64,000 nucleotides of DNA from Patescibacteria group bacterium. Its GTDB lineage: Bacteria; Patescibacteriota; Patescibacteriia; Patescibacteriales; UBA12465. A model generated the notes under the pieces. It was not told where the DNA came from. It saw only the letters and a list, made by a program, of their open reading frames with translations, and did not search any database. This document shows, piece after piece, positions 1-64,000 of the stretch (positions within the stretch are counted from its first letter, which is position 1; every line of letters starts with the position of its first letter). The stretch is from assembly GCA_041650715.1 (NCBI GenBank), contig JBAZKQ010000001.1, forward strand, positions 587,146 to 651,145, read 5' to 3'. The position numbers and the translations under genes are program-made.

Positions 1-881
1 GCGCAAATTTTATCAGTAAAATTACTTAAATAATAATTGCGCGGTTCATAATTATTGCTCGCTGATAAACTATCTAATAATTCTGATAGCTCGTTTACGT
101 CTTTAAAAAACGCGCCACAATCAGATGTCAAATATGGAGCGGCTATTTTCTCGTCAACCCAAGAATAGTTTTTAAATTTATAAATCTTATTGTCGAGAAC
201 AAACGTAGGCACATTTTTTGCCCAAGCCTCAACGAGTGCAATGCCCTGAGATTCTGATTCCTGTAAATATATTAGCGCAGAACAATTATCAAGTAAGGAA
301 AAATAATCTTCACGACGAAATTCCCCATAGTTGATTACACTATATTTAATCCCCTTTTCTTTTAATTTATTAATGACAGCTTGAAAAACGTCCATGTTTA
401 TGTTTTTCTTATAAACCAAAATAGAATCTCTTGTTTCATAAGATAAGCTAAAGTCTTTAGCGCCCGCAGCCCAAACTTCTAAACGAGTTGCTAACTCTGG
501 CTTCAAGGATAACCACCAATTTTTTACCCATTCACTCGGTAATAAATATCGATCAATTTCCGAAGAACAAACCAAGGATTCGAATTCATCAGGCGAAACA
601 ACTAAATTTGGACCGGCTATTAACCTTCCTATTTTCCCCTTACGTTTCAATTCTATTGCCCATTGAAGAGCAGAAATACTTTCATTTACATATACAACAT
701 CGTCTTTTTCGATGCTTGTATTAATTTTAAAGGAATAATTTAGTTCATCAAGACCGCGCACCAAACTTGCAATCACGGCTTGCGGCCCGCGCTTCTTTTT
801 TAATATCATTCTCGTTATGCGCTTTAAATACTCTTGAGAAAAATAATTATTTGGTTTTTTTGTTATTATATGGAGGGACAT
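1..881 (-). CDS. glycosyltransferase (GT1/GT4-like), partial; start codon in window, C-terminus beyond window start
   Basis: Manual minus-strand translation from ATG at 881-879 gives MSLHIITKKPNNYF... with a ...ESQGIALVEAWA... GT4-type EX7E-like motif. The ORF is open to the window edge. Confidence 0.5.
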   Translation of the reverse strand, partial: MSLHIITKKPNNYFSQEYLKRITRMILKKKRGPQAVIASLVRGLDELNYSFKINTSIEKDDVVYVNESISALQWAIELKRKGKIGRLIAGPNLVVSPDEFESLVCSSEIDRYLLPSEWVKNWWLSLKPELATRLEVWAAGAKDFSLSYETRDSILVYKKNINMDVFQAVINKLKEKGIKYSVINYGEFRREDYFSLLDNCSALIYLQESESQGIALVEAWAKNVPTFVLDNKIYKFKNYSWVDEKIAAPYLTSDCGAFFKDVNELSELLDSLSASNNYEPRNYYLSNFTDKIC

Positions 882-882
882 T

Positions 883-2157
883 TTATTTTAGTGCATTTTT
901 TATTAACAATTCAAAGTCCTTTATACTATTTTTAATTAAAAAAATTTTTTCCGCTTTTTCTTTTGCTCGTTCACCAAACTCAATTAGTTTATTATTATTT
1001 TTTAGATCGGTGAATTCTTTCATAAATGAATAATATTGATCAATATTCCCCTGCTCGGCCACTCGACTAAAACTTTGGTCAAGATATTCTAAATGCGCAT
1101 TCCAAATATGAGAACGATGCGTTATGATCGGCTTTGCACATAGCATTGATTCGGCAATATTTAATCCACACGACTCTCCGTCTTTACGAAAATGAGCTAA
1201 GCAATCAATGGATTGATGGAAAGCCCAAACATCTTCTTCTTTCGCGCTTGTAGGCAAAAAGTGGACGTTAGGTATGTTTTCATCGGTAACTACTTTTTTT
1301 ATTACCGGCATAGGCGACATGATAATATAATGTACGTTACCGACTTCTCTACCTAATTTTTGAAATGCACGTATACCTATTTCATCATATATGTCGTCCG
1401 ATCCCCTGCCAATTCTTCCAAAAACCATATCCTCTTTCTGGATGCCTAATGATTTTCGTAATTTTAATCCAGCATCAGGGGAATCAGGACCGGGTCCTTC
1501 CGAAGGAATATACATAACGCTAATTTTGTTTTCAGGAACTATCGGCCTAATTTTATTTGCGACCGCATTCGAGATACAACAATTATAGACAAAATTTTTC
1601 TGGACATTGAACGAACCAAAAATATTTAACATTATTATCGGGATTTTCTTAATCAAATTTAACGGAAATTCAGTATAACCACTTCCAGTTGAAATAATTA
1701 GGTCAATATTTTCTTTATTTATAATATCAAAAATACTTGGCGATGCATTGTGTATAGTATAAGGATAAGCGGGATCCATTGAAGAGTAATCGAATGGAAT
1801 TAATTTAATATTCTGACCTTCTAAATATTGTTTTCTGCCATCCAATTGTATTTCTAGACCCGTCGCCTTCCGCGGTTTTGGCGAATACATAAAGAATATT
1901 TCATAATCATCTTTGTTTATGTGCTTAGCCAAAATTTGCAGGAATTTTTCTGTACCGCCGAAACTTAATCCTGATGGATGATAAAATAAAATCCTCGGCT
2001 TTTTATTTACCGTGCTTAATTTTAAGTTCGTATTAACGTCCTCTTTCTTAATAGCTTGCCATGATTTGAATGAATACCATTTTTCATAACACAAAGTAAG
2101 ATATCTTTGGATGCTAACTGGCAAACGAGGTAATATTTTTTTTACAAACTTTTTCAT
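883..2157 (-). CDS. glycosyltransferase family 4
   Basis: 424 aa. C-terminal DGESCGLNIAESMLCAKPII resembles the GT4 E-X7-E / Glycos_transf_1 motif. Confidence 0.6.
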   Translation of the reverse strand: MKKFVKKILPRLPVSIQRYLTLCYEKWYSFKSWQAIKKEDVNTNLKLSTVNKKPRILFYHPSGLSFGGTEKFLQILAKHINKDDYEIFFMYSPKPRKATGLEIQLDGRKQYLEGQNIKLIPFDYSSMDPAYPYTIHNASPSIFDIINKENIDLIISTGSGYTEFPLNLIKKIPIIMLNIFGSFNVQKNFVYNCCISNAVANKIRPIVPENKISVMYIPSEGPGPDSPDAGLKLRKSLGIQKEDMVFGRIGRGSDDIYDEIGIRAFQKLGREVGNVHYIIMSPMPVIKKVVTDENIPNVHFLPTSAKEEDVWAFHQSIDCLAHFRKDGESCGLNIAESMLCAKPIITHRSHIWNAHLEYLDQSFSRVAEQGNIDQYYSFMKEFTDLKNNNKLIEFGERAKEKAEKIFLIKNSIKDFELLIKNALK

Positions 2158-2171
2158 TAGTATGTAAATAA

Positions 2172-3089
2172 TTAATTATTATCCGAGCTACAAAATTTTA
2201 ATTTATCGAACAGATCAACATGCTTCACCGAATGAATAAACAAAAACATCCGCACTCCATCTATATGTTCTTCGCATTTATACTCTCGGAGACAAGGCCC
2301 ATCAACGATAAATGTCGAGTATCCCAATACCTCAAAATATTTAAAAGTCTCTTCGTAATTTTGATTGATAAATTTCCTGCCGATATTTTTAAGCGAATAG
2401 GCCACCTCCATAAATACAACGGGGAGACCGGTGCTTATCACTTTAAATGCGCCATTTAAAACTTTAAATTCGTGTCCTTCAACGTCTATTTTTATAAAAT
2501 CGGGTTGAGGAATTTTTTCCTCTAGAACAAGATCGTCAAGCTTGCACAGTTGAACCTCTCGTTTAGGCGCATTAATATCACCTAAAAAATTTTCATCAAA
2601 ACTTGTCCCTGACCCCGCAGTAAAAATAATATCAGTTTTATTTATATCGCTTAACGCTATTAAATGGCTCGTTAAACTATCATCCAGTCTGTTTAAACGA
2701 ACAGATTCATTAAGACAAGAAATATGCTCAACTAAGGGTTCAAACGAGTGCACTTTGATATTACCGCGGCCGAGCCAAGCGGCAACAATTCCATAGTACC
2801 CAGTATTCGCACCAATATCATAGAAAACCTGCTTCTCTGATTTTACCAAATTAGTTTCCAAAATCTGTTTAACAATATCCGTTTCTTCTGGTTCAACAAA
2901 GCCATTATTGGCAATTCCGTAGGCTATGTCAGATTGATCAAAAATATTGCCTACATACCAAAAGCCCAATTCGCTTTTGACTGCTGTTTTTCCCAAGGAG
3001 TTGTATTTATTTTTATTATAATAAATAACCGTCTTTTTTGTGACTAAACAAATAAGGTTTAAAAATTTAAATAGTAATTTTTTTATCAT
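2172..3089 (-). CDS. FkbM-family SAM-dependent methyltransferase
   Basis: YDIGANTGYYGIVAAWLG ... KVHSFEP matches the FkbM (TIGR01444-like) nucleotide-binding motif. Confidence 0.6.
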   Translation of the reverse strand: MIKKLLFKFLNLICLVTKKTVIYYNKNKYNSLGKTAVKSELGFWYVGNIFDQSDIAYGIANNGFVEPEETDIVKQILETNLVKSEKQVFYDIGANTGYYGIVAAWLGRGNIKVHSFEPLVEHISCLNESVRLNRLDDSLTSHLIALSDINKTDIIFTAGSGTSFDENFLGDINAPKREVQLCKLDDLVLEEKIPQPDFIKIDVEGHEFKVLNGAFKVISTGLPVVFMEVAYSLKNIGRKFINQNYEETFKYFEVLGYSTFIVDGPCLREYKCEEHIDGVRMFLFIHSVKHVDLFDKLKFCSSDNN

Positions 3090-4027
3090 ATTTTGAAATT
3101 AATTATTAAATTTTTTAAATTATTAATTATTACTATTACTTTAAAAAACGTTTTTGCCTTCGGTTTTCTGCCTGTTTTTTCAACAAACATGTCATGTAGT
3201 TTTTTAATGTCCCATATTTGCAGTGGCTCAAAAAAAGTAATTCCATATTTATCAAACCGGGAAAGTATTTCAACATAACGCCAGTCTTTCTCTTCTGAAT
3301 ATTCAAGAGTATCAACACTTACGCCATTCAACCATTCTTCGTTAATATCTTCGATTTGTAATTTATCAGTATTTGAAACGGAGTATTTATGATTAATTTT
3401 TTTTACTTGTGTGGGAGAGGCAATGAGCTCATTGCATCGATACCACGCCTGTTTAACAATATATCTTTCGTAAGAAATCGATTGTATATGCAGAAGCGGA
3501 TACTTGGCAATGTGTAATATTTTCGAGACTTGGGGGATTCTTGATGTGTGATCATTGATTACGAATTCTCTCTTATAATCAATCATTCGGTCATCATAGA
3601 ACCCGGCAACTTTAATATTATTACGCCAAACACCATCCACTCTATGCGTTTTCATTGATCCCCAAATTTGTATCCACTGAAAAGAAACCCCCATGCCAGG
3701 AAATAAAATATTATTAGAGATAAGTGTCTTAATTTCTCCAATAAATTTAGGGGATATTATTTCATCGGCGTCAATACAAAAAATAAAATTATTACCTTCT
3801 ATTTTTCTTGCCTCGTCAAGCAGCGCCCATCTTACCGAGTTACTATGTCCTTCGCTATTATTAATTACAACTCTAACCTTATCAAATTTTTTACAAATCT
3901 CTAGAGAACGGTCAGTCGATTGCTGGTCCGCAATAATTACATGGTCAGAAAAAGAACAAACATTTTCAAGAGTCTGCTCGAGAATCCAATCTTCATTTTT
4001 TATTGGAATGAGAGTTATTATTTTCAT
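3086..4027 (-). CDS. glycosyltransferase family 2
   Basis: N-terminal Rossmann-like ITLIPIKNE..., DxD-type CIDADEII, and a 4-bp overlap with neighbours (operonic). Confidence 0.6.
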   Translation of the reverse strand: MKIITLIPIKNEDWILEQTLENVCSFSDHVIIADQQSTDRSLEICKKFDKVRVVINNSEGHSNSVRWALLDEARKIEGNNFIFCIDADEIISPKFIGEIKTLISNNILFPGMGVSFQWIQIWGSMKTHRVDGVWRNNIKVAGFYDDRMIDYKREFVINDHTSRIPQVSKILHIAKYPLLHIQSISYERYIVKQAWYRCNELIASPTQVKKINHKYSVSNTDKLQIEDINEEWLNGVSVDTLEYSEEKDWRYVEILSRFDKYGITFFEPLQIWDIKKLHDMFVEKTGRKPKAKTFFKVIVIINNLKNLIINFKI

Positions 4028-4729
4028 TTAATTATTTCTTTTTATTATAATAGAGTTTTCCTCTTGCTGTAACTCGTCCTTTCGACCACTTAAGCCACTG
4101 CCATCGTTAGTAAAAACGCCAGCTATTTCTTTCGACAAATAAAAATCAGAATGCTGAGCAGCCCGAGCTTGCCATTCATAATCTCCGGCTATTTTAAAAC
4201 TATCATCGAAGGGCCCAACTTTATAAAAAAACTCTTTACGAAAAATAAAAAATGGACCAATTTGCATTTCCTTCTTAAATTTTTCCCTGCTGAATAAGGA
4301 TGGCGTAATCAAAACTCTTTTTACTAATATAGACAGCGATAAAATTTTAACAAAACGCTTGTATATAAATGGGAAATACACCAGGTCTTTACCATCTTCG
4401 ATTGCTTTCACGCCTCTTAAAATTGCTCTTGAAAAACGTTCGTCATCAACATTCCAAAAACCAATAATATCTCCTTCGGCAAGGCCCACTCCTCTATTCC
4501 AAGTTGCATATAAAGATTCCCTGGTTATTTCGTAATAACGGAAGTATTTATTTTCAGACAAAAAAGCACGCAAAAGTTTTTTTTCAAACTCCGATGGATC
4601 ATTGGCTATTGCTATTATTTCAAAATCAGTATTTTCTCGCTTTAAATTTAACGAAAAATCTTTTACTCGTTTTAAGTATTTTTGCAAATATTTTTCAGAG
4701 TGATAAATTGAGGTAATTAATGAAACCAT
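4028..4729 (-). CDS. small GT2-like glycosyltransferase / hypothetical
   Basis: 233 aa. MVSLITSIYHSEKYLQKYL... GFWNVDDERF resembles GT2 A-fold N-terminal halves. Weak. Confidence 0.35.
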   Translation of the reverse strand: MVSLITSIYHSEKYLQKYLKRVKDFSLNLKRENTDFEIIAIANDPSEFEKKLLRAFLSENKYFRYYEITRESLYATWNRGVGLAEGDIIGFWNVDDERFSRAILRGVKAIEDGKDLVYFPFIYKRFVKILSLSILVKRVLITPSLFSREKFKKEMQIGPFFIFRKEFFYKVGPFDDSFKIAGDYEWQARAAQHSDFYLSKEIAGVFTNDGSGLSGRKDELQQEENSIIIKRNN

Positions 4730-4768
4730 ATTCTCCTATCAAATTTAATAACACTAAATAGTATTTAT

Positions 4769-5635
4769 TCAACTCAAATGTTTTAAAAATTTTTTTATTT
4801 TTTTTAGAAACAGCATAATTACTATTACAACATAACTTAATATACCTAGCAGTTCATTACTATTGCCAAAACGCCCGATAAACTCAAGTTTACTATAATT
4901 CATTCGAAAATTCCAAATATACTGATCCTTATCCTCATGCCTATTACAATCAAAATATTTTACATCCTCAACAACCAATTCTTTAATATGCTTAATCAAA
5001 ATTAAACTTAATAGCGTGGTGTCATGTCTAAACATTTTTGCCTCTCTAACAAAATCAGTGCGGTTCACTCCTTTGTTTTTCCATTGTTCAGTCGGGGAAA
5101 ACCCCAAACATAGACCTGACTTTCCGGACGAGTACAAAATATTTGTAATATTTTTTAATTTATTACTGCGATCAAAACCAAAAATTCCAGCCGTTATTAT
5201 TTCTCTATCCGAATCTGATTCATTCATTCCAAATAAATCCATATATTCTTTCGGCGTAATGTCGGCAATATGTACTGTTCTTCCTTGGCTAACTGCTAAA
5301 TATCCATTAACCTCAATTTTTACAAATAAATCATCAAGTGGCCTAAGGACTTGATTGCCTGCATCTAAATATAGGTTTTGTTCAGCGAGAGGAGTGTTCA
5401 AAATATATGTTTTCCATGTATAGCATGACCGCCAAAATTCACAAAATTTTGGTATTTTTAAAACCTTTACATTATCCATTCTTTCAAGCTCTTTTTTGAA
5501 AAGATATAATAAGCCCAAATCATAAACGTAAATTGGTGGATGGTCTGGATAATTGACCTTCATTGACCCTATTAAATTTATTAGGGACGGAAAAAATTTA
5601 TTTGAGGCCGTTGTTATAATGCATTTTGTGATCAT
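4769..5635 (-). CDS. hypothetical protein, possibly a nucleotide-diphospho-sugar transferase
   Basis: 288 aa ORF inside the glycan cluster. No clear motif. Confidence 0.3.
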   Translation of the reverse strand: MITKCIITTASNKFFPSLINLIGSMKVNYPDHPPIYVYDLGLLYLFKKELERMDNVKVLKIPKFCEFWRSCYTWKTYILNTPLAEQNLYLDAGNQVLRPLDDLFVKIEVNGYLAVSQGRTVHIADITPKEYMDLFGMNESDSDREIITAGIFGFDRSNKLKNITNILYSSGKSGLCLGFSPTEQWKNKGVNRTDFVREAKMFRHDTTLLSLILIKHIKELVVEDVKYFDCNRHEDKDQYIWNFRMNYSKLEFIGRFGNSNELLGILSYVVIVIMLFLKKIKKFLKHLS

Positions 5636-5638
5636 ATA

Positions 5639-6961
5639 TTAAGTAATGAACACTATCTTTATAATATTTTTTCTGGTTTTACTAAATAGTAATATGCTTA
5701 TAGGCCCCAGTGAATAAGAAATTAAAGTCGCCCAGGCCGACCCAATTATTCCATAACGCGGAATAAATACAATATTTAAAATCACATTACTAATCATGGC
5801 AATAAAAGACGACGCAAAAAGTATTTTTCTGAAATTTTCGGCTACTAAATAGCTATTAATGAGACTTCCAACTGATACCCCAACACCCGCCCAAATATAT
5901 ATTTTCAAAATTATAATACTTCCAATGAAAGCTTCCCCATACAAAATCTTGATTATTAATGGTGCTAAAAAAGTAATTGGAATAGCGACAAACACAGCCA
6001 AAAGTAATAACAGCATCATTAATTTTCGCAATCTTTTAAGATATTGCTCTTTTGAGCCCATTTTGGCATTTATTATAGCTGGAAAAAGCGAGGTAACAAT
6101 TATTCCAGGGACAAAGTACCACGCCTCGGCAACTCGAACGGCCGCATCGTATAAACCTACCGAGCTCGCATCAATCATTTGTTTTATCATGACCTGATCG
6201 ATGCGTGAATAAATCAAAGCAAAGGCACTGGCAAAAATCATCGGCCAAGAGTCTCTGATTAAATTCCGAGCAATAATTTTATCATATTTCCAGTCTAAAA
6301 TGCTGCTTTTTATCTTAGTTTTATAAATAACGATAAAAAAAACAGCGTAAAGAACGGACTCAAGCAAAAGAATTAAAGCTAAATAAATTACCCCCCGTCC
6401 GGACACAATTACGAGAATTTTGAGAAGGCTCAGAATTAATACAACCAAAAGCGAAACAAGCGAAGGATATTTTGAGTTAACTCTGGCCTGAAATTCATAA
6501 TTAATAACCTGGAAGGCATTAAAAAGAAAGGTCGAAGAAATAATAAATATTAAAATGCTTGAGACATCTTTTTGGCTGAACAAAAGAGCTACTCCTAAAC
6601 ATAGCGCTATTGTGAATGAACCGGCAATTAATTTAATTATAAAAGCTGAACCAAGAAAAATATTTTTCTTTTCCGGATATTTAATCAAATCACGAAAAAG
6701 CACTTGATCAAGACCCAGAGTTGCAATAAATGAAAATATACCGACAAAACTTACGGCGTAACTCAACTGGCCATAATTTTCCGGGCCAAGACGACGAGCA
6801 ATGAACGCAGTAGTTAAAAAAGATATAATAAGACTTAAAATCTTTGCAAAAAACATCCACCCCGTGTTCTTGAAATACTTACGAAAACCCTCATGGTCTA
6901 AAATCCACTTCCATTTCTGTGGGACAAGGCGATTTATTTTGTTTAAACTTGCATCAATCAT
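5639..6961 (-). CDS. polysaccharide biosynthesis protein / Wzx-like flippase (MOP superfamily)
   Basis: 440 aa, roughly 12 predicted hydrophobic helices, N-terminal FAKILSLIISFLTTAFIARRLGPENYG typical of Polysacc_synt. Confidence 0.6.
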   Translation of the reverse strand: MIDASLNKINRLVPQKWKWILDHEGFRKYFKNTGWMFFAKILSLIISFLTTAFIARRLGPENYGQLSYAVSFVGIFSFIATLGLDQVLFRDLIKYPEKKNIFLGSAFIIKLIAGSFTIALCLGVALLFSQKDVSSILIFIISSTFLFNAFQVINYEFQARVNSKYPSLVSLLVVLILSLLKILVIVSGRGVIYLALILLLESVLYAVFFIVIYKTKIKSSILDWKYDKIIARNLIRDSWPMIFASAFALIYSRIDQVMIKQMIDASSVGLYDAAVRVAEAWYFVPGIIVTSLFPAIINAKMGSKEQYLKRLRKLMMLLLLLAVFVAIPITFLAPLIIKILYGEAFIGSIIILKIYIWAGVGVSVGSLINSYLVAENFRKILFASSFIAMISNVILNIVFIPRYGIIGSAWATLISYSLGPISILLFSKTRKNIIKIVFIT

Positions 6962-6979
6962 GCTATTAAAAAACCAGCT

Positions 6980-7228
6980 TTACCAATCGCTGGTCTTCTC
7001 AATTACTTTATTTTTTAAATTCAAATACGCACTCACCGCCTTCTCCTCGACGACAGGTGAGACTAACTTTAAAATCTCTAAGCCCAAGATGCGATATTGC
7101 TTCCCGACTTTATTGGCTTTAAGAATACCCTTCTTCAGCATACGCTTCAGGGTGCTATTGCTGATTTTAAGGAGAGCTTCCGTCTCACTCGTCGTATAAA
7201 CGGCATTAGGCTTGATTTCTTGGCTCAT
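6980..7228 (-). CDS. excisionase-family / MerR-like HTH DNA-binding protein
   Basis: 82 aa. TSETEALLKISNSTLKRMLKKGILKANKVGKQYRI matches the excisionase-family HTH (TIGR01764-like) pattern. Confidence 0.5.
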   Translation of the reverse strand: MSQEIKPNAVYTTSETEALLKISNSTLKRMLKKGILKANKVGKQYRILGLEILKLVSPVVEEKAVSAYLNLKNKVIEKTSDW

Positions 7229-7277
7229 AATTAAGCTTTAATACTAATACCCTTAGTATAAACCCCGCCGATAAACA

Positions 7278-7307
7278 GGTCAATAGGGGTCAATAAGGGT
7301 CAAAATT
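7278..7307. promoter_or_regulatory. three tandem 10-bp direct repeats GGTCAAWARK (iteron-like) plus nearby 7-bp inverted repeat ATACTAA-N5-TTAGTAT (7238-7256) upstream of HTH gene
   Basis: Read directly: ggtcaatagg ggtcaataag ggtcaaaatt at 7278-7307. Inverted repeat at ~7238-7256. Confidence 0.4.
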
Positions 7308-7416
7308 GGCATTAAATTTATCTAAAATTCCTGCGTATTACTTCTTAGTAGCGAGGCTGCCGATTTTTAAGATGCGCAGGAACGATACTATCTAATCAAT
7401 TTAAACCCAAAACTAT

Positions 7417-7980
7417 ATGAAAACGATAAAAATACTCGGTATTGTCGGTTCTTTACGCAAAGATTCCTATAACCTGGCCCTTCTAAAAGCGGCGCAAAAT
7501 CTATTGCCGCCGAACACAGAGCTTGAAATCTTCTCGCCGGCCAAGTTGCCTCTATTTGACCAAGACGGTGAAATGCAGCCGACTCCGGCCGTCATCGATT
7601 TAAAAAATAAAATCAGAAACGCTGACGCGATTCTTTTTTCCAGCCCGGAATATAATTATTCCATCCCCGGAGTTTTAAAAAACGCGATTGATCTCGCTTC
7701 CCGCCCCTACGGCGATAGCGCCTGGGCCGGTAAGCCGGCGGCGATTATGGGCGCTTCAATCGGCAATGTCGCGACCGCGCGCATGCAATATCATTTGCGC
7801 CAAGTGATGGTCTTCCTTGATATGCACCCGCTTAATCGGCCGGAAGTTATGGTCGCTATGGCCCAAAATAAAACTAATGAGAACGGCGAATTAACGGACG
7901 ATGAAACCAAAACAAAAATTTCGGAAATGCTCGTCGCGCTGGTAGATTGGACCAAAAAATTGGCTTCCCTTTCCGCTTAA
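7417..7980 (+). CDS. NAD(P)H-dependent FMN reductase
   Basis: MKTIKILGIVGSLRKDSYN...FSSPEYNYSIPGVLKNAIDLASR matches the FMN_red family. Confidence 0.7.
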   Translation: MKTIKILGIVGSLRKDSYNLALLKAAQNLLPPNTELEIFSPAKLPLFDQDGEMQPTPAVIDLKNKIRNADAILFSSPEYNYSIPGVLKNAIDLASRPYGDSAWAGKPAAIMGASIGNVATARMQYHLRQVMVFLDMHPLNRPEVMVAMAQNKTNENGELTDDETKTKISEMLVALVDWTKKLASLSA

Positions 7981-9068
7981 TGTAAGTATATCCGTCTATA
8001 TTCTTCAACCATTTCCTCAGAAGCGAAGCGCTTGGCTTCGCTTTTTGGCATATGGACACTCTTTAGTTTCTCTAAAAACTCCTCTTGATTATCAAGGGCA
8101 AAGCAATTCTCCGCGCCGATTATCTCCTCGTTCCCGCCTACTCGGCTTGCGAGCGCCGGAATTCCGGCCACAACCGCTTCCATTAAGCTTAAAGACATCC
8201 CTTCAAAAATAGAGGGCAGCACGAATAAATCAAAAGCCTTGAGATAGCGACTGGCGTCTTTTATTTCTCCCAAGAGATAAACTTCTTTTTCCAGGCGATA
8301 TGATTTAATTAAAGTTTCATATTTCGCCCGCTCCGGCCCTTCGCCAATCAGGATTAACTTCGCTTCCGGCTGCAGTTTTTTTATTTCAATATGCGAATTA
8401 ATCAAAAATTCATAGTTCTTCGGATAAGCCAGGCGGCCGATCGAGCCATAAATATAACTCGTACTCAAATCTATGCCGCTTTTTTCACTTAGAAACGCGC
8501 GCGCGGCCTCAGGCTCTGAAAAATAACCCGCCGCCTGATCAAGCCCGTTATATATTATTTCGCCTTTTTTCGTTAGTCCCTGCTTGAGGGCACTTGCGTA
8601 GTTTAGGCGGCTCACAAAAACTAAACGCTCAACTTTTTCCCAGGCAGATTTAAAAAATAAGCGGTAGGCGGATTTAAGCAAAATATTTGTATGGTGGTTA
8701 GCGTCTAAAAAAGATAAACCGTGCACGGTAAAAATGATTTTTACTTTTGGTCTTAATGCGGCCAAGCGCCAAACGCCGAACAAAGTATTGGTGCTATTTA
8801 AATGCACAACATCAAATTTTTCGGCGCCGACATAAGCCTTAAGTTCGGCCAGAAATTTGAAAATTTTAAAGGGATTATAGCTGCGCGCCAGATTTTTGAA
8901 GCGATAGAACGGAATACTCGCCGCCGCCAAGGACTCGGGCAAGAATTCGCCCGGTCCTCCGGCCACAAAGACTTCTTCCCCGCTCGCTTTTAGTCCCCGG
9001 GCTAAATTAAGCGCAAAAACCTGCGCTCCGCCCATTTCCGACCTCGTCACGACAATTAATATTTTCAT
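7977..9068 (-). CDS. glycosyltransferase family 4
   Basis: EGMSLSLMEAVVAGIPALASRVGGNEEII is the canonical GT4 C-terminal motif. Confidence 0.7.
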   Translation of the reverse strand: MKILIVVTRSEMGGAQVFALNLARGLKASGEEVFVAGGPGEFLPESLAAASIPFYRFKNLARSYNPFKIFKFLAELKAYVGAEKFDVVHLNSTNTLFGVWRLAALRPKVKIIFTVHGLSFLDANHHTNILLKSAYRLFFKSAWEKVERLVFVSRLNYASALKQGLTKKGEIIYNGLDQAAGYFSEPEAARAFLSEKSGIDLSTSYIYGSIGRLAYPKNYEFLINSHIEIKKLQPEAKLILIGEGPERAKYETLIKSYRLEKEVYLLGEIKDASRYLKAFDLFVLPSIFEGMSLSLMEAVVAGIPALASRVGGNEEIIGAENCFALDNQEEFLEKLKSVHMPKSEAKRFASEEMVEEYRRIYLH

Positions 9069-9152
9069 ATTTTAATTATGATGATATTTTTCTTTTCTTT
9101 ATTATAGCATCTTTGCCTTAAAATCTGCTATAATATAGCTTAGAAATAATAT

Positions 9153-9962
9153 ATGAATCATAAGTTAGATTTTTTTCTCTTAATCTTAGGGCGCTTCGGC
9201 TGGCTGGGCAACTGGCTGTTTTTGTTTATTGCCCTGGCCGAATGTGTCCCTTTTGTCGGCGGTATTTTCCCGGGCGGCACCCTAATATTCATCGCCGGCA
9301 TCTTGGCCGCCCAGGGTTATTTCCATGTGGGCGACGTGATTTTCTTTGCCTTTGCCGGGGCTCTCATCGGCGACTACTCCGGTTATTTCCTCGGCCGCTG
9401 GGGCGGCAATTGGTTCCGCCGCAAAAAATTTATTAAAGAGGAGCTCATTGCCAAAGGCGAAAACTTTTTCAATAAATACGGAGCTCCCAGTATTTTTTGG
9501 GGTCGCTTCATCGGCGCGACCCGCGCCATCGTTCCTTTCGTCGCCGGTACTACTCGCCTCAAGCCTTGGGTATTCTTTTCCTGGAACCTGGCCGGAGCGA
9601 TCGGCTGGGCCTTTAGCCATGTTTTGCTCGGCTACTTTTCCGGAAACATTATTGCGATAATTATCAAAAAATGGTCCGGACGCTTAAGCCTGATTATTAT
9701 TCTCGCCGTGGCCGCTTTCTTTATTTACTGGTTAATCCGTAAGCACCACCAAAATATTTGGTTATATTATATACGCTTGAGCCAAAAATTTACTATTTAT
9801 TTATTTTCCCGCGCCTGGTTTAAAAAACTGGCGAAGGATTATCCGGTCGTTGCTGAATTTTTTCAAACCCGCATCGGTCAGGAAAGAGTTTTCGGCGGCT
9901 TTCTCGGATTCGTAATTTTAATTGTCCTTTATGTTCTCGTCTTTATTCTTGATTTGATTTGA
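9153..9962 (+). CDS. DedA-family membrane protein
   Basis: VPFVGGIFPGGTLIFIAGILAA...GALIGDYSGYFLGRWGG matches the SNARE_assoc/DedA signature. Confidence 0.65.
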   Translation: MNHKLDFFLLILGRFGWLGNWLFLFIALAECVPFVGGIFPGGTLIFIAGILAAQGYFHVGDVIFFAFAGALIGDYSGYFLGRWGGNWFRRKKFIKEELIAKGENFFNKYGAPSIFWGRFIGATRAIVPFVAGTTRLKPWVFFSWNLAGAIGWAFSHVLLGYFSGNIIAIIIKKWSGRLSLIIILAVAAFFIYWLIRKHHQNIWLYYIRLSQKFTIYLFSRAWFKKLAKDYPVVAEFFQTRIGQERVFGGFLGFVILIVLYVLVFILDLI

Positions 9963-10002
9963 GTACATTTTCCTTCGCTTTTATTTACCCGCTGCGGACA
10001 AC

Positions 10003-10046
10003 TTTCCGTAAACGGAAAAAAAACACCTTTCGGTGTTTTTTTATTT
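10003..10046. terminator. bidirectional intrinsic terminator (two hairpins) between convergent genes
   Basis: ttccgtaaacggaa and aaaacacctttcggtgttttttt with flanking A/T runs. Confidence 0.5.
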
Positions 10047-10069
10047 ATCAAGTCTTAAAATGAATTCTC

Positions 10070-10597
10070 TTAAATTAGGGTACAGTATTGGCTGCGCAAA
10101 TTATCTTGCTGCGCTCTGAGATCTCCTTGGTCTGCCGCCCCGTCAAGGCCGAGAAAATGGTTTAGGATATCGACGCTGATTAGGCTTTTCGGCAGACTGC
10201 AGGACATCCCCGAGTTAATCAGGACGCCGTCTTTATAAAAACCACCCTGATAATAGCAATTAGTTCCGGCCGGCCCGACGACGCTAAAAATATAGTCGCC
10301 GCCGTTCGCCTTGGTCTTAAATTCAGCCGGTTGGCATTTCGTAAATGAGCTCATTAAACATGTTTTATCGCTTCCGCAATTACGGACCAAGCCGTCGTCG
10401 CCCGAATCAGTAATATTCGGTTCGCTGGCCGTACCCGTGGCCTTATTCGTAACCGCATCAATGGTTCCGACCTCAGTCACCGCCGGGCTTACGGACGAAT
10501 CGCTTACCGGCGTAAAATCGACCTTCTTGGGCGTGCAGGCGCTCAAAGTTAAAACCAGAAACGGCAATATAATCGGCATTAATATGGCTTTTTTCAT
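10070..10597 (-). CDS. lipoprotein, function unknown
   Basis: Signal peptide plus lipobox LTLSAC. Cys-containing mature part. Confidence 0.4.
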   Translation of the reverse strand: MKKAILMPIILPFLVLTLSACTPKKVDFTPVSDSSVSPAVTEVGTIDAVTNKATGTASEPNITDSGDDGLVRNCGSDKTCLMSSFTKCQPAEFKTKANGGDYIFSVVGPAGTNCYYQGGFYKDGVLINSGMSCSLPKSLISVDILNHFLGLDGAADQGDLRAQQDNLRSQYCTLI

Positions 10598-10682
10598 ATA
10601 TTTATACAGCTATTATTTGATAAAAATTAATCTTCCTTAATTATATCAAATAATAGACAAAAATACATGGATTATAAGCTCT

Positions 10683-12137
10683 TTATTTTATCTTGCTTAA
10701 ATCAAGCTCTTCCGTAATTTTTACCGAAGCGACAAATTCCGGCATATGGCTCACCATAATTAGGGCACCTTCATACTTATTAATCGCCTCAGCGATAACC
10801 GGGATATGACGGAAATTAATATGATTAGTCGGCTCGTCAAGAATGAGCAAACCGGGAGCCATTAAAACCAGGCGGGCAAAAGAGAGTAGCCCTTTCTGGC
10901 CTTCGGAGAGCGCTCCGATTTTGTGTCCCATCAAGTCCCCTGTAATTAAGAAGCCGGCGGCCACCGAACGCAAATCCTGTTCATCGAGCCCGTCAGCCAT
11001 AGCATTTTTTAAAGAGTCAAAAACCTTTTCGTCAAAATCAAGGGTGGAAAAATCTTGGCTATAATAGCCGACGTGCACACCCGCGCTAATTGTCTGGCCT
11101 TCCTGTTTACCGGAAACAAGCGAGCGTAAGAGCGTGCTCTTGCCTATTCCGTTCGGACCGATAACGAGCAGACGATCTTTCTTACGTAATGTTTTATTAA
11201 TATCTTTTAAAATCGGCTCATGATTAACGATTAGTTTTAATTTATGTAAAACGACAATATCGCCGGTAATGTCCTGCACCGGAATCGTGAAGTCGCGAAT
11301 AGTTCTATCTTCCTGGCGAACTTCGACTTTATTTTCTTCGAGGTCTTCGGTTTCATCTTTTAATTTCTTGGCGAGTTTGCGCATCTTGCCGCCTTTATGA
11401 GCGAAGAAATTAACTTTCTCTTTACGGTCTTTAATCTGCTTTTCGAGCTGGGCATTTTCGCGCTGTTCCCTTTCGACACGGCGGGATATTTCTTCGACGA
11501 CGGAATAATAATCGCCGACGTACATTTCCGTCTTATGGGTAAAATTATTTAAATAGACAACCCCTTCGGTAAAGCAATTCAAGAAATCGGCATCATGGGA
11601 AATAACCAAAACTGTTTTATCATACATCACCAAGAAAGTGATAAGATGATCAATCCCGGCCTTATCGAGATTATTCGTCGGCTCGTCCAATAATAAAATA
11701 TCCGGGTTTTGAATTAAGGAATAGGCGAGGAGGAGGCGCGCCTGCTGACCGCCGGATAATTTACCGACAATGCGGTCGAGCGGAATCGAAAAATTAACCG
11801 CTTCGAGCGCTTTGTTTATCCGGCTTTTAATATTACCCGGGACTTCGGCGAAGGCTTTAGAAAAATAAGCCTCGACCGTTAATTCCAGATCGCCTTGAGC
11901 TACGGTCTGACTCGCCGTGCCGATAGTCGCACCGTTCATTACCGATATCTGCCCGTCCTTCGGCACTAAATCTTTTTTTATCAAACCAAAAATCGTGCTT
12001 TTGCCGGCGCCGTTCTGGCCCATTAAGGTCATTTTTGCGCCCCGGCGCAAACTAAAACAAGCCTCGTCGAGAATCGGACGTTTATTTATATATTCGAATT
12101 TGACGTTATCAAATCTTAAGACTACTTCCTCTGCCAT
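10683..12137 (-). CDS. ABC-F family ATPase (tandem NBDs, no TMD)
   Basis: Two Walker A sites (GQNGAGKST, GPNGIGKST), two signature motifs (LSGGQQ, LSEGQK), two Walker B sites (LLLDEPTN, LILDEPTN) and a charged linker. Confidence 0.7.
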   Translation of the reverse strand: MAEEVVLRFDNVKFEYINKRPILDEACFSLRRGAKMTLMGQNGAGKSTIFGLIKKDLVPKDGQISVMNGATIGTASQTVAQGDLELTVEAYFSKAFAEVPGNIKSRINKALEAVNFSIPLDRIVGKLSGGQQARLLLAYSLIQNPDILLLDEPTNNLDKAGIDHLITFLVMYDKTVLVISHDADFLNCFTEGVVYLNNFTHKTEMYVGDYYSVVEEISRRVEREQRENAQLEKQIKDRKEKVNFFAHKGGKMRKLAKKLKDETEDLEENKVEVRQEDRTIRDFTIPVQDITGDIVVLHKLKLIVNHEPILKDINKTLRKKDRLLVIGPNGIGKSTLLRSLVSGKQEGQTISAGVHVGYYSQDFSTLDFDEKVFDSLKNAMADGLDEQDLRSVAAGFLITGDLMGHKIGALSEGQKGLLSFARLVLMAPGLLILDEPTNHINFRHIPVIAEAINKYEGALIMVSHMPEFVASVKITEELDLSKIK

Positions 12138-12153
12138 AGAATTTTTATATTAT

Positions 12154-13290
12154 TTAATACATCGCCGCCGCCACGACTTTGGCCGCTTCCTTATTAAAGG
12201 GGTCGGCTAAAATCAAGTCGGCTGTCGGTTCGCTAATAAGAGCTGCTAAATTTTCGGCCGCTCTAATTAACATCGCGTCAGTTATCTGCTTTATCTTATT
12301 ATCGAGTGCGCCACGGAATATTCCCGGGAACACCAAAACGTTATTAATTTGATTCGGATAATCGCTCCGGCCGCTCGCGACGATTAAAGCGCCGGCCGCC
12401 TTCGCCTCCTCCGGCATGATTTCCGGAACCGGGTTGGCCAACGCGAAAATTATCGGCTGAGCTTTCATAGTCTTAACCATGTCTCCGGTTAATATACCCG
12501 GCGCGCTCACACCGATAAAGATATCAGCGTCTTTAACCAGTTCAGATAGACTTCCTTTTTTAAGCTGGCGATTAGTAATAGCGGCTAAATCTTTTTTCGA
12601 GTCTGTTATGTCGGGCCGACCGGTATAAATCGCACCGGTACGGTCGCAGAGCGTAATATTTTTAAATCCGTAGGCCAACAAAAGCTTGGTTATGGCCGAA
12701 CCGGCGGCGCCGGAACCGTTAATTATAATTTCGACCTCTTCTTTTTTTGAACCGCGCACTTTAAGCGCGTTAATAAGCCCCGCTAAAACAACCGTGGCCG
12801 TCCCGTGCTGATCGTCATGCATGACCGGAATATCAAGCTCCGCTTTAAGGCGGTCTTCAATTTCAAAACAGCGTGGCGCGGAAATATCTTCAAGATTAAT
12901 ACCGCCGAATACCGGCGCTAAATATTTTACGGTTTTGATTATCTCTTCTGTGTCCTGAGTATCGAGGCAAATCGGAAAAGCGTCCACGCCGGCAAATTCT
13001 TTAAAAAGCACACATTTCCCTTCCATGACCGGGAGAGCCGCTTCGGCACCCAGATTGCCTAAACCGAGAATCGCACTCCCGTCCGTAATCACGGCGACGG
13101 TATTCCCTTTGAGCGTTAAAGCGCTTGTCTGGCTCTTATCTTTGGCAATCACGCGGCAAACTTCAGCCACGCCGGGCGTATAAGCCAAACTTAAATCTGC
13201 TTTATTGTTTACCGGTACCTTCGAGACGACTGCTAATTTACCCTGATGGGCGCGGTGCATGTCAACCGACTCTTGATAAACGTCTTTCAT
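12154..13290 (-). CDS. NAD(P)-dependent malic enzyme
   Basis: DMHRAHQGKLAVVSKVPVNNKADLSLAYTPGVAEVC... is the malic-enzyme N-terminal and NAD-binding domain pattern. Confidence 0.75.
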   Translation of the reverse strand: MKDVYQESVDMHRAHQGKLAVVSKVPVNNKADLSLAYTPGVAEVCRVIAKDKSQTSALTLKGNTVAVITDGSAILGLGNLGAEAALPVMEGKCVLFKEFAGVDAFPICLDTQDTEEIIKTVKYLAPVFGGINLEDISAPRCFEIEDRLKAELDIPVMHDDQHGTATVVLAGLINALKVRGSKKEEVEIIINGSGAAGSAITKLLLAYGFKNITLCDRTGAIYTGRPDITDSKKDLAAITNRQLKKGSLSELVKDADIFIGVSAPGILTGDMVKTMKAQPIIFALANPVPEIMPEEAKAAGALIVASGRSDYPNQINNVLVFPGIFRGALDNKIKQITDAMLIRAAENLAALISEPTADLILADPFNKEAAKVVAAAMY

Positions 13291-13384
13291 AAATTTTATA
13301 TATTTTAGCCAAAATTTTTAATAATTAAATAAGTCCCAACTAAGAAATTATCATAACACATAATTTCATTTAAAAAAAGAGCTA

Positions 13385-13445
13385 AAAAGCTGGCCCGGGG
13401 CGACTTAGCGCCCAGCGAAAAAGCTGGCCTCAGGGGCCAGCTAAA
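13385..13445 (-). terminator. tandem GC-rich hairpins with T-runs (minus-strand sense) after ABC-2 operon
   Basis: agctggcctcaggggccagct (8-bp stem) and gggcgacttagcgccc, each followed by T-runs on the minus strand. Confidence 0.5.
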
Positions 13446-13494
13446 ATCATATCATTATATAATCGCTATCTAATCGCTCTCAATTTAAATCTCT

Positions 13495-14241
13495 TTAAAT
13501 CTGAATTTTCGAGAAGGAATAGGCACCGACAGAAATAGCAATAAAAGATAAAACGAGCAAAGCCCCCAAATCCGTTAATAGACTAAACTGGCCGATACCG
13601 GCGAGAGCAAAGCGCAGGCCGTCAACGCCATAAGTTAGGGGATCAAAAAGGGCGATGTTTTTTAAAGTCGAGGGTGCGCTTGAAAGCGGGAAAATAGCGC
13701 CGGAAAGAAAAAAGAGAGGCATGATAAAAAAATTCACGATTAACTGGAAGCCCTGGAAATCTTTTAGGGCCGAGCCGATGGCCGTCCCGATGGCCGTAAA
13801 TAATAAAGCGATTAAAAACATAAACAAAACGGCGAGCGGTATCATGGCTAAACTATAAAAACGAAAACCGAAAATGAGCGCCAAGAGAATCACAATTATG
13901 CCCTGCGCCGTCGAAACAGTCGCTCCTCCCAAGGTGCGGCCAAGCATGATATTAAAGCGCGAAACCGGCGCCACCAGAGTTTCCTTTAAAAAACCGAATT
14001 GCCGATCAAAAATAATTTCCATGCCGGAAAAAACCGCCGAGAAAATTATACTCATCGCGACGACCCCCGGTGCTAAAAATTCTAAATAATTGCCCTGCCC
14101 CGCCTGCTGAAATACCGGTCCGAAGCCGAAGCCGAGCGCCACCAAAAAAAGTAAAGGTTGGCCGAGCGCCCCGACGATGCGCGACTTCGAGCGATAATAA
14201 CGTTTAATTTGTCGAATCCACAAGATATATATTGTCTGCAT
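13495..14241 (-). CDS. ABC-2 type transporter permease
   Basis: 248 aa, six hydrophobic helices, ABC2_membrane-like. Adjacent to an ATPase. Confidence 0.65.
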   Translation of the reverse strand: MQTIYILWIRQIKRYYRSKSRIVGALGQPLLFLVALGFGFGPVFQQAGQGNYLEFLAPGVVAMSIIFSAVFSGMEIIFDRQFGFLKETLVAPVSRFNIMLGRTLGGATVSTAQGIIVILLALIFGFRFYSLAMIPLAVLFMFLIALLFTAIGTAIGSALKDFQGFQLIVNFFIMPLFFLSGAIFPLSSAPSTLKNIALFDPLTYGVDGLRFALAGIGQFSLLTDLGALLVLSFIAISVGAYSFSKIQI

Positions 14242-14286
14242 ATTTTTTATTTAGAGCCCGCAATAAGACCGGGCCGCCGTAACACT

Positions 14287-15081
14287 TTAGCGGCGGCGCG
14301 CATTAACCATATTGCGCATATTTTCCATCGGACCGACTTCCTCGTCCCGAATCGTATGACCGGTCAGTTCAAGAAAGGCATCTTCTAAATTTGTTTTTTT
14401 AGTTTGGGTAATTAAATCCGCCGGCGTACCCGCGGCGACAATTTTGCCCGCATCGATCACCGCGACATAGTCCGCGCTTTTTTCCGCTTCTTCGATATAA
14501 TGCGTCGTGAAAAAAACTGTCAGGCCCTGTTCCTGATTAAGCTTCTTAACATAGGACCAAATATGATTGCGTGTCTGGGGGTCGAGCCCTTGCGTCGGTT
14601 CGTCTAAAAATAAAACCTGCGGCTTATGTAAGAATCCGCGCGCAATTTCGAGGCGGCGCTTCATGCCGCCGGAAAAAGTTTTGACGAATTTATCCTGCCG
14701 CTCCCAAAGCTCGACAAATTCGAGCAGACTTTTTATTTTTTCTTTTAAGTCCGACCGATCAAGCCCGTAGAGCCGCGCATGGATTTCCATATTTTCGTAA
14801 GCCGTTAGCTCATCATCAAGGCTCGGATCCTGAAAAACAATGCCTAAGCAGTTACGAATTTTATTTTGGTCATGCTCAATATCATAGCCGGCGATTTTTA
14901 TGGTCCCGCTACTTTTCGCAAGCAGAGTCGTCATTATTTTTATGGTCGTGCTTTTACCGGCCCCGTTCGGCCCGAGAAAAGCGAAAATCTGGCCACGCGG
15001 AATCGTGAAGCTGATATCGTTAACGGCACTAAAATCACCGAATTTTTTTACTAAATTTTTGACTTCAATTATATTGTCCAT
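14287..15081 (-). CDS. ABC transporter ATP-binding protein (ABC-2 partner)
   Basis: GPNGAGKST, LSGGMKRRLEIARG, VLFLDEPTQGLD. Confidence 0.8.
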   Translation of the reverse strand: MDNIIEVKNLVKKFGDFSAVNDISFTIPRGQIFAFLGPNGAGKSTTIKIMTTLLAKSSGTIKIAGYDIEHDQNKIRNCLGIVFQDPSLDDELTAYENMEIHARLYGLDRSDLKEKIKSLLEFVELWERQDKFVKTFSGGMKRRLEIARGFLHKPQVLFLDEPTQGLDPQTRNHIWSYVKKLNQEQGLTVFFTTHYIEEAEKSADYVAVIDAGKIVAAGTPADLITQTKKTNLEDAFLELTGHTIRDEEVGPMENMRNMVNARRR

Positions 15082-15125
15082 ATTTGTCGATTACTCCATT
15101 AATACGCACCCCGAGCAATTAAATT

Positions 15126-17108
15126 TTAAGGAGTGAGCTCAAATTGAACCAAGCTGGAAGATGCATTCCAATCGGTAATAAACATTTTCCCGTCCGCTGC
15201 ATAAAACATCTCATTCGGAGTTATGTCCGGTGTTGAAAAAACTTCGGGTGCAGCCGTATCAAAGTTCTTATATCTGGTAATGGTATGGTTAATTCCTAAG
15301 ACATATAAATCATTATCTTTGACAAAGGTGCCATACGAGTTCGCTCCGCCCAAAGCAAAAGTTGAGGTCGCCATAGTACGCGTATCGACTTTATAGCCCA
15401 TCGGAGTCGCCGAACCGTCATCGGTGCCCATATAACACATGGCTCCCGTTTCATCCAGATAGCGGCAAGCCATATCATCCGTTAAATAACTATTTGTTCC
15501 CAGGCTAACGCTGGTATAAGTTAAGTCGGTCAGACTCACTTTCGCGAATCGATTCGGCGCGTCGAAAACGCTGGAAACATACATCTCGCTGCGACCGCTA
15601 TAATTTACCAGAGTAGCGGCGTGCGGATAATAAACTTTATTTGGGGCCGTTCCCCAACCGCGCTGCGCGACTAAAACCCCGTCCGATATTCTAATCTTAA
15701 AGAATTGCGCGGGATTATAATTAAAGGTCGCACCATAAATATAGGTGCCGTCGGTCACAATCGGCGGCGACCAACCCGTATATAGGGGGCCATTATATAA
15801 TATCTCCCAATCGGCAATATTATTCGGATTGATTCTGAGGATTGTCATTTTAAGCGGAGATACATAAGCAACCCCATCATAACAGCTCGCGTAGAGTTGA
15901 TCGTGGACAGAATCATAAATCAGATATTCGAGATTGGCATGACCGGTTAAAGTGACTGTTTGACTATCGGATAAATCATCGGGATTATTAAAAACCGTAA
16001 TCGTCGCCGGATCAGTCCGTCCGCCGATAAAAAATTTATTGCCGGCGCGCACTGTGCCATGCGGATTAGAAAATAAGCCTTTGGCGCTTTGATTAATTTT
16101 ATAATTTGACGAGACCGTAGCAAAATTACTATAGTCGCTTTTCCAAGCGGTTGCCTTAATGGTTGCGTCGGCGTTAACATAAATCGGACTGGAATATTTC
16201 GGGCTTAAGGTCCCCGGATCGGAGCCATCGGTCGTATAATAAATATCGGCATCTGCCGCCGGTGTACTCGTTAAAGTTACCGGCGTCCCAATCGTAGCGC
16301 TCTCGCCTACTTTTTGAAAATAAACCGGAATTAAGCTGGCGGCGGGAGAAAAAGAAACCGATAAGAGCGCATCGTTTTTCGGAGGCACTATAAGCGGCCG
16401 GCCACTCGAAGGCACAAAAGTAAAAGGATTAAAATATAGATTTTGACCGCAGGCAATCTTAATATTATCAATATTGGCCCCATTTACAACGCCCGAATTG
16501 GCGTTCAGATAGCAGTTCTGACCGGCTAATTTCGAAATTGCCGTCACTAAATAATTATCCCCAGTATTTAATTTCTTCGGAAAAGTAAAATTACTGTTAT
16601 CACCGTTATTAATCGTAATTCCGTCGCCGCCGTTATTTTGCAAAAGAACCGGGCCGCTAATGCCGGTAATATTTCCGCCGATTGAATATTGGCCGCTCAC
16701 TGGATTTATAACGGGGCTAAGGGCTGGACTTACAACCGGACTCGCGACTGGATTCGTGATGCTTGGAGACAGCGACTTATTTATAAAACCACGTGTCAGC
16801 GGGCCGAAGAATCCCGAAGCCGGCGAAATTTTATTTGCTTTCTGAAATTTAATCAGGGCCGCTTTAGTGGCGGGACCGAAATAATTAGTTTCCTGCCCTG
16901 GTGCGCCGACTCCGCTTAAAGCGACCGGAGTGCCCTGAGCATTCAAATACTTCTGTAATGCTTTAACGTCAGAATTAACATTACCGATTTTTAGATTATT
17001 GTTAAAATTAGCGGCCGCCTGCGCGGAAAAATTAGTGCCTAATAAACTTAGACTGAGTAAAACTAAACTAAAAAATCCGCTGAGTATTAATTTTTTGCTA
17101 TTATTCAT
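15126..17108 (-). CDS. secreted protein with N-terminal peptidoglycan-binding (PG_binding_1) domain and large beta-rich C-terminal region
   Basis: Signal peptide. DVKALQKYLNAQGT...FGPATKAALIKFQKANKI matches PG_binding_1. Confidence 0.5.
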   Translation of the reverse strand: MNNSKKLILSGFFSLVLLSLSLLGTNFSAQAAANFNNNLKIGNVNSDVKALQKYLNAQGTPVALSGVGAPGQETNYFGPATKAALIKFQKANKISPASGFFGPLTRGFINKSLSPSITNPVASPVVSPALSPVINPVSGQYSIGGNITGISGPVLLQNNGGDGITINNGDNSNFTFPKKLNTGDNYLVTAISKLAGQNCYLNANSGVVNGANIDNIKIACGQNLYFNPFTFVPSSGRPLIVPPKNDALLSVSFSPAASLIPVYFQKVGESATIGTPVTLTSTPAADADIYYTTDGSDPGTLSPKYSSPIYVNADATIKATAWKSDYSNFATVSSNYKINQSAKGLFSNPHGTVRAGNKFFIGGRTDPATITVFNNPDDLSDSQTVTLTGHANLEYLIYDSVHDQLYASCYDGVAYVSPLKMTILRINPNNIADWEILYNGPLYTGWSPPIVTDGTYIYGATFNYNPAQFFKIRISDGVLVAQRGWGTAPNKVYYPHAATLVNYSGRSEMYVSSVFDAPNRFAKVSLTDLTYTSVSLGTNSYLTDDMACRYLDETGAMCYMGTDDGSATPMGYKVDTRTMATSTFALGGANSYGTFVKDNDLYVLGINHTITRYKNFDTAAPEVFSTPDITPNEMFYAADGKMFITDWNASSSLVQFELTP

Positions 17109-17276
17109 ACGAAAAACTTGCCCCCCGGGCTTAAATTATATTATTTTCCCCATCCTAAATATTATAGCATAATTCGCGAATTTTATAATATTACAGTAAA
17201 ACCCGCACGTCCGAAGGAAAAATAAAAAAAGGAAGCCGGTTTAAGGACTCCCTATAGTATTCTGAAATGCATTTTT

Positions 17277-17654
17277 TCATTTATTGATAATTCTGGCTTC
17301 ATCAACCGCCACCTGATTTATTTGCTGAGAATCATCAGTTAAATAAAACAACACGGGTCTGTCACATCCAATTGTTGGGTAAAGTCTTAACTGGGCATAA
17401 GTTACATTCTTAAGGTATTTTTTGCTTGTTAAGATTTCGCCATCTTTTTCTTCAACCACGGTTGTTTCAACTTCAAAATTACCGCAATGAGGAAGAAATA
17501 AGCTTGCCTGCCATTTATTTTCAAGGGACTCTGCTCTCGCCTTATCACGTGTCCATCGACTTAAAAAAGCCATACAGACTACAAACGAAAGTACCACAAG
17601 CATAAATTGAATAAAACCCCAATAATACCTAAATCCGCGATTAGTTTTTTCCAT
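17277..17654 (-). CDS. small membrane-anchored hypothetical protein
   Basis: 125 aa with one N-terminal TM helix. Confidence 0.3.
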   Translation of the reverse strand: MEKTNRGFRYYWGFIQFMLVVLSFVVCMAFLSRWTRDKARAESLENKWQASLFLPHCGNFEVETTVVEEKDGEILTSKKYLKNVTYAQLRLYPTIGCDRPVLFYLTDDSQQINQVAVDEARIINK

Positions 17655-17803
17655 GATTTCAATTATTTAAGATTAACAATATTGGATTAATTACTAAATC
17701 TACCTATGTTCAGATAAACTTGGTAATTAACCCAATTTAACCTTATTTTTGAAAGATCTATTTAACAAAAAAATATACCATCTTGGTATACTTTTGTCAA
17801 TAT

Positions 17804-17818
17804 GCGGAGAGGGTGGGA
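17804..17818. repeat. 15-bp copy of tRNA-Ser(UGA) 3'-end (gcggagagggtggga), copy 1 of 3
   Basis: Exact match to the 3' acceptor/T-arm end of the tRNA at 18597-18683. Also present at 18391-18407. Confidence 0.6.
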
Positions 17819-17835
17819 CACACATGCAATAGCAA

Positions 17836-17864
17836 TTGACAATTTACTTATATTATGATAATAT
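17836..17864 (+). promoter_or_regulatory. sigma70-like promoter (TTGACA-17nt-TAATAT) for HIT gene
   Basis: ttgaca at 17836-17841, taatat at 17859-17864. RBS aggagg at 17901-17906, GTG start at 17912. Confidence 0.5.
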
Positions 17865-17911
17865 GTCTATTCAACTATAATATTAACGAACTTTAAAAAA
17901 AGGAGGTTAAA

Positions 17912-18301
17912 GTGTGTGTATTTTGTAATTTAAATAAAGACCTGATTTTGCTTGAATCGAAATATACTGTCTTACTTGCTAATTATTTCCCACTAAGCGA
18001 TTTCAACCTATTAGCTATACCGAAAAGGCATGTTTATTCTATTACTGATTTATCTATTGAAGAATCGGCTGATATTATGCAAGTCATGGCTTTAGCGGTT
18101 AACAATATCAAAACAGCAATTAAACCAGAAGGGGTAAATATGTTTATCAACGAAGGCAAAATTGCCGGCCAAACAATACCGCATCTTCACTTTCACATAG
18201 TTGTCAGAAATACAAACGACAACTTAGAAAATTTTAAACGTAATGGTGAAAAAAAAGCTATTACAAAAGAAGATTTGGTATTAATTAAAACTATATTTTA
18301 A
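17912..18301 (+). CDS. HIT-family (histidine triad) hydrolase
   Basis: HLHFHIV histidine triad. N-terminal Cys cluster CVFC. Confidence 0.7.
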   Translation: MCVFCNLNKDLILLESKYTVLLANYFPLSDFNLLAIPKRHVYSITDLSIEESADIMQVMALAVNNIKTAIKPEGVNMFINEGKIAGQTIPHLHFHIVVRNTNDNLENFKRNGEKKAITKEDLVLIKTIF

Positions 18302-18355
18302 AAAGGAGTGAAAGCCCCTTTTTTTTATTTGCCTATTATTTTTACTTTTATCTAT

Positions 18356-18385
18356 AAAAAAACAAGGCTTTCGCCTTGTTTTTCG
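18356..18385 (+). terminator. intrinsic terminator after HIT gene
   Basis: aaaaacaaggctttcgccttgttttt hairpin plus T-run. Confidence 0.5.
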
Positions 18386-18390
18386 TACTT

Positions 18391-18407
18391 GCGGAGAGGG
18401 TGGGATT
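18391..18407. repeat. 17-bp copy of tRNA-Ser 3'-end (gcggagagggtgggatt), copy 2 of 3 (pseudo-tRNA fragment)
   Basis: Matches the tRNA 3' end through the T-arm start, then diverges into a CG-rich segment. Confidence 0.6.
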
Positions 18408-18564
18408 TCCGCGCTCGCTTTTCTATCGAAAAGCTCACTTGTCCAGACCGGCCGCTAAGCGCTACGCTCGCTCGCGCTTATCGTCGCTCGTCCAATAGTC
18501 GGAGCTTGCGCTCCTCCTATTGCCTCGCTCGCCGCTTGTTCGAATCGCCTTGTTGTATAAAATA

Positions 18565-18587
18565 AAACAGCCAAATTGGCTGTTTTA
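18565..18587 (-). terminator. hairpin terminator immediately 3' of tRNA-Ser(UGA)
   Basis: aacagccaaattggctgtt perfect stem flanked by A/T runs. Confidence 0.5.
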
Positions 18588-18596
18588 TTTTATACG

Positions 18597-18683
18597 CGGA
18601 GAGGGTGGGATTCGAACCCACGGTCGGCTTGCACCGACGACAGTTTTCAAGACTGTTCCATTCGACCGCTCTGGCACCTCTCC
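18597..18683 (-). tRNA. tRNA-Ser(UGA): tRNA-Ser (anticodon UGA), long variable arm
   Basis: Minus-strand cloverleaf: GGAGAGG acceptor, anticodon loop cuUGAaa, long variable arm, GGTTCGAATCC T-arm. No encoded CCA. Confidence 0.8.
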
Positions 18684-18774
18684 TGAGCGCTGTTTTTACC
18701 CTAACACTATAATAAATATTTCATTTTATGTCAAAAAATGCTATCATATAGATATAATAATTTAATTAAATAAT

Positions 18775-19188
18775 ATGGCCCTTATCACTTGGACCGATGA
18801 GTTTTCCGTCGGTGTGGCGGAGCTTGACGAGCAGCATAAAAAATTAATTGCTATCATCAACGAGCTTTTCATCTTGTACTCGGAAAAGAAGTTCGAAAAA
18901 ATTGACGTCGAACCAATTTTTCATGCGCTCTTGGATTACTGCGACCAACATCTCGCGACCGAAGAATATTATTTCAACCTTTATAACTACCCGAAAAAAG
19001 ACCAACATATTGAGATGCATAATAATTACCGCACAAAAATTGCCGAGCTTAAGGTCGGCTACGATCAAGAAAATAGTGAAAAAACTTTATTTGCCATTAA
19101 TGAGTTTCTAAATGAATGGTGGGTCTGGCATATTAATAATGTCGATAAAGAATACACCGCTTATTTTAACGCCAACGGTTTAAAATAA
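18775..19188 (+). CDS. bacteriohemerythrin (HHE cation-binding domain)
   Basis: ITWTDEFSVGVAELDEQHKKLIAIINEL plus downstream His/Glu ligands. Confidence 0.75.
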   Translation: MALITWTDEFSVGVAELDEQHKKLIAIINELFILYSEKKFEKIDVEPIFHALLDYCDQHLATEEYYFNLYNYPKKDQHIEMHNNYRTKIAELKVGYDQENSEKTLFAINEFLNEWWVWHINNVDKEYTAYFNANGLK

Positions 19189-19290
19189 GCGGCTTAAATA
19201 GTTATTATCAAAAAACATATATCGCCATTAACATAAAAGACCCGACATGGGCCTTTTATGTTATATATTAATCGGAGCGCTGGCTCCGGC

Positions 19291-19728
19291 TTATTGCTTC
19301 ATGATAGCGACATCGCGTAAAACTTCCTCGGCGTGTTCGGCCGGCTTCACTTTTTCATAGACTTTAGCGATCTTCCCAGCCGGATCGATTAAATATGAAA
19401 TACGCCGCACCAAGCCGTTCGCGCCATATGCTTTTACGATTTTTTTATCGTTATCGGAGAGCAAAGTAAAGGGCAAACCGAATTTTTGCACAAATTTCTC
19501 ATGGCTCGCCACCGAGTCCGTACTTACGCCTAAAATAACCGTCTCCGTTTTCGTGAAATGCGGGTAGTTGTCTCGTAAAGCACAGGCTTCGGTGGTGCAG
19601 CCCGGAGTATTATCACGCGGATAAAAATACAATAGAACCCATTTACCCTGATAATCCGATAATTTATGCGTTATTCCGTTTTGGTCTGGCGCCACAATTT
19701 CTGGGGCGCTCGTTCCTGCTTTTAACAT
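19291..19728 (-). CDS. bcp: peroxiredoxin Bcp (thiol peroxidase)
   Basis: GKWVLLYFYPRDNTPGCTTEACALRD is the Bcp/AhpC-TSA active-site motif. Confidence 0.8.
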   Translation of the reverse strand: MLKAGTSAPEIVAPDQNGITHKLSDYQGKWVLLYFYPRDNTPGCTTEACALRDNYPHFTKTETVILGVSTDSVASHEKFVQKFGLPFTLLSDNDKKIVKAYGANGLVRRISYLIDPAGKIAKVYEKVKPAEHAEEVLRDVAIMKQ

Positions 19729-19807
19729 ATATCAATAATTATTTTTCTTATAATCATATATACGCTTCGGGCCGAAAAAAAAGTTTAAAGATCAAATAAA
19801 ACTTTGA

Positions 19808-20314
19808 TTAAGCGAATATCCTGGCGAGCGCCAAGAAAATAAGAGCGGCGATGAGCCAAGTTAAATATGAAGTCGGCAAATATTTATCGCGGCCGATTTT
19901 AAGCCAATCTTTATGCCAAAAAATACTTCCCTTTGGCCCCTTGAGTAATTCCGTCCAGGAATGAAAATACCAATTGCAGATAAACCAAGTAAGATCGGCG
20001 AATAAGAGGGTCGTAAAAAAACTACCGATAACCAGAAAGATATTGCGCGTTCCAAATATATATTCGAGAATAAAAACCCCGCCAAAAACAAGATAGGATA
20101 GAATCAAATGATAATTTAGAGGCGGTTCAAGCTTAGTCGCCTTCGTCAGCACGTCGCCCAATTTTGTTCCCTTAAGAATTGACTTCGCATACCACTTATC
20201 TTTCGACCAGCCGCTGCCCCAACCATGGGACTTTTCAACCGAGATTTCAAAGAGGGCAAGCGGAATCGCAAAAAAAAGAATATTTAGTAGTGGATGCAAT
20301 AAATAAATAGACAT
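19808..20314 (-). CDS. integral membrane protein, unknown
   Basis: 168 aa, four hydrophobic segments. Confidence 0.35.
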   Translation of the reverse strand: MSIYLLHPLLNILFFAIPLALFEISVEKSHGWGSGWSKDKWYAKSILKGTKLGDVLTKATKLEPPLNYHLILSYLVFGGVFILEYIFGTRNIFLVIGSFFTTLLFADLTWFICNWYFHSWTELLKGPKGSIFWHKDWLKIGRDKYLPTSYLTWLIAALIFLALARIFA

Positions 20315-20379
20315 AAAAAATTATTAATTATGCATATATTTTAGCATTGTTGCATAAAATCTGCCATAAAAAGAATAAA

Positions 20380-21258
20380 TTAGGAAAGAATTATTACTTT
20401 CGCTAAATCGGCTTCCATGCTTTTCAGGCCGGCATAAGTCAGTTTATCCATCATCGCTCCGTCGAAGCAAATGGTTTTAATGGCGCGATAATATTTCTTT
20501 GACCAGGTAGTCCAAGTATAGGCCGAATGAAAAGACACGTTTTTAAGAGTTGCGCCCCTGAACGTGGCTTCATTGAGCGAGCACATATCGAATTTAACGT
20601 CGACGAAACTTAAGCCGTCGAGGCATTTCCCCCGCAGATCGGTATACTTAAAATTTACGGCGTCAAATGAGCAATTTTCCAAAACCGTTTTTCTCAGGTC
20701 GAGCATATTAAGTTTAAGATCACTAAATTTTACATCAATAAATTTCGCCCGAGCCAGCTCAGACACGCTAAATTCGGTGCGTACCAAAATAGCCTTATTA
20801 AAACTTGCCCCCGACAAATCAAGCGTAGTTAAGACACAGTCCGTTAAATTAGCGCCGTCGAAATTGGCCTCGCGCAGGTCGCTGGCTTTGAAAGAGCTGC
20901 CGCTTAAATCCGCGCCCGAAAAATTTGATCCGCGTAGCGCGCTCGCTTCGAATTTTCCTTTATGCGCGCTCACTCCCGCAAAGTCGCTCTTCACCAAATT
21001 ACCACCGCTAAAATTTATTAATAGATGCCGCTCAAGTGAGCGCGTAAGCCCAGCGGATTCCCGCACCGTCTCTTCGATATTGCCGATACTATCGATAGTG
21101 AGTTCAAAAGCCGTTTCTTCATCCTGGCCGGCAGCCACAAGTTCACGGAAACGTTCCTGCAAGTCGGAAAGTAAATCAGCCTTTAATTCGGCGACGCTTT
21201 TTACGCCGTCATAGGGAGCAAAGATTCCCTGTAAATAATCATTTAATTTCTCATTCAT
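20380..21258 (-). CDS. pentapeptide-repeat protein with N-terminal helical domain (PadR-associated)
   Basis: Long run of A(D/N)LxG-type pentapeptide repeats, e.g. ASDLREANFDGANLTDCVLTTLDLSGASF... Confidence 0.6.
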   Translation of the reverse strand: MNEKLNDYLQGIFAPYDGVKSVAELKADLLSDLQERFRELVAAGQDEETAFELTIDSIGNIEETVRESAGLTRSLERHLLINFSGGNLVKSDFAGVSAHKGKFEASALRGSNFSGADLSGSSFKASDLREANFDGANLTDCVLTTLDLSGASFNKAILVRTEFSVSELARAKFIDVKFSDLKLNMLDLRKTVLENCSFDAVNFKYTDLRGKCLDGLSFVDVKFDMCSLNEATFRGATLKNVSFHSAYTWTTWSKKYYRAIKTICFDGAMMDKLTYAGLKSMEADLAKVIILS

Positions 21259-21273
21259 ATAATTTAAATTAAT

Positions 21274-21687
21274 TTATAATAAGTTATCAAGTACGCGCTT
21301 GGCGTACTGCCAATTGCTTTTATTGCGGGCATAGGTCGCCTTGCCCCGGGCGGTAATCCGAAAATACTTACGCCGTCCGCCCTGCGATTCATCGCCCCAA
21401 TACCATTCGATATTCCCTTCTATTTCCAGGCGCCGGACGCTGGAGTACATCGTGGCCTCTTTCAACTCATACTTGCCGCCCGAACGCTCGGCTATCAGCT
21501 TAACAATCTCGTAGCCATAGCGGTCAGCTTCCGACAAAAGACCTAAAATCATCGTATCGGTATGACCGCGCAAGAGGTCGGATGTAATTTTGTTTTCACT
21601 CATATAATTTTTGTTTATTAGCTTCATGTTTCTATTGTACGTCATACTACTGTGCTTGTCAAGGTAGTGGGGATAAATTAATAACAC
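21274..21687 (-). CDS. PadR-family transcriptional regulator
   Basis: DTMILGLLSEADRYGYEIVKLIAERSGGKYELKEATMYSSVRRLEIEGNIEWYWGD is the PadR winged helix. Confidence 0.7.
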   Translation of the reverse strand: MLLIYPHYLDKHSSMTYNRNMKLINKNYMSENKITSDLLRGHTDTMILGLLSEADRYGYEIVKLIAERSGGKYELKEATMYSSVRRLEIEGNIEWYWGDESQGGRRKYFRITARGKATYARNKSNWQYAKRVLDNLL

Positions 21688-21769
21688 GGACTAATAATTA
21701 ATGAAAAATTTGACAAAAAATCATTATTCGTTATAGTATTGACGCAGAACTTTTAAAAAAACATATCCC

Positions 21770-22315
21770 ATGAAAAAAACTTTATGCCTTTTTTTATTGC
21801 TCGCAGCGATTGCCGGCTCGACCTTCGCCCAGTCAACCAGCGGCGAATGGCAATTACAGAATCCTTTCCTACCGTCTCTCAGCCTTTTAATGGGATTTGG
21901 CAATGAAAATTTTATTATTATGACGCTTGATCTCGCAAACAATTCGACAGGGATGTCTTCAGGCAAATGCCGAATTGAAGGCAGCCAAGTAACCTTTACG
22001 CCGACGAATGGGTCGCCCGAAGCATTTACTCTTACCTGGCTCAACCGGAACAAATTTAGCTTGGCCAATTCTGAACAAACTCTAATATTTGCCAAGTACC
22101 AATCATCCGAGGATAATTTTTTACAAAATTATAATAACAGACCAAAATATTATAATAGTAATGAAATTTGCCATGCCTGCAAAGGAACGGGGATATGTAA
22201 GGTCTGTGCCGGAACCGGTGAAGTCCATAACAAATATAACCCTCTGTGCCCATCATGTCTCGGTTCGGGATTATGCAAGTTCTGCGACGGGACGGGTAAA
22301 TTTATTCCTAAATAA
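21770..22315 (+). CDS. lipoprotein with C-terminal DnaJ-type CxxCxGxG zinc-finger repeats
   Basis: Signal peptide. CHACKGTGICKVCAGTGEV...CPSCLGSGLCKFCDGTG contains four CxxCxGxG units. Confidence 0.5.
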   Translation: MKKTLCLFLLLAAIAGSTFAQSTSGEWQLQNPFLPSLSLLMGFGNENFIIMTLDLANNSTGMSSGKCRIEGSQVTFTPTNGSPEAFTLTWLNRNKFSLANSEQTLIFAKYQSSEDNFLQNYNNRPKYYNSNEICHACKGTGICKVCAGTGEVHNKYNPLCPSCLGSGLCKFCDGTGKFIPK

Positions 22316-22339
22316 TCTTCAAAGCCATTTAAAAAGCCA

Positions 22340-22366
22340 CCGGATATACCAAATATCCGGTTTTTT
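22340..22366 (+). terminator. intrinsic terminator
   Basis: ccggatat-accaa-atatccgg plus tttttt. Confidence 0.55.
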
Positions 22367-22481
22367 ATTAATAATTATTTTGTCGATTATAGCCGCAAAG
22401 GCATCTTTGCCTTTTGCTACCTTGTATAAAAAGGTAGTATGTGATATATTAGTATTAAGATAAATTAAACATGGGAAAAAT

Positions 22482-22823
22482 ATGGAAGAAGAATATAAAA
22501 AATCATTGGAAAATGCCGCGGCCCAAATGCGCAAAGGCGTTTTAGAGTTTGCGATTCTACTGGTAATTGCCAAAAAGAAAACTTATGCTAACGAAATTAT
22601 TTCCCAATTAAAAGACGCGAAGCTTACCGTTGTCGAAGGTACGGTTTATCCCCTGCTCTCCCGGCTCAGAAACGCCGGATTATTAGACTACGACTGGGAA
22701 GAATCGAAATCGGGACCACCGCGAAAATATTATACTCTCACGGAAAAAGGCAAACAGTTTTTAAAAGGCTGCGAAGAACAATGGAAAAGTTTAACCCTCG
22801 CCATCATTAATTTAAAAAAATAA
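22482..22823 (+). CDS. PadR-family transcriptional regulator
   Basis: VIAKKKTYANEIISQLKD...EGTVYPLLSRLRNAGLL...PRKYYTLTEKG. Confidence 0.75.
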   Translation: MEEEYKKSLENAAAQMRKGVLEFAILLVIAKKKTYANEIISQLKDAKLTVVEGTVYPLLSRLRNAGLLDYDWEESKSGPPRKYYTLTEKGKQFLKGCEEQWKSLTLAIINLKK

Positions 22824-22827
22824 TTAT

Positions 22828-24867
22828 ATGGAAAAGACAATCTCAATAAATTTAAATAATCAAAATTTTCAAATCGAGGAAGAAGCTTACGAAAAACTGG
22901 CCCTCTATTTAGAAAGTATTAAACGCCACTGCGGCGCCGGCGCCGATTCCGCCGAAGTCATTTCTGATATTGAAAATAGCATCGCGGAAAAACTCAAATT
23001 AACTTTAAATTCTTATAAAGAAGTCATTACTATAGCGGATGTCGAGTCGCTAATTAAAATAATGGGGACGGTTGAAGATTTTGACCGTGAAGTCGGCAAT
23101 CCGAATCCTGAAGACTTGCAAAGTCCGGAAGACGAAAATGACAAAAGATTAAAACGCAAACTTTATCGCGATACTGATAACGCAGTCATCGGCGGCGTCG
23201 CAGCCGGCCTTGGCAATTACTTTAATATTGATCCCGTTCTTTTTCGAATTATTTTCTGCGCTCTAATATTTGCCGGCGGTAGCGCCGTGCCGATTTATAT
23301 CATATTATGGATAGTTATGCCGGAAGCTAAAAGCGCCCACCAAAAATTAGAGATGCAGGGACAAGCTCCGACCATAGCCGCCTTTAAAAACTTAGTCAAA
23401 ACCGGAAATAAAATAAAAGCCAATTGGAAAAACCGTTGGGAAAAACGCTCACCCTTAGGAAAAATTATTAGCCTGCCGCTTCTAATCATTAACGGAATAT
23501 TTCTCGCCCTGAAGAAAGTTTGGGAGGCTCTCTGGCCGATAATTGGAATGTTTTTCGGCTTACTTTTAATTTTGGTGGCCTTATCAGTTTTAGTTGGGGT
23601 TGGCATCGGCAGTTTATATTTACTCTTGCAAGCCCAATCCAATTATAGTTTTAATTTTATCCCCGTACGTGAATTAAGCGCGTCCATCCCTTTGGTTTGG
23701 CTGCTAATCACCGGTTTCTTATCGTTAGCCCTGCCGTCCTTTTTGGCAATTATCGGCGGCTTGGCAATAATCCAAAGGAAAAAATTAATCAGCTTCCAGT
23801 TGGCCGCTCTTATTTTCGGACTCTGGATTATCGCCGGCATCGCTTTTAGCGCCTTGGGTTTACGCTACGTGCCGGAATTAAAATATAAAGTAGATAATTA
23901 TCCCAGCCTTCAACAAACTACTAAAACTATTGATTTGGAAAACTTTAGCAATCTCAACGCGCGTGGCAATTCTCTTAAAGTCGTTATTAAGCCGGGCACC
24001 GGTACGAGCAGCCGCGCAGTGATAAGCGGACGCGCGGTCGATTTAGCTCAGATTGCTTTGCAGAAAAATAGTATTGATTTAAATATCGATGAAAATAGGA
24101 CCAACCGAGCCTACTGTCTTGGTTGCAACCTTGAGCAAGTTATTGTCAGAATATACGCGCCGGCTTTAAAAAGTCTGGATGTCAAAGCGGCTGATATCGA
24201 AATCTCATCCGAATTTAAACAAGCTCTTAAAATTACCGCATCGGGTACTTCAGTCATTAATTGGTCAGACGCAGCCGCTCCGAGTTTAGAGGCTAATCTA
24301 ACTGGTTATGCTGACTTATCAGTTGATGGCCGTATCGCCAGCACGAGCTTAATTATAAATAATGCCAATGCTCATTTTACTGATTTTAGTGGCAGTTCGC
24401 TTAGTTTAAGTATGAAAGGCGAGGCTAGTAAAACTGATTGGAAAGGCAAAGTCGATAATTTTAATATCAGTAGCGTTAAAGGAGAGGATTCGGACGGCTC
24501 GGTAGATGCTTCCGCCTTAACAGTCAAAAAAATGATAATCGATTCTCAGGGCGCTTTGATAATAGTGAGCGGCCCGAGTTCTGAAATCCAAACTAATTTA
24601 TCCGATAATTCCCGTCTCTATTATACTAAAGGAACTAAAATTAGCGGTGATCAAAAAAATAAGCCGCTTGTGCAATATATAAAGGTTAGCGCCGCGGAAT
24701 ATAATGACGCGGAAGACAATTATGACGATTCGCTGGGCCTTATTATAAATAGTGATAGCAGTTTAATTTCTGCAAGCAACGGTAAATATTTCCGTCTTCT
24801 CAAGGGAGAATTACCCAATACGCTTTTCCAAACCATAAGCGTTGATTTCAAGCGTTGGGTTGATTAA
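22828..24867 (+). CDS. PspC-domain membrane protein with large extracytoplasmic C-terminal domain (DUF4097-like)
   Basis: KLYRDTDNAVIGGVAAGLGNYFNIDPVLFRIIFCAL is a PspC domain, followed by TM helices. Coupled to the upstream PadR with a 4-bp gap. Confidence 0.65.
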   Translation: MEKTISINLNNQNFQIEEEAYEKLALYLESIKRHCGAGADSAEVISDIENSIAEKLKLTLNSYKEVITIADVESLIKIMGTVEDFDREVGNPNPEDLQSPEDENDKRLKRKLYRDTDNAVIGGVAAGLGNYFNIDPVLFRIIFCALIFAGGSAVPIYIILWIVMPEAKSAHQKLEMQGQAPTIAAFKNLVKTGNKIKANWKNRWEKRSPLGKIISLPLLIINGIFLALKKVWEALWPIIGMFFGLLLILVALSVLVGVGIGSLYLLLQAQSNYSFNFIPVRELSASIPLVWLLITGFLSLALPSFLAIIGGLAIIQRKKLISFQLAALIFGLWIIAGIAFSALGLRYVPELKYKVDNYPSLQQTTKTIDLENFSNLNARGNSLKVVIKPGTGTSSRAVISGRAVDLAQIALQKNSIDLNIDENRTNRAYCLGCNLEQVIVRIYAPALKSLDVKAADIEISSEFKQALKITASGTSVINWSDAAAPSLEANLTGYADLSVDGRIASTSLIINNANAHFTDFSGSSLSLSMKGEASKTDWKGKVDNFNISSVKGEDSDGSVDASALTVKKMIIDSQGALIIVSGPSSEIQTNLSDNSRLYYTKGTKISGDQKNKPLVQYIKVSAAEYNDAEDNYDDSLGLIINSDSSLISASNGKYFRLLKGELPNTLFQTISVDFKRWVD

Positions 24868-24964
24868 TGTAGCTGCTAATATCTAAGAAGAAAGATTGAT
24901 CCTATCTGCTTATTCTGATATAATATATTTGCAGACTTTAGGTCTGCCTGATTTTATTCAAATT

Positions 24965-24985
24965 CCGCCTTCCGGGCGGTTTTTT
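24965..24985 (+). terminator. intrinsic terminator after PspC-domain gene
   Basis: ccgcc-ttccg-ggcgg plus tttttt. Preceded by a second hairpin gcagactttaggtctgc. Confidence 0.5.
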
Positions 24986-25069
24986 GATATCTTTGGTAAT
25001 TTCTTTTTTGAATTTCATATTATAAAATCCTATCTTAACTCTTAAATCCGTTAACTTATTTCTTATCTC

Positions 25070-25282
25070 CTAGCCCATCGTTCTTTGCTGAATCCACTGT
25101 TGGCTTCGGCCCATCTTTTGCCAATAAGCTCTCGACCGATTTAGGGCTTTTTCCGGGTCAGCTATTTCCTGAACTCTTTCATAACCGACTTTTGCCAGCC
25201 AAAGTTTGAAAGGCTCGGCTTTAGGCGACGGAATAGATTGAATCAAACGAAAAATAGTTTCGACATCCCCAGCGTCACTCAA
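25070..25282 (-). pseudogene. Bro-N domain C-terminal fragment (truncated remnant)
   Basis: DAGDVETIFRLIQSIPSPKAEPFKLWLAKVGYERVQE is the conserved C-terminal half of Bro-N. Stops lie immediately upstream in frame, and the N-terminal half is missing. Confidence 0.45.
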
Positions 25283-25610
25283 ATAATATTTACCGTCTTT
25301 AGCTAAAAATTTCAGTTGGTTACAATTTGTAACCGACTGACTGCCCTCTTCTTTTAAGCGACTCTTTATAACTTTCCAATTTTTAAAATTGATTTACACT
25401 TATATTATAGCAAAAACACCCTTAAATTCCCATAAAATTTTGATAAAATTAAAATGAAATTAATAAAAATAAAAAACATTTAACGTTAGCACCTCAATGA
25501 ATTTTTAAGCCGGGGAAAGTCATCTTAATCTAAGCGACAGAAAATTGGATATTTTTATTTTAAAAAAATATATAAAAATTGCCGATTCGAGCCTTCTTTT
25601 TGAATATGCA

Positions 25611-25634
25611 AAAAACACCCAAACGGGTGTTTTA
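25611..25634 (-). terminator. hairpin terminator 3' of tRNA-Ser(GGA)
   Basis: acaccc-aaac-gggtgt flanked by A/T runs. Confidence 0.5.
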
Positions 25635-25641
25635 TTTTGTA

Positions 25642-25727
25642 CGCGGAGAGACAGGGATTCGAACCCTGGGTACCTTGCGGTACACAGACTTTCCAGGTCT
25701 GCCGATTAAACCACTCTCGCACCTCTC
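25642..25727 (-). tRNA. tRNA-Ser(GGA): tRNA-Ser (anticodon GGA), long variable arm
   Basis: Minus-strand cloverleaf with GGAGAGG acceptor, anticodon loop cuGGAaa, long variable arm and GGTTCGAATCC T-arm. Confidence 0.8.
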
Positions 25728-26377
25728 CATTCTTTATATATATTAGTAATTCGTGGATTTGATGACCCAAAAATACTCAAATATTTAATTATCGATTCTT
25801 CCTTATACAAATTTATCTGGTTTTCTTTTTTGTTAATATGCGGTTCTATGGCGAACTTACGAAAAATATCCGAAACCGAATGTATAATATTTTTTGAAAA
25901 ACTAACAAAACAAAAACCGATATTTTTATAAGTAACCCCGCCAACTATATGGTGATGAACATACAAACAACCATCCGTATCGACAAGACCTCTCACAAAT
26001 AGTTTTTCATACTTGTCATTTCTCCGTATCCAATCTGGAATATCAAAATTTTTTTTAATTTTATTACCTCTCACTGCGCCCTTCTTGACCAAAAAATCCA
26101 CCAATGACATGCTTGTTGATATCAACTGCAAAGCCCTTTCACCTCTTTTTCTAAACACTATATCTAAGCCAAAGAGCTTATTTATCATTTTTTCTATATA
26201 CAAAGCATATTCCGCATCCTTATCGGCATTTAAAGTAATAATCATCTGCCAAGGATTACCGATTCCTCCATCGCCAAACTCCGCTCCCATTAATTCAGCT
26301 AAACGGGCCGATTCTCGAGGGAGCTTAATAAGCTTCCGATGACTCTTTTTCGGATATTTTAGAAGAACCTTATCCAT
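25706..26377 (-). CDS. LAGLIDADG homing endonuclease (two-motif, free-standing)
   Basis: Two LAGLIDADG-type motifs: LAELMGAEFGDGGI and FVRGLVDTDGCLYV. The 3' end abuts or overlaps the tRNA-Ser(GGA) 5' end. Confidence 0.65.
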   Translation of the reverse strand: MDKVLLKYPKKSHRKLIKLPRESARLAELMGAEFGDGGIGNPWQMIITLNADKDAEYALYIEKMINKLFGLDIVFRKRGERALQLISTSMSLVDFLVKKGAVRGNKIKKNFDIPDWIRRNDKYEKLFVRGLVDTDGCLYVHHHIVGGVTYKNIGFCFVSFSKNIIHSVSDIFRKFAIEPHINKKENQINLYKEESIIKYLSIFGSSNPRITNIYKEWRGARVV

Positions 26378-26383
26378 TTTCGT

Positions 26384-27100
26384 TTATTGTAATTTCTTTT
26401 CAACAACCGTCTTCATGCCCTCGATATTATCGCCATTAGAATCGACATAATCCTCGTATGGCCGGGCGCCCAGAATCATCTCATCACCGATAAAGATTGT
26501 CGGTGCGCCTTGAACATTATATGTTTCGGCTTCGGCGCTTAGCCCCTCTATTTTTGCGGATTTCTCGTTATTAGTCAAGCAAGCAGTAAAAGTATTCTGA
26601 TCTAAACCGATTTCAGTCGCATAGGCGCCGAATTCGGCTTCATTTACATTACTATTTTTTGCCTTGGCAAATAAAAGCGCTCTCATCGCGGTCCATTTTC
26701 CCTGATCGCCGGCGCATTCAATAGCCAAAGCACTTTCGGCCGCTAAATTATTTTTCTTCGCCACAAAGGGGCGCACAATGATCGCCAATTTATCCGGAAA
26801 ATCAACATTAAGTTTATCAAGCGTATCGGCCAGTTGCGCGCTATAAAGGCTGGAATTATCTTCGTAAACAAAGATTTTGAGCGCTGCGTTTTTATCGCCA
26901 AAGATCATATCGTCCTTTTTAAACGCCGGCACCTTTGAGGTGCTATAACTTTGTGCCTGGGCGGAACCACCCGCTAAATTTTCCAATTTATTAGCATCGG
27001 AGTTAAGGCTGACATGCTTAGGACGGAGAAAAATTATCAGTAAAATAATAACTAACAAAATAATCAGCGCGGGGATGATAAATTTTTTAAATTTTTTCAT
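26384..27100 (-). CDS. DsbA-like thioredoxin-fold protein (CxxC apparently degenerate)
   Basis: N-terminal TM. Thioredoxin_4-like ...YNVQGAPTIFIGDEMILGA... with only one Cys at the expected active site (CAGD). Confidence 0.45.
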   Translation of the reverse strand: MKKFKKFIIPALIILLVIILLIIFLRPKHVSLNSDANKLENLAGGSAQAQSYSTSKVPAFKKDDMIFGDKNAALKIFVYEDNSSLYSAQLADTLDKLNVDFPDKLAIIVRPFVAKKNNLAAESALAIECAGDQGKWTAMRALLFAKAKNSNVNEAEFGAYATEIGLDQNTFTACLTNNEKSAKIEGLSAEAETYNVQGAPTIFIGDEMILGARPYEDYVDSNGDNIEGMKTVVEKKLQ

Positions 27101-27127
27101 ATTATTTTATTTCTATTTTAATTTTTT

Positions 27128-28588
27128 TTATTTTTCCAAAACGCCAATCACTTTAAATAATTTCCCCTCCTCAAGACGCGGTGCGATAAATTGCGCGCCA
27201 ACCGGCATCAAATTTCCCTCCTCGGTTTTAACCAAACCAGCCGGAATAGACATCGCCGGAAGCCCGGCGAGCGAAGCCCCAGTCACAAAAATATCTTCCA
27301 TATACATCGCTAAAGGATCATTAACCTGCTCGCCGATTTTAAAGGCGGGGTGCGGTGAGGTTGGCGTCAATAAGATATCAACTTCCGAAAATACTTTGGT
27401 AAAATCATTAATAATCAAAGTGCGCACGGCCTGTGCTTTTTTATAATAAGCATCATAATAGCCGGCACTCAGCGCGTAAGTCCCGAGCAGAATCCGGCGC
27501 TTCACTTCCGGCCCGAAGCCGAAGCCGCGATTCGTTTTATAAAATTCCTGTAAATTGGCCGTTTCATTTTTGGCGAGCCCCCAGCCGATACCGTCAAAGC
27601 GCGCCAAATTAGAACTAATTTCCGACGGCGTAATTAAATAATAAACCGGGATACCGTATTCAGTATAAGGCAGGCTCACGATTTTTAATTCCGCTCCGGC
27701 CGCTTTTAATTTCGCGCTCATTTCTTCGAGGCGCAGAGCGATGCCGGGATTAAGTTCAGACAAATAATATTCTTTCGGTAAACCGATTTTTATTCCTTTG
27801 AGCGCTTGACCCTCTTTCCCGCTCTTCGCATCGGTTATTTCTTTTTCATAAGCCATAATCGCTTCCGGCGCGCTCGTCGCGTCGCGATCATCCCGACCGG
27901 CGATTGTCTTTAAAATTAAAGCCGCGTCATAGGCCGATTTAGCGAGGGGCCCAATCACATCAGTCGAAGAGGTCATAGAGAGCAATCCGAAGCGTGAAAC
28001 GCGCCCATAGCTCGGTTTTAGGCCATATAAGCCACAGAAACTGGCGGGCTGTCTAATTGAGCCGCCTGTGTCCGTGCCAAGAGCAAAAATACACATATTG
28101 GCTGCCACGGCCGCTGCCGAGCCACCCGAAGAACCGCCCGGAACCCGGGTCAAATCAAGCGGGTTTTTCGTGACTCCGTAAGCGGAGTTTTCCGTCGAAG
28201 CGCCGTGGGCGAATTCGTCCAAATTTGTTTTTCCGAGCAAGACCGCGCCGGCCTCTTTTAATTTTTTTATAACCGTCGCGTCATAGGGCGCAATATAATT
28301 TTCTAAAATCTTGGAAGCGGCTGTTGTCCGGATTCCCTTGGTCATGATGATGTCTTTACATAAATACGGAATACCGAGCAAGTCGCCATCTTCCCCGTCT
28401 TTAATTCTTTTATCCGCCGCCCGCGCTTCGCTCCGGGCTTCGCTCTCGCAAATCGTCAAAACGGCATTTAATTCCGGATTAAGTTTATTTATAACCGCGA
28501 GACAGGCGTCCGTTAGTTCTAAAGACGTAATTTCGCCGGCGTCTAATTTCGCGCGCGCTTCTTTAATTGTAAGTTCATTTAAAATCAT
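27128..28588 (-). CDS. gatA: Asp-tRNA(Asn)/Glu-tRNA(Gln) amidotransferase subunit A
   Basis: Amidase signature GGSSGGSAAAVAA. Length 486 aa. Overlaps gatC by 4 bp. Confidence 0.85.
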   Translation of the reverse strand: MILNELTIKEARAKLDAGEITSLELTDACLAVINKLNPELNAVLTICESEARSEARAADKRIKDGEDGDLLGIPYLCKDIIMTKGIRTTAASKILENYIAPYDATVIKKLKEAGAVLLGKTNLDEFAHGASTENSAYGVTKNPLDLTRVPGGSSGGSAAAVAANMCIFALGTDTGGSIRQPASFCGLYGLKPSYGRVSRFGLLSMTSSTDVIGPLAKSAYDAALILKTIAGRDDRDATSAPEAIMAYEKEITDAKSGKEGQALKGIKIGLPKEYYLSELNPGIALRLEEMSAKLKAAGAELKIVSLPYTEYGIPVYYLITPSEISSNLARFDGIGWGLAKNETANLQEFYKTNRGFGFGPEVKRRILLGTYALSAGYYDAYYKKAQAVRTLIINDFTKVFSEVDILLTPTSPHPAFKIGEQVNDPLAMYMEDIFVTGASLAGLPAMSIPAGLVKTEEGNLMPVGAQFIAPRLEEGKLFKVIGVLEK

Positions 28589-28872
28589 AAAACTCTTTTT
28601 ACCTTTACTTGTCCGTTTTCAAGCTCGCCTTGCGCGAGGGCGGCGGCAACTTCTTCCCTATCCCAATCTTTAACGTCATCGCTGCGCATCACATCGCTCA
28701 GTCCGCTCACCTGCGCCGTCGGCTCAATATTTTTCGTGTTTACTTTATTTAATTTTTCAATATATTGCAAAATTGATCCGAGCTGTTCGCCGAATTTCGT
28801 TTCTTCCGTCGCGCTCAACTTTAAACGGGAGAGCTCGGCGATATGTTTGATGTCTGCCTGATTTATGGACAT
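28585..28872 (-). CDS. gatC: Asp-tRNA(Asn)/Glu-tRNA(Gln) amidotransferase subunit C
   Basis: 95 aa, IKHIAELSRLKLSATEETKF... Sits directly upstream of gatA. Confidence 0.75.
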   Translation of the reverse strand: MSINQADIKHIAELSRLKLSATEETKFGEQLGSILQYIEKLNKVNTKNIEPTAQVSGLSDVMRSDDVKDWDREEVAAALAQGELENGQVKVKRVL

Positions 28873-28875
28873 ATA

Positions 28876-31026
28876 TTATTGAATCAATTTCAAAAAATCT
28901 TCTTCGTTTAATATTTTAACCCCTAACTTTTTCGCTTTATCATATTTCGAGCCCGGTTTTTCACCAACCACGACATAGCTCGTCTCGCGGCTCACATTTT
29001 CATTGACTTTGCCGCCCAATGCTTTAATTCTATCTTTCGCTTCGTCGCGTGTCAAACCGGCCATGGTACCGGTTAAAACAAAGCTGGAACCGGATAATTT
29101 GGCGTTTAGCTGAGAGTTGGCGCTTAGTTTGGCGAGACTTAAAGAAACCCCGCTGGCAGCAAATTTATTCAATAATTCTAAACTATGTTCATTACTCCAA
29201 AAGTTATGAATACTACTCGCGACAATCGGACCGACATCCTCTAAATTTTCCAAATCGGCCAAATCTAATTTTTGAAAAGCCTTAATTAACTCGGTAATCG
29301 AAATAATTTCAGTTTTCCCCTGCCCCGGAAGCAAGGATTTTAATTTTGCGGCGAGTAGCTGCGCTGTTTCCTCCCCGACATGCCTAATTCCTAAACCATA
29401 AATAAATTTGGCGAGATCAAGCGTTTGGCGCGCCCCAATCATCGCGATTACATTATCGGCCTTCTTTTCGGCAAATCTATCTAAGCTTAATAAATCGGAT
29501 TTTTTAATACTATACAAGTCGGCCGCATCCTTAATTAAGCCTTCAGTTAAAAATTGCTCGATTAATTTCGGGCCCAAGCCCTCGAGGTCAGCGGCCCCTT
29601 TAGAAACGAAATGGATTATCTGGCGTAAATTTACGGCGTAGCATTTTTTGTTTTTACAACGATAGGCAACTTCATCACCCGTACGCTCAACTTTCCCGCC
29701 GCACATCGGACAAACTGCGGGCGGACTAATTTTCTTTTCCTTGCCCGTCCGTAAATTTTTCAAAACTGAAATTACTTTCGGAATCACATCGCCGGAACGC
29801 TCGATAATAACGGTATCGCCTAAACGTAGATCCAAGCGCTTAATTTCATCAAAATTATGCAGCGTGGAACGACCGATAGTCGCTCCCCCGACTTTAACCG
29901 GTTCAAGCACGGCGGTCGGCGTTAAGGCTCCGGTGCGCCCTACTTGCCAGACAATATCGTTTACTTTAGTCGTCGCTTGTTCCGCGGAAAATTTATAAGC
30001 CTGCATATAGCGCGGCGCCTTGCCGACGATGCCGAGCGTATTCCACATTTTTAAATCATTAATTTTAACGACCGTGCCGTCAATATCAAAAGGCAGCGCG
30101 GCTCGTTTTTTCTCGACGTCCCGATAGAAAGAAAAAACTTCATCTAAATTTCGACAAATCCGATTTTGAGCTAAAGTTTTAAGGCCAAGTAAGCGCGCGA
30201 GCGCATCGGCTTGATCACGGCGGCTAATAATTTCCCCACGTTCATAGGGGCGCCCGCCCGCCGTATCAAATAATAATAAATCATAGGCATAAAAGTCCAA
30301 CTTTCTTTCCGCGGTTATTTTGGCATTTAATTGCCGAATAGAGCCGGCCACGCCGTTGCGGGCGTTCGCGAGTTCCGCCTTCCCTTCACGCACGTATTTT
30401 TTATTTAAGTCCGCCAAAACCTTTTTACTCATAATGGCTTCCCCGCGCAACTCGATCGTACCAGCAATTACTAAATTTAATATCTGCTTAGTTGCAGTAC
30501 CTGGTAAACCAAGTGCACTCAATTCTTTTTCGCTTGGCACTCTAAGCTTAAGCGGAATACTGTTTATCGTTCGAATATTGCCGGTCACGTCTTCCCCGAC
30601 TTTGCCGTCACCGCGCGTCGCCCCGGCAACGAGCATTCCCTTTTCATAACGTAAATTAATCGCCAGGCCGTCGAGCTTTAATTCGCAATAGTAATCCGCT
30701 CGCAAGCTTCGCTTCAAATAATTATTATTTCTCTCTTCCCAAGCCGACATATCATCTTCAGTAAAAGCATCGAATAAAGAAATCATGGGTTGCGAGTGGA
30801 CCGCTTTTTTAAATTTAGATAAAGCCAGACCCGCTACGCGCTGCGTCGGCGAATCAGACGTAATCAAATCCGGAAACTCATTCTCAATCCGATAAAGCTC
30901 CATCTTTAAACTATCGAGCGCCGCCGGAGAAATACTTTCTTTGTCGAGGACGCTAAAATTATAGCGGTGAATATCTATTTCCGCCTTCAATTTATCCAAA
31001 CGAATTTTTGCCTCCGCTTTAGTCAT
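28876..31026 (-). CDS. ligA: NAD-dependent DNA ligase
   Basis: KxDG adenylation motif CELKLDGLA, Cys4 zinc finger CPMCGGKV...CKNKKC, HhH region and C-terminal BRCT. Confidence 0.9.
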   Translation of the reverse strand: MTKAEAKIRLDKLKAEIDIHRYNFSVLDKESISPAALDSLKMELYRIENEFPDLITSDSPTQRVAGLALSKFKKAVHSQPMISLFDAFTEDDMSAWEERNNNYLKRSLRADYYCELKLDGLAINLRYEKGMLVAGATRGDGKVGEDVTGNIRTINSIPLKLRVPSEKELSALGLPGTATKQILNLVIAGTIELRGEAIMSKKVLADLNKKYVREGKAELANARNGVAGSIRQLNAKITAERKLDFYAYDLLLFDTAGGRPYERGEIISRRDQADALARLLGLKTLAQNRICRNLDEVFSFYRDVEKKRAALPFDIDGTVVKINDLKMWNTLGIVGKAPRYMQAYKFSAEQATTKVNDIVWQVGRTGALTPTAVLEPVKVGGATIGRSTLHNFDEIKRLDLRLGDTVIIERSGDVIPKVISVLKNLRTGKEKKISPPAVCPMCGGKVERTGDEVAYRCKNKKCYAVNLRQIIHFVSKGAADLEGLGPKLIEQFLTEGLIKDAADLYSIKKSDLLSLDRFAEKKADNVIAMIGARQTLDLAKFIYGLGIRHVGEETAQLLAAKLKSLLPGQGKTEIISITELIKAFQKLDLADLENLEDVGPIVASSIHNFWSNEHSLELLNKFAASGVSLSLAKLSANSQLNAKLSGSSFVLTGTMAGLTRDEAKDRIKALGGKVNENVSRETSYVVVGEKPGSKYDKAKKLGVKILNEEDFLKLIQ

Positions 31027-31135
31027 ACTTATCGCCCTTAGCGTTAATTATTTAAGAGAATACTTCTCTATTATAACATAAAAGCCCCGCTCCGTCAGGC
31101 GACAGAGGCAAGGCTTTTAAACTCAGAAAAAATGC

Positions 31136-31417
31136 TTATTTAGTGGTGTCGGCCGGAGCAGTTGTGTCCGTGGCCGCTTTATTAGCACCAGTCGCTTGGT
31201 TGATGAAGGTAACAACATCATTAACCGTCTTCGTGTTTTGGGCGCTCGCAGTTTGCAATTGAACTAAAGCATTACCAGCGTTATTTAGACGAGCATTAAA
31301 TTGCCAAAAAAGCATAATTAATCCACCCGCGATAACACCGACAATTAGAGGAAATAAAAATTCTCTTCTCATAATGTTTTTATTATTATTTATTTTATTA
31401 TTTAGTAGGCGTGGCAT
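31136..31417 (-). CDS. small single-TM protein, unknown
   Basis: 93 aa, one TM helix. Overlaps the next small ORF. Confidence 0.3.
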   Translation of the reverse strand: MPRLLNNKINNNKNIMRREFLFPLIVGVIAGGLIMLFWQFNARLNNAGNALVQLQTASAQNTKTVNDVVTFINQATGANKAATDTTAPADTTK

Positions 31418-31601
31418 TGGCGGCAGAGTTAAAAAAATTAACGATGGCAGTTAGTTTCGTCGAGTCATCGACAATACTGGTTTGAACAGCCGTGATTTTC
31501 GCGTCCATGCGATTTAATGAAATGTAAAAGTAAACGAACAAAGCCGCTACCAACAAAACAATGATGCTTGTGATCAGCGGACCGACGAATGATTTTTTCA
31601 T
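31398..31601 (-). CDS. small single-TM protein, unknown
   Basis: 67 aa, one TM helix. Confidence 0.3.
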   Translation of the reverse strand: MKKSFVGPLITSIIVLLVAALFVYFYISLNRMDAKITAVQTSIVDDSTKLTAIVNFFNSAANATPTK

Positions 31602-31708
31602 ATTTTATAAAATTTACGTTTAATATTATTAATTATAACAAATATCAAAATCGGGGTCAATGATTTTTTCCAGAAATTTAAATCGAACCAGTACATTGCC
31701 TCTCTATA

Positions 31709-31737
31709 TTGACATTTATTAAAAAAAGTGCTATAAT
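31709..31737 (+). promoter_or_regulatory. near-consensus sigma70 promoter (TTGACA-17nt-TATAAT)
   Basis: ttgaca at 31709-31714 and tataat at 31732-31737, ~78 nt upstream of the GTG start at 31816. Confidence 0.55.
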
Positions 31738-31815
31738 GATATCATCGTTAATTTAGCCTAAATTGGCTATCAAAAAGACCTTTAAAAATTAGAAACAAAA
31801 AAAACAAACATAACC

Positions 31816-33075
31816 GTGAAAACTTTAATTTTATTACTTCTGTTGGCAGTAGCTCTTGCTTCATGCCAGTCCTGCGACAAGGACAAAACTCTTCCCGGCG
31901 TTGTAACCTCTCCAGTTTCTTCTATAACTAATAACTCAGTTATTAGTGGTGGAAGAGTGACGGATGACGGTAACGCTAAAATTATTGCTTGCGGTCTTGT
32001 TTATGGCTCAAGCTCAAATATAACAATTAACGGTCCTAAGACATCTGAAATAGTAGCAATTACTTTCAGCAGCCAAATCACAAGTTTGGAAGCCGGTAAA
32101 ACCTACTGCGTCAGGGCCTATGCTACCAACGAAGTTGGTACAAGTTACGGAGAAGCTATCTCTTTTCAGACCAGCGGTGCTACTACTAACGCCAGCACCC
32201 TCGACGCAACTAACATCGAGTTTGGCAACGCTACCCTCAACGGCAGCGTAACAACTGATAACGGTCAGACTGAAATCTCATTTATCTACGGAGAAAATGA
32301 GAATAATCTTGACCGAATCATCAGCGTGAACCCGACTAAAGGCGTAATTACTTACAGCGCAAGCGCCGTTATTTCCGGCCTGAATAAGAGTACCGTATAC
32401 TATTTCGCCATCAAGGCGGTTAATAATTACGGAACAAGTATCGGCGGAACCAAAAGTTTTAAGACTTTTGAAGGAAGCGCCAGCGATATTGACGGGAATG
32501 TTTATAAGACCGTTAAAATTGGCAACCAAGTCTGGATGACGGAGAACCTTAGAGTCAATCATTACAACGACGGTACTGAAATACCAAATGTTACCGACGG
32601 TAATACCTGGGCTACACTCACGAGTGGAGCTTGGTGCGACTACAAGAATGATCCGGCTAACGGAAAAGTATACGGCCACCTATACAACTGGTTTACCGTC
32701 GATACTAAAAAATTAGCTCCTCAAGGATATCACGTACCAAGTTATGAAGAGTTAGTCGCCTTAGCTGACTTTGTTATACAGCCCACTGGCGGCGGAAAAC
32801 TCCGGGAAATTGGAACAGCTCATTGGCCAAGTCCAAATGCGGACGCAACCAATGAAACTGGATTTACCGCTTTGCCGAATGGACAAAGGAGTAGCGATGA
32901 GCATAACGGTGGTATTGGTAATTTTAGCTACTTAAACGAGCTCGCAACCTTTTGGTCAGCAACAAAACTCGGAGATCCTCTTATCGGTATGTTAAATAAT
33001 TTCTATCCCGAGGCACTCACGTTTGGGACAATTTTTTCCCAATACGGTAATGGCGTTCGTCTTATAAAAGACTAA
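31816..33075 (+). CDS. lipoprotein with C-terminal Fibrobacter-succinogenes 'major paralogous' domain (DUF1566)
   Basis: Signal peptide plus LASC lipobox. C-terminal ...GHLYNWFTV...GYHVPSYEELVAL...GFTALPNGQRS...FWSAT...GNGVRLIKD matches TIGR02145/DUF1566. Confidence 0.7.
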   Translation: MKTLILLLLLAVALASCQSCDKDKTLPGVVTSPVSSITNNSVISGGRVTDDGNAKIIACGLVYGSSSNITINGPKTSEIVAITFSSQITSLEAGKTYCVRAYATNEVGTSYGEAISFQTSGATTNASTLDATNIEFGNATLNGSVTTDNGQTEISFIYGENENNLDRIISVNPTKGVITYSASAVISGLNKSTVYYFAIKAVNNYGTSIGGTKSFKTFEGSASDIDGNVYKTVKIGNQVWMTENLRVNHYNDGTEIPNVTDGNTWATLTSGAWCDYKNDPANGKVYGHLYNWFTVDTKKLAPQGYHVPSYEELVALADFVIQPTGGGKLREIGTAHWPSPNADATNETGFTALPNGQRSSDEHNGGIGNFSYLNELATFWSATKLGDPLIGMLNNFYPEALTFGTIFSQYGNGVRLIKD

Positions 33076-33095
33076 GCCCTCATGCATTCTTCCCA

Positions 33096-33126
33096 AAGCC
33101 TTCTATACTCTTGAAGGCTTTTTTTA
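33096..33126 (+). terminator. intrinsic terminator
   Basis: aagccttc-N9-gaaggctt plus ttttt. Confidence 0.55.
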
Positions 33127-33137
33127 TATTAATAAGC

Positions 33138-33170
33138 AAAAAAACCTCTTATAAACATAAGAGGTTTTTG
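33138..33170. terminator. bidirectional terminator hairpin
   Basis: aaaaaa-acctcttat-aaac-ataagaggt-ttttt. Confidence 0.5.
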
Positions 33171-33191
33171 TATTTCGGTTATTATTTGATT

Positions 33192-34124
33192 TTAAGGCAT
33201 GTAGGTGCAACCAGTTGCAAGTTCATGTTGATATGAACTTGTGGAACTTAACATATTACATCCCAAATGAACATACGCGTCCGGAATACATACAACCGGA
33301 GAAGCTTCAAGATTCTGACAAGTCGGCGATGAATTTGAAACCTGCGAATGAAGGCAGGTAAAGCCTGTCTGACAACCTAGACCCGCCCCATTCCCCGGGG
33401 GGGTGGCGCAAGCTACGGTGCGAGTGCAGCCACCGGTCGGAATGTAAGTCTGAGAGGAAGCCGCCGACGTCTGGACGCAAGTATAGGTAACCCGGCCACT
33501 CGGGTGGCAGACCATCGAATAATACACATAAGAACCGGAGCAATTATTGGTATTATAAAAGGTACTACCACTATAACAAGTATAACCAGTGTCGCAACCG
33601 CTAACTGTTCCGCAATTACAAGCCTGACTTAAAACCGGGCTACCACCCGTACAAGTCGCCGGCGTAGAACTGACAACAATTCTTGTTTGTGTGCCTAAAT
33701 AACATTCGCTCCAGCCAGAGTAAACAAATGAAGTACAGGTAGTACAGGCTCCGCAATCAGACGGGCAATTTGTACAATTTTCATTATTATCAGCTACATT
33801 GCAAACGCCTCCTCCAAAAATACCTTGAGCGCCGTCGCCGCAACACCAGATATCAACTCCATTTGTACTCGTCGCAAATTTACGAACGCTTAACCACTCT
33901 TGGCTAGTCTTGTTTGGAAGAAATAAATTCTTGCCGGAATGATTATCTATTTTACAATTATCACCATAGCTACTAATAACATCTGACTTTGTTTGACCAC
34001 TCGGGATAGAGTAAGAATCCAACCATGCACCTCCCCAAGAAAAGACAAGCACCGGCAAAACGATAGCGCTTATGACAATAATTAATATACTTATTAAATA
34101 GGATTTTTTAAAAAAGTTTTTCAT
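33192..34124 (-). CDS. Cys-rich secreted protein, unknown
   Basis: Signal-anchor N-terminus. More than 30 Cys in CxxC/CxC patterns across the mature part. Confidence 0.4.
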   Translation of the reverse strand: MKNFFKKSYLISILIIVISAIVLPVLVFSWGGAWLDSYSIPSGQTKSDVISSYGDNCKIDNHSGKNLFLPNKTSQEWLSVRKFATSTNGVDIWCCGDGAQGIFGGGVCNVADNNENCTNCPSDCGACTTCTSFVYSGWSECYLGTQTRIVVSSTPATCTGGSPVLSQACNCGTVSGCDTGYTCYSGSTFYNTNNCSGSYVYYSMVCHPSGRVTYTCVQTSAASSQTYIPTGGCTRTVACATPPGNGAGLGCQTGFTCLHSQVSNSSPTCQNLEASPVVCIPDAYVHLGCNMLSSTSSYQHELATGCTYMP

Positions 34125-34128
34125 GAAA

Positions 34129-34461
34129 TTAGTATTCTTTCAAAATATCACTTTCTTTTTTAATTATTTTATAACTTGTGATATTTCCATCCTTATCTCT
34201 CGCTAAAACCTGGATATTATCCACCGAACTCGTATTAATTGAAAAGTTATCCTTTTCTTTCGGTGTCATGAATTCAAGCTCAATCGGCTTAGGCATATTT
34301 ACAGTCGCTGATGGGACTGTCATTTCAGTAGGATTTTCAATCAGATTCACGTAGCCGGCGGGTGGCGTTTGACGATTACTGAAAAATTTGTAAAAAATAA
34401 AAATAGCAAGCAGCAAAAAAAGCGCTATAATTACTAAAACCATTAAGCGCCCTTTTTTCAT
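34129..34461 (-). CDS. small single-TM protein
   Basis: 110 aa with an N-terminal TM helix. Confidence 0.3.
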   Translation of the reverse strand: MKKGRLMVLVIIALFLLLAIFIFYKFFSNRQTPPAGYVNLIENPTEMTVPSATVNMPKPIELEFMTPKEKDNFSINTSSVDNIQVLARDKDGNITSYKIIKKESDILKEY

Positions 34462-34462
34462 G

Positions 34463-37400
34463 TTATTTAAGCTTATTTTTTAGTTCCAGTTTTTTGATTC
34501 TAGCTTCGAGAGTATCTATTTCCTTCTGCTGGGCTTTTACCGCTTCAATCAGAGGTGCAACTAAGTTACCATACTGAACGCCCTTTGCGCCTTCAGTCCC
34601 ACTAACTAATTCGGGATAAACTTTCTCTACTTCCTGAGCGACTAAACCGAGACTTGCAGCGCCGTCCGCCTTCCAATTAAAGGAAACCCCGCGCAGTTTC
34701 ATGATTTTATCCAAGGAATTATCCAAGGTTTTAATATTTTTCTTTAAATTACGATCGGAAGAATAAGTATAAGAAGTGGCCAGTACATTGCCGACGACCT
34801 CTAATTTACTGACCGGCGTCGTTGTGCCGATACCGACGTTAGCGCCCTTGACGTTTAATTGTCGATTGCCATAAAAATAAGTTCCGGTTGTTAAATTAAG
34901 CGCGGATATAACCTCGTCGGCGATCATGCTATACACGCCCATTTCCCCCTGATTATAGCCGTCCTGCATAATAATATCATTAGAGGTAAAGCCATAGGGG
35001 GCCGAAACGGCAGTACTTGCATATACGCTGCCAATGACCTGCAAGGCAGCCCCTGGATTCGTCGTCCCAATCCCAACTTTACCCAGCGATGTAATTGTCA
35101 CTTTGTCCGTTCCGCCGGTCTGTATTTTTAAAGTATCATTCACTCCATCCGCATTAATAATTGAGTAGCCGCCGGTATTGGAAAGCAAACTTAAAGTAGC
35201 GCTACCCGAGGTAGTCGGAGCAATATATAAAACGGCACCGCCCGCTTTATTAAGCGTTACGTCATTGCTAAGCAAAGTAGTACCGGCGACATTCAAGTTA
35301 TAGCTTCCCGTGGCAGTTGTGCCGATACCGACGTTGGAGCCAAAATAAGCTTTACCATCTAAACCGATAGCCGCGCCGATAGCACCGTTATTTGTAAAGA
35401 CGATTTGATGAGTATTAAGAAAGGGCGCACCGCCATTGGTGCTATAAGCATAGCCCATACCATATTGCGCACCAAAATTATCATTAGCTGTGCTCATCGG
35501 ATATGCTTCGGATATTGACCAAATGCCCTGAACCTCAGCCGCATTATAAGTTCCATAGCTGCCTAATCTTGATGTTTTGACGGCACCCAAAACGTCAAGC
35601 GCCACGGCTGGGTTTGTCGTACCTATCCCGACTTTACCATTCACGATCAAATTAGAAATATTACCATCAATAAAAGATCCGATTTCTACGGCCGGCCAAC
35701 CAGCGTCAACATTAATTTTTAAACTTGTATCTCCTCCTCCAGGACTCAAGGCGCCATAATTATCACCGGAAACATAGGTAGTCAAATTTAAAGAATGAAA
35801 GCTCGCAGAGCTGCCGCCAGTCACTGCCGCGGAAAAATTTGCCATCCCAGCAACATTTAATTTATAGGTGCCAGGGAGTGTTGTGCCAATACCTACGCCA
35901 GTGCCATTATCAAAAATAGAACTAATGGTTAAACCCGTAGAGCTTGCCCATTTTGTAACATAATTAGTTGTGCCAGTACCGGTAACTGTGCCGCTGCCAC
36001 CAGCCGGAAGAATAAGACAGCCTTCAGCATTTCCGGAAGCGTCAATACCCGCAGGATAATAGCCTGCCCCGCAATTAGTACCGTTAGCAGCCAAGGCGGT
36101 GGCTGTGCCTGACCGCAAACTGGCCGCCGTACCGGTTAACCCGGTACCGGCTCCGCTAAAAGATGAACCGGTTATCGTACTGGAGACATTTAAAGTTCCT
36201 AAAATATAACTATTGCCGTTTACATATAATCTATAGGCGCCCGGAGTTGTAGTGCCGATACCGACATTACCGGCGCCGGCGTCACCGTTATAAATAACGC
36301 CGTTTTTAGTCCCTTCCCAGAGATTACTGGCCGCAATTAAGGTCTTAACGTACCCTGTATTAGTCAGGGCGTAATCATCGGTGCCTAAATATGTACTTGT
36401 ATAATTATGACCTGTCGCGCTTGAACCGACCGGAGCATAGGCACCAACATTAGCGATTGAAAAACTATCATTCGGAGCACCGGTGCCACCGATACCGACA
36501 TTGCCGGCAGTCGGTTGCAAGAGGACATAACTCGTAGTTCTGGTGGCATTACTTGTTCCCTGCAAAGTTAGGTTTCCGCTCGCCACATCAGAACCATTTA
36601 TAGTCGCATTATCAGAAGTAAAAGTTAAAGAAGTCGGTCCGCCCCAATTAAAGGCGGCGCCGGTAGTAAGCGTAGTGAGTGATGAAGCGGTCAAAGATGT
36701 TTGCCCAGTTAAAGTCAGGGCGGTCGCCGTAAATAAAGCGCGCTGAACTCCGCCTAAAGTTAAGCCAATTTGACTTGCGGCCGGATGATACATGCCGGTT
36801 GTCAGGTCTCCGGTCCAAGCGAAGGAAGGTGTAGAAATAAGGTCAGCCGCTTGGCCTAAAAATTGAGTATCAGAACTAACTGAACTGGTAAATTTAGCAG
36901 GGCCGGAAACATTTAGGCGATATGCACCGGGAACGGATGTCCCAACACCGACATTGCCGGTAGAATCAACATAAACACCCTCATTACCACCGTCTCCCGA
37001 TAACCAATGAGTACTTAATTGAATATTTTGGGTTGCAATATGAGAACCTAAATCATCACCTCCGGTAGATGTTCCGCAGTCAACTCCTTTTGCCGAGACG
37101 ATACCGGTCGCATCAACATATAAACAGCGATTACCGGTACCGGCGAGCGTTGAATTGGTTATTTGGCCGTTAAAATAACTTGTACCGACGACCGCTAATT
37201 TCGCTAAGGGCGAAGTGGTGCCAATGCCGACATTGCCCGCGCCGGCGTCGCCATTATAAATAATACCATTATTGATGCCACTCCAGAGAAGCGAAGTGCA
37301 AGTTTCCGCATTGCCGGAAGCATCAATCCCGAGGGGGTAATTACCCGTCGTACAATTGTTCCCATTACCGGCAAGGGTGCTGGCCGAACCGGCCGTCGAT

Positions 37401-37669
37401 GCCGAAGAGGCAGTCAAGGCATAGCTCGAAGTTGAGGCATTTCCGGTATAGGTAGTAGCGTTGATTGAACCGCCCACACCGGCCGTCCAAGTTACTTTAT
37501 CGGCATTCGCGGCAAAATTTATTTTATACCCGCTGCCGATTCCTAAGCCGGTAACAAAGTTTGGCGTAGCCGCAAGAGCGTTTTGCGAAAAAGCAAAAAC
37601 AACCAGTAGGAATAAAATCGAAGCTGGAATAAGCAGGAATTTTTTATTATTCATATTATTATTCCTCAT
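34463..37669 (-). CDS. giant secreted tail-fibre-like protein with C-terminal intramolecular chaperone (peptidase S74) domain
   Basis: Signal peptide. Repeated NVGIGTTxPxxKLxVxG motifs and the ~90-aa module shared with the genes at 46052-64000. C-terminal SDRNLKKNIKTLDNSLDKIMKLRGVSFNWK...GLVAQEVEKVYPELV matches the self-cleaving chaperone domain of endosialidase/tail-fibre proteins. Confidence 0.7.
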   Translation of the reverse strand: MRNNNMNNKKFLLIPASILFLLVVFAFSQNALAATPNFVTGLGIGSGYKINFAANADKVTWTAGVGGSINATTYTGNASTSSYALTASSASTAGSASTLAGNGNNCTTGNYPLGIDASGNAETCTSLLWSGINNGIIYNGDAGAGNVGIGTTSPLAKLAVVGTSYFNGQITNSTLAGTGNRCLYVDATGIVSAKGVDCGTSTGGDDLGSHIATQNIQLSTHWLSGDGGNEGVYVDSTGNVGVGTSVPGAYRLNVSGPAKFTSSVSSDTQFLGQAADLISTPSFAWTGDLTTGMYHPAASQIGLTLGGVQRALFTATALTLTGQTSLTASSLTTLTTGAAFNWGGPTSLTFTSDNATINGSDVASGNLTLQGTSNATRTTSYVLLQPTAGNVGIGGTGAPNDSFSIANVGAYAPVGSSATGHNYTSTYLGTDDYALTNTGYVKTLIAASNLWEGTKNGVIYNGDAGAGNVGIGTTTPGAYRLYVNGNSYILGTLNVSSTITGSSFSGAGTGLTGTAASLRSGTATALAANGTNCGAGYYPAGIDASGNAEGCLILPAGGSGTVTGTGTTNYVTKWASSTGLTISSIFDNGTGVGIGTTLPGTYKLNVAGMANFSAAVTGGSSASFHSLNLTTYVSGDNYGALSPGGGDTSLKINVDAGWPAVEIGSFIDGNISNLIVNGKVGIGTTNPAVALDVLGAVKTSRLGSYGTYNAAEVQGIWSISEAYPMSTANDNFGAQYGMGYAYSTNGGAPFLNTHQIVFTNNGAIGAAIGLDGKAYFGSNVGIGTTATGSYNLNVAGTTLLSNDVTLNKAGGAVLYIAPTTSGSATLSLLSNTGGYSIINADGVNDTLKIQTGGTDKVTITSLGKVGIGTTNPGAALQVIGSVYASTAVSAPYGFTSNDIIMQDGYNQGEMGVYSMIADEVISALNLTTGTYFYGNRQLNVKGANVGIGTTTPVSKLEVVGNVLATSYTYSSDRNLKKNIKTLDNSLDKIMKLRGVSFNWKADGAASLGLVAQEVEKVYPELVSGTEGAKGVQYGNLVAPLIEAVKAQQKEIDTLEARIKKLELKNKLK

Positions 37670-37707
37670 CGCCCTAAATTCATAAAATAATCAAAGGCGA
37701 AGAAGGA

Positions 37708-38277
37708 CTATTTAACAATCATCGTGCCCGTGTTTCCGCGAAAGCCCGGAATATCATCACGGAAAGAATAGGATCCGGCGGCAGGAGCGGTAAATTCTAT
37801 AAGCTTGGTTTCACCACTTAAAATCATCATTGTCAGGCCCATTAAAGATGCGTTCGGAAAAATAAAAACATGAGTATTATTATCAACCGAACTGACGGCC
37901 AAGGATATCTTCTGACCGGCCGAAACGGTAAATTCTTTTGGGCTAAATCCTTCCGCAGAAACCGAAAGTTTTATGGCGCTCGTCGGAACATTACTCGTTT
38001 CGACAACCACCTGCTGGGGGGCATCGGCAGACCCGGGCAGTTCACCTAAAGTAGCGGGTATAACCGGAACTATCGTGCTGACATCAACTCCTTCAAGAGA
38101 GGCCGTCTTTGTTTCCGCTACCGGAGAAGTAGTAGCTTTACTCTCGCCGGCCGTATTTGATTGCGTTACGACGCCGGACGGTTTAAGCCAGTTTTTATTA
38201 CTTAAAAAAGCGAATAAAATTACTACTAAAATAATCACTAAAACAGCGATTAAAATAGTTAATTTTTTATTATTCAT
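37708..38277 (-). CDS. membrane-anchored cupredoxin-like protein (Cu ligands lost)
   Basis: Paralog of the 39878-40549 protein. The C-terminal motif is YSFRDDIPGFRGNTGTMIV, versus YTFRCDIPGHAARGEVGTMIV in the paralog. Confidence 0.45.
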   Translation of the reverse strand: MNNKKLTILIAVLVIILVVILFAFLSNKNWLKPSGVVTQSNTAGESKATTSPVAETKTASLEGVDVSTIVPVIPATLGELPGSADAPQQVVVETSNVPTSAIKLSVSAEGFSPKEFTVSAGQKISLAVSSVDNNTHVFIFPNASLMGLTMMILSGETKLIEFTAPAAGSYSFRDDIPGFRGNTGTMIVK

Positions 38278-38337
38278 AAGCTTAATATTCCCGCAAAAAA
38301 GAAGAAAAAGGAATAAATATTGATTATTAAAATTATA

Positions 38338-39888
38338 TCATTTTTGATAATAGAAATCAAATAAAACTTCATTTAAAAAGGGGGAATAAAAACTGTCCGT
38401 TTGCGCCGGAAAGTCGACGCGCAAAAAATAATTATTTTCTACCGTCGCCTTAAAAGTTTGGTTCAAATTTTGTCCGCTCGGCAGCTCTTGCCAAAAATTA
38501 TTGTCCGTCGAGAATGAAAGCTTCCCTTCCGAACAAGGATTATCGGGAGAACCTAACTTGCTGGCGGCCAATTTTTTAATAGTTATCCCCGGTTCGGCAA
38601 TAATGGCATTATAAATTAACTCACCCGGCATTCTACTCTCAAAACCACGATCAGTAAAAACCCGGTTCGTCTCCATATTGTCCTGCCTAATCGTGGCCAG
38701 CAAGACGAACTTATCGGCCGCTGCCGCGACAAGGCGGAAAGAGGCCGATTCCCCGGAATTACTAAAGATATTTTGATAATCAGCTTCACCACTAATTTTA
38801 CCATCACTATTTTGCCAAAGTTTAATGAGCCGCGGACGACCCAAGCTCGAGCTATAGATATACCAATTAACAACCCGTCCATTAGTGGCTTTGATAATTT
38901 CCGGCCTAAAACCGGTCGCCATTACCCGAAAATCAAAAAAAGTACTGATATCCGTTACCGTAGCAGCCTGAAAACGATAGGCCTCACCGCGATAAGCGCC
39001 ATAAATTACTAAATAATCAGTATCGGAACCGCCGAAGCCAAACTGCCCCAAATAAGGAGAACTAATTTTTTCGGTCTGGTCGCCGAAAATAAGCGGACTA
39101 AATTTATTGCCATCAAAAATGTAGACCCTCCCTTGATAAGCGTCGCCCTCTTTTAGAGTTAGTCCAAGCAACCAGCGGGTGTCAAGCGCGCCAATCGTTA
39201 AAGCGACCACGTCGGCGGCCTTAATTTCACCGGGCAAAGCGAGAGGCTTCCCCTGATAACTTAAATGCTTCCCCGTTTGTTCTAAACAATTTCCGCCGAG
39301 ACAGCGCCGGTCAGAAATAACGAGAGGCTCTAAAAAATCACTTATTTTATTTTGAGCTAATGAATTACTTTTAGCTAACTCCGCTTCATTTTTTAAACTT
39401 TGACCGGAAGATTCTTCTTCCCAGGTATAGCGCGGCGGAAAATAAACGGCCGCCGCCAAATCATCGCGATAAAGCGTGCTCGCCGCTGAATTTAGTAAAT
39501 AATCACTCGCGAAACTATCAAAAAACGAACTGAATATCTGCGGCTTATCATCCACAATAATCTCGGAACTTAAGCACGGAACGCCTCCGTCGAGATTATC
39601 CTGCTCAGATAAGCGGGTTTGGGACTGCTCTCGGCTTAAGATCCGTTCAGTCATCGAGCCGGAATTCGAACCTTGATTAGCGGCCGCAAAATAAGTCCGG
39701 CAGCAAAATATAGTCAAATAATAAACAGCAATTAAAAAAAGACTAAAAATAATTAAATAGCCTAAATTTAAAAAATATTTATTTTTAACAGTTTTTCGCA
39801 TAGCCCGCTTTATAGCGCTTAGACTCACTTTATGAAAATGCCCCGCTATAGAGCGGGGCATTTTATAAAAACCGAGATTATTGAACAA
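38338..39888 (-). CDS. membrane-anchored hypothetical protein
   Basis: 516 aa. N-terminal TM, no recognisable motifs. Confidence 0.35.
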   Translation of the reverse strand: MFNNLGFYKMPRSIAGHFHKVSLSAIKRAMRKTVKNKYFLNLGYLIIFSLFLIAVYYLTIFCCRTYFAAANQGSNSGSMTERILSREQSQTRLSEQDNLDGGVPCLSSEIIVDDKPQIFSSFFDSFASDYLLNSAASTLYRDDLAAAVYFPPRYTWEEESSGQSLKNEAELAKSNSLAQNKISDFLEPLVISDRRCLGGNCLEQTGKHLSYQGKPLALPGEIKAADVVALTIGALDTRWLLGLTLKEGDAYQGRVYIFDGNKFSPLIFGDQTEKISSPYLGQFGFGGSDTDYLVIYGAYRGEAYRFQAATVTDISTFFDFRVMATGFRPEIIKATNGRVVNWYIYSSSLGRPRLIKLWQNSDGKISGEADYQNIFSNSGESASFRLVAAAADKFVLLATIRQDNMETNRVFTDRGFESRMPGELIYNAIIAEPGITIKKLAASKLGSPDNPCSEGKLSFSTDNNFWQELPSGQNLNQTFKATVENNYFLRVDFPAQTDSFYSPFLNEVLFDFYYQK

Positions 39889-40549
39889 TCATTGTACCGA
39901 CTTCACCACGAGCGGCATGTCCAGGAATATCACAGCGGAAAGTATAGGTTCCCTTTTTCGGGGCGTTCCAGGACTTAACGCGTGTTTCTCCACCGGCAAC
40001 GCCAAGCGCAGTCGCAGTCAAAGCGGTGTCATCAGGCAAGAAAACGTGAGTAAAGCTATCAGTTGAAGTTAAAACAAAGTTAACCAATTGACCTTCCTTA
40101 ACCGTAAAGGTGTTCGGCACAAAACCAGCACCGCTCACTGATAATTTAACGGTATTAGCACCGGTCGGAACTTGGCTCGCAGAAATTGGAGCTGATTCTT
40201 TAGGGGCATCGGCTGAGGACGGCATAACATTCAATTTAACCGGCGTGCCTTCCGGGGTCACAACTTTATTCTCCTTTGTAACTAAGCTGGTTCCAGTCGC
40301 AACTGAAACGGACGAGGCGATAATTTCCGGAGTAGCCGTCGCCGTTGAAACGACATCCTTCGAAGGAGCGATTTCTTCAGGCGAAGTTGTCGCGTTGCTC
40401 GCTTCCTGAGTAGGAGTAGTTATCCCCCCAGTCGGCAATTGGATTTTCTTGCTTTGGCTAATCGCGACAATAATGATAATCACCACCACCGCAATAACTC
40501 CAAGCAAAATAAACACTTTTTTCTTGTTTGTTTGCATAGATTTAAACAA
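39878..40549 (-). CDS. membrane-anchored cupredoxin (plastocyanin/azurin-like blue-copper domain)
   Basis: N-terminal TM, Thr/Ser/Pro linker, C-terminal C-x2-PGH-x4-GxM copper-site motif (FRCDIPGHAARGEVGTM). Confidence 0.55.
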   Translation of the reverse strand: MFKSMQTNKKKVFILLGVIAVVVIIIIVAISQSKKIQLPTGGITTPTQEASNATTSPEEIAPSKDVVSTATATPEIIASSVSVATGTSLVTKENKVVTPEGTPVKLNVMPSSADAPKESAPISASQVPTGANTVKLSVSGAGFVPNTFTVKEGQLVNFVLTSTDSFTHVFLPDDTALTATALGVAGGETRVKSWNAPKKGTYTFRCDIPGHAARGEVGTMIVQ

Positions 40550-40566
40550 TTTATATTTTAATTAAT

Positions 40567-41151
40567 TTAACGGCTTGACGTATAATCGTACTTTACTTTT
40601 AAATTCAATCTCTGCTGTAAAAGATTCGCCTGCTTAAGTTTGCCCTGGGCGATTAACTTATAGGTTTCACCAAATTGCACAAAATTATCGGCATTGACCT
40701 CCGGTTTCCAGCCCTGGCCGACGATACTCCGCCAAGCCTGATAATCACCCGCCATAATAGCGGCATCAATCTCACTGATTTTAGTCGTCAATACTTGAAA
40801 ATCTTGCTTTAAATTTAATTGCTTTTTGATTAGATTCGCCTCTTCGACTTTACCTTGCTGCAAAAGACGATAAACTTCTGTAAATTGAGAAAAATTGTCG
40901 CTCGTAATCTTTGCCTTGAGACTTTTATCGGTAACAAGACTGCTCCAGGTAGCGTAATCATTATTCATAATCGCCTCCTCAATCGCCACATTCTTTTCTT
41001 GAATGATGGCATCGCGAGCCGCATTAGCCTCGACCATCGCTTTAACAAAGAGCGGGGTGAGGGCAGCCAAACAAAGAAGAATAAATCCGATGGCTGAAAA
41101 AATTAATAATTTTTTGTGGTCGTGGAGATAGTTTTTAAATCTCTGCGTCAT
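40567..41151 (-). CDS. membrane-anchored protein with two ~55-aa internal repeats
   Basis: DYATWSSLVTD...ANLIKKQLNLKQ and DYQAWRSIVGQ...ANLLQQRLNLKVK. Confidence 0.35.
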   Translation of the reverse strand: MTQRFKNYLHDHKKLLIFSAIGFILLCLAALTPLFVKAMVEANAARDAIIQEKNVAIEEAIMNNDYATWSSLVTDKSLKAKITSDNFSQFTEVYRLLQQGKVEEANLIKKQLNLKQDFQVLTTKISEIDAAIMAGDYQAWRSIVGQGWKPEVNADNFVQFGETYKLIAQGKLKQANLLQQRLNLKVKYDYTSSR

Positions 41152-41269
41152 AGATTTTTTTTAAATTAATTTTTGCGAAGTTATATAAAATTTAATATAT
41201 ACTAATTATAGCATTTCGCCTTTTGATTGGCAACAAGTTTAAGCAAGCCCGCTTGGTTCACCACCGTTT

Positions 41270-42556
41270 TTAGCGAAGCTGGTTCTTCTGATAATTATAG
41301 TCAAAAGACTGGTTAAAACTCGTAATTATCTTCCGGTCGTCAGTTACCAGAGCCGACTCATCGTTATTGTAGGCGCCGGCCCGGCTCCAATTATTCGTTC
41401 CGAAAAAAATCTTTTGATTATCCACAATCAGCAGATGGTAATGCAGGAAGGGATCGAGACTCTCTACCGAGCTGGAAGCTAAAGCACTTGCCTCGTCGCC
41501 ACGCGGCGCGTCACTTATAATCTCTAAATTATTTAATTGATATTTCTGCTTGGCGGCTATTAGATTCTGAAAAACCGAGCTTTTATTATATAAATTACGA
41601 TTATCGGTAATTATTGTCACTTTTACCCCGGCGCGGGCGCGGGTGATTATTTCGTTCGCCAAACCAGAATCGGTAAAATCCCAAATCATAATTCTGATTT
41701 CCTGTTTGGCGCTATGCAATAATGTATAAATTCGATTGCTTAGACTATTACCCGGTACGCCTGGACCAAACCAAACTTCATAATTAGAGCCGCCGGCCGT
41801 CATGCTTAAATCCCAGGGATTATATTTTTTATCGCTGAGTTTTTTCGGTCCCGATTCCCCCTTAGCTAAGCGCTCAAACTCTCGCCCAAAACTCTTGATA
41901 AATTCGGCGTTACTCGTAATCAAGATAAAGCTGGGGTCATACTTTTCTTGAAGTTCAGTCCAATTATAGGAACCAAAAATTAATTTCTGGTTAGCTTCCC
42001 CACGATCGATGAGCGCAAATTTATGATGCATCAAAATGGTCTTGCCACTCTTCTCTTCCCCCAAGTCTAAGCGCTTAATGTTCGCCGGCATATCGGGCAG
42101 AGCTTCGTCATGCACTTCCTTTTTTCGAAAATCAAGAACCAGGGTAACCTTAACGCCACGCTTGGCAGCCGCATAAATCGCGTCTCTGATGCGCGGCGAC
42201 TTTAAAGAGTAGACCGCAATCTCCAACGATTTTTGCGCCTGATTTATTTCCGCCTCAATCCGATCGGAAAAAACTGTTGTGCCAAGTTCGTCATTAAACA
42301 GAAGATCAGCAGAAACCGGTTCATTAGATTGGATAATACGCGCCGGTTTATTATTGGTCGCTAAATAATTAGTCACCGGCTCGGACCAGCGCCGGGTCAG
42401 CTGGGCGACGAAAAATAAAAGTCCTAAAACCAGAAAGACGAGCAGTGTAATCCGAACTGATTTTTTCTTGATAATTTTTCTAAGTGTTTTTTTAAATTTC
42501 ATAGTGTTCGCTAAAAGTATCTTTCCCGCTATCTTCCGTCGCGAAGAAAACGACAA
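41270..42556 (-). CDS. phospholipase-D-family protein (two HKD-like motifs, N-terminal TM anchor)
   Basis: First motif HHKFALIDx12GSYN (HxKx4D...GSxN). Second motif HYHLLIVDNQKIFFGTNN, with K->H substitution. N-terminal hydrophobic anchor. Confidence 0.6.
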   Translation of the reverse strand: MSFSSRRKIAGKILLANTMKFKKTLRKIIKKKSVRITLLVFLVLGLLFFVAQLTRRWSEPVTNYLATNNKPARIIQSNEPVSADLLFNDELGTTVFSDRIEAEINQAQKSLEIAVYSLKSPRIRDAIYAAAKRGVKVTLVLDFRKKEVHDEALPDMPANIKRLDLGEEKSGKTILMHHKFALIDRGEANQKLIFGSYNWTELQEKYDPSFILITSNAEFIKSFGREFERLAKGESGPKKLSDKKYNPWDLSMTAGGSNYEVWFGPGVPGNSLSNRIYTLLHSAKQEIRIMIWDFTDSGLANEIITRARAGVKVTIITDNRNLYNKSSVFQNLIAAKQKYQLNNLEIISDAPRGDEASALASSSVESLDPFLHYHLLIVDNQKIFFGTNNWSRAGAYNNDESALVTDDRKIITSFNQSFDYNYQKNQLR

Positions 42557-44195
42557 TACTGGTCGGCAAATTAACTCGCAGCAAGTTCAAAAGCGCGTCG
42601 CAGTCGGCGTCATGCAAATCCGCCCAATAATTATCCACCGCGACGAAATAGGGGCGATTAGCCAAACAGTAAGCGACTTGCAATAATAGATTATTCTTCG
42701 GACTCTTGGTAAATTTATGCGCCTTAAGGCGCCAATCTTCTTTTTCAAAAAATATTTCTTTCAATTCCGGGTGGCCGTTAACTAAAGCCGAGATGCTGGC
42801 AAAATCTTCTTGGCTAATACGACTTTTCTCCCGGCCAGCGACTACCTCGAGCAAGGTGCGTTCGCTTTTAAATTTAGGGTCAATAAAATAAAAGCTGGCA
42901 TAGTGCTGAAAAAAATCATTATAAAAATATCGTTTGTCACGCGCTTTAATAATCCAGGCCCGTCGTCCGTATTCCCCGCGTCCGCAGAAAAGAGTGGCGA
43001 GCGTGCTTTTACCGCTCCGCCGGGCGCCGCTTATTAAATACTGCTTCCCGACCTTAAAAATAAATCGTAAATTTTTATAATAAGGCGATTTCTTAAATAA
43101 TTTTACTTTCGCGGACTTAAAAATCAATTCTTTAAAGCGCGGTTTCAGGTCACGGCCGATTTCCGGTGCCGTATTTTTCGGAACCGACAAAGAAAGGCCG
43201 AAGGTAAACGGTACGGAATAGAGACCGATACGCAAACTTTCATAAAGCAGGCGGGAAAAATAAACCGTGAAAATAACTAAAGCAAATTTATCGTTCGAAT
43301 CCGTCGTGGCGATAAAGTTAGAAATCTGCTGGTCATAAACGCTAAAAATCCAACCGAAAAAGATAATCAAAATAAAGACAACGCTGGCGCCGAAGCGCAG
43401 CCAAATATCGCGGCGCACCCGGAAATACGAATCAAGATCGACGAGATTATTAAAATCATTTAGCGTGGCCCGCTCACGATGGAAATATTTAGTAAATTGC
43501 CAATCCGATAAAGTAAAGTCAACCAATTTAATTATCTTGGAATAAAAAGTCGTTTCCCGCGAAACATAATAACGGGAAATGAAATAAGCGATGCCGGCAA
43601 TAATTATATTGATAATGAGGCCCGCGACGTAAAAAATTATCAGATGAGTACTGAAAACAAAACATAAAAACAAAAGAATAAGCGAATATAATAGCCAGCG
43701 AAGCGATCCCGCCAGACTATTGGTGAATCCCATGGCGAGCAGCGGGAGATGATACGATATTTTAGCTAATAATAGCCCTTTACTGTCAAGGTTCGCCGCC
43801 GCCGCTTCAGAATTAAGAGAAAGCTTGAACCACTTTAAACGCAGATTATTAATTAATTTTATAACCAGCGTCCGTTCCAATTTGATCGCAAAATAAGAAG
43901 CAAATAAATAAATAAGAGCGCCAACGGCAATAAAAACGAAAACCCGGCTATTGCTCATGAGGCCATAAATTTGCCCGCCGTTCTTTAAATAACGATGGCT
44001 CAGCAAAATCAAAATAACTTCCAGTATTCCCTGCACCAGCAAAAAAACCAAGGCGCGGGTAATTAGTTTTTTATGGCGGCCAAAGAATCTAAAAAGAAAA
44101 GCAAAATCATCGCGCGTCGGCCAGAGCGGCGAATTCTCCATGCGCTCGCCACGGCGGCGGCGCATTAAACTAATTTTTTTTGAGTCGATTGACAT
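42492..44195 (-). CDS. ABC-exporter-like protein (6-TM domain + degenerate NBD)
   Basis: N-terminal ~300 aa with ~6 TM helices. C-terminal Walker A GARRSGKST. Degenerate signature (NNLLLQVAYCLA instead of LSGGQ) and Walker B (VAVDN, no catalytic Glu). Overlaps the RT stop by 26 nt and the PLD start by 65 nt. Confidence 0.55.
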   Translation of the reverse strand: MSIDSKKISLMRRRRGERMENSPLWPTRDDFAFLFRFFGRHKKLITRALVFLLVQGILEVILILLSHRYLKNGGQIYGLMSNSRVFVFIAVGALIYLFASYFAIKLERTLVIKLINNLRLKWFKLSLNSEAAAANLDSKGLLLAKISYHLPLLAMGFTNSLAGSLRWLLYSLILLFLCFVFSTHLIIFYVAGLIINIIIAGIAYFISRYYVSRETTFYSKIIKLVDFTLSDWQFTKYFHRERATLNDFNNLVDLDSYFRVRRDIWLRFGASVVFILIIFFGWIFSVYDQQISNFIATTDSNDKFALVIFTVYFSRLLYESLRIGLYSVPFTFGLSLSVPKNTAPEIGRDLKPRFKELIFKSAKVKLFKKSPYYKNLRFIFKVGKQYLISGARRSGKSTLATLFCGRGEYGRRAWIIKARDKRYFYNDFFQHYASFYFIDPKFKSERTLLEVVAGREKSRISQEDFASISALVNGHPELKEIFFEKEDWRLKAHKFTKSPKNNLLLQVAYCLANRPYFVAVDNYWADLHDADCDALLNLLRVNLPTSIVVFFATEDSGKDTFSEHYEI

Positions 44196-45390
44196 GCTGG
44201 CTTGATAAGAAATGTTTATAAATCGAGACTAAGGGGATGCCTTTTAACTTTTCGTTAAGAAGGCGCCGGTTTTTAGGGGTATAGGTACCAAAAAAATAAC
44301 GGGTTAAAATATGGAAGAAAGCTTCGGAAACCGCTCGGACTTCTTCGGACTTAGTCACTAACTTTTTTTGCTCGGCAATTTGCTTAAACTGTTCGTATAA
44401 ATTATTGCGCTCTCTTTTCAAGGACTTAGTGATAAAATCCTTTTTCCTTTGCTCGTCATGCACGCGGTAATAATCAAATTGTGCACTCCAGCGCTTCAGC
44501 ATCTGCTTTAGGAAGCCCGGCTCCAGCCCGATAGCACCCGCGTTAAAATTATAACCTAAAAAATTAAAAACATCGTTAGCGCGGCCCAGTCTGGTTTTCT
44601 TTTCATTAATTTTTAAACCCAGTTCTCCCGCCGCCATTACCAAATGCTCATATAAAGGCTGCAGCCGTTCCGCTTTTTGATCAAAAATAATTAAATCATC
44701 GCCGACGCGGCGATAAAAGTCGGCTCGTGGGCCCGAGTATTTATCAAAATCATCCAAATATAAATTATTAAATAGAGCGACGAGCGGGACGCCCTGAATG
44801 ATACCCACTTCCCGGTTAACGACTTTGCCGTCCTTAATAATTTTATTGCCGATAAAGAGCTTTAAAAGTTTATAGACGTCACCCTCAAAATTCAGTTTCT
44901 CGATTTTTTTGAGCAGCAATACGGGGCTGATATAATTGGAGTAATCCGTTAAATCGGCGACCAGCGCAAAATCGCGATTATGATATTTTTTATAATGACG
45001 CACAACGCTGCGCGCGGCGAAATAACTTTGGTGCGAAGAACGATAGGAAAATAACCACTCGGAAAAATAAGCGTCGAAAAAGGGTTCAACTATTTGATAA
45101 ATCGCCTGCGCTTTGACTCTTTCCTTGAGATTATAAATATAGATCTCCCGCATTTTCTGGGGATTGTTTTTTTTCGGAATCGTAAAAAGAACGGCCGGCG
45201 AAAGCTCTTTAAAGGCAATCATTTCGCGGCGCACTTCCTTAATTAATTTAGCGGGATCAACCTCTAAATCACCTTGTTTCAAACCGTCATAACCCGCATA
45301 GCGCCCGGCGCGGCCGTCTGCATCCATTTGCTCGGCCAATTTCAAATAAGCCTTTTCGAGATTATCACGGGAAATTATTTCTTTAAACAT
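44170..45390 (-). CDS. reverse transcriptase (group-II-intron-like / retron-like RT domain, no maturase or intron RNA)
   Basis: Motif 0 ISRDNLEKAYLKL. Motifs 1-2 IPKKNNPQKMREIYIYNLKERVKAQAIYQIVEPFF. Motif 2a SYRSSHQSYFAA. Motif 3 FALVADLTDYSNYI. Motif 4 GIIQGVPLVALFNNLYL. Motif 5 FYRRVGDDLIIF (VGDD in place of YADD). Motif 6 LGLKINEKKTRLG. Motif 7 FNFLGY. ATG at 45390. The ORF track extends to a TTG at 45402. Confidence 0.8.
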   Translation of the reverse strand: MFKEIISRDNLEKAYLKLAEQMDADGRAGRYAGYDGLKQGDLEVDPAKLIKEVRREMIAFKELSPAVLFTIPKKNNPQKMREIYIYNLKERVKAQAIYQIVEPFFDAYFSEWLFSYRSSHQSYFAARSVVRHYKKYHNRDFALVADLTDYSNYISPVLLLKKIEKLNFEGDVYKLLKLFIGNKIIKDGKVVNREVGIIQGVPLVALFNNLYLDDFDKYSGPRADFYRRVGDDLIIFDQKAERLQPLYEHLVMAAGELGLKINEKKTRLGRANDVFNFLGYNFNAGAIGLEPGFLKQMLKRWSAQFDYYRVHDEQRKKDFITKSLKRERNNLYEQFKQIAEQKKLVTKSEEVRAVSEAFFHILTRYFFGTYTPKNRRLLNEKLKGIPLVSIYKHFLSSQHVNRLKKN

Positions 45391-45414
45391 AAAAAAAATC
45401 AAATACCCTGGTCG

Positions 45415-45684
45415 CTACTTCTAAGCTGACCGAACCTTAACGGACGGCCATCATTTAAATGACAATGAGTCTTTCCCTTGATAAGGGAGAGATTTTCTTT
45501 TCGACTATTACATATCTAATATGTGATAGTCTTTTCGCACGGCCGTAAGGCTTTGCGATTTTTCGCGGACGTAAGTCTGCGTTTTTTCGGATTTAATTAA
45601 TTCATAAAATGCCACCGGCACTAGCGGTTTTTTTATGGCATCAACCGATTAATTCTTAATGCCTCTTTCGAGTTTTAGAAGTAG
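45415..45684. ncRNA. structured non-coding unit 1 (~270 nt) flanked by 10-bp terminal inverted repeat ctacttctaa/ttagaagtag; candidate RT-associated ncRNA
   Basis: No ORF. At least four hairpins, including GNRA-type loops (ggcc-gtaa-ggct). Contains the 12-bp palindrome tcatttaaatga. Homologous to unit 2 with compensatory changes. Confidence 0.55.
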
Positions 45685-45743
45685 TCGCCAGGATATTTAA
45701 TTTTAAAATTACTAAAAACTGTTAACTATAAATATCCTGATAA

Positions 45744-45988
45744 CTACTCCTAAGCTGGTCAAACCTTTACGGACGACCATCATTTAAATGACAATGAGTC
45801 CTCTTCTTGAGAAGGAGAGGATTTTCTTTCGCTATTGCATAGTTTACTATGCAGTAGTCTTATACGTGAAGCCGCAAGGCAACATGTATAATTCGGATTT
45901 AATTAATTCATGAGCGTCACCGGCATTAGCGGTTTTTTGCGGCGCCGACCGATTAATTCTTAATGCCTCTTACGAGTTTTAGAAGTAG
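45744..45988. ncRNA. structured non-coding unit 2 (~245 nt), tandem copy of unit 1 (~80% identity), flanked by ctactcctaa/ttagaagtag
   Basis: Same hairpins as unit 1 with covarying stems (acatat/atatgt -> gcatag/ctatgc; tctttccctt/aagggagaga -> tcctcttctt/aaggagagga). One hairpin deleted relative to unit 1. Confidence 0.55.
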
Positions 45989-46051
45989 TTGTCAGGATAT
46001 TTAATTTTAAAAATACAGAGACTTTACGATCGCTCTAATTTATTATGTCAT

Positions 46052-49000
46052 CTACCGATTAACGATAACTCCCGTTTGCGCTTGGTCATGCGCTCGCGTC
46101 GGCCAATTCTGCCAATCGTAGCGTTTGCCGATTAAACGATAAGAAATTTCCACCGCTTCGTTTGAGCGGAAAATTAATTTATTATTTTCAATAACATAAT
46201 AGACATTAGCGAATTTACCCGACGGGGTAATAAATACTTGGACATTATCATTATTATAATCAACAACTTTATGCCAGAGCCAGAGGTCGCTGCCCTCGTC
46301 TTCAAGCGCAAAATTTATAATATATTCATATTCCCGCGTCTTGGCATTAAAACGCTGAATATCTGCCTTCCCGACATATTCCTCCTTAACGCCACCGGCG
46401 ATTGAAGGCGCGAAAGTAGAATAATTAACATCATTAATATTATACAAAGGATCGATTGTCGTAGCGGTAATCTTAGTGACGGTCAAATTATTCAAGTTAG
46501 TAATATTTTTGGCACCAAAATTTACGTCACCCAGCATTGTGCCGCCGGTAAGCGGTAAATAATTACCGGTGGGCATTGAGCTGGTCGCAGCCGCAATTAA
46601 TGTTTTCACAATTCCATAATTAGCAAGAGCATAGTCATCAGTACTCAAATATGTGCTCGCATAATTATGCCCGGTATTTAATGAGCCGGCCGGAGCGGTG
46701 CCCGCGTTGCCGATAGAGAAAATATCGTTAGGAGCGGTCGTACCGATACCAACTTTACCCGTGCCTCCCGGCATTAAAGCGAGGTTAACACCCGAAGCGG
46801 TAGTAATAGAGTTGGGACCGGTTCCGGAGAAGGCTAAATCAGCACCGGCACCAGAGAGAGTAATGCCGGTTGTCCCGGCTAAGGCTAAATTGGCGGCGCC
46901 ATAAATATCACCACCGGCAATATTCAAACGATAGGCACCCGGCAGAGATGTCCCAATACCGACGTTCCCGGTAGCGTTAACAAAAACACCTTCATTACCG
47001 CCGTCTCCCGATAACCAATAATTACCAAGTAAAATATTTTGTGTGGCCGTATGGTCGCCTAAATTATCGCCACCAGTTGCCGTACCGCAATCTGTCGTTT
47101 TAGCGGAAACGTTTCCGGTCGCATCGACATATAAACAGCGATTGCCCACCCCGGATAAAGCGGTGGTAATTTGACCATTTAAATAACTGGTCCCGACGAC
47201 AGCCAATTTATAAGCCGGTGTCGTTGTACCGATGCCGACGTTGCCCAAACTTTCACTAACATAAAATAATGAAGACCCGCTTCGATTATTAATATGGAAA
47301 CCAACGTTTGTGGAATCATAACCGACGCTCATTCGTTCCAGACCGGATGAATTCAAAAATTTCAGCATTTTGTCATTGGACGTCGCGGAGTTAGATTGAA
47401 TAGCTATTTGTCCACCGGTAACCGTTAATTTGCTGCCGGGTGTTGTCGTCCCAATCCCGACATTCCCTGCTCCGGCCGCACCGTTCCAAATATTACTGTT
47501 TAAAGTTCCACCCCAAAAATTTGTTCCTCCGGCGGGCAGCGAGCTCGTTGCGGCCGCAATCAAGGTTTGAACGATGCCATAGTTAGCAAGCGCATATACA
47601 TCAGAACTTAAATAAGTGCTCGTATAATTATGGCCAGTTGCGCTGGACCCAGCCGGAGCCGAACCGGAGTTGCCGATAGAGAAAATATCGTTAGGAGCGG
47701 TGGTACCAATACCAACGTTGCCGGAAGTTCCTAATATAGTCATTCTTATATTTGCATAACCATCCGTAGAAAAATATATTGGCTTGGCAGCAACATCATT
47801 TGAAAAATATAAATCAGTAGCATTTAATCCGTATCCGAACCAACCTAATCTTATTCCAGAATTATTAAAAAATTCAGCATAAGGCGTTGCAGCTTTTAGT
47901 CCCAGCGTATGACCAACCCCTTGAATCATTGTAACAACACTGTTAGCGGAGCTGTAAACATGTAATGGATAAGCGGGGCTAGTGGTGCCAATTCCAACAC
48001 TCCCGGCAGCATTTACAAAAACACCTTCATTGCCGCCATCGCCTGATAACCAATAATTACTTAATTGAATATTTTGCGTTGCAATATGAGAACCTAAATC
48101 ATCGCCCCCGGTCGCCGTACCGCAATCCGTTGTTTTCGCGGACATATTGCCACTCGCATCAACATATAAACAGCGGTTGCCTACTCCGGATAAAGCGGTG
48201 GTAATTTGACCATTTAAATAACTGGTCCCGACGACAGCCAATTTATAAGCCGGTGTCGTTGTGCCGATACCGACGTTACCGAAAGAATTAATAAACTGGC
48301 GGGTAACGCCATTGCTTACAAAACTAAGTGTTTTATTTGTACCATCAAATAATACTTGTGCTTCTGTACCGCCTAAAGTACTTGACAAAGTGTTAACCTC
48401 AAGCGTTGTTCCATAATAAACCGAACCGCTTTCTGTTCTAAATTGGGCCGCTCTAATATTTCCGGCCACCTGTAACTTATCTATCGGAGCAGTTGTCCCG
48501 ATTCCCACATTTCCCGCTCCGGCATCGCCATTCCAAATATTTACATTCTTAGTACCTCCCCAAAAATTTGTTCCTCCGGCGGGCAGCGAGCTCGTTGCGG
48601 CTGCGATTAAAGTATTAACGATTCCATAATTTGCCAGAGCGTAATTATCCGTACTTAAATATGTATTTGTAAAATTATGTCCGGTATTTGCCGACCCGGC
48701 CGGAGCCGAACCGGAGTTGCCAATGGAAAATCTATCGTTAGGAACGGTCGTCCCGATCCCAACATTGCCGGAAGCAATAATGCGCATAGCCTCTGTTCCC
48801 TGATTTACAAAAAATGCATGCTGGCCATTAACACCCGCTTGATATTCCATTACATTAAGCGACATGCCGATACCATATCGATTGCCGGTAGAACCATTGG
48901 TAAACATGTCCCACTTTAAGTTATTTACACTTCCCGCGACACTCGAACCATAAGTACCGCCGAAGGAAACGTTTAATGGCGTCGGAGTTGATACCGATAC

Positions 49001-49843
49001 CGTAGTACCAAATAAGGCGCTACCATTAACGTTCAATAATCTTGTCGGATTCGTTATTCCAATCCCGACATTATCCGTGATTGTACTCGGATATAAATAG
49101 GGTGCTGTTCGTGTCCAACCGCCCGCTCCACCGCTAACTGAAGCCCAATCAGTTCGACAGTCATCCTGAAAACATAAACGATTAGCTTTTAAATCACCCT
49201 CGATTCCGAGTGAAACCACATCGCCGGTGCCATAAGCAAAAGGAGTCGCACCGTTATAATTCCCAAACCAAAGCGAGGTCGTCCCGACTCCGGTTAAGGC
49301 AATCGATTTATTATTAGTTAATTGTAAATCTCCTGTCGGTGCTAAATTACCAAGACTATCAAGCGTTAAAGAAGGAGTGACAACCTGCTTAATAAACCCA
49401 CTGACATTTGATAAATTTGAAATTTTGAGCGGCGCGGAAACGCAAGCACCGGATATTAAATCATAACCGGCGACACAAGAGGTGCAGGAATTGCTCGTAC
49501 AAGTATCGCAAGTGGCACAATTCGATCCGGCCGTACAATTTGAAACGCAAGCGCCGCTACAATTCGTATATCCGCTACTACAAGTTAAAGCACAGCCGCA
49601 AATATTACAGTCAAAAGCATAAGTACCATTGGCCGGATTAGAGGGACATGCGGCCGTCGGCTCGATTGTACAGGCAAGCGTATTACTGCCGCACCAAGAC
49701 TTGCCACCATCCGCCCAGGAGCATAATTCCCCGTTTTTCATCGTATCGGTAATACAACCTTTAGGCGAAGTGGTCGCAAAAACTCCGGTAGCTATGAACA
49801 GCCCGGAGAATACGACAATGGCGAGCAAAAATTTCTTCGTCAT
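46052..49843 (-). CDS. giant secreted tail-fibre-like repeat protein (1263 aa) with Cys-rich N-terminal region
   Basis: Signal peptide. Cys-rich region (~60-140). Three copies of the ~90-aa module NVGIGTTAPNDIFSIGNSGSAPAGS.NTGHNYT.TYLSTDDYALANYGIV.TLIAAATSSLPAGGTNFWGGT.N.NIWNG.AGAGNVGIGTT. Also carries the NGQITTALSGVGNRCLYVDA.GN.SAKTTDCGTATGGD module. Confidence 0.7.
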   Translation of the reverse strand: MTKKFLLAIVVFSGLFIATGVFATTSPKGCITDTMKNGELCSWADGGKSWCGSNTLACTIEPTAACPSNPANGTYAFDCNICGCALTCSSGYTNCSGACVSNCTAGSNCATCDTCTSNSCTSCVAGYDLISGACVSAPLKISNLSNVSGFIKQVVTPSLTLDSLGNLAPTGDLQLTNNKSIALTGVGTTSLWFGNYNGATPFAYGTGDVVSLGIEGDLKANRLCFQDDCRTDWASVSGGAGGWTRTAPYLYPSTITDNVGIGITNPTRLLNVNGSALFGTTVSVSTPTPLNVSFGGTYGSSVAGSVNNLKWDMFTNGSTGNRYGIGMSLNVMEYQAGVNGQHAFFVNQGTEAMRIIASGNVGIGTTVPNDRFSIGNSGSAPAGSANTGHNFTNTYLSTDNYALANYGIVNTLIAAATSSLPAGGTNFWGGTKNVNIWNGDAGAGNVGIGTTAPIDKLQVAGNIRAAQFRTESGSVYYGTTLEVNTLSSTLGGTEAQVLFDGTNKTLSFVSNGVTRQFINSFGNVGIGTTTPAYKLAVVGTSYLNGQITTALSGVGNRCLYVDASGNMSAKTTDCGTATGGDDLGSHIATQNIQLSNYWLSGDGGNEGVFVNAAGSVGIGTTSPAYPLHVYSSANSVVTMIQGVGHTLGLKAATPYAEFFNNSGIRLGWFGYGLNATDLYFSNDVAAKPIYFSTDGYANIRMTILGTSGNVGIGTTAPNDIFSIGNSGSAPAGSSATGHNYTSTYLSSDVYALANYGIVQTLIAAATSSLPAGGTNFWGGTLNSNIWNGAAGAGNVGIGTTTPGSKLTVTGGQIAIQSNSATSNDKMLKFLNSSGLERMSVGYDSTNVGFHINNRSGSSLFYVSESLGNVGIGTTTPAYKLAVVGTSYLNGQITTALSGVGNRCLYVDATGNVSAKTTDCGTATGGDNLGDHTATQNILLGNYWLSGDGGNEGVFVNATGNVGIGTSLPGAYRLNIAGGDIYGAANLALAGTTGITLSGAGADLAFSGTGPNSITTASGVNLALMPGGTGKVGIGTTAPNDIFSIGNAGTAPAGSLNTGHNYASTYLSTDDYALANYGIVKTLIAAATSSMPTGNYLPLTGGTMLGDVNFGAKNITNLNNLTVTKITATTIDPLYNINDVNYSTFAPSIAGGVKEEYVGKADIQRFNAKTREYEYIINFALEDEGSDLWLWHKVVDYNNDNVQVFITPSGKFANVYYVIENNKLIFRSNEAVEISYRLIGKRYDWQNWPTRAHDQAQTGVIVNR

Positions 49844-49861
49844 ATAAAAATTATAGCAAAT

Positions 49862-52800
49862 TTATTTACAGCAAGCGAATTTTCGCGCAACGTTACAGCG
49901 GTTAAGCGAACCGAAACCATCAGCATACCCGGTCGGACGATTCCAGACCGCGCCGAAATCAGTACTAACATTACTTGTCCACCCGATACAGTCATTGGCA
50001 TTAGCCGTATAGGCCGGCGGACCATTATTAATCCAGAGTGTAGAGGTGAGCGGAATACTCGCCCCGCTGCCCTGATTGACCGTATATAAAATTTCTTCAG
50101 AAGTACAAACATGCGTATCGGCAACAGTCGCCGCACATAAAGCATTGGCCGCGCTATAGCTGCCGACGTTGCCGGCATAGGTTAAAGCGGTTGAAGTAGA
50201 ATAGGTCGCTAAACCACCGCCGGTCGAACCCGAGATCAATGACTTCACTACGCCGTAATTAACTAAAGCGTAATCGTCTGTGCTTAAATAAGTATTCGTA
50301 AAGTTATGACCGGTGTTCGTTGAACCGGCTGGAGCGGAGCCCGAGTTGCCGATTGAGAATATATCATTCGGTACGGCGGTACCAATGCCGATATTGCCGG
50401 TGCTTAGTATGGTCATTCGATCAGAAAGTGAGTTAAACAAGGACCCGGAACTGCCGGCATCCGCTGTTTGAAAAGTGATGTTGCCACCGATAGCCGAGCC
50501 GGTTCCCGGACCGCCCGCAATGACTAAATTCGCGCCCGCATTATTTGTGCCGAGACCGCCCGTAGCGAATAAAGAAATCGTGCCCGGGTTCGAAGCATAA
50601 ACTCCCTTCCCTAAATAGATATCATTTTGATTCGCACCTAAGATTATCTGATTACTCTTTAAAGCCTTTGCGTTATACCCGACCACAATTGAATTGGCCG
50701 AATCGGCAATAACGCTTGTAAGCGAAGCATCGGCCGTCGTATCGGAATAGGTGGTCGTTGAATTATCATTAATAGTTGCCACTAAATAATATGGCCCCTT
50801 ACCATAAACGCCTGACTTAGTACGATAAATTTTTCGAGCTGTACAAAGATACGGCCCCGTGTAGGTCGGAATTGCACTCAAATTAACCGCTTGATTACCG
50901 GACGTCGTATTTATGCTTCCTAAGTGCCCGCTATTTGTTTCCCCAATAGACAAAACAAAGCTCACTCGATAATAATATGGGCCGACGCCCAGATTACTCC
51001 CGGCGGCCAAAGCGAGAGAACCGGTGCCGGGGCTAAGATAATCTGCACCGCTCCCCAAGGCAATATTATAAGAACCGTTTACCGTACTGACAAGAGAATT
51101 AGTACCCAGCGCCAAAGTATCGCTATTGGCATTTCCATAATAATTTGAGTTAAAGCCCAAAATAACATTACTATTTCCCGTAGAATTCCAGCGCCCGGCG
51201 TAATAGCCCATCATGACCGCACCGGCGCCGGTCCAAGATTCGCCCGCGCCCAGACCGACTAAAGTATTATTGCTGCCGGTCGTAATTTGGTTACCAGTTT
51301 GACGACCAATTAAAGTATTCATCGTTCCGGTCGTTATGGCTGAACCGGCGCCGCGGCCAATAGCCACGTTATAACTACCAGTCGTTAGATTCTGACCCGC
51401 CTGAGCTCCGATAAAGGTATTTTCGGTAGCGGTTGTCAAAGTTGTGTTACCGGCCTGATAACCGACAAAAATATTATTAGTATTTCCAAAAGAATGAATA
51501 TATCTTTGCCCGCCCATCTTAATTATACCTTCAGTAGAGGAAGATAAAGGTAGGCCAAGATTACCTTGAACATATAATTTATCAGCCGGGGTGCTTGTGC
51601 CAATACCAACATTCCCTGCGCCCGCAGTCCCGTTCCAAATATTTCCGTTAAAAGTGCCTCCCCAGAAATTCGTTCCCCCGGCCGGTAGTGAACTGGTCGC
51701 GGCGGCGATTAAGGTTTGAACAATTCCGTAGTTAGTAAGAGCATAATCATCTGTGCTCAAATATGTGTTTGTATAGTTATGGCCAGTATTACCCGATCCA
51801 GCCGGAGCGGAGCCGGAATTACCGATTGAGAATGTATCGTTAGGAACATTTGTGCCGATACCGATATTGCCCAATGAATCGATAAACTCGCGTGTGGCAC
51901 CGTTTGTTACGAAACTTAGTGTCTTGCCAGGGCCATCAAACAATATTTGTGCTTCTGTACCGCCTAAAGTACTTGACAAAGTGTTAACCTCAAGCGTCGT
52001 TCCATAATAAAACGAACCGCCATCCGTTCTAAATTGGGTTGCCCGTATATTTCCTGCGACTTGTAGTTTGTCACCTGGCGCTGTCGTCCCAATCCCGATG
52101 TTGCCTCCGGCCGCTATTCTCATTCTTTCAACATTTGTAGACTGAGTAAATGTTATTGGCTGGTCACCTGAAGTTGCAAAACCAAGAGGATAAGTAGTTA
52201 TAGTTTGAAATAAAGATCTGGCAGTATCCTTCCCATTAATTCTAAACCCATTTAAATAAGTATAGCCGTCTACATATAAGGCCCACGGTTGAGCGCCCGT
52301 CCAGGCGGTATTTTGTTTAACATAAAGAGCGGAGCCTCCGCCATTATTAGTTCCGCCATCTCCAGCCGTAGCCGAATTTATCGTCAAGGCTGAGCCCGGT
52401 GTCGTCGTCCCAATGCCAACATTCCCCGCCCCAGCGTCGCCGTTCCAAATATTACCGTTTAAAGTCCCACCCCAGAAATTCGTTCCCCCGGCCGGTAGTG
52501 AACTGGTCGCGGCGGCGATTAAAGAATTTACGTAACCAACATTAGTTAAGGCATAATCATCGGTTGCTAAATATGTACTCGTAAAGTTATGGCCAGTGTT
52601 CGAGGAACCAGCCGGAGCGGTACCGGAATTACCAATAGAAAAGATATCGTTTGGCACAGTTGTGCCAATCCCGACGTTGCCATTAGCAAGGATCATCATA
52701 TTATATCTGACAGCTGAGTTATACCAACTACTAAAAGTAAAATTTGAAGCGGAAGAATAAAAAGTGTTTGCGGAAAAAGCGGATGCACCAACGATAAACT

Positions 52801-55800
52801 GTGAGCTACTTTTAACGGCGCCAACCACATCCAAGGGGTACGTAGGAGCGGTCGTTCCAATCCCGACGTTGCCGTTACCAAGAATAGTTAATAAATTAGA
52901 GGTAAAAAAGGAAGCCATTCCCCCATTAGCGGTGCTAGCGGGCGAATATTTAATTTGAAAAGCAGGAGAAGTAGACGCTGTGCTTGGGCTCATGAAAATT
53001 GCCGCCGACGAATAAGTAGTGTTACCTTTCGACCACGTATCAGCCCCCAGCGTGCCCTGATAAGCATTTCCCGCCAAAAAAGTATCAGCACCAGAATATC
53101 GCGTGCCTACCGATGCGCTATAGCCGTCTCCAATACGAATTTGAATACCGGAGGGGTTAGAGCCATCAATTTTTAAGCCTGTTGGTTCTATCGATCCTGT
53201 CGGGCCGGCTATTTCCAATTTATACCCCGGATTAGTTACTCCAATCCCGACATTATTTGCCCCATTTAAAGTCCAAATATTACTGGCCGTTGTTCCTCCC
53301 CATAGAGCCGTAATAGAACCTGTCGCCGTCCCAATCATTGTTTTCACTAAACCATAATTAGCCAAAGCATAATCATCAGTACTTAAGTAAGTGTTTGTAT
53401 AATTATGACCAGTGTTAGAAGATCCAGCCGGCGCGGAACCAGCGTTACCAATAGAAAATTTATCGTTCGGAGTCAGCGTTCCGATGCCGACGTTACCTTG
53501 ACCTGCTCTCGAAAAAATTGATAAATTACCGGCCTGAGTATATTCTTCCGCACTACCATTAAAATAGCGTACACCATCAACTAAAACTTTATAGCCGGTT
53601 CCGCCCTGATAATTAAAAAGGAATAATGGTTTTATGTATTTAGTCCCGACAGGAAATTGGTAAGTACCGGTTCCTTCACCGTGTAAAGTACAGGTATACT
53701 TAGTCCAAGTGTTTGGCACGGCGGCGGCAGAAGCCGCACAATAACCATAAGAGCCGCCATTCCCGGACAACGCACCTTTGGCTGAATTATAGGCAGCTGT
53801 ACCAAAATAAATTGTGCTCAAACCTGATGCGCCGACGCTCTTAAACCAACCCTCAAGATAAAAATAACCATCCGAATCAACTGGAATAAACTCAGTGCCC
53901 ATACCAACCGTTAGGCTCGTATCGCTATAAGCTGAATATTTGCCATCTTTGCTATCCGTCGATTCAATCCCATTAAAACCTGCTCCGGTAAAACCATCTA
54001 AAGACCCCGTTTCAAAATCACCATTCGGGGTTAAATTAATCGCTGCATAATTAGCCACTAAAGAACCGGCAACTTGTAATTTCGCCTGTGGGCTTGAAGT
54101 GCCGATACCAACGTTGCCGTTTCCTGATATTCTCATTTTTTCTGATAGCTGGGTGCCGTGCGCTCTGGTGTTAAATGATAAATAACCCCCATACTCTCCT
54201 GCAGTAGCACTTTCTTTCGCTCCTTTAATTACAGCAAAACCGGCTTGCGAAGTAGAGTTATATCTTCCACCAAAACCTATTGAACCGCCAATATTAATTC
54301 CTAAAGCGTCATTAGTCGCAATATTTAATACACCAGCGTTAACTGAGACGGCGCCAACTATCACATTTGGTCCGGTAATAGACGCTGTAGGAGCCGTTAA
54401 ACTATCTGCCGCCGCATTAACTGTTCCGCTTAATATATCTAATTTTGTATTTGGATTTATTGTCCCAATCCCGACGTTGCCATCTGATTTTAAATACAAA
54501 GCTGGCGTTGTATAATTATTATTTACAACAAAAGCAATTGGGATAGCCCCGTTTGTGGCGAACTCAAATCTATTTGTTCTTTGCGGTTGCGCGACATAGC
54601 CGGTGCCAAAATAATTTATAAAACCTTTTTCTACGTTTAGTTCATCACGGAAGCTCAAGCTATTATAACCAGCTGAAGTTTTTAAACTCATTGCCAAGCT
54701 ACCAGCATTAGCGGAGATATGCAAAGGCAAACTTGGAGTTGTCGTTCCAATCCCAACGTTCCCTGCTCCCGCCGCGCCATTCCAAATGTTACCGTTTAAA
54801 GTTCCACTCCAATAATTTGTAACAGTCGGTAAAGAACTGGTCGCATCAGAAATTAAAGACTTAACAATTCCATAATTAGTCAAAGCGTAATTATCAGTCG
54901 TCAAATATGTGCTTGTAAAGTTATGGCCCGTGTTCGCTGAACCAGCCGGAGCTTGGCCTGAGTTACCGATTGAAAAAATATCATTCGGAGCAGTCGTGCC
55001 AATACCGATATTTCCGGAACTTAAAATAGACATTTTTATACTACTGGCGGATAAAAATGAAAGGGTGGACGGGGAGTTGAAAAATATCGTATCGCCCGAA
55101 GAACCTACGACATTAAAAGGTGTTCCCCCGCTATTTTTTATTTGCAAATTATAATTATTATCCAATAATATATTTCCACCACTAACTTGTAATTTAGCCA
55201 CGGGCCCAGCATTACCAATGCCAACATTACCATCAAAATAGGCGTTCTTATTAGGATACAATCTAAACGTATTATTATTGTAGGCAGCGTTTGTTTCGGC
55301 CCCAAAGTACATATAGCTAACGGTTGAGATTGCAGGATCAAGAACCACGCTTCCTAAAACACCAATCACGCCGGCACGAGTCAAATTGGTCGATACATTG
55401 CCGATATATCCTTCAAACATATTATATGCAATACCTGACACATCGGGTCGTAAAGCAACTTGTTTTATGCCTGGTCTGGACGTCGCACTATTCGCACTAA
55501 GATTTAGCGCATAGCTGCCTCCACTATTAAATACATCAAGAATTGTAGTCGGATTCGTCGTCCCGATCCCCACATTTCCTGCTCCCGCGGCTCCGTTCCA
55601 AATATTACCGTTTAAAGTTCCGCCCCAAAGTGCGGCCAAAGTGCTGGTGGCCGAACCAATTAATGTTTTGACTACACCATAATTAGCTAAAGCATAGTCA
55701 TCTGATGCTAAATATGTGCTCGTGAAATTATGTCCCGTATTACCGGAGCCGGCCGGAGCCGCGCCCGCGTTACCAATGGAAAAAATATCGTTAGGTAAAG

Positions 55801-56452
55801 ATGTACCGATACCGACGTTTAAACCGTTAACAAAAATCATCGAGGCCGCGCCGCCCTGAATAACACTATTGCCCGATAGTGAATCGGCCCCTAATTTCAA
55901 AACCGTACCGACGCAGACGCAATTCTGGTAAGTACCCGGTAGGCTCAAACTCGTCGTACAAGCGACGCCATCATGCTCGGTCGCGCCGGAACAACCGTTA
56001 ACCGCATTGCCATCGCAATCATGATAGCCGACCTTACAATCGCCGCAGGTCGAATTTGCCCATTGTGCCGCCGTACAGCTAGTGACTTTTTGCAAAGTAT
56101 TACAGGTATTATTTTGCAAACAACTATAGGCGCCATTATTATTACAATAAGGAGAAGCACTATCAAAGGCGTAGCAATCAACATAATAGCCGCCTGTCGT
56201 CGTTGCCGTTCCACCGGAAACTAAAGCGCTCGAAGCGGGCGGGTTAAAGGTTGAGGTATCATAACAACTAACGACATTAGAAGGATTAACACCGCAAACT
56301 TTATTGACGCCGACGCAGCTTTGGCTAAAGGCCTCAGTCGGACAGAGCGCCGGATCACTCACATAATAAGGCGTGGCCGCCCAAGACGACCCGGCCATAA
56401 ACAAGCCGAGAATGATAACTGATATTCTGATGTAGAAACTCGTCGTCTTCAT
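49862..56452 (-). CDS. giant secreted tail-fibre-like repeat protein (2196 aa)
   Basis: Signal peptide and Cys-rich N-terminus. At least 8 copies of the ~90-aa module. Beta-helix-like Gly/Asn/Thr repeats. Cys-containing C-terminal domain ending ...FACCK. Confidence 0.7.
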   Translation of the reverse strand: MKTTSFYIRISVIILGLFMAGSSWAATPYYVSDPALCPTEAFSQSCVGVNKVCGVNPSNVVSCYDTSTFNPPASSALVSGGTATTTGGYYVDCYAFDSASPYCNNNGAYSCLQNNTCNTLQKVTSCTAAQWANSTCGDCKVGYHDCDGNAVNGCSGATEHDGVACTTSLSLPGTYQNCVCVGTVLKLGADSLSGNSVIQGGAASMIFVNGLNVGIGTSLPNDIFSIGNAGAAPAGSGNTGHNFTSTYLASDDYALANYGVVKTLIGSATSTLAALWGGTLNGNIWNGAAGAGNVGIGTTNPTTILDVFNSGGSYALNLSANSATSRPGIKQVALRPDVSGIAYNMFEGYIGNVSTNLTRAGVIGVLGSVVLDPAISTVSYMYFGAETNAAYNNNTFRLYPNKNAYFDGNVGIGNAGPVAKLQVSGGNILLDNNYNLQIKNSGGTPFNVVGSSGDTIFFNSPSTLSFLSASSIKMSILSSGNIGIGTTAPNDIFSIGNSGQAPAGSANTGHNFTSTYLTTDNYALTNYGIVKSLISDATSSLPTVTNYWSGTLNGNIWNGAAGAGNVGIGTTTPSLPLHISANAGSLAMSLKTSAGYNSLSFRDELNVEKGFINYFGTGYVAQPQRTNRFEFATNGAIPIAFVVNNNYTTPALYLKSDGNVGIGTINPNTKLDILSGTVNAAADSLTAPTASITGPNVIVGAVSVNAGVLNIATNDALGINIGGSIGFGGRYNSTSQAGFAVIKGAKESATAGEYGGYLSFNTRAHGTQLSEKMRISGNGNVGIGTSSPQAKLQVAGSLVANYAAINLTPNGDFETGSLDGFTGAGFNGIESTDSKDGKYSAYSDTSLTVGMGTEFIPVDSDGYFYLEGWFKSVGASGLSTIYFGTAAYNSAKGALSGNGGSYGYCAASAAAVPNTWTKYTCTLHGEGTGTYQFPVGTKYIKPLFLFNYQGGTGYKVLVDGVRYFNGSAEEYTQAGNLSIFSRAGQGNVGIGTLTPNDKFSIGNAGSAPAGSSNTGHNYTNTYLSTDDYALANYGLVKTMIGTATGSITALWGGTTASNIWTLNGANNVGIGVTNPGYKLEIAGPTGSIEPTGLKIDGSNPSGIQIRIGDGYSASVGTRYSGADTFLAGNAYQGTLGADTWSKGNTTYSSAAIFMSPSTASTSPAFQIKYSPASTANGGMASFFTSNLLTILGNGNVGIGTTAPTYPLDVVGAVKSSSQFIVGASAFSANTFYSSASNFTFSSWYNSAVRYNMMILANGNVGIGTTVPNDIFSIGNSGTAPAGSSNTGHNFTSTYLATDDYALTNVGYVNSLIAAATSSLPAGGTNFWGGTLNGNIWNGDAGAGNVGIGTTTPGSALTINSATAGDGGTNNGGGSALYVKQNTAWTGAQPWALYVDGYTYLNGFRINGKDTARSLFQTITTYPLGFATSGDQPITFTQSTNVERMRIAAGGNIGIGTTAPGDKLQVAGNIRATQFRTDGGSFYYGTTLEVNTLSSTLGGTEAQILFDGPGKTLSFVTNGATREFIDSLGNIGIGTNVPNDTFSIGNSGSAPAGSGNTGHNYTNTYLSTDDYALTNYGIVQTLIAAATSSLPAGGTNFWGGTFNGNIWNGTAGAGNVGIGTSTPADKLYVQGNLGLPLSSSTEGIIKMGGQRYIHSFGNTNNIFVGYQAGNTTLTTATENTFIGAQAGQNLTTGSYNVAIGRGAGSAITTGTMNTLIGRQTGNQITTGSNNTLVGLGAGESWTGAGAVMMGYYAGRWNSTGNSNVILGFNSNYYGNANSDTLALGTNSLVSTVNGSYNIALGSGADYLSPGTGSLALAAGSNLGVGPYYYRVSFVLSIGETNSGHLGSINTTSGNQAVNLSAIPTYTGPYLCTARKIYRTKSGVYGKGPYYLVATINDNSTTTYSDTTADASLTSVIADSANSIVVGYNAKALKSNQIILGANQNDIYLGKGVYASNPGTISLFATGGLGTNNAGANLVIAGGPGTGSAIGGNITFQTADAGSSGSLFNSLSDRMTILSTGNIGIGTAVPNDIFSIGNSGSAPAGSTNTGHNFTNTYLSTDDYALVNYGVVKSLISGSTGGGLATYSTSTALTYAGNVGSYSAANALCAATVADTHVCTSEEILYTVNQGSGASIPLTSTLWINNGPPAYTANANDCIGWTSNVSTDFGAVWNRPTGYADGFGSLNRCNVARKFACCK

Positions 56453-56459
56453 AAATTAA

Positions 56460-59400
56460 TTATTTGCAGCACGTTATCTTCTTTATTGTATCACAACTAC
56501 TGAGAGATCCGCGACCCCCACCGGCGGAAGCGAATATCCAAAAATGTCCTAATTTACTATTGGTGCTATCAACCCAGCCGCCGCAATCATCCGCCGAGAC
56601 AACCCCTGTATATCCTGGGGGCCCATCCGCAATCCAGGCATCCTGGCCATTGATAGAACTAAAGCCGGCCGAACCGTTAGCCTGAATCAAATAAATAATT
56701 TCATCTGTCCGGCAGAAATGGCTACCGGTCGAAACCGCGTTACAAATTTTATTGCCTGCATCGTAGCCGACATAGCCGCCTGTATAGGTTAAGCTGCCAC
56801 CGGAGCTTGAACTCGTCAAGAAAATTGAAGTGACTGCTGTGCTCGTCGAAATTGTGCTCGTGGCGGCCGCTATCAAACTTTTAACATAACCGGTATTGGC
56901 CAGTGCGTAATCATCCGTATTTAAATAAGTGCTTGTAAAATTATGGCCCGTATTGAGAGAGCCAGCGAGTGCAGCCAGACCGCCATTACCAATCGAGAAT
57001 ATATCATTCGGAGCGGTTGTACCGATACCGACATAATTCGTACTATTATCAATCGTGATACCGCTACCATATAATAGGAGAGAATTTTGATAATCATAAA
57101 CCGCTAAACGGGTGTCGCCTAAAGCATCATATAAACCGAATTCTTCCCCGGAAAAAGTAGCGCCGTTACCGAGATAACCGGAGTAAAGTCCGCCGTTTAG
57201 TTTACTGGTAAATAGAGCAACCGGCCCTTGCGGCGTTTCAACATGGAGGCGGACAGTCGTTGAAACTCCCCCGCCGATACTGACGCTGCCGTTCGATTGT
57301 AAACGCATGACTTCGGTATTGTTAACTATAAACGGGAGCGGATGGTCGGTAAGGGTACCGAAAAGTTCAGTACGCGTGACATTATTTCCGCCCTTAATCC
57401 AAGCAATACTACTGGTCGCGGTGTCGATTAAGGTTTTGACCATTCCGTAATTAACCAAAGCATAGTCATCCGAACTTAAATAGGTATTCGTGAAGTTATG
57501 CCCGGTATTGGATGATCCGCCTGGAGCAGAGTCGCCATTATTACCAATTGAGAATATATCATTCGGAGCGGTTGTACCGATACCGACATAGTTTAAATTA
57601 TTATCGATTGCGAGTGCGCCACCATATAATAAGAGTGAGTTTTGATAATCATAAACCGCTAAACGGGTATCACTCAAAGAATCATATAAACCAAATTCTT
57701 CGCCGGAGAAGGTGGCGCCGTTACCAATATACCCAGAGTAAAGTCCACCGTTTAATTTGCTGGTAAATAGAGCAACCGGTCCTTGCGGCGTTTCAACGTG
57801 TAAACGAACCGTGGTAGATGTTCCTCCGCCCAAGCTGAGACTGCCGTTGGCCTGGAGGCGCATAACCTCATTATTATTAACAATAAATGGAATGGGATAA
57901 TTAGTGTGGGTCCCGAAAGTTTCCGTTTGGGAAACATTATTTCCGCCCTTAATCCAAGCATTACTAATAGAGGTCTCAATACTGCTGGTCGCGATTGCGA
58001 GCACGGAGTTTACATAACCGACGTTGGTCAGAGCGTAATCATCGGAGGACAAATATGTGCTGGTGAAATTATGGCCAGTATTGCCCGACCCAGCAGGAGC
58101 TGCGCCAGCATTGCCGATAGAAAATATGTCGTTTGGCTCGGTCGTGCCGATGCCGACGTTGCCAAATTTTCCTAAAATATCAAGGCCATCACCAGTCGTG
58201 TAGAGTATTCTTCCCCATTCATGATCAGTTGCTCCATATTTAACTAAAGCCTCTCCGCCACCTACTCCATATGAACCCAATCTACCAGGATAACCAGCTG
58301 ATAAATTTTCATCCGAAAGAACAAAGTCCATCCCCTGCCCGACACCGGAATTATATAAACTAAGAATATTATAGCTATTTGCTTCTACCGATAGAGGGGC
58401 GGTAGGATTCGTCGTCCCAATCCCGACATTGCCACTTAATATATTTAAAGTATTATCTCCGTATCCAAATACTCCGGAGGTATCGGAATAATTAGCCATG
58501 TTTCCGCCTGGGGTATTAATAAAAGTATTTCCGTCTACATCGGAAAGAGTAAGAGTGTAAGCACTTATACCTCCGGCTACGCCCAATTTATTTCCTGGAG
58601 CAGTTGTTCCGATACCGACATTATTGGCGCTATTTAAATTCCAAATATTTCCGCCGGTTGATCCGCCCCAAAGAGCCGCACCGCTTGTGGCTGTTCCGAT
58701 CATCGTTTTCACTAAACCATAGTTAGCTAAAGCGTAATCATCAGAGCTTAAATATGTGTTTGTAAAATTATGCCCAGTGTTTCCTGAACCGGCCGGAGCC
58801 GAACCCGCGTTACCGATAGAAAATATATCATTCGGAACGGTGGTGCCGATACCGACGTTAGCGTCCGATTTTATAAATAAAGCGCTTGTCCCCGGGTTGC
58901 CAGAGCCCGTCGTATTATTAACTCTAAAATTATGTTCAAGCGCTGTATACCTAAGAGCTGGGCGAATCCCTCCCCAAGTATTTGCTGCGATAGAAAAAGT
59001 TCCTAAATCAATAATATCCGTGGTCCCCCAGCCAACAGATGGTGATCTTTGAGGAGTACCGATAGCTAAAGATTTATGTGTACCCCCAGCAAAACCATCC
59101 TCTCCAAAAATTGGAGCACCCAATATTGTTTCATCTCCGCGGAAAAAAATATTTCCTGGAACGCCCCAGCCATGAACCCAAGAAGATGGGCCAATGCCCA
59201 TCGCCTGAAAGGCTCCACCAAGAGTGCTACCACGAGCCGTTAAAACTCTAGACTCCCCCTCTGAAGAATTAACATACAGGGTCATTGTCTTATAATTATC
59301 AGCATAAGCTCTAATATTAAAATAATTTGAAGAATTTAGTTCACTTCTAAAAATACTATTACCATTTACATCTAACTTTGCAATTGGTGTTGTCGTCCCA

Positions 59401-61262
59401 ATTCCGACATTATTGGCTGTATTTAAATTCCAAATATTTCCACCCGTTGTGCCGCCCCAAAGAGCCGCGCCGCTTGTGGCTGTTCCGATCATTGTTTTCA
59501 CTAAACCATAATTAGCTAAAGCGTAATCATCAGAGCTTAAATATGTGTTCGTAAAATTATGACCTGTACTGCCCGAACCAGCCGGAGCCGCACCGGCGTT
59601 GCCTATGGACAATAAATCATTCGGAGCGGTTGTACCGATGCCAACGTTGCCGGCGTTTGTCAGGACAAAAGGTGTTTTATAAGCCGTACCATCATAATAA
59701 ATATATTTCCAACCCTTCCATTGGCTTGGAGCTATATAACTATTACTGCTATTTTTTTCCATTACTGTCTGAGTTATCCAACCTTGGTCTCCGGAATTGC
59801 CATTAAAATTTCCTACTTGCCAGGCAAAAATTGCTCGATTTCCAGTCGAGCCTATTTTACTATCCGCAGTAATCAATCCTCGATTATCTGTCGATGTGTC
59901 ATTAAAACTAAATCCGGTAATAGCATTAACTGGTAAATTTATATTAAAAAGAGTTGAATATGCTGCTAACCCCGTGCCGTCAAGACTTAATTTTGCCCCC
60001 GGATTAGTCGTCCCAATCCCGACATTGCCTAAATCGTCAATTCTCATCTTTTCCGAAGCATTGTTTTTGAATATGATATTTGAATATGTTGCGTTTGAGT
60101 TGTTATCGCTATCACCTTCTAAAATTAAATTTCCAATAGACTGGGCTGCAAACTGTGTCGTTGAATTTCCATCCAAAATACCGATACCCCCCATATACAA
60201 TTTTCCATTATTTGTAGTCCCAATACGTGTGCTAGTGGCAACATCTAAAGTATACAAAGGATTAGTCGTCCCAATTCCGACGTTGCCATTCTGAAGTCTC
60301 ATAACTTCTGAAAATGATGACCCCTTTGTCCAAAATGCTGTATCAATATTACTACCACCAGAAGAAGTAGGAAAACGTATAGCTGCATAATTTGTAGCAG
60401 TTCCCGTATTCATAAAATCAATAGAGGGAACAGTTGCCGAGTTACCATTATACCCCCCATGAATCCGCATAATTGAAACTGTCTGTCCTGCAGTAAGTTG
60501 ACCCGCATCTACATCCAATTTAGCTGCCGGTGTTATCGTCCCAATCCCCACATTCCCCGCCCCCGCCGCACCATTCCAAATATTTCCGTCATATGTTCCG
60601 CCCCATAAAGATAGAATTGATCCGGTGGCCGAGCCAATCATTGTCTTAACCAAGCCATAATTAGCCAAAGCATAATCATCGGATGATAAATATGTGCTGG
60701 TAAAGTTATGGCCAGTGTTGGCTGATCCGGCCGGAGCGACACCGGCATTGCCGATGGAAAAAATATCATTAACGGCCGTTGTCCCAATACCGACTCCCTT
60801 ATTAGTTATCCCTCCGAGGCCGTTAGACTGAGCAATAATAGACATGATATTTTCTCCGTCCAATTTAAATACATAGGCTTCCGGGGTACCATTAAGCGCG
60901 GCTGAGGTAACCGGCATATCGACAAAAGTTACCAAGCCGGAGTCCGGACTAAATTCAAAGCTCCCGATATTAAGCGGCGCGCCGACCTCGATTTGATCGT
61001 TGGCGTTAACTTTAAACATATTAACAACGCCTGTGCCCGCCGCGTTATTCGCGGAAATCCAACCATTATTTAATATCTGGAAAAGAGCTGTTGGATTCGT
61101 CATGCCGATGCCGACGTTTCCGTTCGTGCCGTTAACCGTAAAATAAGGCTGATTAATATTGGCCGCGTTATAAATGGTGAAATTCTTCGCTGCGGCAACT
61201 GAAAAAGACAGCAGTGAGCCGATTATTACCATCAATATTATTTTGTTGCCTTGATATTTCAT
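56460..61262 (-). CDS. giant secreted tail-fibre-like repeat protein (1600 aa)
   Basis: Signal peptide. At least 6 copies of the module. An internal ~190-aa tandem duplication. C-terminal domain ending ...ITCCK, homologous to the C-terminus of the 2196-aa protein. Confidence 0.7.
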   Translation of the reverse strand: MKYQGNKIILMVIIGSLLSFSVAAAKNFTIYNAANINQPYFTVNGTNGNVGIGMTNPTALFQILNNGWISANNAAGTGVVNMFKVNANDQIEVGAPLNIGSFEFSPDSGLVTFVDMPVTSAALNGTPEAYVFKLDGENIMSIIAQSNGLGGITNKGVGIGTTAVNDIFSIGNAGVAPAGSANTGHNFTSTYLSSDDYALANYGLVKTMIGSATGSILSLWGGTYDGNIWNGAAGAGNVGIGTITPAAKLDVDAGQLTAGQTVSIMRIHGGYNGNSATVPSIDFMNTGTATNYAAIRFPTSSGGSNIDTAFWTKGSSFSEVMRLQNGNVGIGTTNPLYTLDVATSTRIGTTNNGKLYMGGIGILDGNSTTQFAAQSIGNLILEGDSDNNSNATYSNIIFKNNASEKMRIDDLGNVGIGTTNPGAKLSLDGTGLAAYSTLFNINLPVNAITGFSFNDTSTDNRGLITADSKIGSTGNRAIFAWQVGNFNGNSGDQGWITQTVMEKNSSNSYIAPSQWKGWKYIYYDGTAYKTPFVLTNAGNVGIGTTAPNDLLSIGNAGAAPAGSGSTGHNFTNTYLSSDDYALANYGLVKTMIGTATSGAALWGGTTGGNIWNLNTANNVGIGTTTPIAKLDVNGNSIFRSELNSSNYFNIRAYADNYKTMTLYVNSSEGESRVLTARGSTLGGAFQAMGIGPSSWVHGWGVPGNIFFRGDETILGAPIFGEDGFAGGTHKSLAIGTPQRSPSVGWGTTDIIDLGTFSIAANTWGGIRPALRYTALEHNFRVNNTTGSGNPGTSALFIKSDANVGIGTTVPNDIFSIGNAGSAPAGSGNTGHNFTNTYLSSDDYALANYGLVKTMIGTATSGAALWGGSTGGNIWNLNSANNVGIGTTAPGNKLGVAGGISAYTLTLSDVDGNTFINTPGGNMANYSDTSGVFGYGDNTLNILSGNVGIGTTNPTAPLSVEANSYNILSLYNSGVGQGMDFVLSDENLSAGYPGRLGSYGVGGGEALVKYGATDHEWGRILYTTGDGLDILGKFGNVGIGTTEPNDIFSIGNAGAAPAGSGNTGHNFTSTYLSSDDYALTNVGYVNSVLAIATSSIETSISNAWIKGGNNVSQTETFGTHTNYPIPFIVNNNEVMRLQANGSLSLGGGTSTTVRLHVETPQGPVALFTSKLNGGLYSGYIGNGATFSGEEFGLYDSLSDTRLAVYDYQNSLLLYGGALAIDNNLNYVGIGTTAPNDIFSIGNNGDSAPGGSSNTGHNFTNTYLSSDDYALVNYGMVKTLIDTATSSIAWIKGGNNVTRTELFGTLTDHPLPFIVNNTEVMRLQSNGSVSIGGGVSTTVRLHVETPQGPVALFTSKLNGGLYSGYLGNGATFSGEEFGLYDALGDTRLAVYDYQNSLLLYGSGITIDNSTNYVGIGTTAPNDIFSIGNGGLAALAGSLNTGHNFTSTYLNTDDYALANTGYVKSLIAAATSTISTSTAVTSIFLTSSSSGGSLTYTGGYVGYDAGNKICNAVSTGSHFCRTDEIIYLIQANGSAGFSSINGQDAWIADGPPGYTGVVSADDCGGWVDSTNSKLGHFWIFASAGGGRGSLSSCDTIKKITCCK

Positions 61263-61333
61263 TGCGCTTTTTACTTCTATATTATATCACAGAAAATTGA
61301 TTTTTTTGTTTTGTCTACCGACTTTTATTTTTC

Positions 61334-63874
61334 CTATCGGCCTTTATCGTACAGCGACTGAACTTCGGCGGCGGAAAGTGCGCGATCATAAATGCGCAAA
61401 CTGGAAATCGAACCTAAAAAATAATCTGACATAGTCGTTCTACCCACATAAACATTATCTCCGCTTACTGCAATCGGGTATTTGGCCGGCGTCCCCGGCT
61501 GTCCGTTAACATAAAATGTACCATTTGAATTGGCGACATAAACCCAATCGCTGCTGGTCCCCTCGGCGTACCAAAAAGAATAACTTACTTTATTCCCCGG
61601 CACAGTAATTTTAATATTATTGCCATAGCTATCATAGCCGTTGAGTAAATCCTGAACGGAGGGTTCAGTGCCGTCGACGACATCAAAGCGAGGGTAAACC
61701 GTATAATGCACTATATTTGCATCATTCCCTTGATAGACAGCAAGTGTTCTGCCTCTGGCCGTAGTTGTTTCCGGTGCCCACTTAAAATCGACGGTTGTAT
61801 TTGCAAAAAAACCGCTCGTTTTATAAACTCCGGAATCGGGATGACGGGTCGTGCCGGTATAAGTATACGGAAAAACATGAGCAACCACTAAAACCCATTG
61901 CCCGACCGGTAACTGCGCCTCTGAAGGGACTGTATTTGTGCTCCAAAAATAAGGATTCGTATTATAAGTGCCCGCGGCCAAATTTATCACCCCACTGACC
62001 GAACCATAACCGTTTAACCCCGCATAATAACGTGCCGAGGTCGCACCGGCATTAGTCACTCTTTTTTCCCACCAAGACATACGATAGAGTTTTGTATTAT
62101 CAATCGGTATCGCACTATTATATATCCCCCCTGTAATGCCACTCTTCCAAACCGGAACTTCTCTACCCCAAGGGTCGGCGGCAATAACGCGACTATTTGC
62201 AGCTCCGTAAAGAGCGAAGGTGCCGATAGAACCCGTCTGTCCGTCTTTCCAGACGCGATAATTTAAGGTTAAATTTTCTAAATTATCTGCGGATAGAGTT
62301 GTGGCGTCTTCGGTAAAATTTGCGCCATAATTAATTCCACTATTTTCATAAGGTGTTTTATCCGCGACCTTACCCGTGGTGGCGCTATAATTATCACTAT
62401 CGAGCGGCCAATAGCCGAGCAGACCTTTCTGCAAAGAATCGGAAACAACTTTTGGTCTATTAGAATTATAAAGAGCGCTAACTTCATCTAAAGAAAGGGC
62501 GCGGTTATAAATGCGAACATCGCTAATGGCGGCCATTCCCCATTGCGCAGGAGAGGTTCCATTCCCCCAAGCGCCTATCCCAAAATTTGAATTATCGCAA
62601 GCAGTCGCCGGAACGGTTAAAGTAGAAATAACCTGTCCGCCGTTACCAATAATTGTTTCCGTTGTACCTTGTCTCATGATAACGATGTGATTCCATTGTC
62701 CATCTGGCAAGGTGACAAAAACTCCATATGGAGCGCTGGCTTGTTTTATGCCTCCGCCCCATGAATTTGCCACACTACTATTTCTTCCTAACCAAAAACA
62801 ATTAGTAAAATTTTTATCGGCCAATCTTTCATAGGCCCGGATATTGCCGTCATCTTTAAACCATAAAGCAACGGTGAAGTCCGTCAATTGGTTGGTAAAA
62901 TTAGTTGAAATTCTATTGCTTCCGTCAAAACTCATCGCTCCGTCCGCTTTGCCGTTCCGATCCGTTGTCAAAGTTGCTCCGTAATTTGTGCCGTTATTTT
63001 CATATGGCGTTTTATCGGAAACTCGGTTTGAAGTCGCATCAAAATTAGCGCCGTCGAGTGGCCAATAAGCGACCAGGCCGGTTTGTGTTGAACCGACAGT
63101 TAGTTTTGGTTTAGAGGAATTATAAAGCGCTTTAACCTCGGAGGCCGACAGAGCACGATTGTATATTTTTACTGCCCCGATACTACCTCCAAAATATTGA
63201 GACACGGGGCCCCGACCGATAATGACATTCGTCGCGTTTACGGCGGGAACTATTGTTTGCGCGCCAGACGTTTTATAGATTCCATCCTGATAAAGCGTCA
63301 CTGTTGTGCCGTTCCAGGTAGCAACAATATGTGTCCATTGATCTTTTACTGTATTGGGAAAAGAGCGGCTGAGGACGCTTCCGCCGTTTCTCATACCAAT
63401 ACCAATGACATTACTGGAAAAAGCATAGATGCCCCAACCGTCGGTATCCCAGCCGGCACTCGCCCCCTTACTAACCAGGTTGGGGTACGTATTCCCCGAC
63501 CATGTGGACGGTATTTTTACCCAAATGCTTACAGTCGCTCCTGCCTGTAGATTATAAATAGAGCTATTCCCCTGATTAATATAATCCGTCGTTCCATTAA
63601 AACTCATCGCGCCTGTGCTTTTACCATAATTATCCGGGACGAAGTTGGCGGCGTTAGCCGAAACACCATTATTGCCGATGGCGTTATCAGAAAAAACTTT
63701 AGTACTGGAATTATAATTATTCTGAGATAAACTTAGATCTAAAATTAAGCCATCATTATCATCCTGATAAGCATTGCCTCCAAATAAATTAAGCCCGGAA
63801 GCACTGGCAAAATAAGCCGCACCGGCCGCAATAATAATTAATCCAAGAATGATTGTCAGTTTTTTCTTCATCAT
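61334..63874 (-). CDS. secreted protein with three LamG/concanavalin-A-like jelly-roll repeats
   Basis: Signal peptide. Three ~220-aa repeats each ending in RALSxxEVxxLYNSxxPK (LamG-like lectin/glucanase superfamily pattern). Confidence 0.6.
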   Translation of the reverse strand: MMKKKLTIILGLIIIAAGAAYFASASGLNLFGGNAYQDDNDGLILDLSLSQNNYNSSTKVFSDNAIGNNGVSANAANFVPDNYGKSTGAMSFNGTTDYINQGNSSIYNLQAGATVSIWVKIPSTWSGNTYPNLVSKGASAGWDTDGWGIYAFSSNVIGIGMRNGGSVLSRSFPNTVKDQWTHIVATWNGTTVTLYQDGIYKTSGAQTIVPAVNATNVIIGRGPVSQYFGGSIGAVKIYNRALSASEVKALYNSSKPKLTVGSTQTGLVAYWPLDGANFDATSNRVSDKTPYENNGTNYGATLTTDRNGKADGAMSFDGSNRISTNFTNQLTDFTVALWFKDDGNIRAYERLADKNFTNCFWLGRNSSVANSWGGGIKQASAPYGVFVTLPDGQWNHIVIMRQGTTETIIGNGGQVISTLTVPATACDNSNFGIGAWGNGTSPAQWGMAAISDVRIYNRALSLDEVSALYNSNRPKVVSDSLQKGLLGYWPLDSDNYSATTGKVADKTPYENSGINYGANFTEDATTLSADNLENLTLNYRVWKDGQTGSIGTFALYGAANSRVIAADPWGREVPVWKSGITGGIYNSAIPIDNTKLYRMSWWEKRVTNAGATSARYYAGLNGYGSVSGVINLAAGTYNTNPYFWSTNTVPSEAQLPVGQWVLVVAHVFPYTYTGTTRHPDSGVYKTSGFFANTTVDFKWAPETTTARGRTLAVYQGNDANIVHYTVYPRFDVVDGTEPSVQDLLNGYDSYGNNIKITVPGNKVSYSFWYAEGTSSDWVYVANSNGTFYVNGQPGTPAKYPIAVSGDNVYVGRTTMSDYFLGSISSLRIYDRALSAAEVQSLYDKGR

Positions 63875-64000
63875 ATCCCAATCATGAAATTACCGTTTGC
63901 ATCGAGCAGGATCGAACTCGAACTTGCGCTTGCCTTAAAAGTACCGACTATTTCCATTTTCTGGGTCGGTGTCGAGGTTCCAACGCCGACGTTCCCACTA
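63871..64000 (-). CDS. C-terminal end of another tail-fibre-like repeat protein (partial; N-terminus beyond window end)
   Basis: Minus-strand translation ...SGNVGVGTSTPTQKMEIVGTFKASASSSSILLDANGNFMIGI* carries the NVG(I/V)GT motif. The stop TGA overlaps the ATG of the downstream gene (ATGA). Confidence 0.5.
   Translation of the reverse strand, partial: SGNVGVGTSTPTQKMEIVGTFKASASSSSILLDANGNFMIGI

Follow-up and report, generated by a model that had tools for sequence, protein, structure and literature searches.

A probable array of Sec-exported, tail-fibre-like proteins on a patescibacterial chromosome, with short-tract gene conversion among its stalk modules

Genes of the array and their products

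The window, that is, the whole stretch of 64,000 nucleotides that was analysed, contains four complete minus-strand genes of one family (g1 to g4) and a fifth that is cut by the window end. All five genes proposed in an earlier note on this DNA exist. The genes and their main parts are as follows.

34463-37669, minus strand: g1, fibre protein of 1068 aa with signal peptide and, at the C-terminus, a Peptidase_S74 chaperone; contains 9 GNVGIGT-type motifs, a single core module and one copy of module 2
34604-34759, minus strand: Peptidase_S74 intramolecular chaperone/autoprotease of g1, aa 971-1022 (Pfam PF13884, E = 4.2e-17)
36903-37238, minus strand: module 2 copy of g1, 74% nucleotide identity to 46914-47246 and 47985-48280 in g2
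46052-49843, minus strand: g2, 1263 aa, with signal peptide, Cys-rich N-terminal region, 3 core modules and 2 copies of module 2
Within 46052-49843, minus strand: C-terminal domain of g2, not of the S74 type (..TIDPLYNIN..YRLIGKRYDW..)
49862-56452, minus strand: g3, 2196 aa, with signal peptide, Cys-rich N-terminal region and predicted C-type-lectin-like tip; contains 6 core modules and 16 GNVGIGT motifs
49865-50269, minus strand: tip of g3, Cys-rich ('..ACCK'), predicted C-type-lectin-like fold
56460-61262, minus strand: g4, 1600 aa, with signal peptide, 6 core modules and a predicted C-type-lectin-like tip
Within 56460-61262, minus strand: internal tandem unit of g4, ~190 aa
56463-56867, minus strand: tip of g4, Cys-rich, in one tip family with that of g3 (33% identity)
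63871-64000, minus strand: 3' end of the fifth family member, 751 aa at full length (L001 327-2582, matches P0011)

The encoded proteins range from 751 to 2196 aa and each bears a Sec signal; the spacing of the genes is tight and operon-like. Signal peptides were read directly off the translations by sequence pattern, the N-terminus of g1 to g4 and of the 751-aa protein being basic and followed by a hydrophobic stretch and an A-x-A-like site. The N-terminal regions differ from one another, with Cys-rich regions present in g2 and g3 and absent from g1 and g4. A LamG-domain protein is also encoded within the array. On the minus strand, 37 G[NKSY][VIL]G[IV]G motifs were counted, and heterogeneous stalk segments are punctuated by the motif GNVGIGTTxPxxKL. 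Plus-strand ORFs with the recurrent peptide 'VVPIPTLP' (17 such peptides) were, as had been suggested, antisense shadows of GNVGIGTT.

All four complete genes matched the PHROG tail-fibre families phrog_9942 and phrog_18345 (E = 1e-13 to 1e-25). The S74 domain of g1 contains the catalytic-type motif SDRNLK (SDxxxK), and phmmer matches of this region included 6f45, which is the phage S16 long-tail-fibre chaperone, as well as 7dc3 and 8ojn. The domain is confined to g1; g2, g3 and g4 would therefore be 'NS74' members. With g1, phmmer alignments across the GNVGIGT..P..KL motif were obtained to Bd2133 (8ond, E = 1.1e-5), Bd3182 (8ojn, E = 1.1e-4) and MyRF. Mosaic adhesive trimer (MAT) proteins of Bdellovibrio have a domain that is beta-rich, conserved and ~130 aa long directly after the signal peptide and a 'capping loop' motif, V-G-G/N-pi-x-x-P-x-x-x-L, that is repeated on a beta-helical/beta-prism fibre (PMC10769870). 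The stalk motif of the array resembles this published motif in a register one residue off the consensus. In the alignment of the g3 and g4 tips, Cys, Trp and GPP columns are invariant. The predicted C-type-lectin-like tip, an independent domain whose fold is a known binding fold, resembles the tip of Bd2740. The description of the proteins as host- or partner-attachment fibres is thus upheld as far as homology goes (PHROG, S74, the Bd2133 and Bd3182 alignments, the Bd2740-like tip). From these likenesses we infer that the proteins would form trimeric fibres, be displayed at the surface and bind partner or host cells through their tips.

Each protein consists of a signal peptide, a gene-specific N-terminal region, a long heterogeneous stalk with GNVGIGTTxPxxKL motifs and one of several alternative tips. 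In g1 the protein ends in an S74 autoproteolytic chaperone, whereas g3 and g4 have the predicted C-type-lectin-like domain and g2 and the 751-aa protein have domains of other kinds.

The tail-fibre matches and the S74 chaperone would also suit fibres of a prophage, tailocin or contractile injection system instead of cellular adhesins, and a homologous contig is listed as viral in IMG/VR. However, that contig contains just the same two fibre genes, and no capsid, terminase, portal, sheath or baseplate domain was detected among the ORFs scanned. Next to the fibre genes lie those for GatA, LigA, malic enzyme, glycosyltransferases and cupredoxins. In a second genome the array is conserved in synteny, with contigs of 0.2-1 Mb, and Sec signal peptides are present on all fibre proteins. 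Membership in a phage-type particle is considered very unlikely. A structural role in the envelope, as an S-layer-like coat or spacer, or binding of abiotic surfaces or polymers, in either case with no recognition of partner cells, would be compatible with stalks that account for most of the protein mass and with the LamG-domain protein in the same array. It accounts less well for alternative tips on otherwise similar stalks, which are C-type-lectin-like, S74-processed, of the FISUMP type (in relatives) or different again. Receptor-binding fibres of phages and Bdellovibrio show this combination (PMC10769870), and a purely structural or polymer-binding role is judged unlikely.

The core module and the traces of gene conversion

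A module of 64-95 residues, made of a 64-aa core to which a 30-aa tail may be added, recurs in the stalks. Full copies were located with an HMM.

36323-36508, minus strand: core module of g1, 91.6 bits
48584-48772, minus strand: first core module of g2, 118.3 bits
47537-47725, minus strand: second core module of g2, 116.4 bits
46574-46762, minus strand: third core module of g2, 118.7 bits
50216-50401, 51686-51874, 52496-52684, 53312-53500, 54830-55018 and 55637-55822, minus strand: six core modules of g3
56850-57041, 57405-57593, 57978-58166, 58680-58865, 59469-59654 and 60615-60803, minus strand: six core modules of g4

The earlier note had given the correct module consensus and overestimated its abundance: instead of ~22 copies, 16 full modules were found in the window (1, 3, 6 and 6 in g1 to g4), and ~30 other weak HMM matches consisted of the short GNVGIGTTxP motif alone. 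Three further modules lie just outside the window, in the full 751-aa fifth gene. Multiple copies, which had been attributed to every gene, are present in g2, g3 and g4; g1 has one, and within the window the partial ORF lacks the module. Nor are the proteins 'built from' the module, which accounts for ~22% of their length. A second module (..GNRCLYVDA..) is common to g1 and g2, as had been noticed, and occurs once in the former and twice in the latter.

Nucleotide identity between core modules was lower than the 75-85% first proposed. The median over module pairs was 63% in a 100-codon window, and the parts alignable by BLAST were mostly 70-80% identical. Third-position identity was 40-60%, the median dS 1.7 and dN/dS 0.11, and 38 of the 120 module pairs were saturated. 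Most module pairs are old, and the module is under strong purifying selection. It has no model in Pfam or NCBIfam, and an AF2 monomer model of it was poor (pLDDT 56). Among 1.84 billion cluster representatives, no more than 99 carry the module. The matching genomes include Falkowbacteria and Parcubacteria MAGs, and several others are titled 'uncultured bacterium' or 'uncultured Gammaproteobacteria'. The genome that harbours the array is patescibacterial (CPR), most probably of the Falkowbacteria. The module is a recurring stalk element specific to its lineage.

Tracts of exact nucleotide identity were found within and between the genes.

47151-47227 = 48186-48262, minus strand: 77-nt exact tract in g2, encodes TTTPAYKLAVVGTSYLNGQITTALS
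51660-51712 = 52470-52522, minus strand: 53-nt exact tract in g3, encodes LIAAATSSLPAGGTNFW
48356-48406 in g2 = 51947-51997 in g3, minus strand: 51-nt exact inter-gene tract
47511-47554 = 48558-48601, minus strand: 44-nt exact tract in g2, encodes the linker peptide of the g3 tract in other codons

An exact run of 41 nt is also present. The whole 64 kb contains 18 exact direct repeats of at least 24 nt, 16 of them in fibre genes. The 77-nt run is part of an internal pair of g2 (46950-47249 versus 47985-48284, 84.7% identity). A tract of ~140 nt in this pair had been described as ~95% identical; the pair is real, and the tract is 91% identical at an offset of 1035 nt rather than 1025. The 51-nt tract lies within a third shared segment, 48259-48533 versus 51850-52119, which is 78% identical. 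A 47-mer quoted in the earlier note occurs exactly twice, at 51666 and 52476, and belongs to the 53-nt run. In the fifth gene (751 aa), a tract of ~180 nt showed ~96% identity with a 67-nt exact run inside.

The exact tracts sit where amino acids are conserved in several copies, which would suit an explanation that involves no recombination, by chance runs or by purifying selection combined with codon bias on an invariant peptide. The 38-nt run in an 87%-identical pair of g4 would agree with it, being non-significant in a Sawyer-type permutation (global p = 0.17). The same permutation gave a global p of ~0.001 for two pairs, however, and the 77-nt and 51-nt runs have an analytic expectation of ~1e-4 or less at pair identities of 78-85%. 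In a four-way codon alignment of the linker LIAAATSSLPAGGTNFW, the codons were identical within g2 and within g3, whereas most synonymous sites differed between g2 and g3. One peptide is thus written in different codons in the two genes and in identical codons inside each. In addition, modules group by genome. An origin of the tracts with no recombination is given hardly any credence. The exact tracts amid near-saturated synonymous sites, together with codon sharing within genes and the homogenisation seen against a second genome, support short-tract gene conversion, both within and between genes, as had been proposed for the paralogous modules.

Homogenisation within the genome and re-assortment of stalks

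The comparison of full arrays was performed with two genomes (n = 2); an exact-protein look-up matched the source assembly only. A syntenic array is present in the second genome (L011/L022), whose reverse transcriptase (RT) is 83% identical. The nearest neighbour of 27 of the 29 modules lay in its own genome, and a genome-specific signature, DRTGHNNAS versus NTGHNF/YT, was common to three genes. Among 40 proteins of the family, 36 of 72 modules had their nearest neighbour in the same protein, compared with 2.6 expected. Terminal module copies escape this homogenisation. The data support concerted evolution of the modules within a genome; lineage-specific duplication and loss (birth-and-death), in addition to conversion, could partly account for the clustering by genome. 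The termini of orthologues were 67-77% identical, and most interior stalk segments had no counterpart. Between the two genomes the stalk interiors have been re-assorted, and the N-terminal and tip regions have remained collinear.

The fibre genes were ~33-38% identical to their counterparts, versus 83% for the adjacent RT. This faster divergence, the many homologous segments in one locus and the real conversion tracts would speak for programmed antigenic or phase variation, in which modules serve as donor cassettes copied often into an expressed gene, similar to pilE/pilS or vlsE. However, the 16 modules of the window are all contained in four complete ORFs, each with a start codon and a signal peptide, so silent cassettes are absent. 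Inversions, inverted repeats and promoterless partial cassettes were likewise not found in the window, and no recombinase was present among the ORFs scanned. The converted tracts occupy the most conserved parts of the proteins. Since donor and recipient encode the same peptide, conserved across copies, the tracts point to homogenisation of a conserved stalk element and not to variation of exposed epitopes; with synonymous tracts, recombination is evident and functional diversification is not. For the tips, where ligands are probably bound, there are no DNA-level repeat partners. The earlier analogy to cassette-based antigenic variation is not sustained, and a programmed system of this kind appears most improbable.

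The RT belongs to a conserved ncRNA-RT-ABC-like-PLD cassette located inside the fibre array. Positions 44000-46100 were scanned on both strands against the whole window for a template/variable pair of a diversity-generating retroelement (DGR), with 60-nt windows, at most 2 non-A mismatches and at least 4 A mismatches as the criterion; no pair was detected. The best matches of the RT were a group II intron RT/maturase (115 bits, below cutoff) and PADLOC RT_UG26, from profiles that include no DGR-specific model. The cassette also occurs in other genomes, there with no fibre genes, and appears unrelated to the array.

Interpretation and comparison with known systems

The reading that we favour, and regard as likely, is a chromosomal array of paralogous Sec-exported, tail-fibre-like proteins of the MAT type whose modules recombine by short-tract conversion. 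It brings together what was observed: architecture, homologies, conversion tracts, concerted evolution, and stalks re-assorted between the two genomes. With 19 copies spread over five neighbouring genes, the module would act as homology for recombination. Short-tract conversion, intra- and inter-genic, would repeatedly overwrite parts of module copies, which in the longer term would evolve in concert within the genome. Segments would be gained, lost and swapped in the stalk interior, with collinearity kept in the N-terminal and tip regions. A fast-evolving attachment repertoire of this kind is real and not unprecedented. More tentatively, the module and the GNVGIGTT-coding junctions might be built-in recombination linkers by which an episymbiotic CPR lineage could exchange tips and segments of the stalk between paralogs, an arrangement resembling the module shuffling of phage tail fibres. 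Were this rather unlikely proposal correct, the array would be an evolvable host-range determinant in a group whose host-recognition machinery is largely uncharted, and homogenisation of the module would be maintained because it keeps the paralogs recombination-competent.

Partner recognition by CPR/Patescibacteria is poorly understood, and work so far has mostly concerned type IV pili. The locus offers a second candidate attachment apparatus, made of clustered tail-fibre/MAT-like fibres with lectin-like and other tips, and this repertoire evolves far faster than its neighbours (~35% versus 83% identity in the closest syntenic genome). It is also a clean natural case of short-tract conversion and concerted evolution on dispersed multi-gene repeats, and binding assays and structure work would find concrete targets in the tip domains and the module.

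Streptococcal alpha-C/Rib proteins and staphylococcal repeat adhesins have near-identical tandem repeats that evolve in concert. As in the array, conversion or unequal crossing-over makes the repeats of one genome alike, their number varies between relatives, and terminal copies escape homogenisation. Unlike in alpha-C/Rib, the repeats of the array are dispersed among unrelated stalk segments of several genes and are mostly old (dS >1), with short recent tracts. DGR-diversified C-type-lectin proteins of CPR bacteria were reportedly described by Paul et al. in 2017; these surface proteins end in a C-type-lectin-like domain, as the presumed surface proteins of the array are predicted to do, and a neighbouring RT gene is a further shared feature. 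In contrast to these systems, the best matches of the RT here are group-II-like/UG-type, and an adenine-specific template/variable repeat was not found in the scan of 44000-46100.

With phage S74 fibres and tailspikes (K1F endosialidase, T5 pb1, S16 gp37), g1 shares the S74 domain with SDxxxK, and the array genes have the mosaic, recombining domain architecture of tail fibres. Unlike these, the array is chromosomal with no virion genes nearby, its products carry Sec signal peptides, and S74 is present in one of five members. Among the closest parallels, in a comparison of signal peptide, stalk motif, S74 and tip, is the MAT family of Bdellovibrio bacteriovorus (Caulton et al. 2024, PMC10769870). 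MAT proteins are likewise of ~1000+ aa, with a signal peptide and a tail-fibre-like stalk, and form a multi-paralog repertoire of S74 and non-S74 members with interchangeable adhesive tips, among them a C-type-lectin fold. The stalk motif (..GNVGIGTxxPxxKL..) can be aligned directly with both Bd2133 and Bd3182. According to the literature, MAT-bearing Bdellovibrio and CPR hosts both live on other bacteria. Unlike the MAT genes, those of the array belong to a monoderm CPR lineage and are clustered head-to-tail, and the stalk of a single protein can hold as many as 7 copies of the lineage-specific TGHN-type module (64-95 aa), among which gene conversion is demonstrable.

Fibre genes and their surroundings

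Four complete fibre genes (g1 to g4) and the end of a fifth, which is cut by the window end, formed one array together with a lectin-domain gene:

34463-37669, minus: fibre gene g1, 1068 aa
46052-49843, minus: fibre gene g2, 1263 aa
49862-56452, minus: fibre gene g3, 2196 aa
56460-61262, minus: fibre gene g4, 1600 aa
61334-63874, minus: secreted protein of 846 aa with three Laminin_G_3 (concanavalin-like lectin) domains
63871-64000, minus: last 42 codons of the fifth fibre gene, whose complete protein (751 aa) belongs to the same family

The complete fifth gene was read from the source contig, 758 kb of metagenomic DNA retrieved by an exact-protein look-up (ENA ERZ27247363 k141_1088855). A typical Sec signal peptide was present at the N terminus of all four proteins g1 to g4. 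Because g2 and g3 are only 18 nt apart, and g3 and g4 only 7 nt, these three genes are operon-like in appearance. The Laminin_G_3 protein lies inside the array, flanked by g4 and the fifth fibre gene, and lacks the repeated module of its neighbours; in a second genome its place is taken by a different fibre gene. The rest of the window carries housekeeping genes such as GatA, LigA and malic enzyme, indicating that the array DNA is chromosomal. The closest relatives of the module and of the adjoining RT include MAGs of Candidatus Falkowbacteria and Parcubacteria.

Between g2 and g1 the array is split by an RT-ncRNA cassette (40567-46016, minus) that is kept in many Patescibacteria:

45401-45712 and 45730-46016, minus: structured RNA of ~230-310 nt, in two tandem units
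44170-45402, minus: group-II-like/UG-type (UG26-like) RT, 406-410 aa
42492-44195, minus: protein resembling an ABC-transporter membrane domain, ~566 aa (567 aa here)
41270-42556, minus: two-domain PLD nuclease, NucT/DrmC-like
40567-41151, minus: ~200-aa protein (194 aa here)

Folding of the two RNA units gave z = -8 and -7, and the RNA is likewise present in two copies in another locus (L006). In an alignment of seven sequences, 19 of the 58 pairs carried compensatory changes. A covariance model covering the 5' domain had matches immediately upstream of the RT in L019, L020 and L021 (E = 1e-15 to 2e-9), all left out of model building, and Rfam contained no family for this RT-associated RNA. 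A reading of the RT as part of a DGR was rejected, as no template/variable pair was detected. A functional link between cassette and fibres as a general rule was also rejected, since L013, L014 and L016 carry the cassette without fibre genes; for the same reason the cassette appears to have inserted independently into the array. The cassette may serve as a defence system or represent some other RT-ncRNA system. The 2136-aa gene adjoining the RT in L015 was considered as the family protein P0005, and this assignment was discarded because L015 contains no module according to the HMM.

Several further features were recorded around the array. Near g1 are a secreted lipoprotein-like protein combining fn3-like repeats with a Fib_succ_major (FISUMP) domain (31816-33075, plus) and a secreted Cys-rich protein of 310 aa without a Pfam match (33192-34124, minus), which together enlarge the local surface-protein content. 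At 37708-40549 (minus), a protein of 516 aa without a family match sits between two membrane-anchored cupredoxin-domain paralogues of 189 and 223 aa, and the second genome (L011) has the same order after its RT cassette. Two tRNA-Ser genes with anticodons TGA and GGA (18596-18683 and 25643-25728, minus; ~75% mutually identical) were both called by ARAGORN, and only the first by Rfam at the gathering threshold. GC content was 32-34% in the first 6 kb of the window compared with 40-47% elsewhere (positions 1-7000 against the rest). This low-GC stretch carries glycosyltransferase and polysaccharide-flippase genes and may be a surface-polysaccharide island that was acquired horizontally or is evolving fast.

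The stalk module and exact sequence tracts

A regular-expression search, followed by one with an HMM made from the copies, put the number of full-length core modules in the window at exactly 16, each scoring >90 bits (one in g1, three in g2 and six each in g3 and g4); the fifth gene adds three copies beyond the window. The core of ~64 aa reads GNVGIGTTxPNDxFSIGNxGxAPAGSxNTGHN(F/Y)TxTYLSxDDYALxNYGxVKTLIxxATSS and is followed in 11 copies by a tail, (L/F)WGGTxNGNIWNGxAGAGNVGIGTT. About 30 extra weak HMM hits contained only the short motif GNVGIGTTxP, which recurs along the whole stalk in every protein. The module accounts for only about one fifth of protein length; thus, the proteins g1 to g4 are mosaics and not concatemers of one unit. 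A 'GNRCLYVDA' segment is present as one copy in g1 and two in g2, and a 'TLEVNTLSSTLGGTEAQ' segment is common to g2 and g3. The observation in the earlier note was partly confirmed. The repeat itself, the second module common to g1 and g2, and the explanation of plus-strand '(A/L)VVPIPTLP' ORFs as antisense readings of GNVGIGTT were right in substance; the count of about 22 copies, the identity levels and the description 'built from one module' had to be corrected.

The module family is rare. An exhaustive profile search retrieved 99 of 1.84 billion cluster representatives at E <= 1e-3; this type of search was required, as a word-index protein search with one 100-aa module as query gave no match. 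Pfam and NCBIfam hold no model for the module, and neither the module profile nor the tip profile gave a significant match to PDB sequences. The AF2 monomer model of the module was poor (pLDDT 56) and unfit for fold search.

Module pairs had a median nucleotide identity of 63%, lower than previously claimed, with 40-60% identity at third codon positions. The median Nei-Gojobori dS was 1.7, with saturation in 38 of 120 pairs, and dN/dS was 0.11. The majority of module pairs are old. Amid these diverged modules, the following exact runs were observed:

77 nt, g2 with g2
53 nt, g3 with g3, including a 47-mer noticed earlier
51 nt, g2 with g3
44 nt, g2 with g2
41 nt, g4 with g4

The whole 64-kb window contained 18 exact direct repeats of at least 24 nt, 16 of them within the fibre genes. 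In a Sawyer-type permutation of polymorphic sites, a global p of ~0.001 was obtained for the g3 pair and the g2 pair; for the g4 pair of highest similarity, the same test found the 38-nt run not significant. A four-way codon alignment was made of the linker peptide LIAAATSSLPAGGTNFW, which two modules of g2 and two of g3 have in common. Within g2 and within g3 it is encoded by the same codons, and most synonymous sites differ between the genes. Codon bias or selection on the peptide cannot give codon identity within genes together with differences between them; localised copying inside each gene can. Assembly collapse is an unlikely cause of the exact runs because they are shorter than the assembler k-mer (k141 in the contig name). 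In the fifth gene, two modules share ~180 nt at ~96% identity, including a 67-nt exact run, between diverged flanks. The permutation result and the LIAAATSSLPAGGTNFW codon pattern thus uphold the earlier proposal that identical tracts amid diverged modules imply gene conversion.

The corresponding array in a second genome

A syntenic array was found in the JGI contigs Ga0209340_1000025 (L011) and Ga0074198_1000003 (L022), in the order [1391+ aa fibre]-[g4 orthologue]-[g3 orthologue]-[g2 orthologue]-ncRNA-RT. The orthologues of g4, g3 and g2 encode 1714 aa with five modules, 2054 aa with seven and 1405 aa with three, respectively. The adjacent RT is 83% identical between the two genomes, whereas the fibre orthologues are only 32-38% identical overall. 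Both ends of these proteins are collinear, with 67-77% identity over the first 210-256 aa and the last 180-235 aa; in the stalk interior most segments lack a counterpart, and module number is unequal in two of the three orthologue pairs. When the modules of both genomes were pooled, 27 of 29 were closest to another module of their own genome, the two others being one positional orthologue and one terminal copy. A signature private to the second genome, SDRTGHNNASTYLSSDNYAL, marks its modules in three different genes, and their DNA is 80-90% identical even between genes. Among 40 family proteins, 36 of 72 modules had their nearest neighbour within the same protein, compared with 2.6 expected. 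The two-genome pattern is one of concerted evolution and stalk re-assortment. At this between-genome level, the pattern favours the earlier note over the alternative of uniform divergence and a fixed module order. A metagenome scan with the g3 N terminus gave no match, and its repeat with a two-sequence alignment returned only the already known L011 genome.

Relation to tail fibres and MAT fibres

For g1 to g4, Pfam yielded only the intramolecular chaperone Peptidase_S74 (S74) at the end of g1, and NCBIfam nothing. All four were assigned to tail-fibre families in PHROGs (E = 1e-13 to 1e-31). Against PDB sequences, g1 matched the phage S16 long-tail-fibre chaperone (6f45), MyRF (7dc3) and two mosaic adhesive trimer (MAT) fibres of Bdellovibrio, Bd2133 (8ond, E = 1e-5) and Bd3182 (8ojn). 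The alignments to Bd2133 and MyRF span '..RMxIxxxGNVGIGTxxPxxKLxV'. MAT and S74 beta-helical fibres bear a 'capping loop' motif, V-G-G/N-pi-x-x-P-x-x-x-L (Caulton et al., PMC10769870); the aligned GNVGIGTxxPxxKL stretch of g1 corresponds to it. The SDxxxK catalytic motif is present in g1 as SDRNLK.

Among the 99 family representatives, at least six alternative tips were found on the same stalks: a predicted lectin-like 'CCK' domain, the g2-type domain, S74, a short 'GTFKASASSSSIILD' end, a 'KGDLLT..VLVNLQ' domain and Fib_succ_major. A profile search of PDB sequences found no relatives of the g2 C-terminal domain or the YadA-like middle region of g3.

Phage structural genes were absent from the ORFs scanned around the array. 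The sole good match in a scan of viral contigs with the module, IMGVR_UViG_3300001866_000229, is catalogued as viral in IMG/VR; it contains only g3 and g2 orthologues, with the same sequence as L011/L022. This contig is probably cellular and owes its viral label to the tail-fibre-like genes, and a phage origin of the module is unsupported.

The best-supported reading is that the array represents a clustered repertoire of secreted tail-fibre/MAT-type fibres in a CPR bacterium, with the module as a lineage-specific, strongly constrained stalk element. Being repeated in neighbouring genes, the module undergoes short-tract gene conversion and concerted evolution, and the stalk interior is re-assorted between related genomes with the ends retained. 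That the tips may attach the fibres to a partner cell is a reasonable inference from the Bdellovibrio and phage analogues and from the episymbiotic lifestyle reported for cultivated Patescibacteria. The earlier interpretation was partly supported, as gene conversion was upheld and the analogy to cassette-type antigenic variation was not: silent cassettes, inversions and a DGR template/variable pair are all absent. Nor do the visible conversions act as surface variation, as they are synonymous homogenisation with no epitope change. The array belongs to the known MAT-type or phage tail-fibre-like adhesin repertoires, with a lineage-specific module and unusually clear conversion signatures.

What the first reader, a model, noticed from the sequence alone, without database searches (positions are those of the whole stretch)
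34463..34760. C-terminal intramolecular chaperone (peptidase S74) domain marks the 1068-aa protein as a phage-tail-fibre/endosialidase-type trimeric fibre encoded chromosomally
The last ~95 aa (SDRNLKKNIKTLDNSLDKIMKLRGVSFNWKADGAASLGLVAQEVEKVYPELV...YGNLVAPLIEAVKAQQKEIDTLEARIKKLE) match the auto-cleaving C-terminal chaperone of K1F endosialidase and T5 L-shaped tail fibre, in which a Ser-Lys dyad cleaves at the Ser of the SD motif. No phage structural genes are nearby. Instead the gene lies with cupredoxins and other envelope proteins, suggesting a cellular fibre (adhesin, possibly for episymbiotic attachment) that uses phage-fibre folding logic.
Basis: established knowledge. Interest (0 to 1): 0.55.

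Follow-up and report, generated by a model that had tools for sequence, protein, structure and literature searches.

The report
Self-cleaving surface fibre of a Patescibacterium
The 1068-residue protein is a secreted, chromosomally encoded fibre of an ultra-small (Patescibacteria) bacterium that ends in the same self-cleaving folding domain as phage tail fibres; it belongs to a very large, already recognised family, but sits in a conserved locus that could hold this group's host-attachment fibres.

Summary
ORF 34463..37669 (-) ends in a Peptidase_S74 intramolecular-chaperone domain: Pfam E=4e-17, S971/K976 dyad in SDRNLK, and a confident AF2 model whose best fold matches are MyRF ICA, the K1F chaperone and Bdellovibrio MAT fibres.

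I found no capsid, terminase, portal or tail genes in the 64 kb. The gene lies in a locus that is syntenic in four Patescibacteria assemblies: cupredoxin, a ~490-aa membrane protein, fibres, then ligA-gatCA-dsbA. The locus is therefore cellular and vertically inherited.

Three giant paralogues upstream share the repeated beta-helix shaft. They lack S74 and carry other tips, one tentatively C-type-lectin-like. This mirrors the S74/non-S74 "mosaic adhesive trimer" repertoire of Bdellovibrio.

- **Most likely mechanism:** Sec export, chaperone-templated trimerisation, self-cleavage at S970|S971, and release of a ~937-residue adhesin fibre.
- **Shown versus inferred:** export, trimerisation, cleavage and the adhesin or host-attachment role are all inferred. 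None was shown here.
- **Novelty is modest:** NCBI already labels the protein "tail fiber domain-containing", and the family has about 450,000 clusters at 50% identity.
- **What may be new:** the Patescibacteria setting and the conserved locus. I found no paper describing them.

The parts
34463..37669 (-). Gene for the 1068-aa S74-terminated fibre protein (F1068). It is identical to P0001 apart from a start codon 5 aa later. NCBI names P0001 'MAG: tail fiber domain-containing protein [Patescibacteria group bacterium]', on an 809-kb contig.
37571..37669 (-). N-terminal signal-peptide-like segment, aa 1-33 (MRNNNMNNKK-FLLIPASILFLLVVFAF-SQNALA|ATP). It has a basic n-region, a 17-residue hydrophobic core and A-L-A before the predicted cleavage point.
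   Evidence: Read by inspection of the sequence. No signal-peptide predictor was available.
37286..37570 (-). N-terminal module, aa 34-128, including a Cys-loop unit (NCTTGNYPLGIDASGNAETC). The same module sits at the N-termini of fibres P0007 and P0016, and internally in P0004. It is unrelated to the Bdellovibrio MAT N-domain.
34760..37285 (-). Fibre shaft, aa 129-970. It carries 10 'capping-loop' motifs ([VIL]-G-[IV]-[GN]-T-T-x-P-x-x-x-L type), two further Cys pairs and one APxGSxxTGHN(F/Y)TxTYLxxDDYAL module. Residues 125-160 and 449-485 are near-duplicates, so the shaft looks like two concatenated fibre units.
   Evidence: sequence hit to the Bd3182 beta-helix 8ojn; PHROG tail-fibre families align over aa 149-1061
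34802..34837 (-). Last capping loop (V945-G-I-G-T-T-T-P-V-S-K-L956), immediately upstream of the cleavage site. Bd3182 and MyRF have the same arrangement.
34757..34762 (-). Predicted scissile bond S970|S971, with S971 as the nucleophile.
   Evidence: Placement follows T5 pb1 (Thr1263|Ser1264; PMC4690869) and Bd3182 (mature chain ends at A781, catalytic S782).
34742..34744 (-). K976, the general base of the Ser-Lys dyad (i+5 from S971).
34466..34759 (-). Intramolecular chaperone / Peptidase_S74 domain, aa 971-1068. It is a small alpha/beta unit followed by a 35-residue C-terminal helix, presumed to form the trimeric coiled coil.
   Evidence: Pfam; AF2 pLDDT 92-98 for blocks covering aa 971-1068; Foldseek 7dc3 E=2.6e-7 and 3gw6 probability 0.99
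34129..34461 (-). 110-aa protein with an N-terminal TM segment. Its start codon lies 1 nt after the fibre's stop codon. A homologue (38% identity) follows the fibre and Cys-rich genes in the Falkowbacteria locus L017.
33192..34124 (-). 310-aa protein with an N-terminal TM segment and 26 Cys. Positional counterparts of 339-343 aa with 22 or more Cys occur in L015 and L017, with only weak similarity.
33140..33169 (-). Terminator-like 13-bp hairpin plus T-run after the 310-aa gene. It is the likely end of the transcription unit.
   Evidence: consensus scan only
37708..38277 (-). TM-anchored cupredoxin-like protein of 189 aa. It has lost the Cys and second His copper ligands.
38338..39888 (-). Membrane protein of about 507-516 aa with unknown function. 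It is conserved next to the cupredoxin and S74 fibre in L015 (26% identity) and L018 (39% identity).
39878..40549 (-). TM-anchored cupredoxin of 223 aa with a complete type-1 copper ligand set (His, Cys, His, Met). The ligands are conserved in L015 and L018.
46052..49843 (-). Paralogous fibre G1263. It has a signal peptide, a Cys-rich N-region, 10 capping loops and no S74. Its ~230-aa C-terminal tip recurs in at least 9 other fibres.
49862..56452 (-). Paralogous giant fibre G2196. It has 13 capping loops and no S74. Its six-Cys C-terminal tip is tentatively C-type-lectin-like.
56460..61262 (-). Paralogous giant fibre G1600 (matches P0006). It has 11 capping loops, no S74 and the same six-Cys tip family.

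Best explanation
F1068 is a cellular surface fibre of a Falkowbacteria-like Patescibacterium, not a virion part. Proposed mechanism:
1. The N-terminal signal peptide sends the chain through Sec. This step is inferred.
2. Three C-terminal S74 domains (aa 971-1068) associate through their long terminal helices. They template the interdigitated trimeric beta-helix shaft, whose modules are marked by 10 capping loops. This is inferred from homology and from the model.
3. Only in the correctly folded trimer does K976 activate S971, which cuts the S970|S971 bond. That releases a 98-aa chaperone and exposes the distal tip. The dyad is shown to be present. Cleavage itself is inferred.
4. The mature chain of about 937 residues forms a fibre. 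By proportion to Bd3182 it would be roughly 60 nm long.
5. Together with three paralogues that share the shaft but carry other tips, it most likely acts as an adhesin that recognises surfaces of a host or partner cell. This is inferred by analogy with Bdellovibrio MAT fibres. The adhesin role is the weakest link.
For: S74 domain:
- Pfam E=4.2e-17.
- S971 and K976 are invariant among 40 homologues.
- The AF2 model is confident, at pLDDT above 90, over aa 971-1068.
- Of the top 24 Foldseek PDB hits, 3 are MyRF ICA chains (7dc3), 5 are K1F chaperone chains (3gw6) and 16 are Bdellovibrio MAT fibre chains.

Mechanism, from the literature:
- In T5 pb1 the Thr1263-Ser1264 bond is cut.
- Lys1269 activates the Ser.
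- An Arg from a neighbouring chain makes correct trimer folding a requirement.
- The binding site is unmasked on release (PMC4690869).
- The Bd3182 S782A mutant blocks processing (PMC10769870).

Cellular rather than phage:
- The whole window encodes cellular functions and no virion core genes.
- The order cupredoxin, ~490-aa protein, S74 fibre, then ligA is conserved in L015, L017 and L018/L019.
- LigA is 63-85% identical to the window copy, while the fibre is only 32-49% identical outside the chaperone.
- No full-length relative exists in IMG/VR.
- The best GenBank phage match to the C-terminal 239 aa is about 34% identical, against 46-57% for the closest cellular homologues.

A signal-peptide-like N-terminus is present in all four paralogues.

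Mosaic repertoire:
- The shafts are 31-50% identical between paralogues but the tips differ.
- The G1263 shaft hits Bd3182 (E=6e-6) and Bd2133 by sequence.
Against: - Nothing here shows export, trimerisation, cleavage, surface display or binding.
- Only a monomer model could be built, and its shaft part is poorly predicted (pLDDT 45-60 for model residues 51-110).
- The signal peptide was judged by eye.
- No cell-anchoring element was identified, and the conserved N-terminal domain of the Bdellovibrio MATs is absent.
- Only 64 kb of an 809-kb contig was inspected, so tail-like machinery elsewhere in the genome is not excluded.
- The link to the cupredoxin and the ~490-aa protein is positional only.
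Confidence: 0.75

Rival explanations
1. The gene is a tail fibre of a prophage or a decayed prophage remnant in the Patescibacteria chromosome.
For: Fifteen PHROG families match, fourteen of them tail or virion-structural, with the best at E=3.5e-31. 809 GenBank phage records and at least 501 IMG/VR loci share the C-terminal module.
Against: There is no capsid, portal, terminase, tube, sheath, baseplate or integrase in the 64 kb. GC content around the gene is like the rest of the window. The locus is syntenic in four assemblies whose LigA is only 63-85% identical, which argues against a mobile prophage. The protein has a signal peptide, which virion fibres assembled in the cytoplasm do not need. 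Phage identity is 34% or less over the tip plus chaperone, and about 50% only within the chaperone itself.
Confidence: 0.04
2. The fibres arm a phage-tail-like particle (tailocin or extracellular contractile injection system) encoded elsewhere in the genome.
For: Such particles do use S74-type fibres. Only 8% of the contig was examined.
Against: No sheath, tube or baseplate genes lie near the four fibre genes. All four have Sec-type N-termini, which is hard to reconcile with cytoplasmic particle assembly. The fibres sit in one long co-directional gene cluster with membrane proteins.
Confidence: 0.05
3. It is a cell-surface fibre with a role other than host recognition. Examples are a structural envelope or S-layer-associated filament, general attachment to particles or biofilm, or shielding against phages.
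For: The molecular evidence is the same as for the best explanation. Rapid divergence would also fit phage-driven selection on an exposed surface protein. Related fibres occur in Bacteroidota and other free-living groups, and the family has about 450,000 clusters, so the architecture is not specific to predators or symbionts.
Against: Exchangeable tips, including a probable lectin-like domain, and multiple paralogues point to ligand recognition rather than pure structure. The best-characterised cellular relatives are prey-handling adhesins.
Confidence: 0.15

Closest known systems
Bdellovibrio bacteriovorus MAT (mosaic adhesive trimer) fibres, S74 subgroup, e.g. Bd3182 (PDB 8OJN/8ONB/8ONC; PMC10769870)
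   Same: Both are chromosomal, signal-peptide-bearing proteins of about 1000 aa. Both have a beta-helix shaft with V-G-G/N-x-x-x-P-x-x-x-L capping loops and a C-terminal S74 with SDxxxK. In both organisms these coexist with paralogues that replace S74 by other tips. The C-terminal ~230 aa are 39% identical to Bdellovibrio and Bacteriovorax fibres P0085 and P0115.
   Different: The conserved ~130-aa N-terminal domain of the MATs is absent, and the four window paralogues do not share one N-domain. The organism is a Patescibacterium; that phylum is not listed in the paper's Table S3 of diverse MAT proteins and is not mentioned in the paper. The locus is linked to a blue-copper protein and a ~490-aa membrane protein. 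No localisation or binding data exist.
Intramolecular chaperone domains of phage fibres and spikes: K1F endosialidase (3GW6), T5 pb1 (4UW8; PMC4690869), S16 gp37 (6F45)
   Same: The Pfam family is the same, and so is the Ser/Lys dyad with i+5 spacing. The domain is C-terminal, directly after a trimeric beta-structure, and the fold is similar.
   Different: The gene is not in a phage genome, the protein has a signal peptide, and there is no sialidase or other enzymatic head domain. Identity is about 34% to the best GenBank phage over the tip plus chaperone, and about 50% to IMG/VR viral contigs within the chaperone only.
MyRF ICA domain (eukaryotic membrane-bound transcription factor; PDB 7DC3; PMC8326128, PMC3742443)
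   Same: It is the best structural match (Foldseek E=2.6e-7, TM 0.61 normalised to the target, 30% identity). It shows the same capping loop followed by SDxxxK.
   Different: In MyRF the cleavage frees a transcription factor from the ER membrane. Here it is predicted to free the tip of an extracellular fibre.

Membership tests
Peptidase_S74 / intramolecular chaperone (PF13884) | Match to the family HMM above the curated threshold | tested here: met
   62.6 bits against a cut-off of 22, E=4.2e-17, profile positions 1-57 of 58
Peptidase_S74 / intramolecular chaperone (PF13884) | Catalytic Ser with Lys five residues downstream (SDxxxK) | tested here: met
   S971-DRNL-K976. Both residues are invariant in 40 aligned homologues.
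Peptidase_S74 / intramolecular chaperone (PF13884) | Chaperone fold (alpha/beta unit plus long C-terminal helix) at the C-terminus of a fibrous trimer region | tested here: met
   AF2 pLDDT above 90 over aa 971-1068. Foldseek hits 7dc3 at E=2.6e-7 and 3gw6 at probability 0.99.
Peptidase_S74 / intramolecular chaperone (PF13884) | Trimerisation-dependent autoproteolysis | not testable with these tools
   This needs expression of wild type against S971A or K976A mutants. Only monomer modelling was available.
MAT fibre superfamily (Bdellovibrio, PMC10769870) | N-terminal signal peptide | tested here: inconclusive
   The n-, h- and c-regions with A-L-A are seen by inspection in F1068, and similar N-termini occur in all paralogues. 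No predictor was run.
MAT fibre superfamily (Bdellovibrio, PMC10769870) | Conserved ~130-aa beta-rich domain right after the signal peptide | tested here: not met
   BLASTP finds no similarity (E>0.5) between any window paralogue's N-terminus and P0085 or P0115. The Bdellovibrio-versus-Bacteriovorax control gives E=1.3e-4.
MAT fibre superfamily (Bdellovibrio, PMC10769870) | Beta-helix shaft with V-G-G/N-pi-x-x-P-x-x-x-L capping loops | tested here: met
   There are 10 motif copies in F1068 and 10-13 in the paralogues. Sequence hits reach 8ojn and 8ond and fold hits reach 8onc, 8ond, 8onf and 8oml.
MAT fibre superfamily (Bdellovibrio, PMC10769870) | Mosaic tips: S74 in some members, unrelated adhesive domains in others | tested here: met
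   F1068 ends in S74. G1263, G2196 and G1600 lack it and carry two other tip types that recur on other fibres. The C-type-lectin assignment is tentative.
MAT fibre superfamily (Bdellovibrio, PMC10769870) | Surface display and binding of target-cell glycans | not testable with these tools
   This requires experiments.
Phage virion tail fibre or tailspike | Encoded within a phage or prophage structural gene module | tested here: not met
   No virion core genes occur in the 64 kb. The chromosomal locus is syntenic in four assemblies. No full-length relative is present in IMG/VR.
Endosialidase (GH58 tailspike enzyme) | Sialidase beta-propeller catalytic domain | tested here: not met
   PF13884 is the only Pfam family found in the 1068 aa at E<=0.01.
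Trimeric autotransporter adhesin | C-terminal YadA-type membrane anchor | tested here: not met
   The C-terminus is the S74 domain and no YadA-type anchor family was reported. JGI's 'trimeric autotransporter adhesin' label on homologues P0071 and P0075 is not supported for this protein.

The most novel reading that the evidence does not exclude
The conserved locus next to ligA is the host-recognition apparatus of Falkowbacteria-like episymbionts. It comprises a membrane-anchored blue-copper protein, a ~490-aa membrane protein, one S74 fibre and several giant non-S74 fibres with swappable tips, one of them lectin-like. On this reading it is a Patescibacteria counterpart of the Bdellovibrio MAT repertoire with its own, still unknown, anchoring system, and tip exchange sets host range.
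Probability: 0.3. Interest if true: 0.65.

Novelty: new member of a known kind. Interest (0 to 1): 0.38.

Why it matters
How ultra-small episymbiotic Patescibacteria find and hold their hosts is largely unknown; the abstract of PMC12206443 (seen) says so, and published work centres on type IV pili. A conserved cluster of long, fast-evolving, tip-swapping fibres gives concrete candidates for that role. It would also extend the idea of phage-type receptor-binding fibres used by cells from predatory Bdellovibrio to the candidate phyla radiation. The molecular part, a self-cleaving S74 chaperone, is directly testable in E. coli.

As a domain assignment alone the finding is ordinary. NCBI already annotates it, and the family is huge.

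Tried and rejected
- **Exact-sequence look-up of the 1068-aa product:** it found nothing, because the public gene call starts 5 aa later (P0001).
- **DGR hypothesis for the neighbouring reverse transcriptase:** rejected. The repeats upstream of the RT are a tandem duplication of a structured unit, not an A-mutated template/variable pair. The best RT match is the defence-type UG26, and the group II maturase score of 115 bits is far below the 300-bit cut-off.
- **NCBIfam:** no model matched the fibre or its paralogues.
- **Pfam at E<=5:** nothing usable for the non-S74 tips or the N-terminal module.
- **Homologue search for the six-Cys tip:** only 5 proteins came back, so the AF2 model is poor (pLDDT 56). 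The C-type-lectin reading rests on weak but uniform Foldseek hits.
- **Cluster look-up of ten unnamed homologues:** it gave no names or organisms.
- **PDB sequence search of the ~490-aa neighbour:** nothing significant.
- **Rfam at gathering thresholds:** only a tRNA in the window.
- **Recent gene conversion between the fibre paralogues:** not supported. Shared modules are only 60-86% identical in DNA, and there are no inverted repeats.
Full report
**1. The observation**

- Pfam places Peptidase_S74 (PF13884, 'chaperone of endosialidase') at aa 971-1022, with E=4.2e-17 and 62.6 bits against a gathering cut-off of 22. It is the only Pfam family found in the protein.
- The motif S971-D-R-N-L-K976 supplies the Ser/Lys dyad with i+5 spacing.
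- I aligned the last 239 aa with 39 homologous C-termini. S971, K976, G1008, A1011 and P1019 are invariant.
- S-D-x-x-x-K sits at the expected place in 50 of 56 homologues.
- Sequence search of the PDB hits the chaperone region of the phage S16 long tail fibre (6f45_A, E=1.1e-7), MyRF (7dc3_A) and, just upstream of the chaperone, the Bdellovibrio fibre Bd3182 (8ojn_C).
- An AlphaFold2 model of aa 830-1068 has pLDDT 92-98 over aa 971-1068.
- Its top 24 Foldseek PDB matches are 3 MyRF ICA chains (E=2.6e-7 for the best), 5 K1F chaperone chains (3gw6, probability 0.99) and 16 Bdellovibrio MAT fibre chains.

**2. The rest of the protein**

- The N-terminus has a basic stretch, a 17-residue hydrophobic core and A-L-A, so it looks like a Sec signal peptide cleaved after A33. 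This was judged by inspection only.
- The remaining ~937 residues are rich in Gly, Thr, Ala, Ser and Asn.
- They carry ten copies of a (V/I)-G-(I/V)-G-T-T-x-P-x-x-x-L motif.
- The Bdellovibrio study defines this same 'capping loop' consensus (V-G-G/N-pi-x-x-P-x-x-x-L) on the trimeric beta-helix of Bd3182 and notes it in MyRF (PMC10769870).
- PHROG tail-fibre profiles align along most of the shaft, for example over aa 149-1061 and 462-1067.
- There is no enzyme domain, so this is a fibre rather than an endosialidase-like tailspike.

**3. Not a prophage**

- Pfam and PHROGs scans covered essentially every ORF of 100 aa or more in the window.
  - They find glycosyltransferases, ABC transporters, malic enzyme, peroxiredoxin, PadR regulators, DsbA, GatA and LigA.
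  - Upstream of the fibre they find cupredoxins, a PLD-family protein, a reverse transcriptase and giant secreted proteins.
  - They find no capsid, portal, terminase, tube, sheath, baseplate or integrase.
- GC content around the gene is typical of the window.
- The public copy, P0001, lies on an 809-kb contig of a 'Patescibacteria group bacterium'. NCBI already names it 'tail fiber domain-containing protein'.

**4. A conserved chromosomal locus**

The same gene order recurs in other Patescibacteria assemblies. The order is:
- a giant fibre;
- a cupredoxin;
- a ~490-aa membrane protein;
- in some genomes, a non-S74 fibre;
- the S74 fibre;
- small TM and Cys-rich proteins;
- a Fib_succ_major protein on the opposite strand;
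- ligA, gatC, gatA and dsbA.

The assemblies are L015 (GCA_050949465.1), L017 (Ca. Falkowbacteria GCA_037132255.1, where the contig starts inside the fibre gene) and L018/L019 (ENA metagenomes, where enolase rather than gatC follows ligA).

Identities to the window copies:

| Protein | L017 | L015 | L018 |
|---|---|---|---|
| LigA | 85% | 64% | 63% |
| GatA | 81% | 66% | not present at that position |
| S74 fibre | 49%, C-terminal part only (aa 678-1068) | 32% | 64%, chaperone region only |
| Cupredoxin | not on the retrieved stretch | 40% | 66% |
| ~490-aa protein | not on the retrieved stretch | 26% | 39% |

The locus is therefore vertically inherited. Its fibres evolve much faster than housekeeping genes and are remodelled; the Falkowbacteria orthologue even carries an intein.

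No full-length relative is present in IMG/VR. The chaperone module alone is shared with at least 501 viral contigs at up to ~50% identity, and with 809 GenBank phage records at 34% identity or less over the tip plus chaperone.

**5. A paralogous, mosaic fibre set**

Three upstream genes also start with signal-peptide-like segments: 46052-49843 (1263 aa), 49862-56452 (2196 aa) and 56460-61262 (1600 aa).
- They contain 10-13 capping loops and share shaft modules with F1068 at 31-50% identity. None has S74.
- A ~95-nt module encoding APAGSxxTGHNFTxTYLxxDDYAL occurs 16 times across the four genes, at 63-73% DNA identity. These are old duplications, not recent conversion.
- The G1263 tip recurs on at least nine other fibres.
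- G2196 and G1600 share a ~110-aa tip with six invariant Cys, which is also found as stand-alone proteins of ~145 aa.
- The model of that tip is weak (pLDDT 56). All 50 best Foldseek hits are C-type-lectin-like domains, but with E>=0.035, so I treat that assignment as tentative.
- The G1263 shaft hits Bd3182 (E=6e-6) and Bd2133 by sequence.

**6. Mechanism**

From T5 pb1 (PMC4690869):
- the chaperone trimer forms first and its tentacles confine the fibre chains;
- the Thr1263-Ser1264 bond is cut after Lys1269 activates the Ser;
- an Arg from a neighbouring chain makes correct trimer folding a precondition;
- release of the chaperone unmasks the receptor site.

In Bd3182, self-cleavage occurs at S782, the mature chain ends at A781, and S782A blocks processing and localisation.

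By homology I propose four steps for F1068: Sec export; chaperone-templated trimerisation; cleavage at S970|S971 by the S971/K976 dyad; and release of a 98-aa chaperone. That would leave a fibre roughly 60 nm long, scaled from the ~550 Å model of Bd3182.

The domain, the dyad and the fold are shown here. Export, trimerisation, cleavage and the adhesin function are inferred.

**7. Comparison with known families**

- **S74 family.** The protein is a member; every sequence or structure criterion I could test was met.
- **Bdellovibrio MAT fibres.** It works like the S74 subgroup and shares the shaft motif and the S74/non-S74 mosaic logic. It lacks the MATs' conserved N-terminal domain. BLASTP gives no hit better than E=0.5, while the Bdellovibrio-versus-Bacteriovorax control gives E=1.3e-4. 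I therefore describe it as MAT-like rather than a strict member.
- **Taxonomic reach of the MAT paper.** Its table of diverse MAT proteins lists predators, some FCB-group taxa and an Omnitrophica MAG. It lists no Patescibacteria.
- **Literature.** Three searches found no paper linking Patescibacteria to S74 or MAT-type fibres.

**8. How ordinary is it?**

A profile of the tip plus chaperone finds 450,127 clusters at 50% identity with E<=1e-3, and 88,634 with E<=1e-30, among 1.84 billion representatives. Many are giant proteins with dozens of repeats. The architecture is therefore very common in public (meta)genomes, and the domain call is already in NCBI's annotation.

What may be new is the Patescibacteria setting, the conserved locus next to ligA with a genuine type-1 copper cupredoxin (ligands His, Cys, His and Met conserved), and the hypothesis that these fibres mediate episymbiotic attachment.

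**Verdict.** This is a new member of a known kind, of moderate interest.

Noticed in passing
window 40567-46052 (- strand); RT 44170-45402; repeats 45401-45715 and 45730-46016: A ~5.5-kb block is inserted inside the fibre cluster and is absent at the syntenic site of L015. It holds a 410-aa reverse transcriptase whose best match is the defence-type RT_UG26 (E=1.9e-35; the group II maturase score is only 115 bits against a 300-bit cut-off). It also holds a 567-aa protein of unknown function, a PLD/DrmC-like nuclease and a 194-aa protein. Directly upstream of the RT are two tandem copies (81-89% identical) of a ~300-nt unit with terminal inverted repeats. One unit folds into a 23-bp closing stem plus about 8 hairpins (MFE -103.5 kcal/mol, z=-7.7). 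No Rfam family matches. It looks like an uncharacterised RT plus ncRNA defence system.
   Followed up: partly
L017:1-3283 (P0004, Ca. Falkowbacteria GCA_037132255.1): The closest named orthologue of the fibre carries an intein (PT-HINT / Intein_splicing; CFSGDTVI...VLVHN) inserted in the fibre shaft. That is an unusual place for an intein.
   Followed up: no
window 39878-40549 and 37708-38277 (-); L015:5024-5719; L018:2833-3486: A TM-anchored cupredoxin with a complete type-1 copper site (His, Cys, His, Met) is conserved next to the fibres in three genomes. The window's second copy (189 aa) has lost the Cys and the second His. Why a blue-copper protein travels with surface fibres is unexplained.
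   Followed up: partly
L017:6210-7106 (- strand in the locus): The Falkowbacteria locus holds a 298-aa mini-fibre with a lipoprotein-like N-terminus (…LFVSC), a single capping loop and a complete S74 domain (SDRNLK).
   Followed up: no
window 61334-63874 (-): An 846-aa secreted protein with three Laminin_G_3 (ConA-like lectin) stretches heads the co-directional fibre cluster. It matches a PHROG 'virion structural protein' only through that lectin domain.
   Followed up: no
window 1-6000: GC content drops to 0.32-0.34, against about 0.43 elsewhere, over a cluster of glycosyltransferases, an FkbM methyltransferase and a polysaccharide flippase. This may be a horizontally acquired surface-glycan island.
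   Followed up: no
window 25643-25728 and 25706-26377 (-): A tRNA-Ser(GGA) predicted by ARAGORN, but not reported by Rfam, overlaps the 3' end of a 223-aa ORF that has a weak LAGLIDADG-like endonuclease hit.
   Followed up: no
P0010, P0014, P0019 (eukprot transcriptome assemblies): Three proteins of ~1500-1650 aa from a eukaryotic transcriptome assembly carry PF26696 plus PF13884 and match the fibre at 45-47% identity over ~12% of its length. They are either bacterial contamination or eukaryotic S74 fibres other than MyRF.
   Followed up: no
representative library hits P0129-P0145: The same capping-loop and S74 architecture occurs in giant proteins of up to ~7,900 aa with up to 52 matched repeat stretches.
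   Followed up: no

Follow-up and report, generated by a model that had tools for sequence, protein, structure and literature searches.

A conserved Patescibacteria cassette combining a reverse transcriptase that resembles those of group II introns, a dedicated structured RNA, and two membrane proteins

A four-component cassette and its distribution

The 64,000-nt stretch of Patescibacteria DNA analyzed here (the window) carries a conserved, multi-gene system built around a reverse transcriptase (RT) and a dedicated structured noncoding RNA (ncRNA). No description of the combination of RT, structured ncRNA, ABC-like gene, and PLD-family gene was found in the literature, in keeping with the original prediction, which had not recognized it either. 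The cassette may perhaps serve defence against viruses, or the handling of nucleic acid at the cell surface. It occupies positions 41270-46051 of the minus strand, where two tandem RNA units are followed by the genes for the RT, a protein with an ABC-exporter fold, and a PLD-family protein with two HKD-type motifs; every part of the predicted module is found at its expected place. The components, with a small companion protein (p194), are listed below with the evidence for each.

45726-46008, minus strand: distal ncRNA unit (unit 2), ~283 nt (inverted repeat, fold z-score, covariance-model matches)
45396-45704, minus strand: proximal ncRNA unit (unit 1), ~309 nt (inverted repeat, fold z-score, covariation)
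44170-45390, minus strand: reverse transcriptase, 406 aa (Pfam, PADLOC, PDB profile search, AlphaFold/Foldseek, motif alignment)
42492-44195, minus strand: putative pseudo-ABC half-transporter, 567 aa (Pfam domains of homologues, motif analysis, AlphaFold, Foldseek)
41270-42502, minus strand: predicted membrane-anchored, two-domain PLD-family phosphodiesterase, 410 aa (Pfam, NucT and DrmC models, PDB matches, census)
40567-41151, minus strand: p194, small companion protein (tblastn, neighbour clustering)

A check of neighbourhood conservation found the RT, ABC-like, and PLD genes together in 73 of 80 related loci (colinear in 68), and six of the seven loci lacking the full trio are cut by contig ends. 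This co-occurrence reaches down to 27% RT identity, and the median gaps, measured from one gene's stop to where the alignment of the following protein begins, are 2 and 14 nt. The same arrangement recurs in dozens of independent genomes and is far beyond chance. The 5' domain of the RNA gave 67 matches in ~60 loci, all on the RT strand and all 5' of the RT, while a covariance search of 548 kb of unrelated DNA returned no false match. In one locus (L076) the RNA still adjoins the RT although the ABC-like and PLD genes are placed divergently. The RT family is rare and patchy: clustered at 50% identity, it makes up about 45-60 of 1.84 billion representatives. The lineage-restricted cassette occurs in a small set of the ultra-small Patescibacteria.

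The gene boundaries in the window needed some revision. The longest RT reading frame starts at TTG 45402, but RT homologues begin at MFKEII, so the likely start is ATG 45390. The claimed 26-nt overlap between the RT stop and the start of the ABC-like gene holds, and is identical in a close relative, L001. The 65-nt overlap claimed between the ABC-like and PLD genes applies only to the longest PLD reading frame (TTG 42556); the likely start, ATG 42502, gives an overlap of 11 nt, and the corresponding PLD start is the one called in L001. The reading frames of all three genes thus overlap in both the window and L001.

Four giant open reading frames (846-2196 aa) lie directly upstream of the module, consistent with the giant surface-protein surroundings that had been described. 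p194 is hydrophobic near its N terminus, contains an internal duplication, and matches no Pfam family. By tblastn it was located beside the cassette in 16 loci, all with RT identity of 50% or more (in L004 and L017 it is upstream of the RNA), and is absent from more distant loci. Within the window's clade, synteny of the cassette with genes for surface proteins, cupredoxins, and p194 is stable over the range of 50-87% RT identity, a pattern that resembles vertical inheritance more than turnover of defence genes. Cupredoxins, pilins, and sigma factors are the commonest neighbour families, and defence-like matches are only scattered; across divergent loci, pilin-like genes are the most recurrent neighbours (12 loci). 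No defence-island enrichment was found among the cassette's neighbours, no other DISARM genes were seen among its immediate neighbours, and in GC content it differs little from the DNA around it.

The reverse transcriptase

The catalytic motifs of the RT are intact in a motif alignment, and the VGDD that had been reported instead of YADD is part of a Y-R-R-V-G-D-D motif that does not vary within the family. Where group II RTs have the first Phe of D-L-E-K-F-F, the alignment shows an aromatic residue; we take this position to be the steric gate, and an aromatic residue there would argue for DNA synthesis. The protein matches Pfam RVT_1 (6.9e-16) and PADLOC RT/RT_UG26 (1.9e-35), scoring 120 bits on the PADLOC UG26 and generic RT models versus 26 on the best retron model. 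A PDB profile search matched the GsI-IIC RT at 3e-31, with 112 bits for the group II RT versus 25 for the retron Ec86 RT. Foldseek gave the AlphaFold model (pLDDT 87.8) a TM-score of 0.75 to GsI-IIC over its full length, 0.66 to DRT9 (the second-best structural match), and 0.41 to the Ec86 RT. No intron RNA domains were found in an Rfam search, and coding sequence abuts the 3' side of the RT gene. Judged from these profile and model matches, the RT is a free-standing enzyme, group-II-intron-like in fold, and is not a retron, DGR (diversity-generating), or mobile-intron RT; a group-II-like RT without an intron is what had been proposed. The family is separate and discrete, with bit scores falling steeply outside it, and one of the nearest outgroup RTs checked is an RT-primase fusion with TOTE conflict-system domains.

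The RNA units

Inverted repeats had been predicted to bound two units of ~250-270 nt, and they do flank both. The repeats are ~30 nt long rather than 10 bp, with 83-84% complementarity, so the units are ~309 and ~283 nt. The repeat arms are at 45395-45424 and 45675-45704 for unit 1, and at 45722-45753 and 45979-46010 for unit 2. The arms of the closing stem (P1) and the other elements, all on the minus strand, are as follows.

45675-45704 and 45395-45424: unit 1, 5' and 3' arms of P1
45663-45674: unit 1, A-rich joint and P2 hairpin
45657-45662 (GCAUUA) and 45618-45623 (UAGUGC): unit 1, pseudoknot strands
45595-45654: unit 1, P3-P5 domain
about 45472-45594: unit 1, variable central hairpins
45448-45471: unit 1, conserved motif GACUCAUUGUCAUUUAAAUGAUGG
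45428-45449: unit 1, 3' hairpin
about 45979-46008 and about 45728-45753: unit 2, 5' and 3' arms of the closing stem
45895-45984: unit 2, conserved 5' domain
45961-45966 and 45923-45928: unit 2, pseudoknot strands
45777-45800: unit 2, conserved 3' motif
45757-45778: unit 2, 3' hairpin

The RNA is thus closed by a stem of 25-30 bp; its 5' domain, which holds an H-type pseudoknot, and its 3' hairpin are conserved, and its central hairpins vary. Both units fold far more stably than shuffled sequence (z = -9.5 for unit 1 and -7.2 for unit 2). They are 86% identical, the differences in the closing stem being compensatory, and covariance-model matches for unit 2 score 94.6, 84.1, and 77.8 bits. Covariation gives the fold very strong support: in an alignment of 18 homologous units, pairing holds in 94.9% of cells and 54 of 61 pairs show compensatory change, and the pseudoknot, which was absent from the model used, is 99.7% paired among 54 distinct sequences, with compensatory change in all six of its pairs. 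Among the paired cells G.U (93) outnumbers A.C (21), which indicates that the element functions as RNA in the RT sense. The units are therefore covarying structured RNA, as had been claimed, and not a decayed protein gene; no Rfam family matches the fold. The core is conserved across homologues while the central hairpins vary, even between the window's two units. Loci carry one or two units, and tandem units arose repeatedly: the duplication, which had been thought unusual, recurs in L003, L034, L035, and L044 and has a published precedent in the ncRNA arrays of UG27.

The membrane proteins

The six transmembrane helices of the ABC-like protein adopt a type IV exporter fold, and the nucleotide-binding domain at its C terminus lacks the conserved catalytic motifs. 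Its homologues carry PF00664 (ABC_membrane) and PF00005, and Foldseek aligns its AlphaFold model (pLDDT 79.8) over the full length with MsbA, TmrAB, and TAP (E ~1e-16). In the family the Walker A lysine is not conserved, Walker B reads hhhhD-N, and motif analysis found no LSGGQ signature and no catalytic glutamate. By these motifs the protein is not an active ATPase, and the degenerate ATPase of the original prediction agrees with both the motif analysis and the exporter match. The family has invariant charged motifs of its own, which a reading of exporter topology predicts to lie in cytoplasmic loops.

The PLD-family protein begins with a signal-anchor helix, followed by HxKx4D...GSxN and HxHx4D...GTxN. 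Both predicted motifs are thus present, but the second is HxH rather than HxK, with His in place of Lys in 71 of 71 proteins. The protein matches PLDc_2 (6e-40), NucT (6e-25), DrmC (1e-14), and the MkoC defence model, and in the PDB Zucchini/MitoPLD (1.6e-9), NucT (8e-8), and Nuc (2e-6). Its homologies mark it as a nuclease of the Nuc/NucT/Zucchini type, in line with what had been suggested. The NucT nuclease of Helicobacter is associated with the membrane and has been linked to the uptake of DNA, and Zucchini has an N-terminal membrane anchor. A census of motifs and topology took in 72 proteins; of the 65 in which a transmembrane helix was detected, 63 are predicted to have an extracytoplasmic PLD domain, so that the catalytic domain is predicted to lie outside the cytoplasm. 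For an effector directed at phage DNA within the cell, such a location would be strange. The predicted location and the ATPase-dead ABC-like protein are both counter-indications to reading the two as an ATPase/nuclease effector pair.

Possible function of the cassette

The reading that we tentatively favour, by analogy with other RT systems, is a retroelement-derived four-component system in which the RT copies RNA hairpins and a membrane module provides the output, in an accessory conflict role. The RT would bind the conserved 5' domain and pseudoknot and make short single-stranded cDNA from one part of the RNA, most probably the variable hairpins at its centre; synthesis from these hairpins is our best guess, as retron, DRT2, and especially UG27 RTs do this, and extra tandem units would provide extra templates. 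The RT-RNA particle would dock on the strongly conserved cytoplasmic loops and the dead nucleotide-binding domain of an ABC-like dimer, which together with the surface-exposed PLD would form the output module at the envelope. Production of the cDNA or RNP, or its disturbance, would then switch the membrane pair on. An anti-phage or anti-mobile-element role is the most likely outcome, and this is the weakest step of the scheme, one that we infer. Counted for it are the rarity and patchiness of the family, the paralogous cassettes, the DrmC and MkoC matches, and the TOTE-domain outgroup RT; counted against the scheme are the lack of defence-island enrichment, the stable synteny, the neighbour-like GC content, the predicted extracytoplasmic position of the PLD domain, the absence of an identifiable priming site in the RNA, and the sequestering of the RT's ribosome-binding region by the closing stem.

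Almost as plausible as the conflict role is that the cassette moves nucleic acid through the envelope. Here the cassette would be an envelope machine tied to an episymbiotic, scavenging lifestyle rather than to immunity, a possibility that we still hold to be doubtful overall. In an export version, RT-made cDNA or RNP would leave through the ATPase-dead ABC-like dimer and be cut or transferred by the surface PLD, so that programmed DNA is exported or displayed; in an import version, the surface nuclease and ABC-like conduit would take in extracellular nucleic acid for processing by the RT-RNA particle. The predicted location of the PLD and its nearest relatives fit such a machine, as does an exporter fold that has lost its ATPase motifs yet keeps invariant charged motifs in presumed cytoplasmic loops. 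The very close genes, with frames overlapping in the window and L001, suggest a single membrane-spanning complex, and the clade's synteny with giant surface proteins, the pilin-like neighbours, and the absence of defence-island context point the same way. However, genes for pilins and surface proteins are common in these genomes, and their adjacency may be background; the family is far too rare and patchy for a core scavenging function; and we know of no ABC-fold protein that moves nucleic acid in partnership with an RT.

It is improbable that the RNA is mainly a cis-acting leader or autoregulator of the RT operon, like group II intron domain IVa, rather than a template, with the RT working on different substrates, for instance in a repair role such as that of G2L4. 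In group II introns, the RT binds a stem-loop of the RNA that overlaps its own start site, and the RT here has a group-II-like fold. In addition, the purine-rich ribosome-binding region of the RT sits inside the 3' arm of P1 of unit 1, and the closing stem ends 4 nt ahead of the likely start codon; since this stem sequesters the ribosome-binding region, the role of the RNA could be partly regulatory. Yet tandem units recur and the proximal one alone can touch that site, and in L038 the RNA, 2 kb upstream, is separated from the RT by a terminator-like hairpin and two pilin genes. At 200-310 nt, with its pseudoknot and variable centre, the RNA is also much more complex than a translational operator, and G2L4 is distant from this RT (2e-8).

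A bona fide retron (msr-msd RNA, retron RT, and effectors) is very improbable, although the cassette shares the order of RNA, RT, and accessory genes, its long inverted repeats just upstream of the RT resemble a1/a2, and the conserved and variable parts of its RNA recall msr and msd. The retron architecture originally proposed is not borne out: by the scores given above the RT falls outside the retron clade, the joint after the 5' arm is A-rich, and the homologous RNAs show neither a conserved branching G nor any other priming site that could be identified. Furthermore, the pseudoknotted RNA has several short central hairpins instead of a single long msd stem, and Rfam at E <= 10 reports no retron-like RNA in the unit region.

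The fold, the terminal inverted repeats, and the adjoining giant surface-protein genes might also recall a decayed or mobile group II intron, a MITE or other repeat, or a DGR acting on those surface proteins, but this is scarcely credible given the absence of intron domains in the Rfam search, the coding sequence abutting the RT on its 3' side, units found only 5' of RT genes in >1 Mb of loci and the window, cassette paralogues (two or three in some genomes) that at 37-64% identity imply no recent transposition, no template/variable-repeat match in the window or five loci, and inter-unit differences that are mostly transitions and not adenine-specific.

Relationship to known systems

Among published systems, UG27 comprises Class 2 UG/Abi RT systems with prophage-borne ncRNA arrays, in which each unit has a variable central hairpin that templates a short ssDNA, all three proteins are needed, and the accessory proteins are reported to have no detectable domains (bioRxiv 10.64898/2026.09.22.753630). 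The cassette likewise pairs an RT and two accessory proteins with structurally conserved, sequence-variable ncRNA units that have conserved flanks and may be tandem. In contrast to UG27, which resides in prophages of gut bacteria, it is found on Patescibacteria chromosomes; its RT has a group-II-like fold and scores 42 bits on RT_UG27, its RNA exceeds that of UG27 in size and has a pseudoknot and a long closing stem, and its accessory proteins are membrane proteins with recognizable folds (ABC exporter and PLD).

DRT2 (UG2) and DRT9 (UG28) each pair a single RT with a structured ncRNA of its own, which lies immediately upstream and serves as template, and for DRT2 the RT and ncRNA alone suffice for defence (PMC9226505). 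The cassette RT differs in scoring 39 bits on NCBIfam Drt2 (cut-off 390) and 54 bits on PADLOC Drt9; unlike DRT2, it is strictly linked to two membrane proteins, and nothing in the cassette suggests concatemeric or homopolymeric products. Like the G2L lineage, UG17 (the former G2L3), and CRISPR-associated RTs, it matches group II intron RTs without intron RNA, and it agrees with the view of G2L enzymes as intron RTs that have been domesticated (PMC8632793), whereas the G2L descriptions consulted mention no dedicated ncRNA or ABC-like/PLD partners.

The ABC-like protein has the full-length fold of MsbA, TmrAB, and TAP, six transmembrane helices followed by the nucleotide-binding domain, and departs from them in its lost catalytic motifs and its own charged ones. 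Each half of the PLD protein aligns to single-HKD nucleases such as Nuc, NucT, Zucchini (MitoPLD), and DISARM DrmC; unlike these, it fuses two halves, with the altered second motif and the predicted extracytoplasmic orientation.

Organization and conservation of the cassette

Two tandem non-coding units, followed by three tightly packed genes, occupy the minus strand of the window from 46008 to 41270. The genes encode a reverse transcriptase (RT), a 567-aa protein that resembles an ABC exporter, and a protein of the PLD family. The mapped features are:

45722-45753 and 45979-46010, minus strand: inverted-repeat arms of RNA unit 2 (the distal copy), ~30 nt, 83-84% complementarity
45395-45424 and 45675-45704, minus strand: inverted-repeat arms of RNA unit 1 (the RT-proximal copy), ~30 nt, 83-84% complementarity
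44170-45402, minus strand: RT open reading frame, with the start most likely at ATG 45390, as in 406-aa homologues
42492-44195, minus strand: gene for the 567-aa ABC-like protein, overlapping the RT stop by 26 nt

The original prediction had units bounded by 10-bp inverted repeats; the repeats are there, but their arms are longer and imperfect. The RT start at ATG 45390 lies 4 nt beyond the end of the stem that closes unit 1. The genes are very close to one another, and reading frames overlap both in the window and in the related locus L001. The 26-nt overlap between the RT stop and the ABC-like gene had been anticipated and is seen in the window, but a proposed 65-nt overlap between the PLD and ABC-like genes holds only for the longest open reading frame, which has 428 aa from TTG 42556; the probable start of the PLD gene is ATG 42502, giving an overlap of 11 nt. 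The GC content of the cassette (~0.41-0.42) differs little from the 0.42-0.44 of the adjacent 2-kb windows.

A scan of species-representative genomes yields 78 loci. Comparison of related loci shows that the genomic pairing of RNA and RT is obligate, and that the linkage of the RT, ABC-like, and PLD genes is almost so. Using nhmmer, a unit is found 5' of the RT in every locus in which RT identity is at least 50%; L003 has a tandem pair and L001 a single copy. A covariance model of the RNA's 5' domain gives 67 matches in ~60 of 80 loci, every one of them 5' of the RT and on its strand, and follows this domain to loci with RT identity as low as ~30%, among them L076 with its divergent arrangement. 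When the window's proteins are searched by tblastn, the three genes occur together in 73 of 80 loci and are colinear in 68; five distant loci have ABC-like and PLD genes that are divergent or inverted relative to the RT. Contig ends truncate six of the seven incomplete loci, and the seventh, L072, has no detectable PLD gene. The cassette is conserved down to 27% RT identity, so the conserved neighborhood that the original prediction proposed to look for does exist.

The RT family itself is discrete, comprising ~100 clusters of ~406-aa proteins, mostly labeled Patescibacteria/Falkowbacteria, with a steep drop in score beyond. When 1.84 billion representatives are searched exhaustively with an HMM, full-length matches at >200 bits amount to ~45-60 clusters (at 50% identity), and a plateau of other RT lineages follows lower down at 130-170 bits. 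Multiple cassettes, two or three per genome, are present in six genomes, with 37-64% identity between their RTs. Many loci come from metagenome-assembled genomes with unreliable organism labels, several reading 'uncultured Gammaproteobacteria', and restriction to Patescibacteria therefore rests on the labeled majority. One Flavobacteriaceae, one Longimicrobiales, and two Omnitrophota loci carry outlying labels, which may be real or reflect binning errors.

Two individual cases may be mentioned. One genome labeled Saccharibacteria has three complete cassettes (L047, L054, and L058) with mutually 55-64% identical RTs; L047 and L054 lie in opposite orientation on the same 49-kb contig, CAYOAT010000007.1. 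L072 (7001-15188) is the only sufficiently long locus in which no PLD relative is detected downstream of the RT and ABC-like genes; its ABC-like gene is weakly similar (25%), and the locus may represent an alternative form of the system that uses another partner.

A pseudoknotted RNA family

The two units in the window are 86% identical, and several differences within the closing stem are compensatory. Each folds into a long closing stem that encloses a multi-hairpin interior, with folding energies of -109.6 and -91.1 kcal/mol (z = -9.5 and -7.2 relative to shuffled sequence). Using an alignment of 18 homologous units (A3), a structure was tested that has five elements: the closing stem of 25 bp (P1), a short hairpin, a pseudoknot that pairs GGCAUUA with UAAUGCC, a domain of three helices, and a hairpin on the 3' side. 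In this structure 94.9% of cells are paired, versus 29-45% in slid controls, and two-sided changes are present at 54 of 61 pairs, a result that none of 500 shuffles matches. Co-variation is seen at all 25 pairs of P1. This compensatory pattern answers a question raised at the outset, whether the units might be a decayed coding gene: they are not. Within paired cells G.U (93) exceeds A.C (21), which indicates that the functional strand is the RT-sense RNA.

The covariance model, built in two iterations, comprises the 91-nt 5' domain and leaves out the pseudoknot, which is 99.7% paired in 54 distinct sequences, with double changes at 6 of 6 pairs. On 548 kb of unrelated metagenomic DNA the model gives one match, a true locus with RT, ABC-like, and PLD genes downstream. 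(A metagenome scan with a short RNA sequence pattern was too loose and served only as a negative control for the model: among the 80 loci screened with the model one has the true RNA, and that one alone of all 120 encodes the RT.) The central hairpins, which occupy about 45472-45594 in unit 1, differ in number and sequence across units, even between the window's own two. Tandem pairs are also present in L034, L035, and L044.

The search for retron- or DRT-type RNAs suggested by the original prediction reveals no relevant Rfam family. At gathering threshold a tRNA is the sole match in the whole window, and at a permissive threshold the unit region has only sub-threshold matches to miRNA-precursor and other unrelated models, well below gathering scores. 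If confirmed, the units would constitute a new pseudoknotted RNA family absent from Rfam.

In locus L038 the RNA lies 2 kb upstream of the RT and is followed by a terminator-like hairpin and then by pilin genes that duplicated recently. The RNA is surrounded by a tandem set of three type IV pilin-like paralogues, near-identical over their N-terminal ~150 aa (3806-7004); it sits between paralogues 1 and 2, and the RT begins directly after paralogue 3. The recent pilin duplication has split the RNA from the RT.

A 24-nt stretch of the window (46039-46062), covering the last codons, stop, and 3' flank of a 1263-aa surface-protein gene, is 88% identical to the P3/P4 portion of the RNA unit (45629-45652), and could be the remnant of a decayed third unit or a chance resemblance.

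A group II-like reverse transcriptase without an intron

The RT matches Pfam RVT_1, and both profile and fold place it closest to the RTs of group II introns. In a profile search it finds the group II RT GsI-IIC (3e-31) ahead of Cas6-RT-Cas1 (5e-27), DRT9 (1.6e-16), DRT2 (2e-13), G2L4 (2e-8), and the retron Ec86 (7e-5). Its AlphaFold model (pLDDT 87.8) aligns with GsI-IIC over its whole length (~410 columns) with a TM-score of 0.75, compared to 0.66 for DRT9 and 0.41 for Ec86. The best PADLOC models are the generic RT and RT_UG26 (120 bits each), and RT_UG17 (G2L3) scores 78 bits; the RT_UG26 match covers profile positions 47-326 of 398, is level with the generic RT and with group II (115 bits), and involves a profile without a curated cut-off. 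The NCBIfam group II RT/maturase model TIGR04416 gives 115.6 bits, below its cut-off of 300 bits.

As the original prediction stated, VGDD stands where group II RTs have YADD, and Y-R-R-V-G-D-D is invariant throughout the family. When the protein is aligned with group II RTs, the Y of its A-D-L-T-D-Y-S motif coincides with the first Phe of D-L-E-K-F-F, which we take to be the steric gate that excludes ribonucleotides. An aromatic residue at this presumed gate favors a DNA polymerase over an RNA-dependent RNA polymerase, a reading that xGDD might otherwise suggest and that the overall RT fold also disfavors.

A mobile group II intron is ruled out even though fingers, palm, and thumb of group II type are present: intron RNA domains I-VI are absent, with no group II Rfam family at E <= 10 in 40000-47000 and none at gathering score in the whole window, and the next gene overlaps the RT stop. 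The prediction of a group II-like RT lacking its intron is therefore borne out, and in this closeness to group II RTs without intron RNA the protein resembles the free-standing group II-like RTs (G2L sensu lato).

The original prediction also likened the architecture to that of retrons, and the likeness holds in part, in that a structured RNA flanked by a1/a2-like inverted repeats lies directly 5' of the RT. However, the RT falls outside the retron clade: its best retron model, RT_II-A, scores 26 bits versus 120 for RT_UG26 or generic RT, and Ec86 RT reaches 25 bits in the profile search. In addition, the joint 3' of the 5' arm is AAAA, ACAA, or AGAA in the RNA unit alignments (A3 and A6), with no conserved branching G. 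For UG26 the sole reported partner, present in 9 of 35 members, is an endonuclease of the Vsr-like type (PMC9226505), and none is seen beside this RT. The likeness to DRT2, DRT9, and UG27 is one of functional analogy, since each has a dedicated conserved RNA beside the RT; the protein fails the DRT models (39 bits versus a cut-off of 390 for NCBIfam Drt2; 54 bits for PADLOC Drt9).

Other identities were rejected. A diversity-generating retroelement (DGR) would need a template/variable-repeat pair, but none is present: the units have no match longer than 22 nt in the window, nor does the RNA have one elsewhere in its own locus in the five loci compared, and the differences between units are mostly transitions with no adenine bias. 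A MITE or dispersed repeat is ruled out by the occurrence of units only 5' of RT genes, and a telomerase-like short template in the A-rich joint was dropped, as the single-stranded joint spans only 3-4 nt. A phage-borne element is rejected as well: the only IMG/VR match, L081, is 100% identical to part of the chromosomal-type L001 and has the same surface-protein genes. L081 (IMGVR_UViG_3300001866_000229) is a 10-kb contig with giant surface-protein genes, RNA, and RT, and judging from its sequence the viral label is probably a misclassification.

Several of the nearest out-of-family RTs checked, a set that includes P0208, P0209, P0217, and P0218, are ~850 aa long and combine two RT domains and maturase (GIIM) domains in one chain; another near relative, 944 aa long, fuses RT, TPR, and primase and has the domains of TOTE conflict systems. 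Among borderline family members these double RTs with maturase and the RT-TPR-primase are the only Rosetta-stone fusions, and none has ABC or PLD domains.

No description of the RT-RNA-ABC-like-PLD combination was found in the UG/Abi classification, RT reviews, the myRT survey, or full-text searches; an earlier description elsewhere is possible. If confirmed, the cassette would represent a fourth bacterial RT lineage dependent on a dedicated RNA, beside retrons, DGRs, and UG/DRT systems, and one derived from group II intron RTs. Such compact RTs with a defined RNA partner would be potential tools for DNA synthesis in cells.

The ABC-like and PLD proteins

The window's 567-aa protein matches no Pfam family, but many of its homologues match PF00664 and some PF00005. 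Its AlphaFold model (pLDDT 79.8) finds MsbA, TmrAB, and TAP over the full length in Foldseek (E ~1e-16). Together these results identify a six-helix transmembrane domain and a nucleotide-binding domain in a type IV ABC exporter fold. As predicted, the ATPase is degenerate, and the motifs are not kept across the 27 family members aligned (A7): Walker A reads GKT, GKS, GRS, FLS, or NET, so the lysine is not conserved; Walker B reads hhhhD-N, without the catalytic glutamate; and the LSGGQ signature is absent. The family has instead near-invariant charged motifs (AKISYHLPLL, ETTFYS, LDSYFRVRRDLWLRF, and YFSRLLYESLR), which by our reading of exporter topology on the model would fall in or near cytoplasmic loops.

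The PLD protein matches PLDc_2 (6e-40), and each half resembles, by homology only, NucT (6e-25), DrmC, Zucchini/MitoPLD (1.6e-9), and Nuc; cardiolipin synthase gives 3e-5 only. The membrane anchor and the first HKD motif foreseen for this protein are present, but the second motif departs from expectation. The first, HxKx4D, is canonical and invariant in 72 members, while the second is H-x-H-x4-D, with His for Lys in 71 of 71 and the His and Asp kept. Where a single N-terminal hydrophobic helix is found, its N-side is much more positive in 63 of 65 proteins, which by the positive-inside rule would place the catalytic domain outside the cytoplasm. If confirmed, this would be the first link of an RT with an ABC-exporter-fold protein and an apparently surface-exposed PLD enzyme.

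Possible mechanism and role

A mechanism can be proposed by analogy with retrons, DRT2, DRT9, and especially UG27, and its functional statements draw on sequence, predicted folds, and that analogy. In UG27, arrayed RNA units with conserved flanks have a variable central hairpin that is copied into ssDNA of 50-100 nt, and three proteins are all required (bioRxiv 10.64898/2026.09.22.753630). By comparison, the RT of the cassette would recognize the conserved 5' domain and pseudoknot of its RNA and reverse transcribe part of the variable center, and extra tandem units would serve as extra templates. The dead nucleotide-binding domain and invariant loop motifs of the ABC-like protein would provide the obvious docking surface for the RT-RNA particle, and the PLD enzyme would supply the catalytic output on the membrane's outer face.

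The weakest step is the biological role of this machinery, for which conflict or defense is tentatively preferred. The family is rare and patchy, has diverged paralogues within genomes, includes a PLD protein with kinship to the DrmC/MkoC models, and has the TOTE-type RT-primase fusion among the nearest outgroup RTs checked, all of which would suit such a role. However, no defense-island context is evident, synteny with surface-protein genes is stable in the window's clade, base composition is unremarkable, and the PLD domain is predicted to be extracytoplasmic. The main alternative would be that the RT takes part in handling nucleic acid at the envelope, either in the export or display of cDNA or in a nuclease-assisted import. 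This alternative fits the topology and the neighbors better than conflict or defense, but it has no precedent. Few defense systems have been reported in Patescibacteria, which are thought to rely on nucleotide import. Lineage-specific immunity and an envelope transaction would each be informative about the life of very abundant, uncultured bacteria.

A purely regulatory leader is an unlikely role for the RNA, given that units occur in tandem and that in L038 the RNA is displaced, although some autoregulation is plausible since the closing stem covers the ribosome-binding region of the RT. More speculative still, and very improbable in our estimation, is a polymerization-driven device for DNA secretion or display: the RT, seated on an ATPase-dead dimer of ABC-exporter fold, would copy the variable RNA hairpins into short ssDNA, which would be threaded outward by the energy of dNTP incorporation in place of ATP hydrolysis, and the surface HKD/HHD PLD would trim it or attach it to an envelope acceptor by transphosphatidylation, leaving episymbiotic cells with programmed extracellular or surface-bound DNA.

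Genomic neighbors

Comparison of neighbors across loci reveals no fourth gene conserved throughout the family. The gene for a small protein, p194, and the cupredoxin-like and giant surface-protein genes occur beside the cassette only within the clade that has RT identity of 50% or more; pilin-like genes are the most recurrent neighbors in divergent loci (12 loci). Among 150 flanking ORFs, Pfam finds cupredoxin (8), pilin N_methyl (8), sigma-70 (4), and T2SSG (4), and otherwise varied housekeeping families; PADLOC gives scattered matches only, several of them generic, and this census has no clear signal either way for defense-island enrichment.

The predicted location within an array of giant surface-protein genes agrees with four consecutive ORFs of 1263, 2196, 1600, and 846 aa (46052-63874, minus strand), the first of which resembles a signal sequence at its N-terminus and contains many repeats of the GNVGIGTT type. 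In 13 loci of the clade, homologues of these proteins adjoin the cassette, and they are much faster to diverge than the cassette itself (43-72% versus 83-87% identity). On the other side, p194 (40567-41151, minus strand) has an N-terminal hydrophobic stretch followed by an internal duplication (DNFSQFTEVYRLLQQGKVEEANLIKKQLNLK / DNFVQFGETYKLIAQGKLKQANLLQQRLNLK). The protein lacks a Pfam family, and its gene stays beside the cassette even when shifted upstream of the RNA, as in L004 and L017. Paralogous membrane-anchored cupredoxin-like proteins (37708-38277 and 39878-40549, minus strand) lie on either side of a 516-aa ORF. This trio also comes after the cassette in both L001 and L003, and cupredoxin-like genes recur downstream in 10 loci. 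Finally, positions 1-6000 of the window have a GC content of 0.32-0.34, compared to 0.40-0.47 across most of the remainder, and may be a compositionally distinct island.
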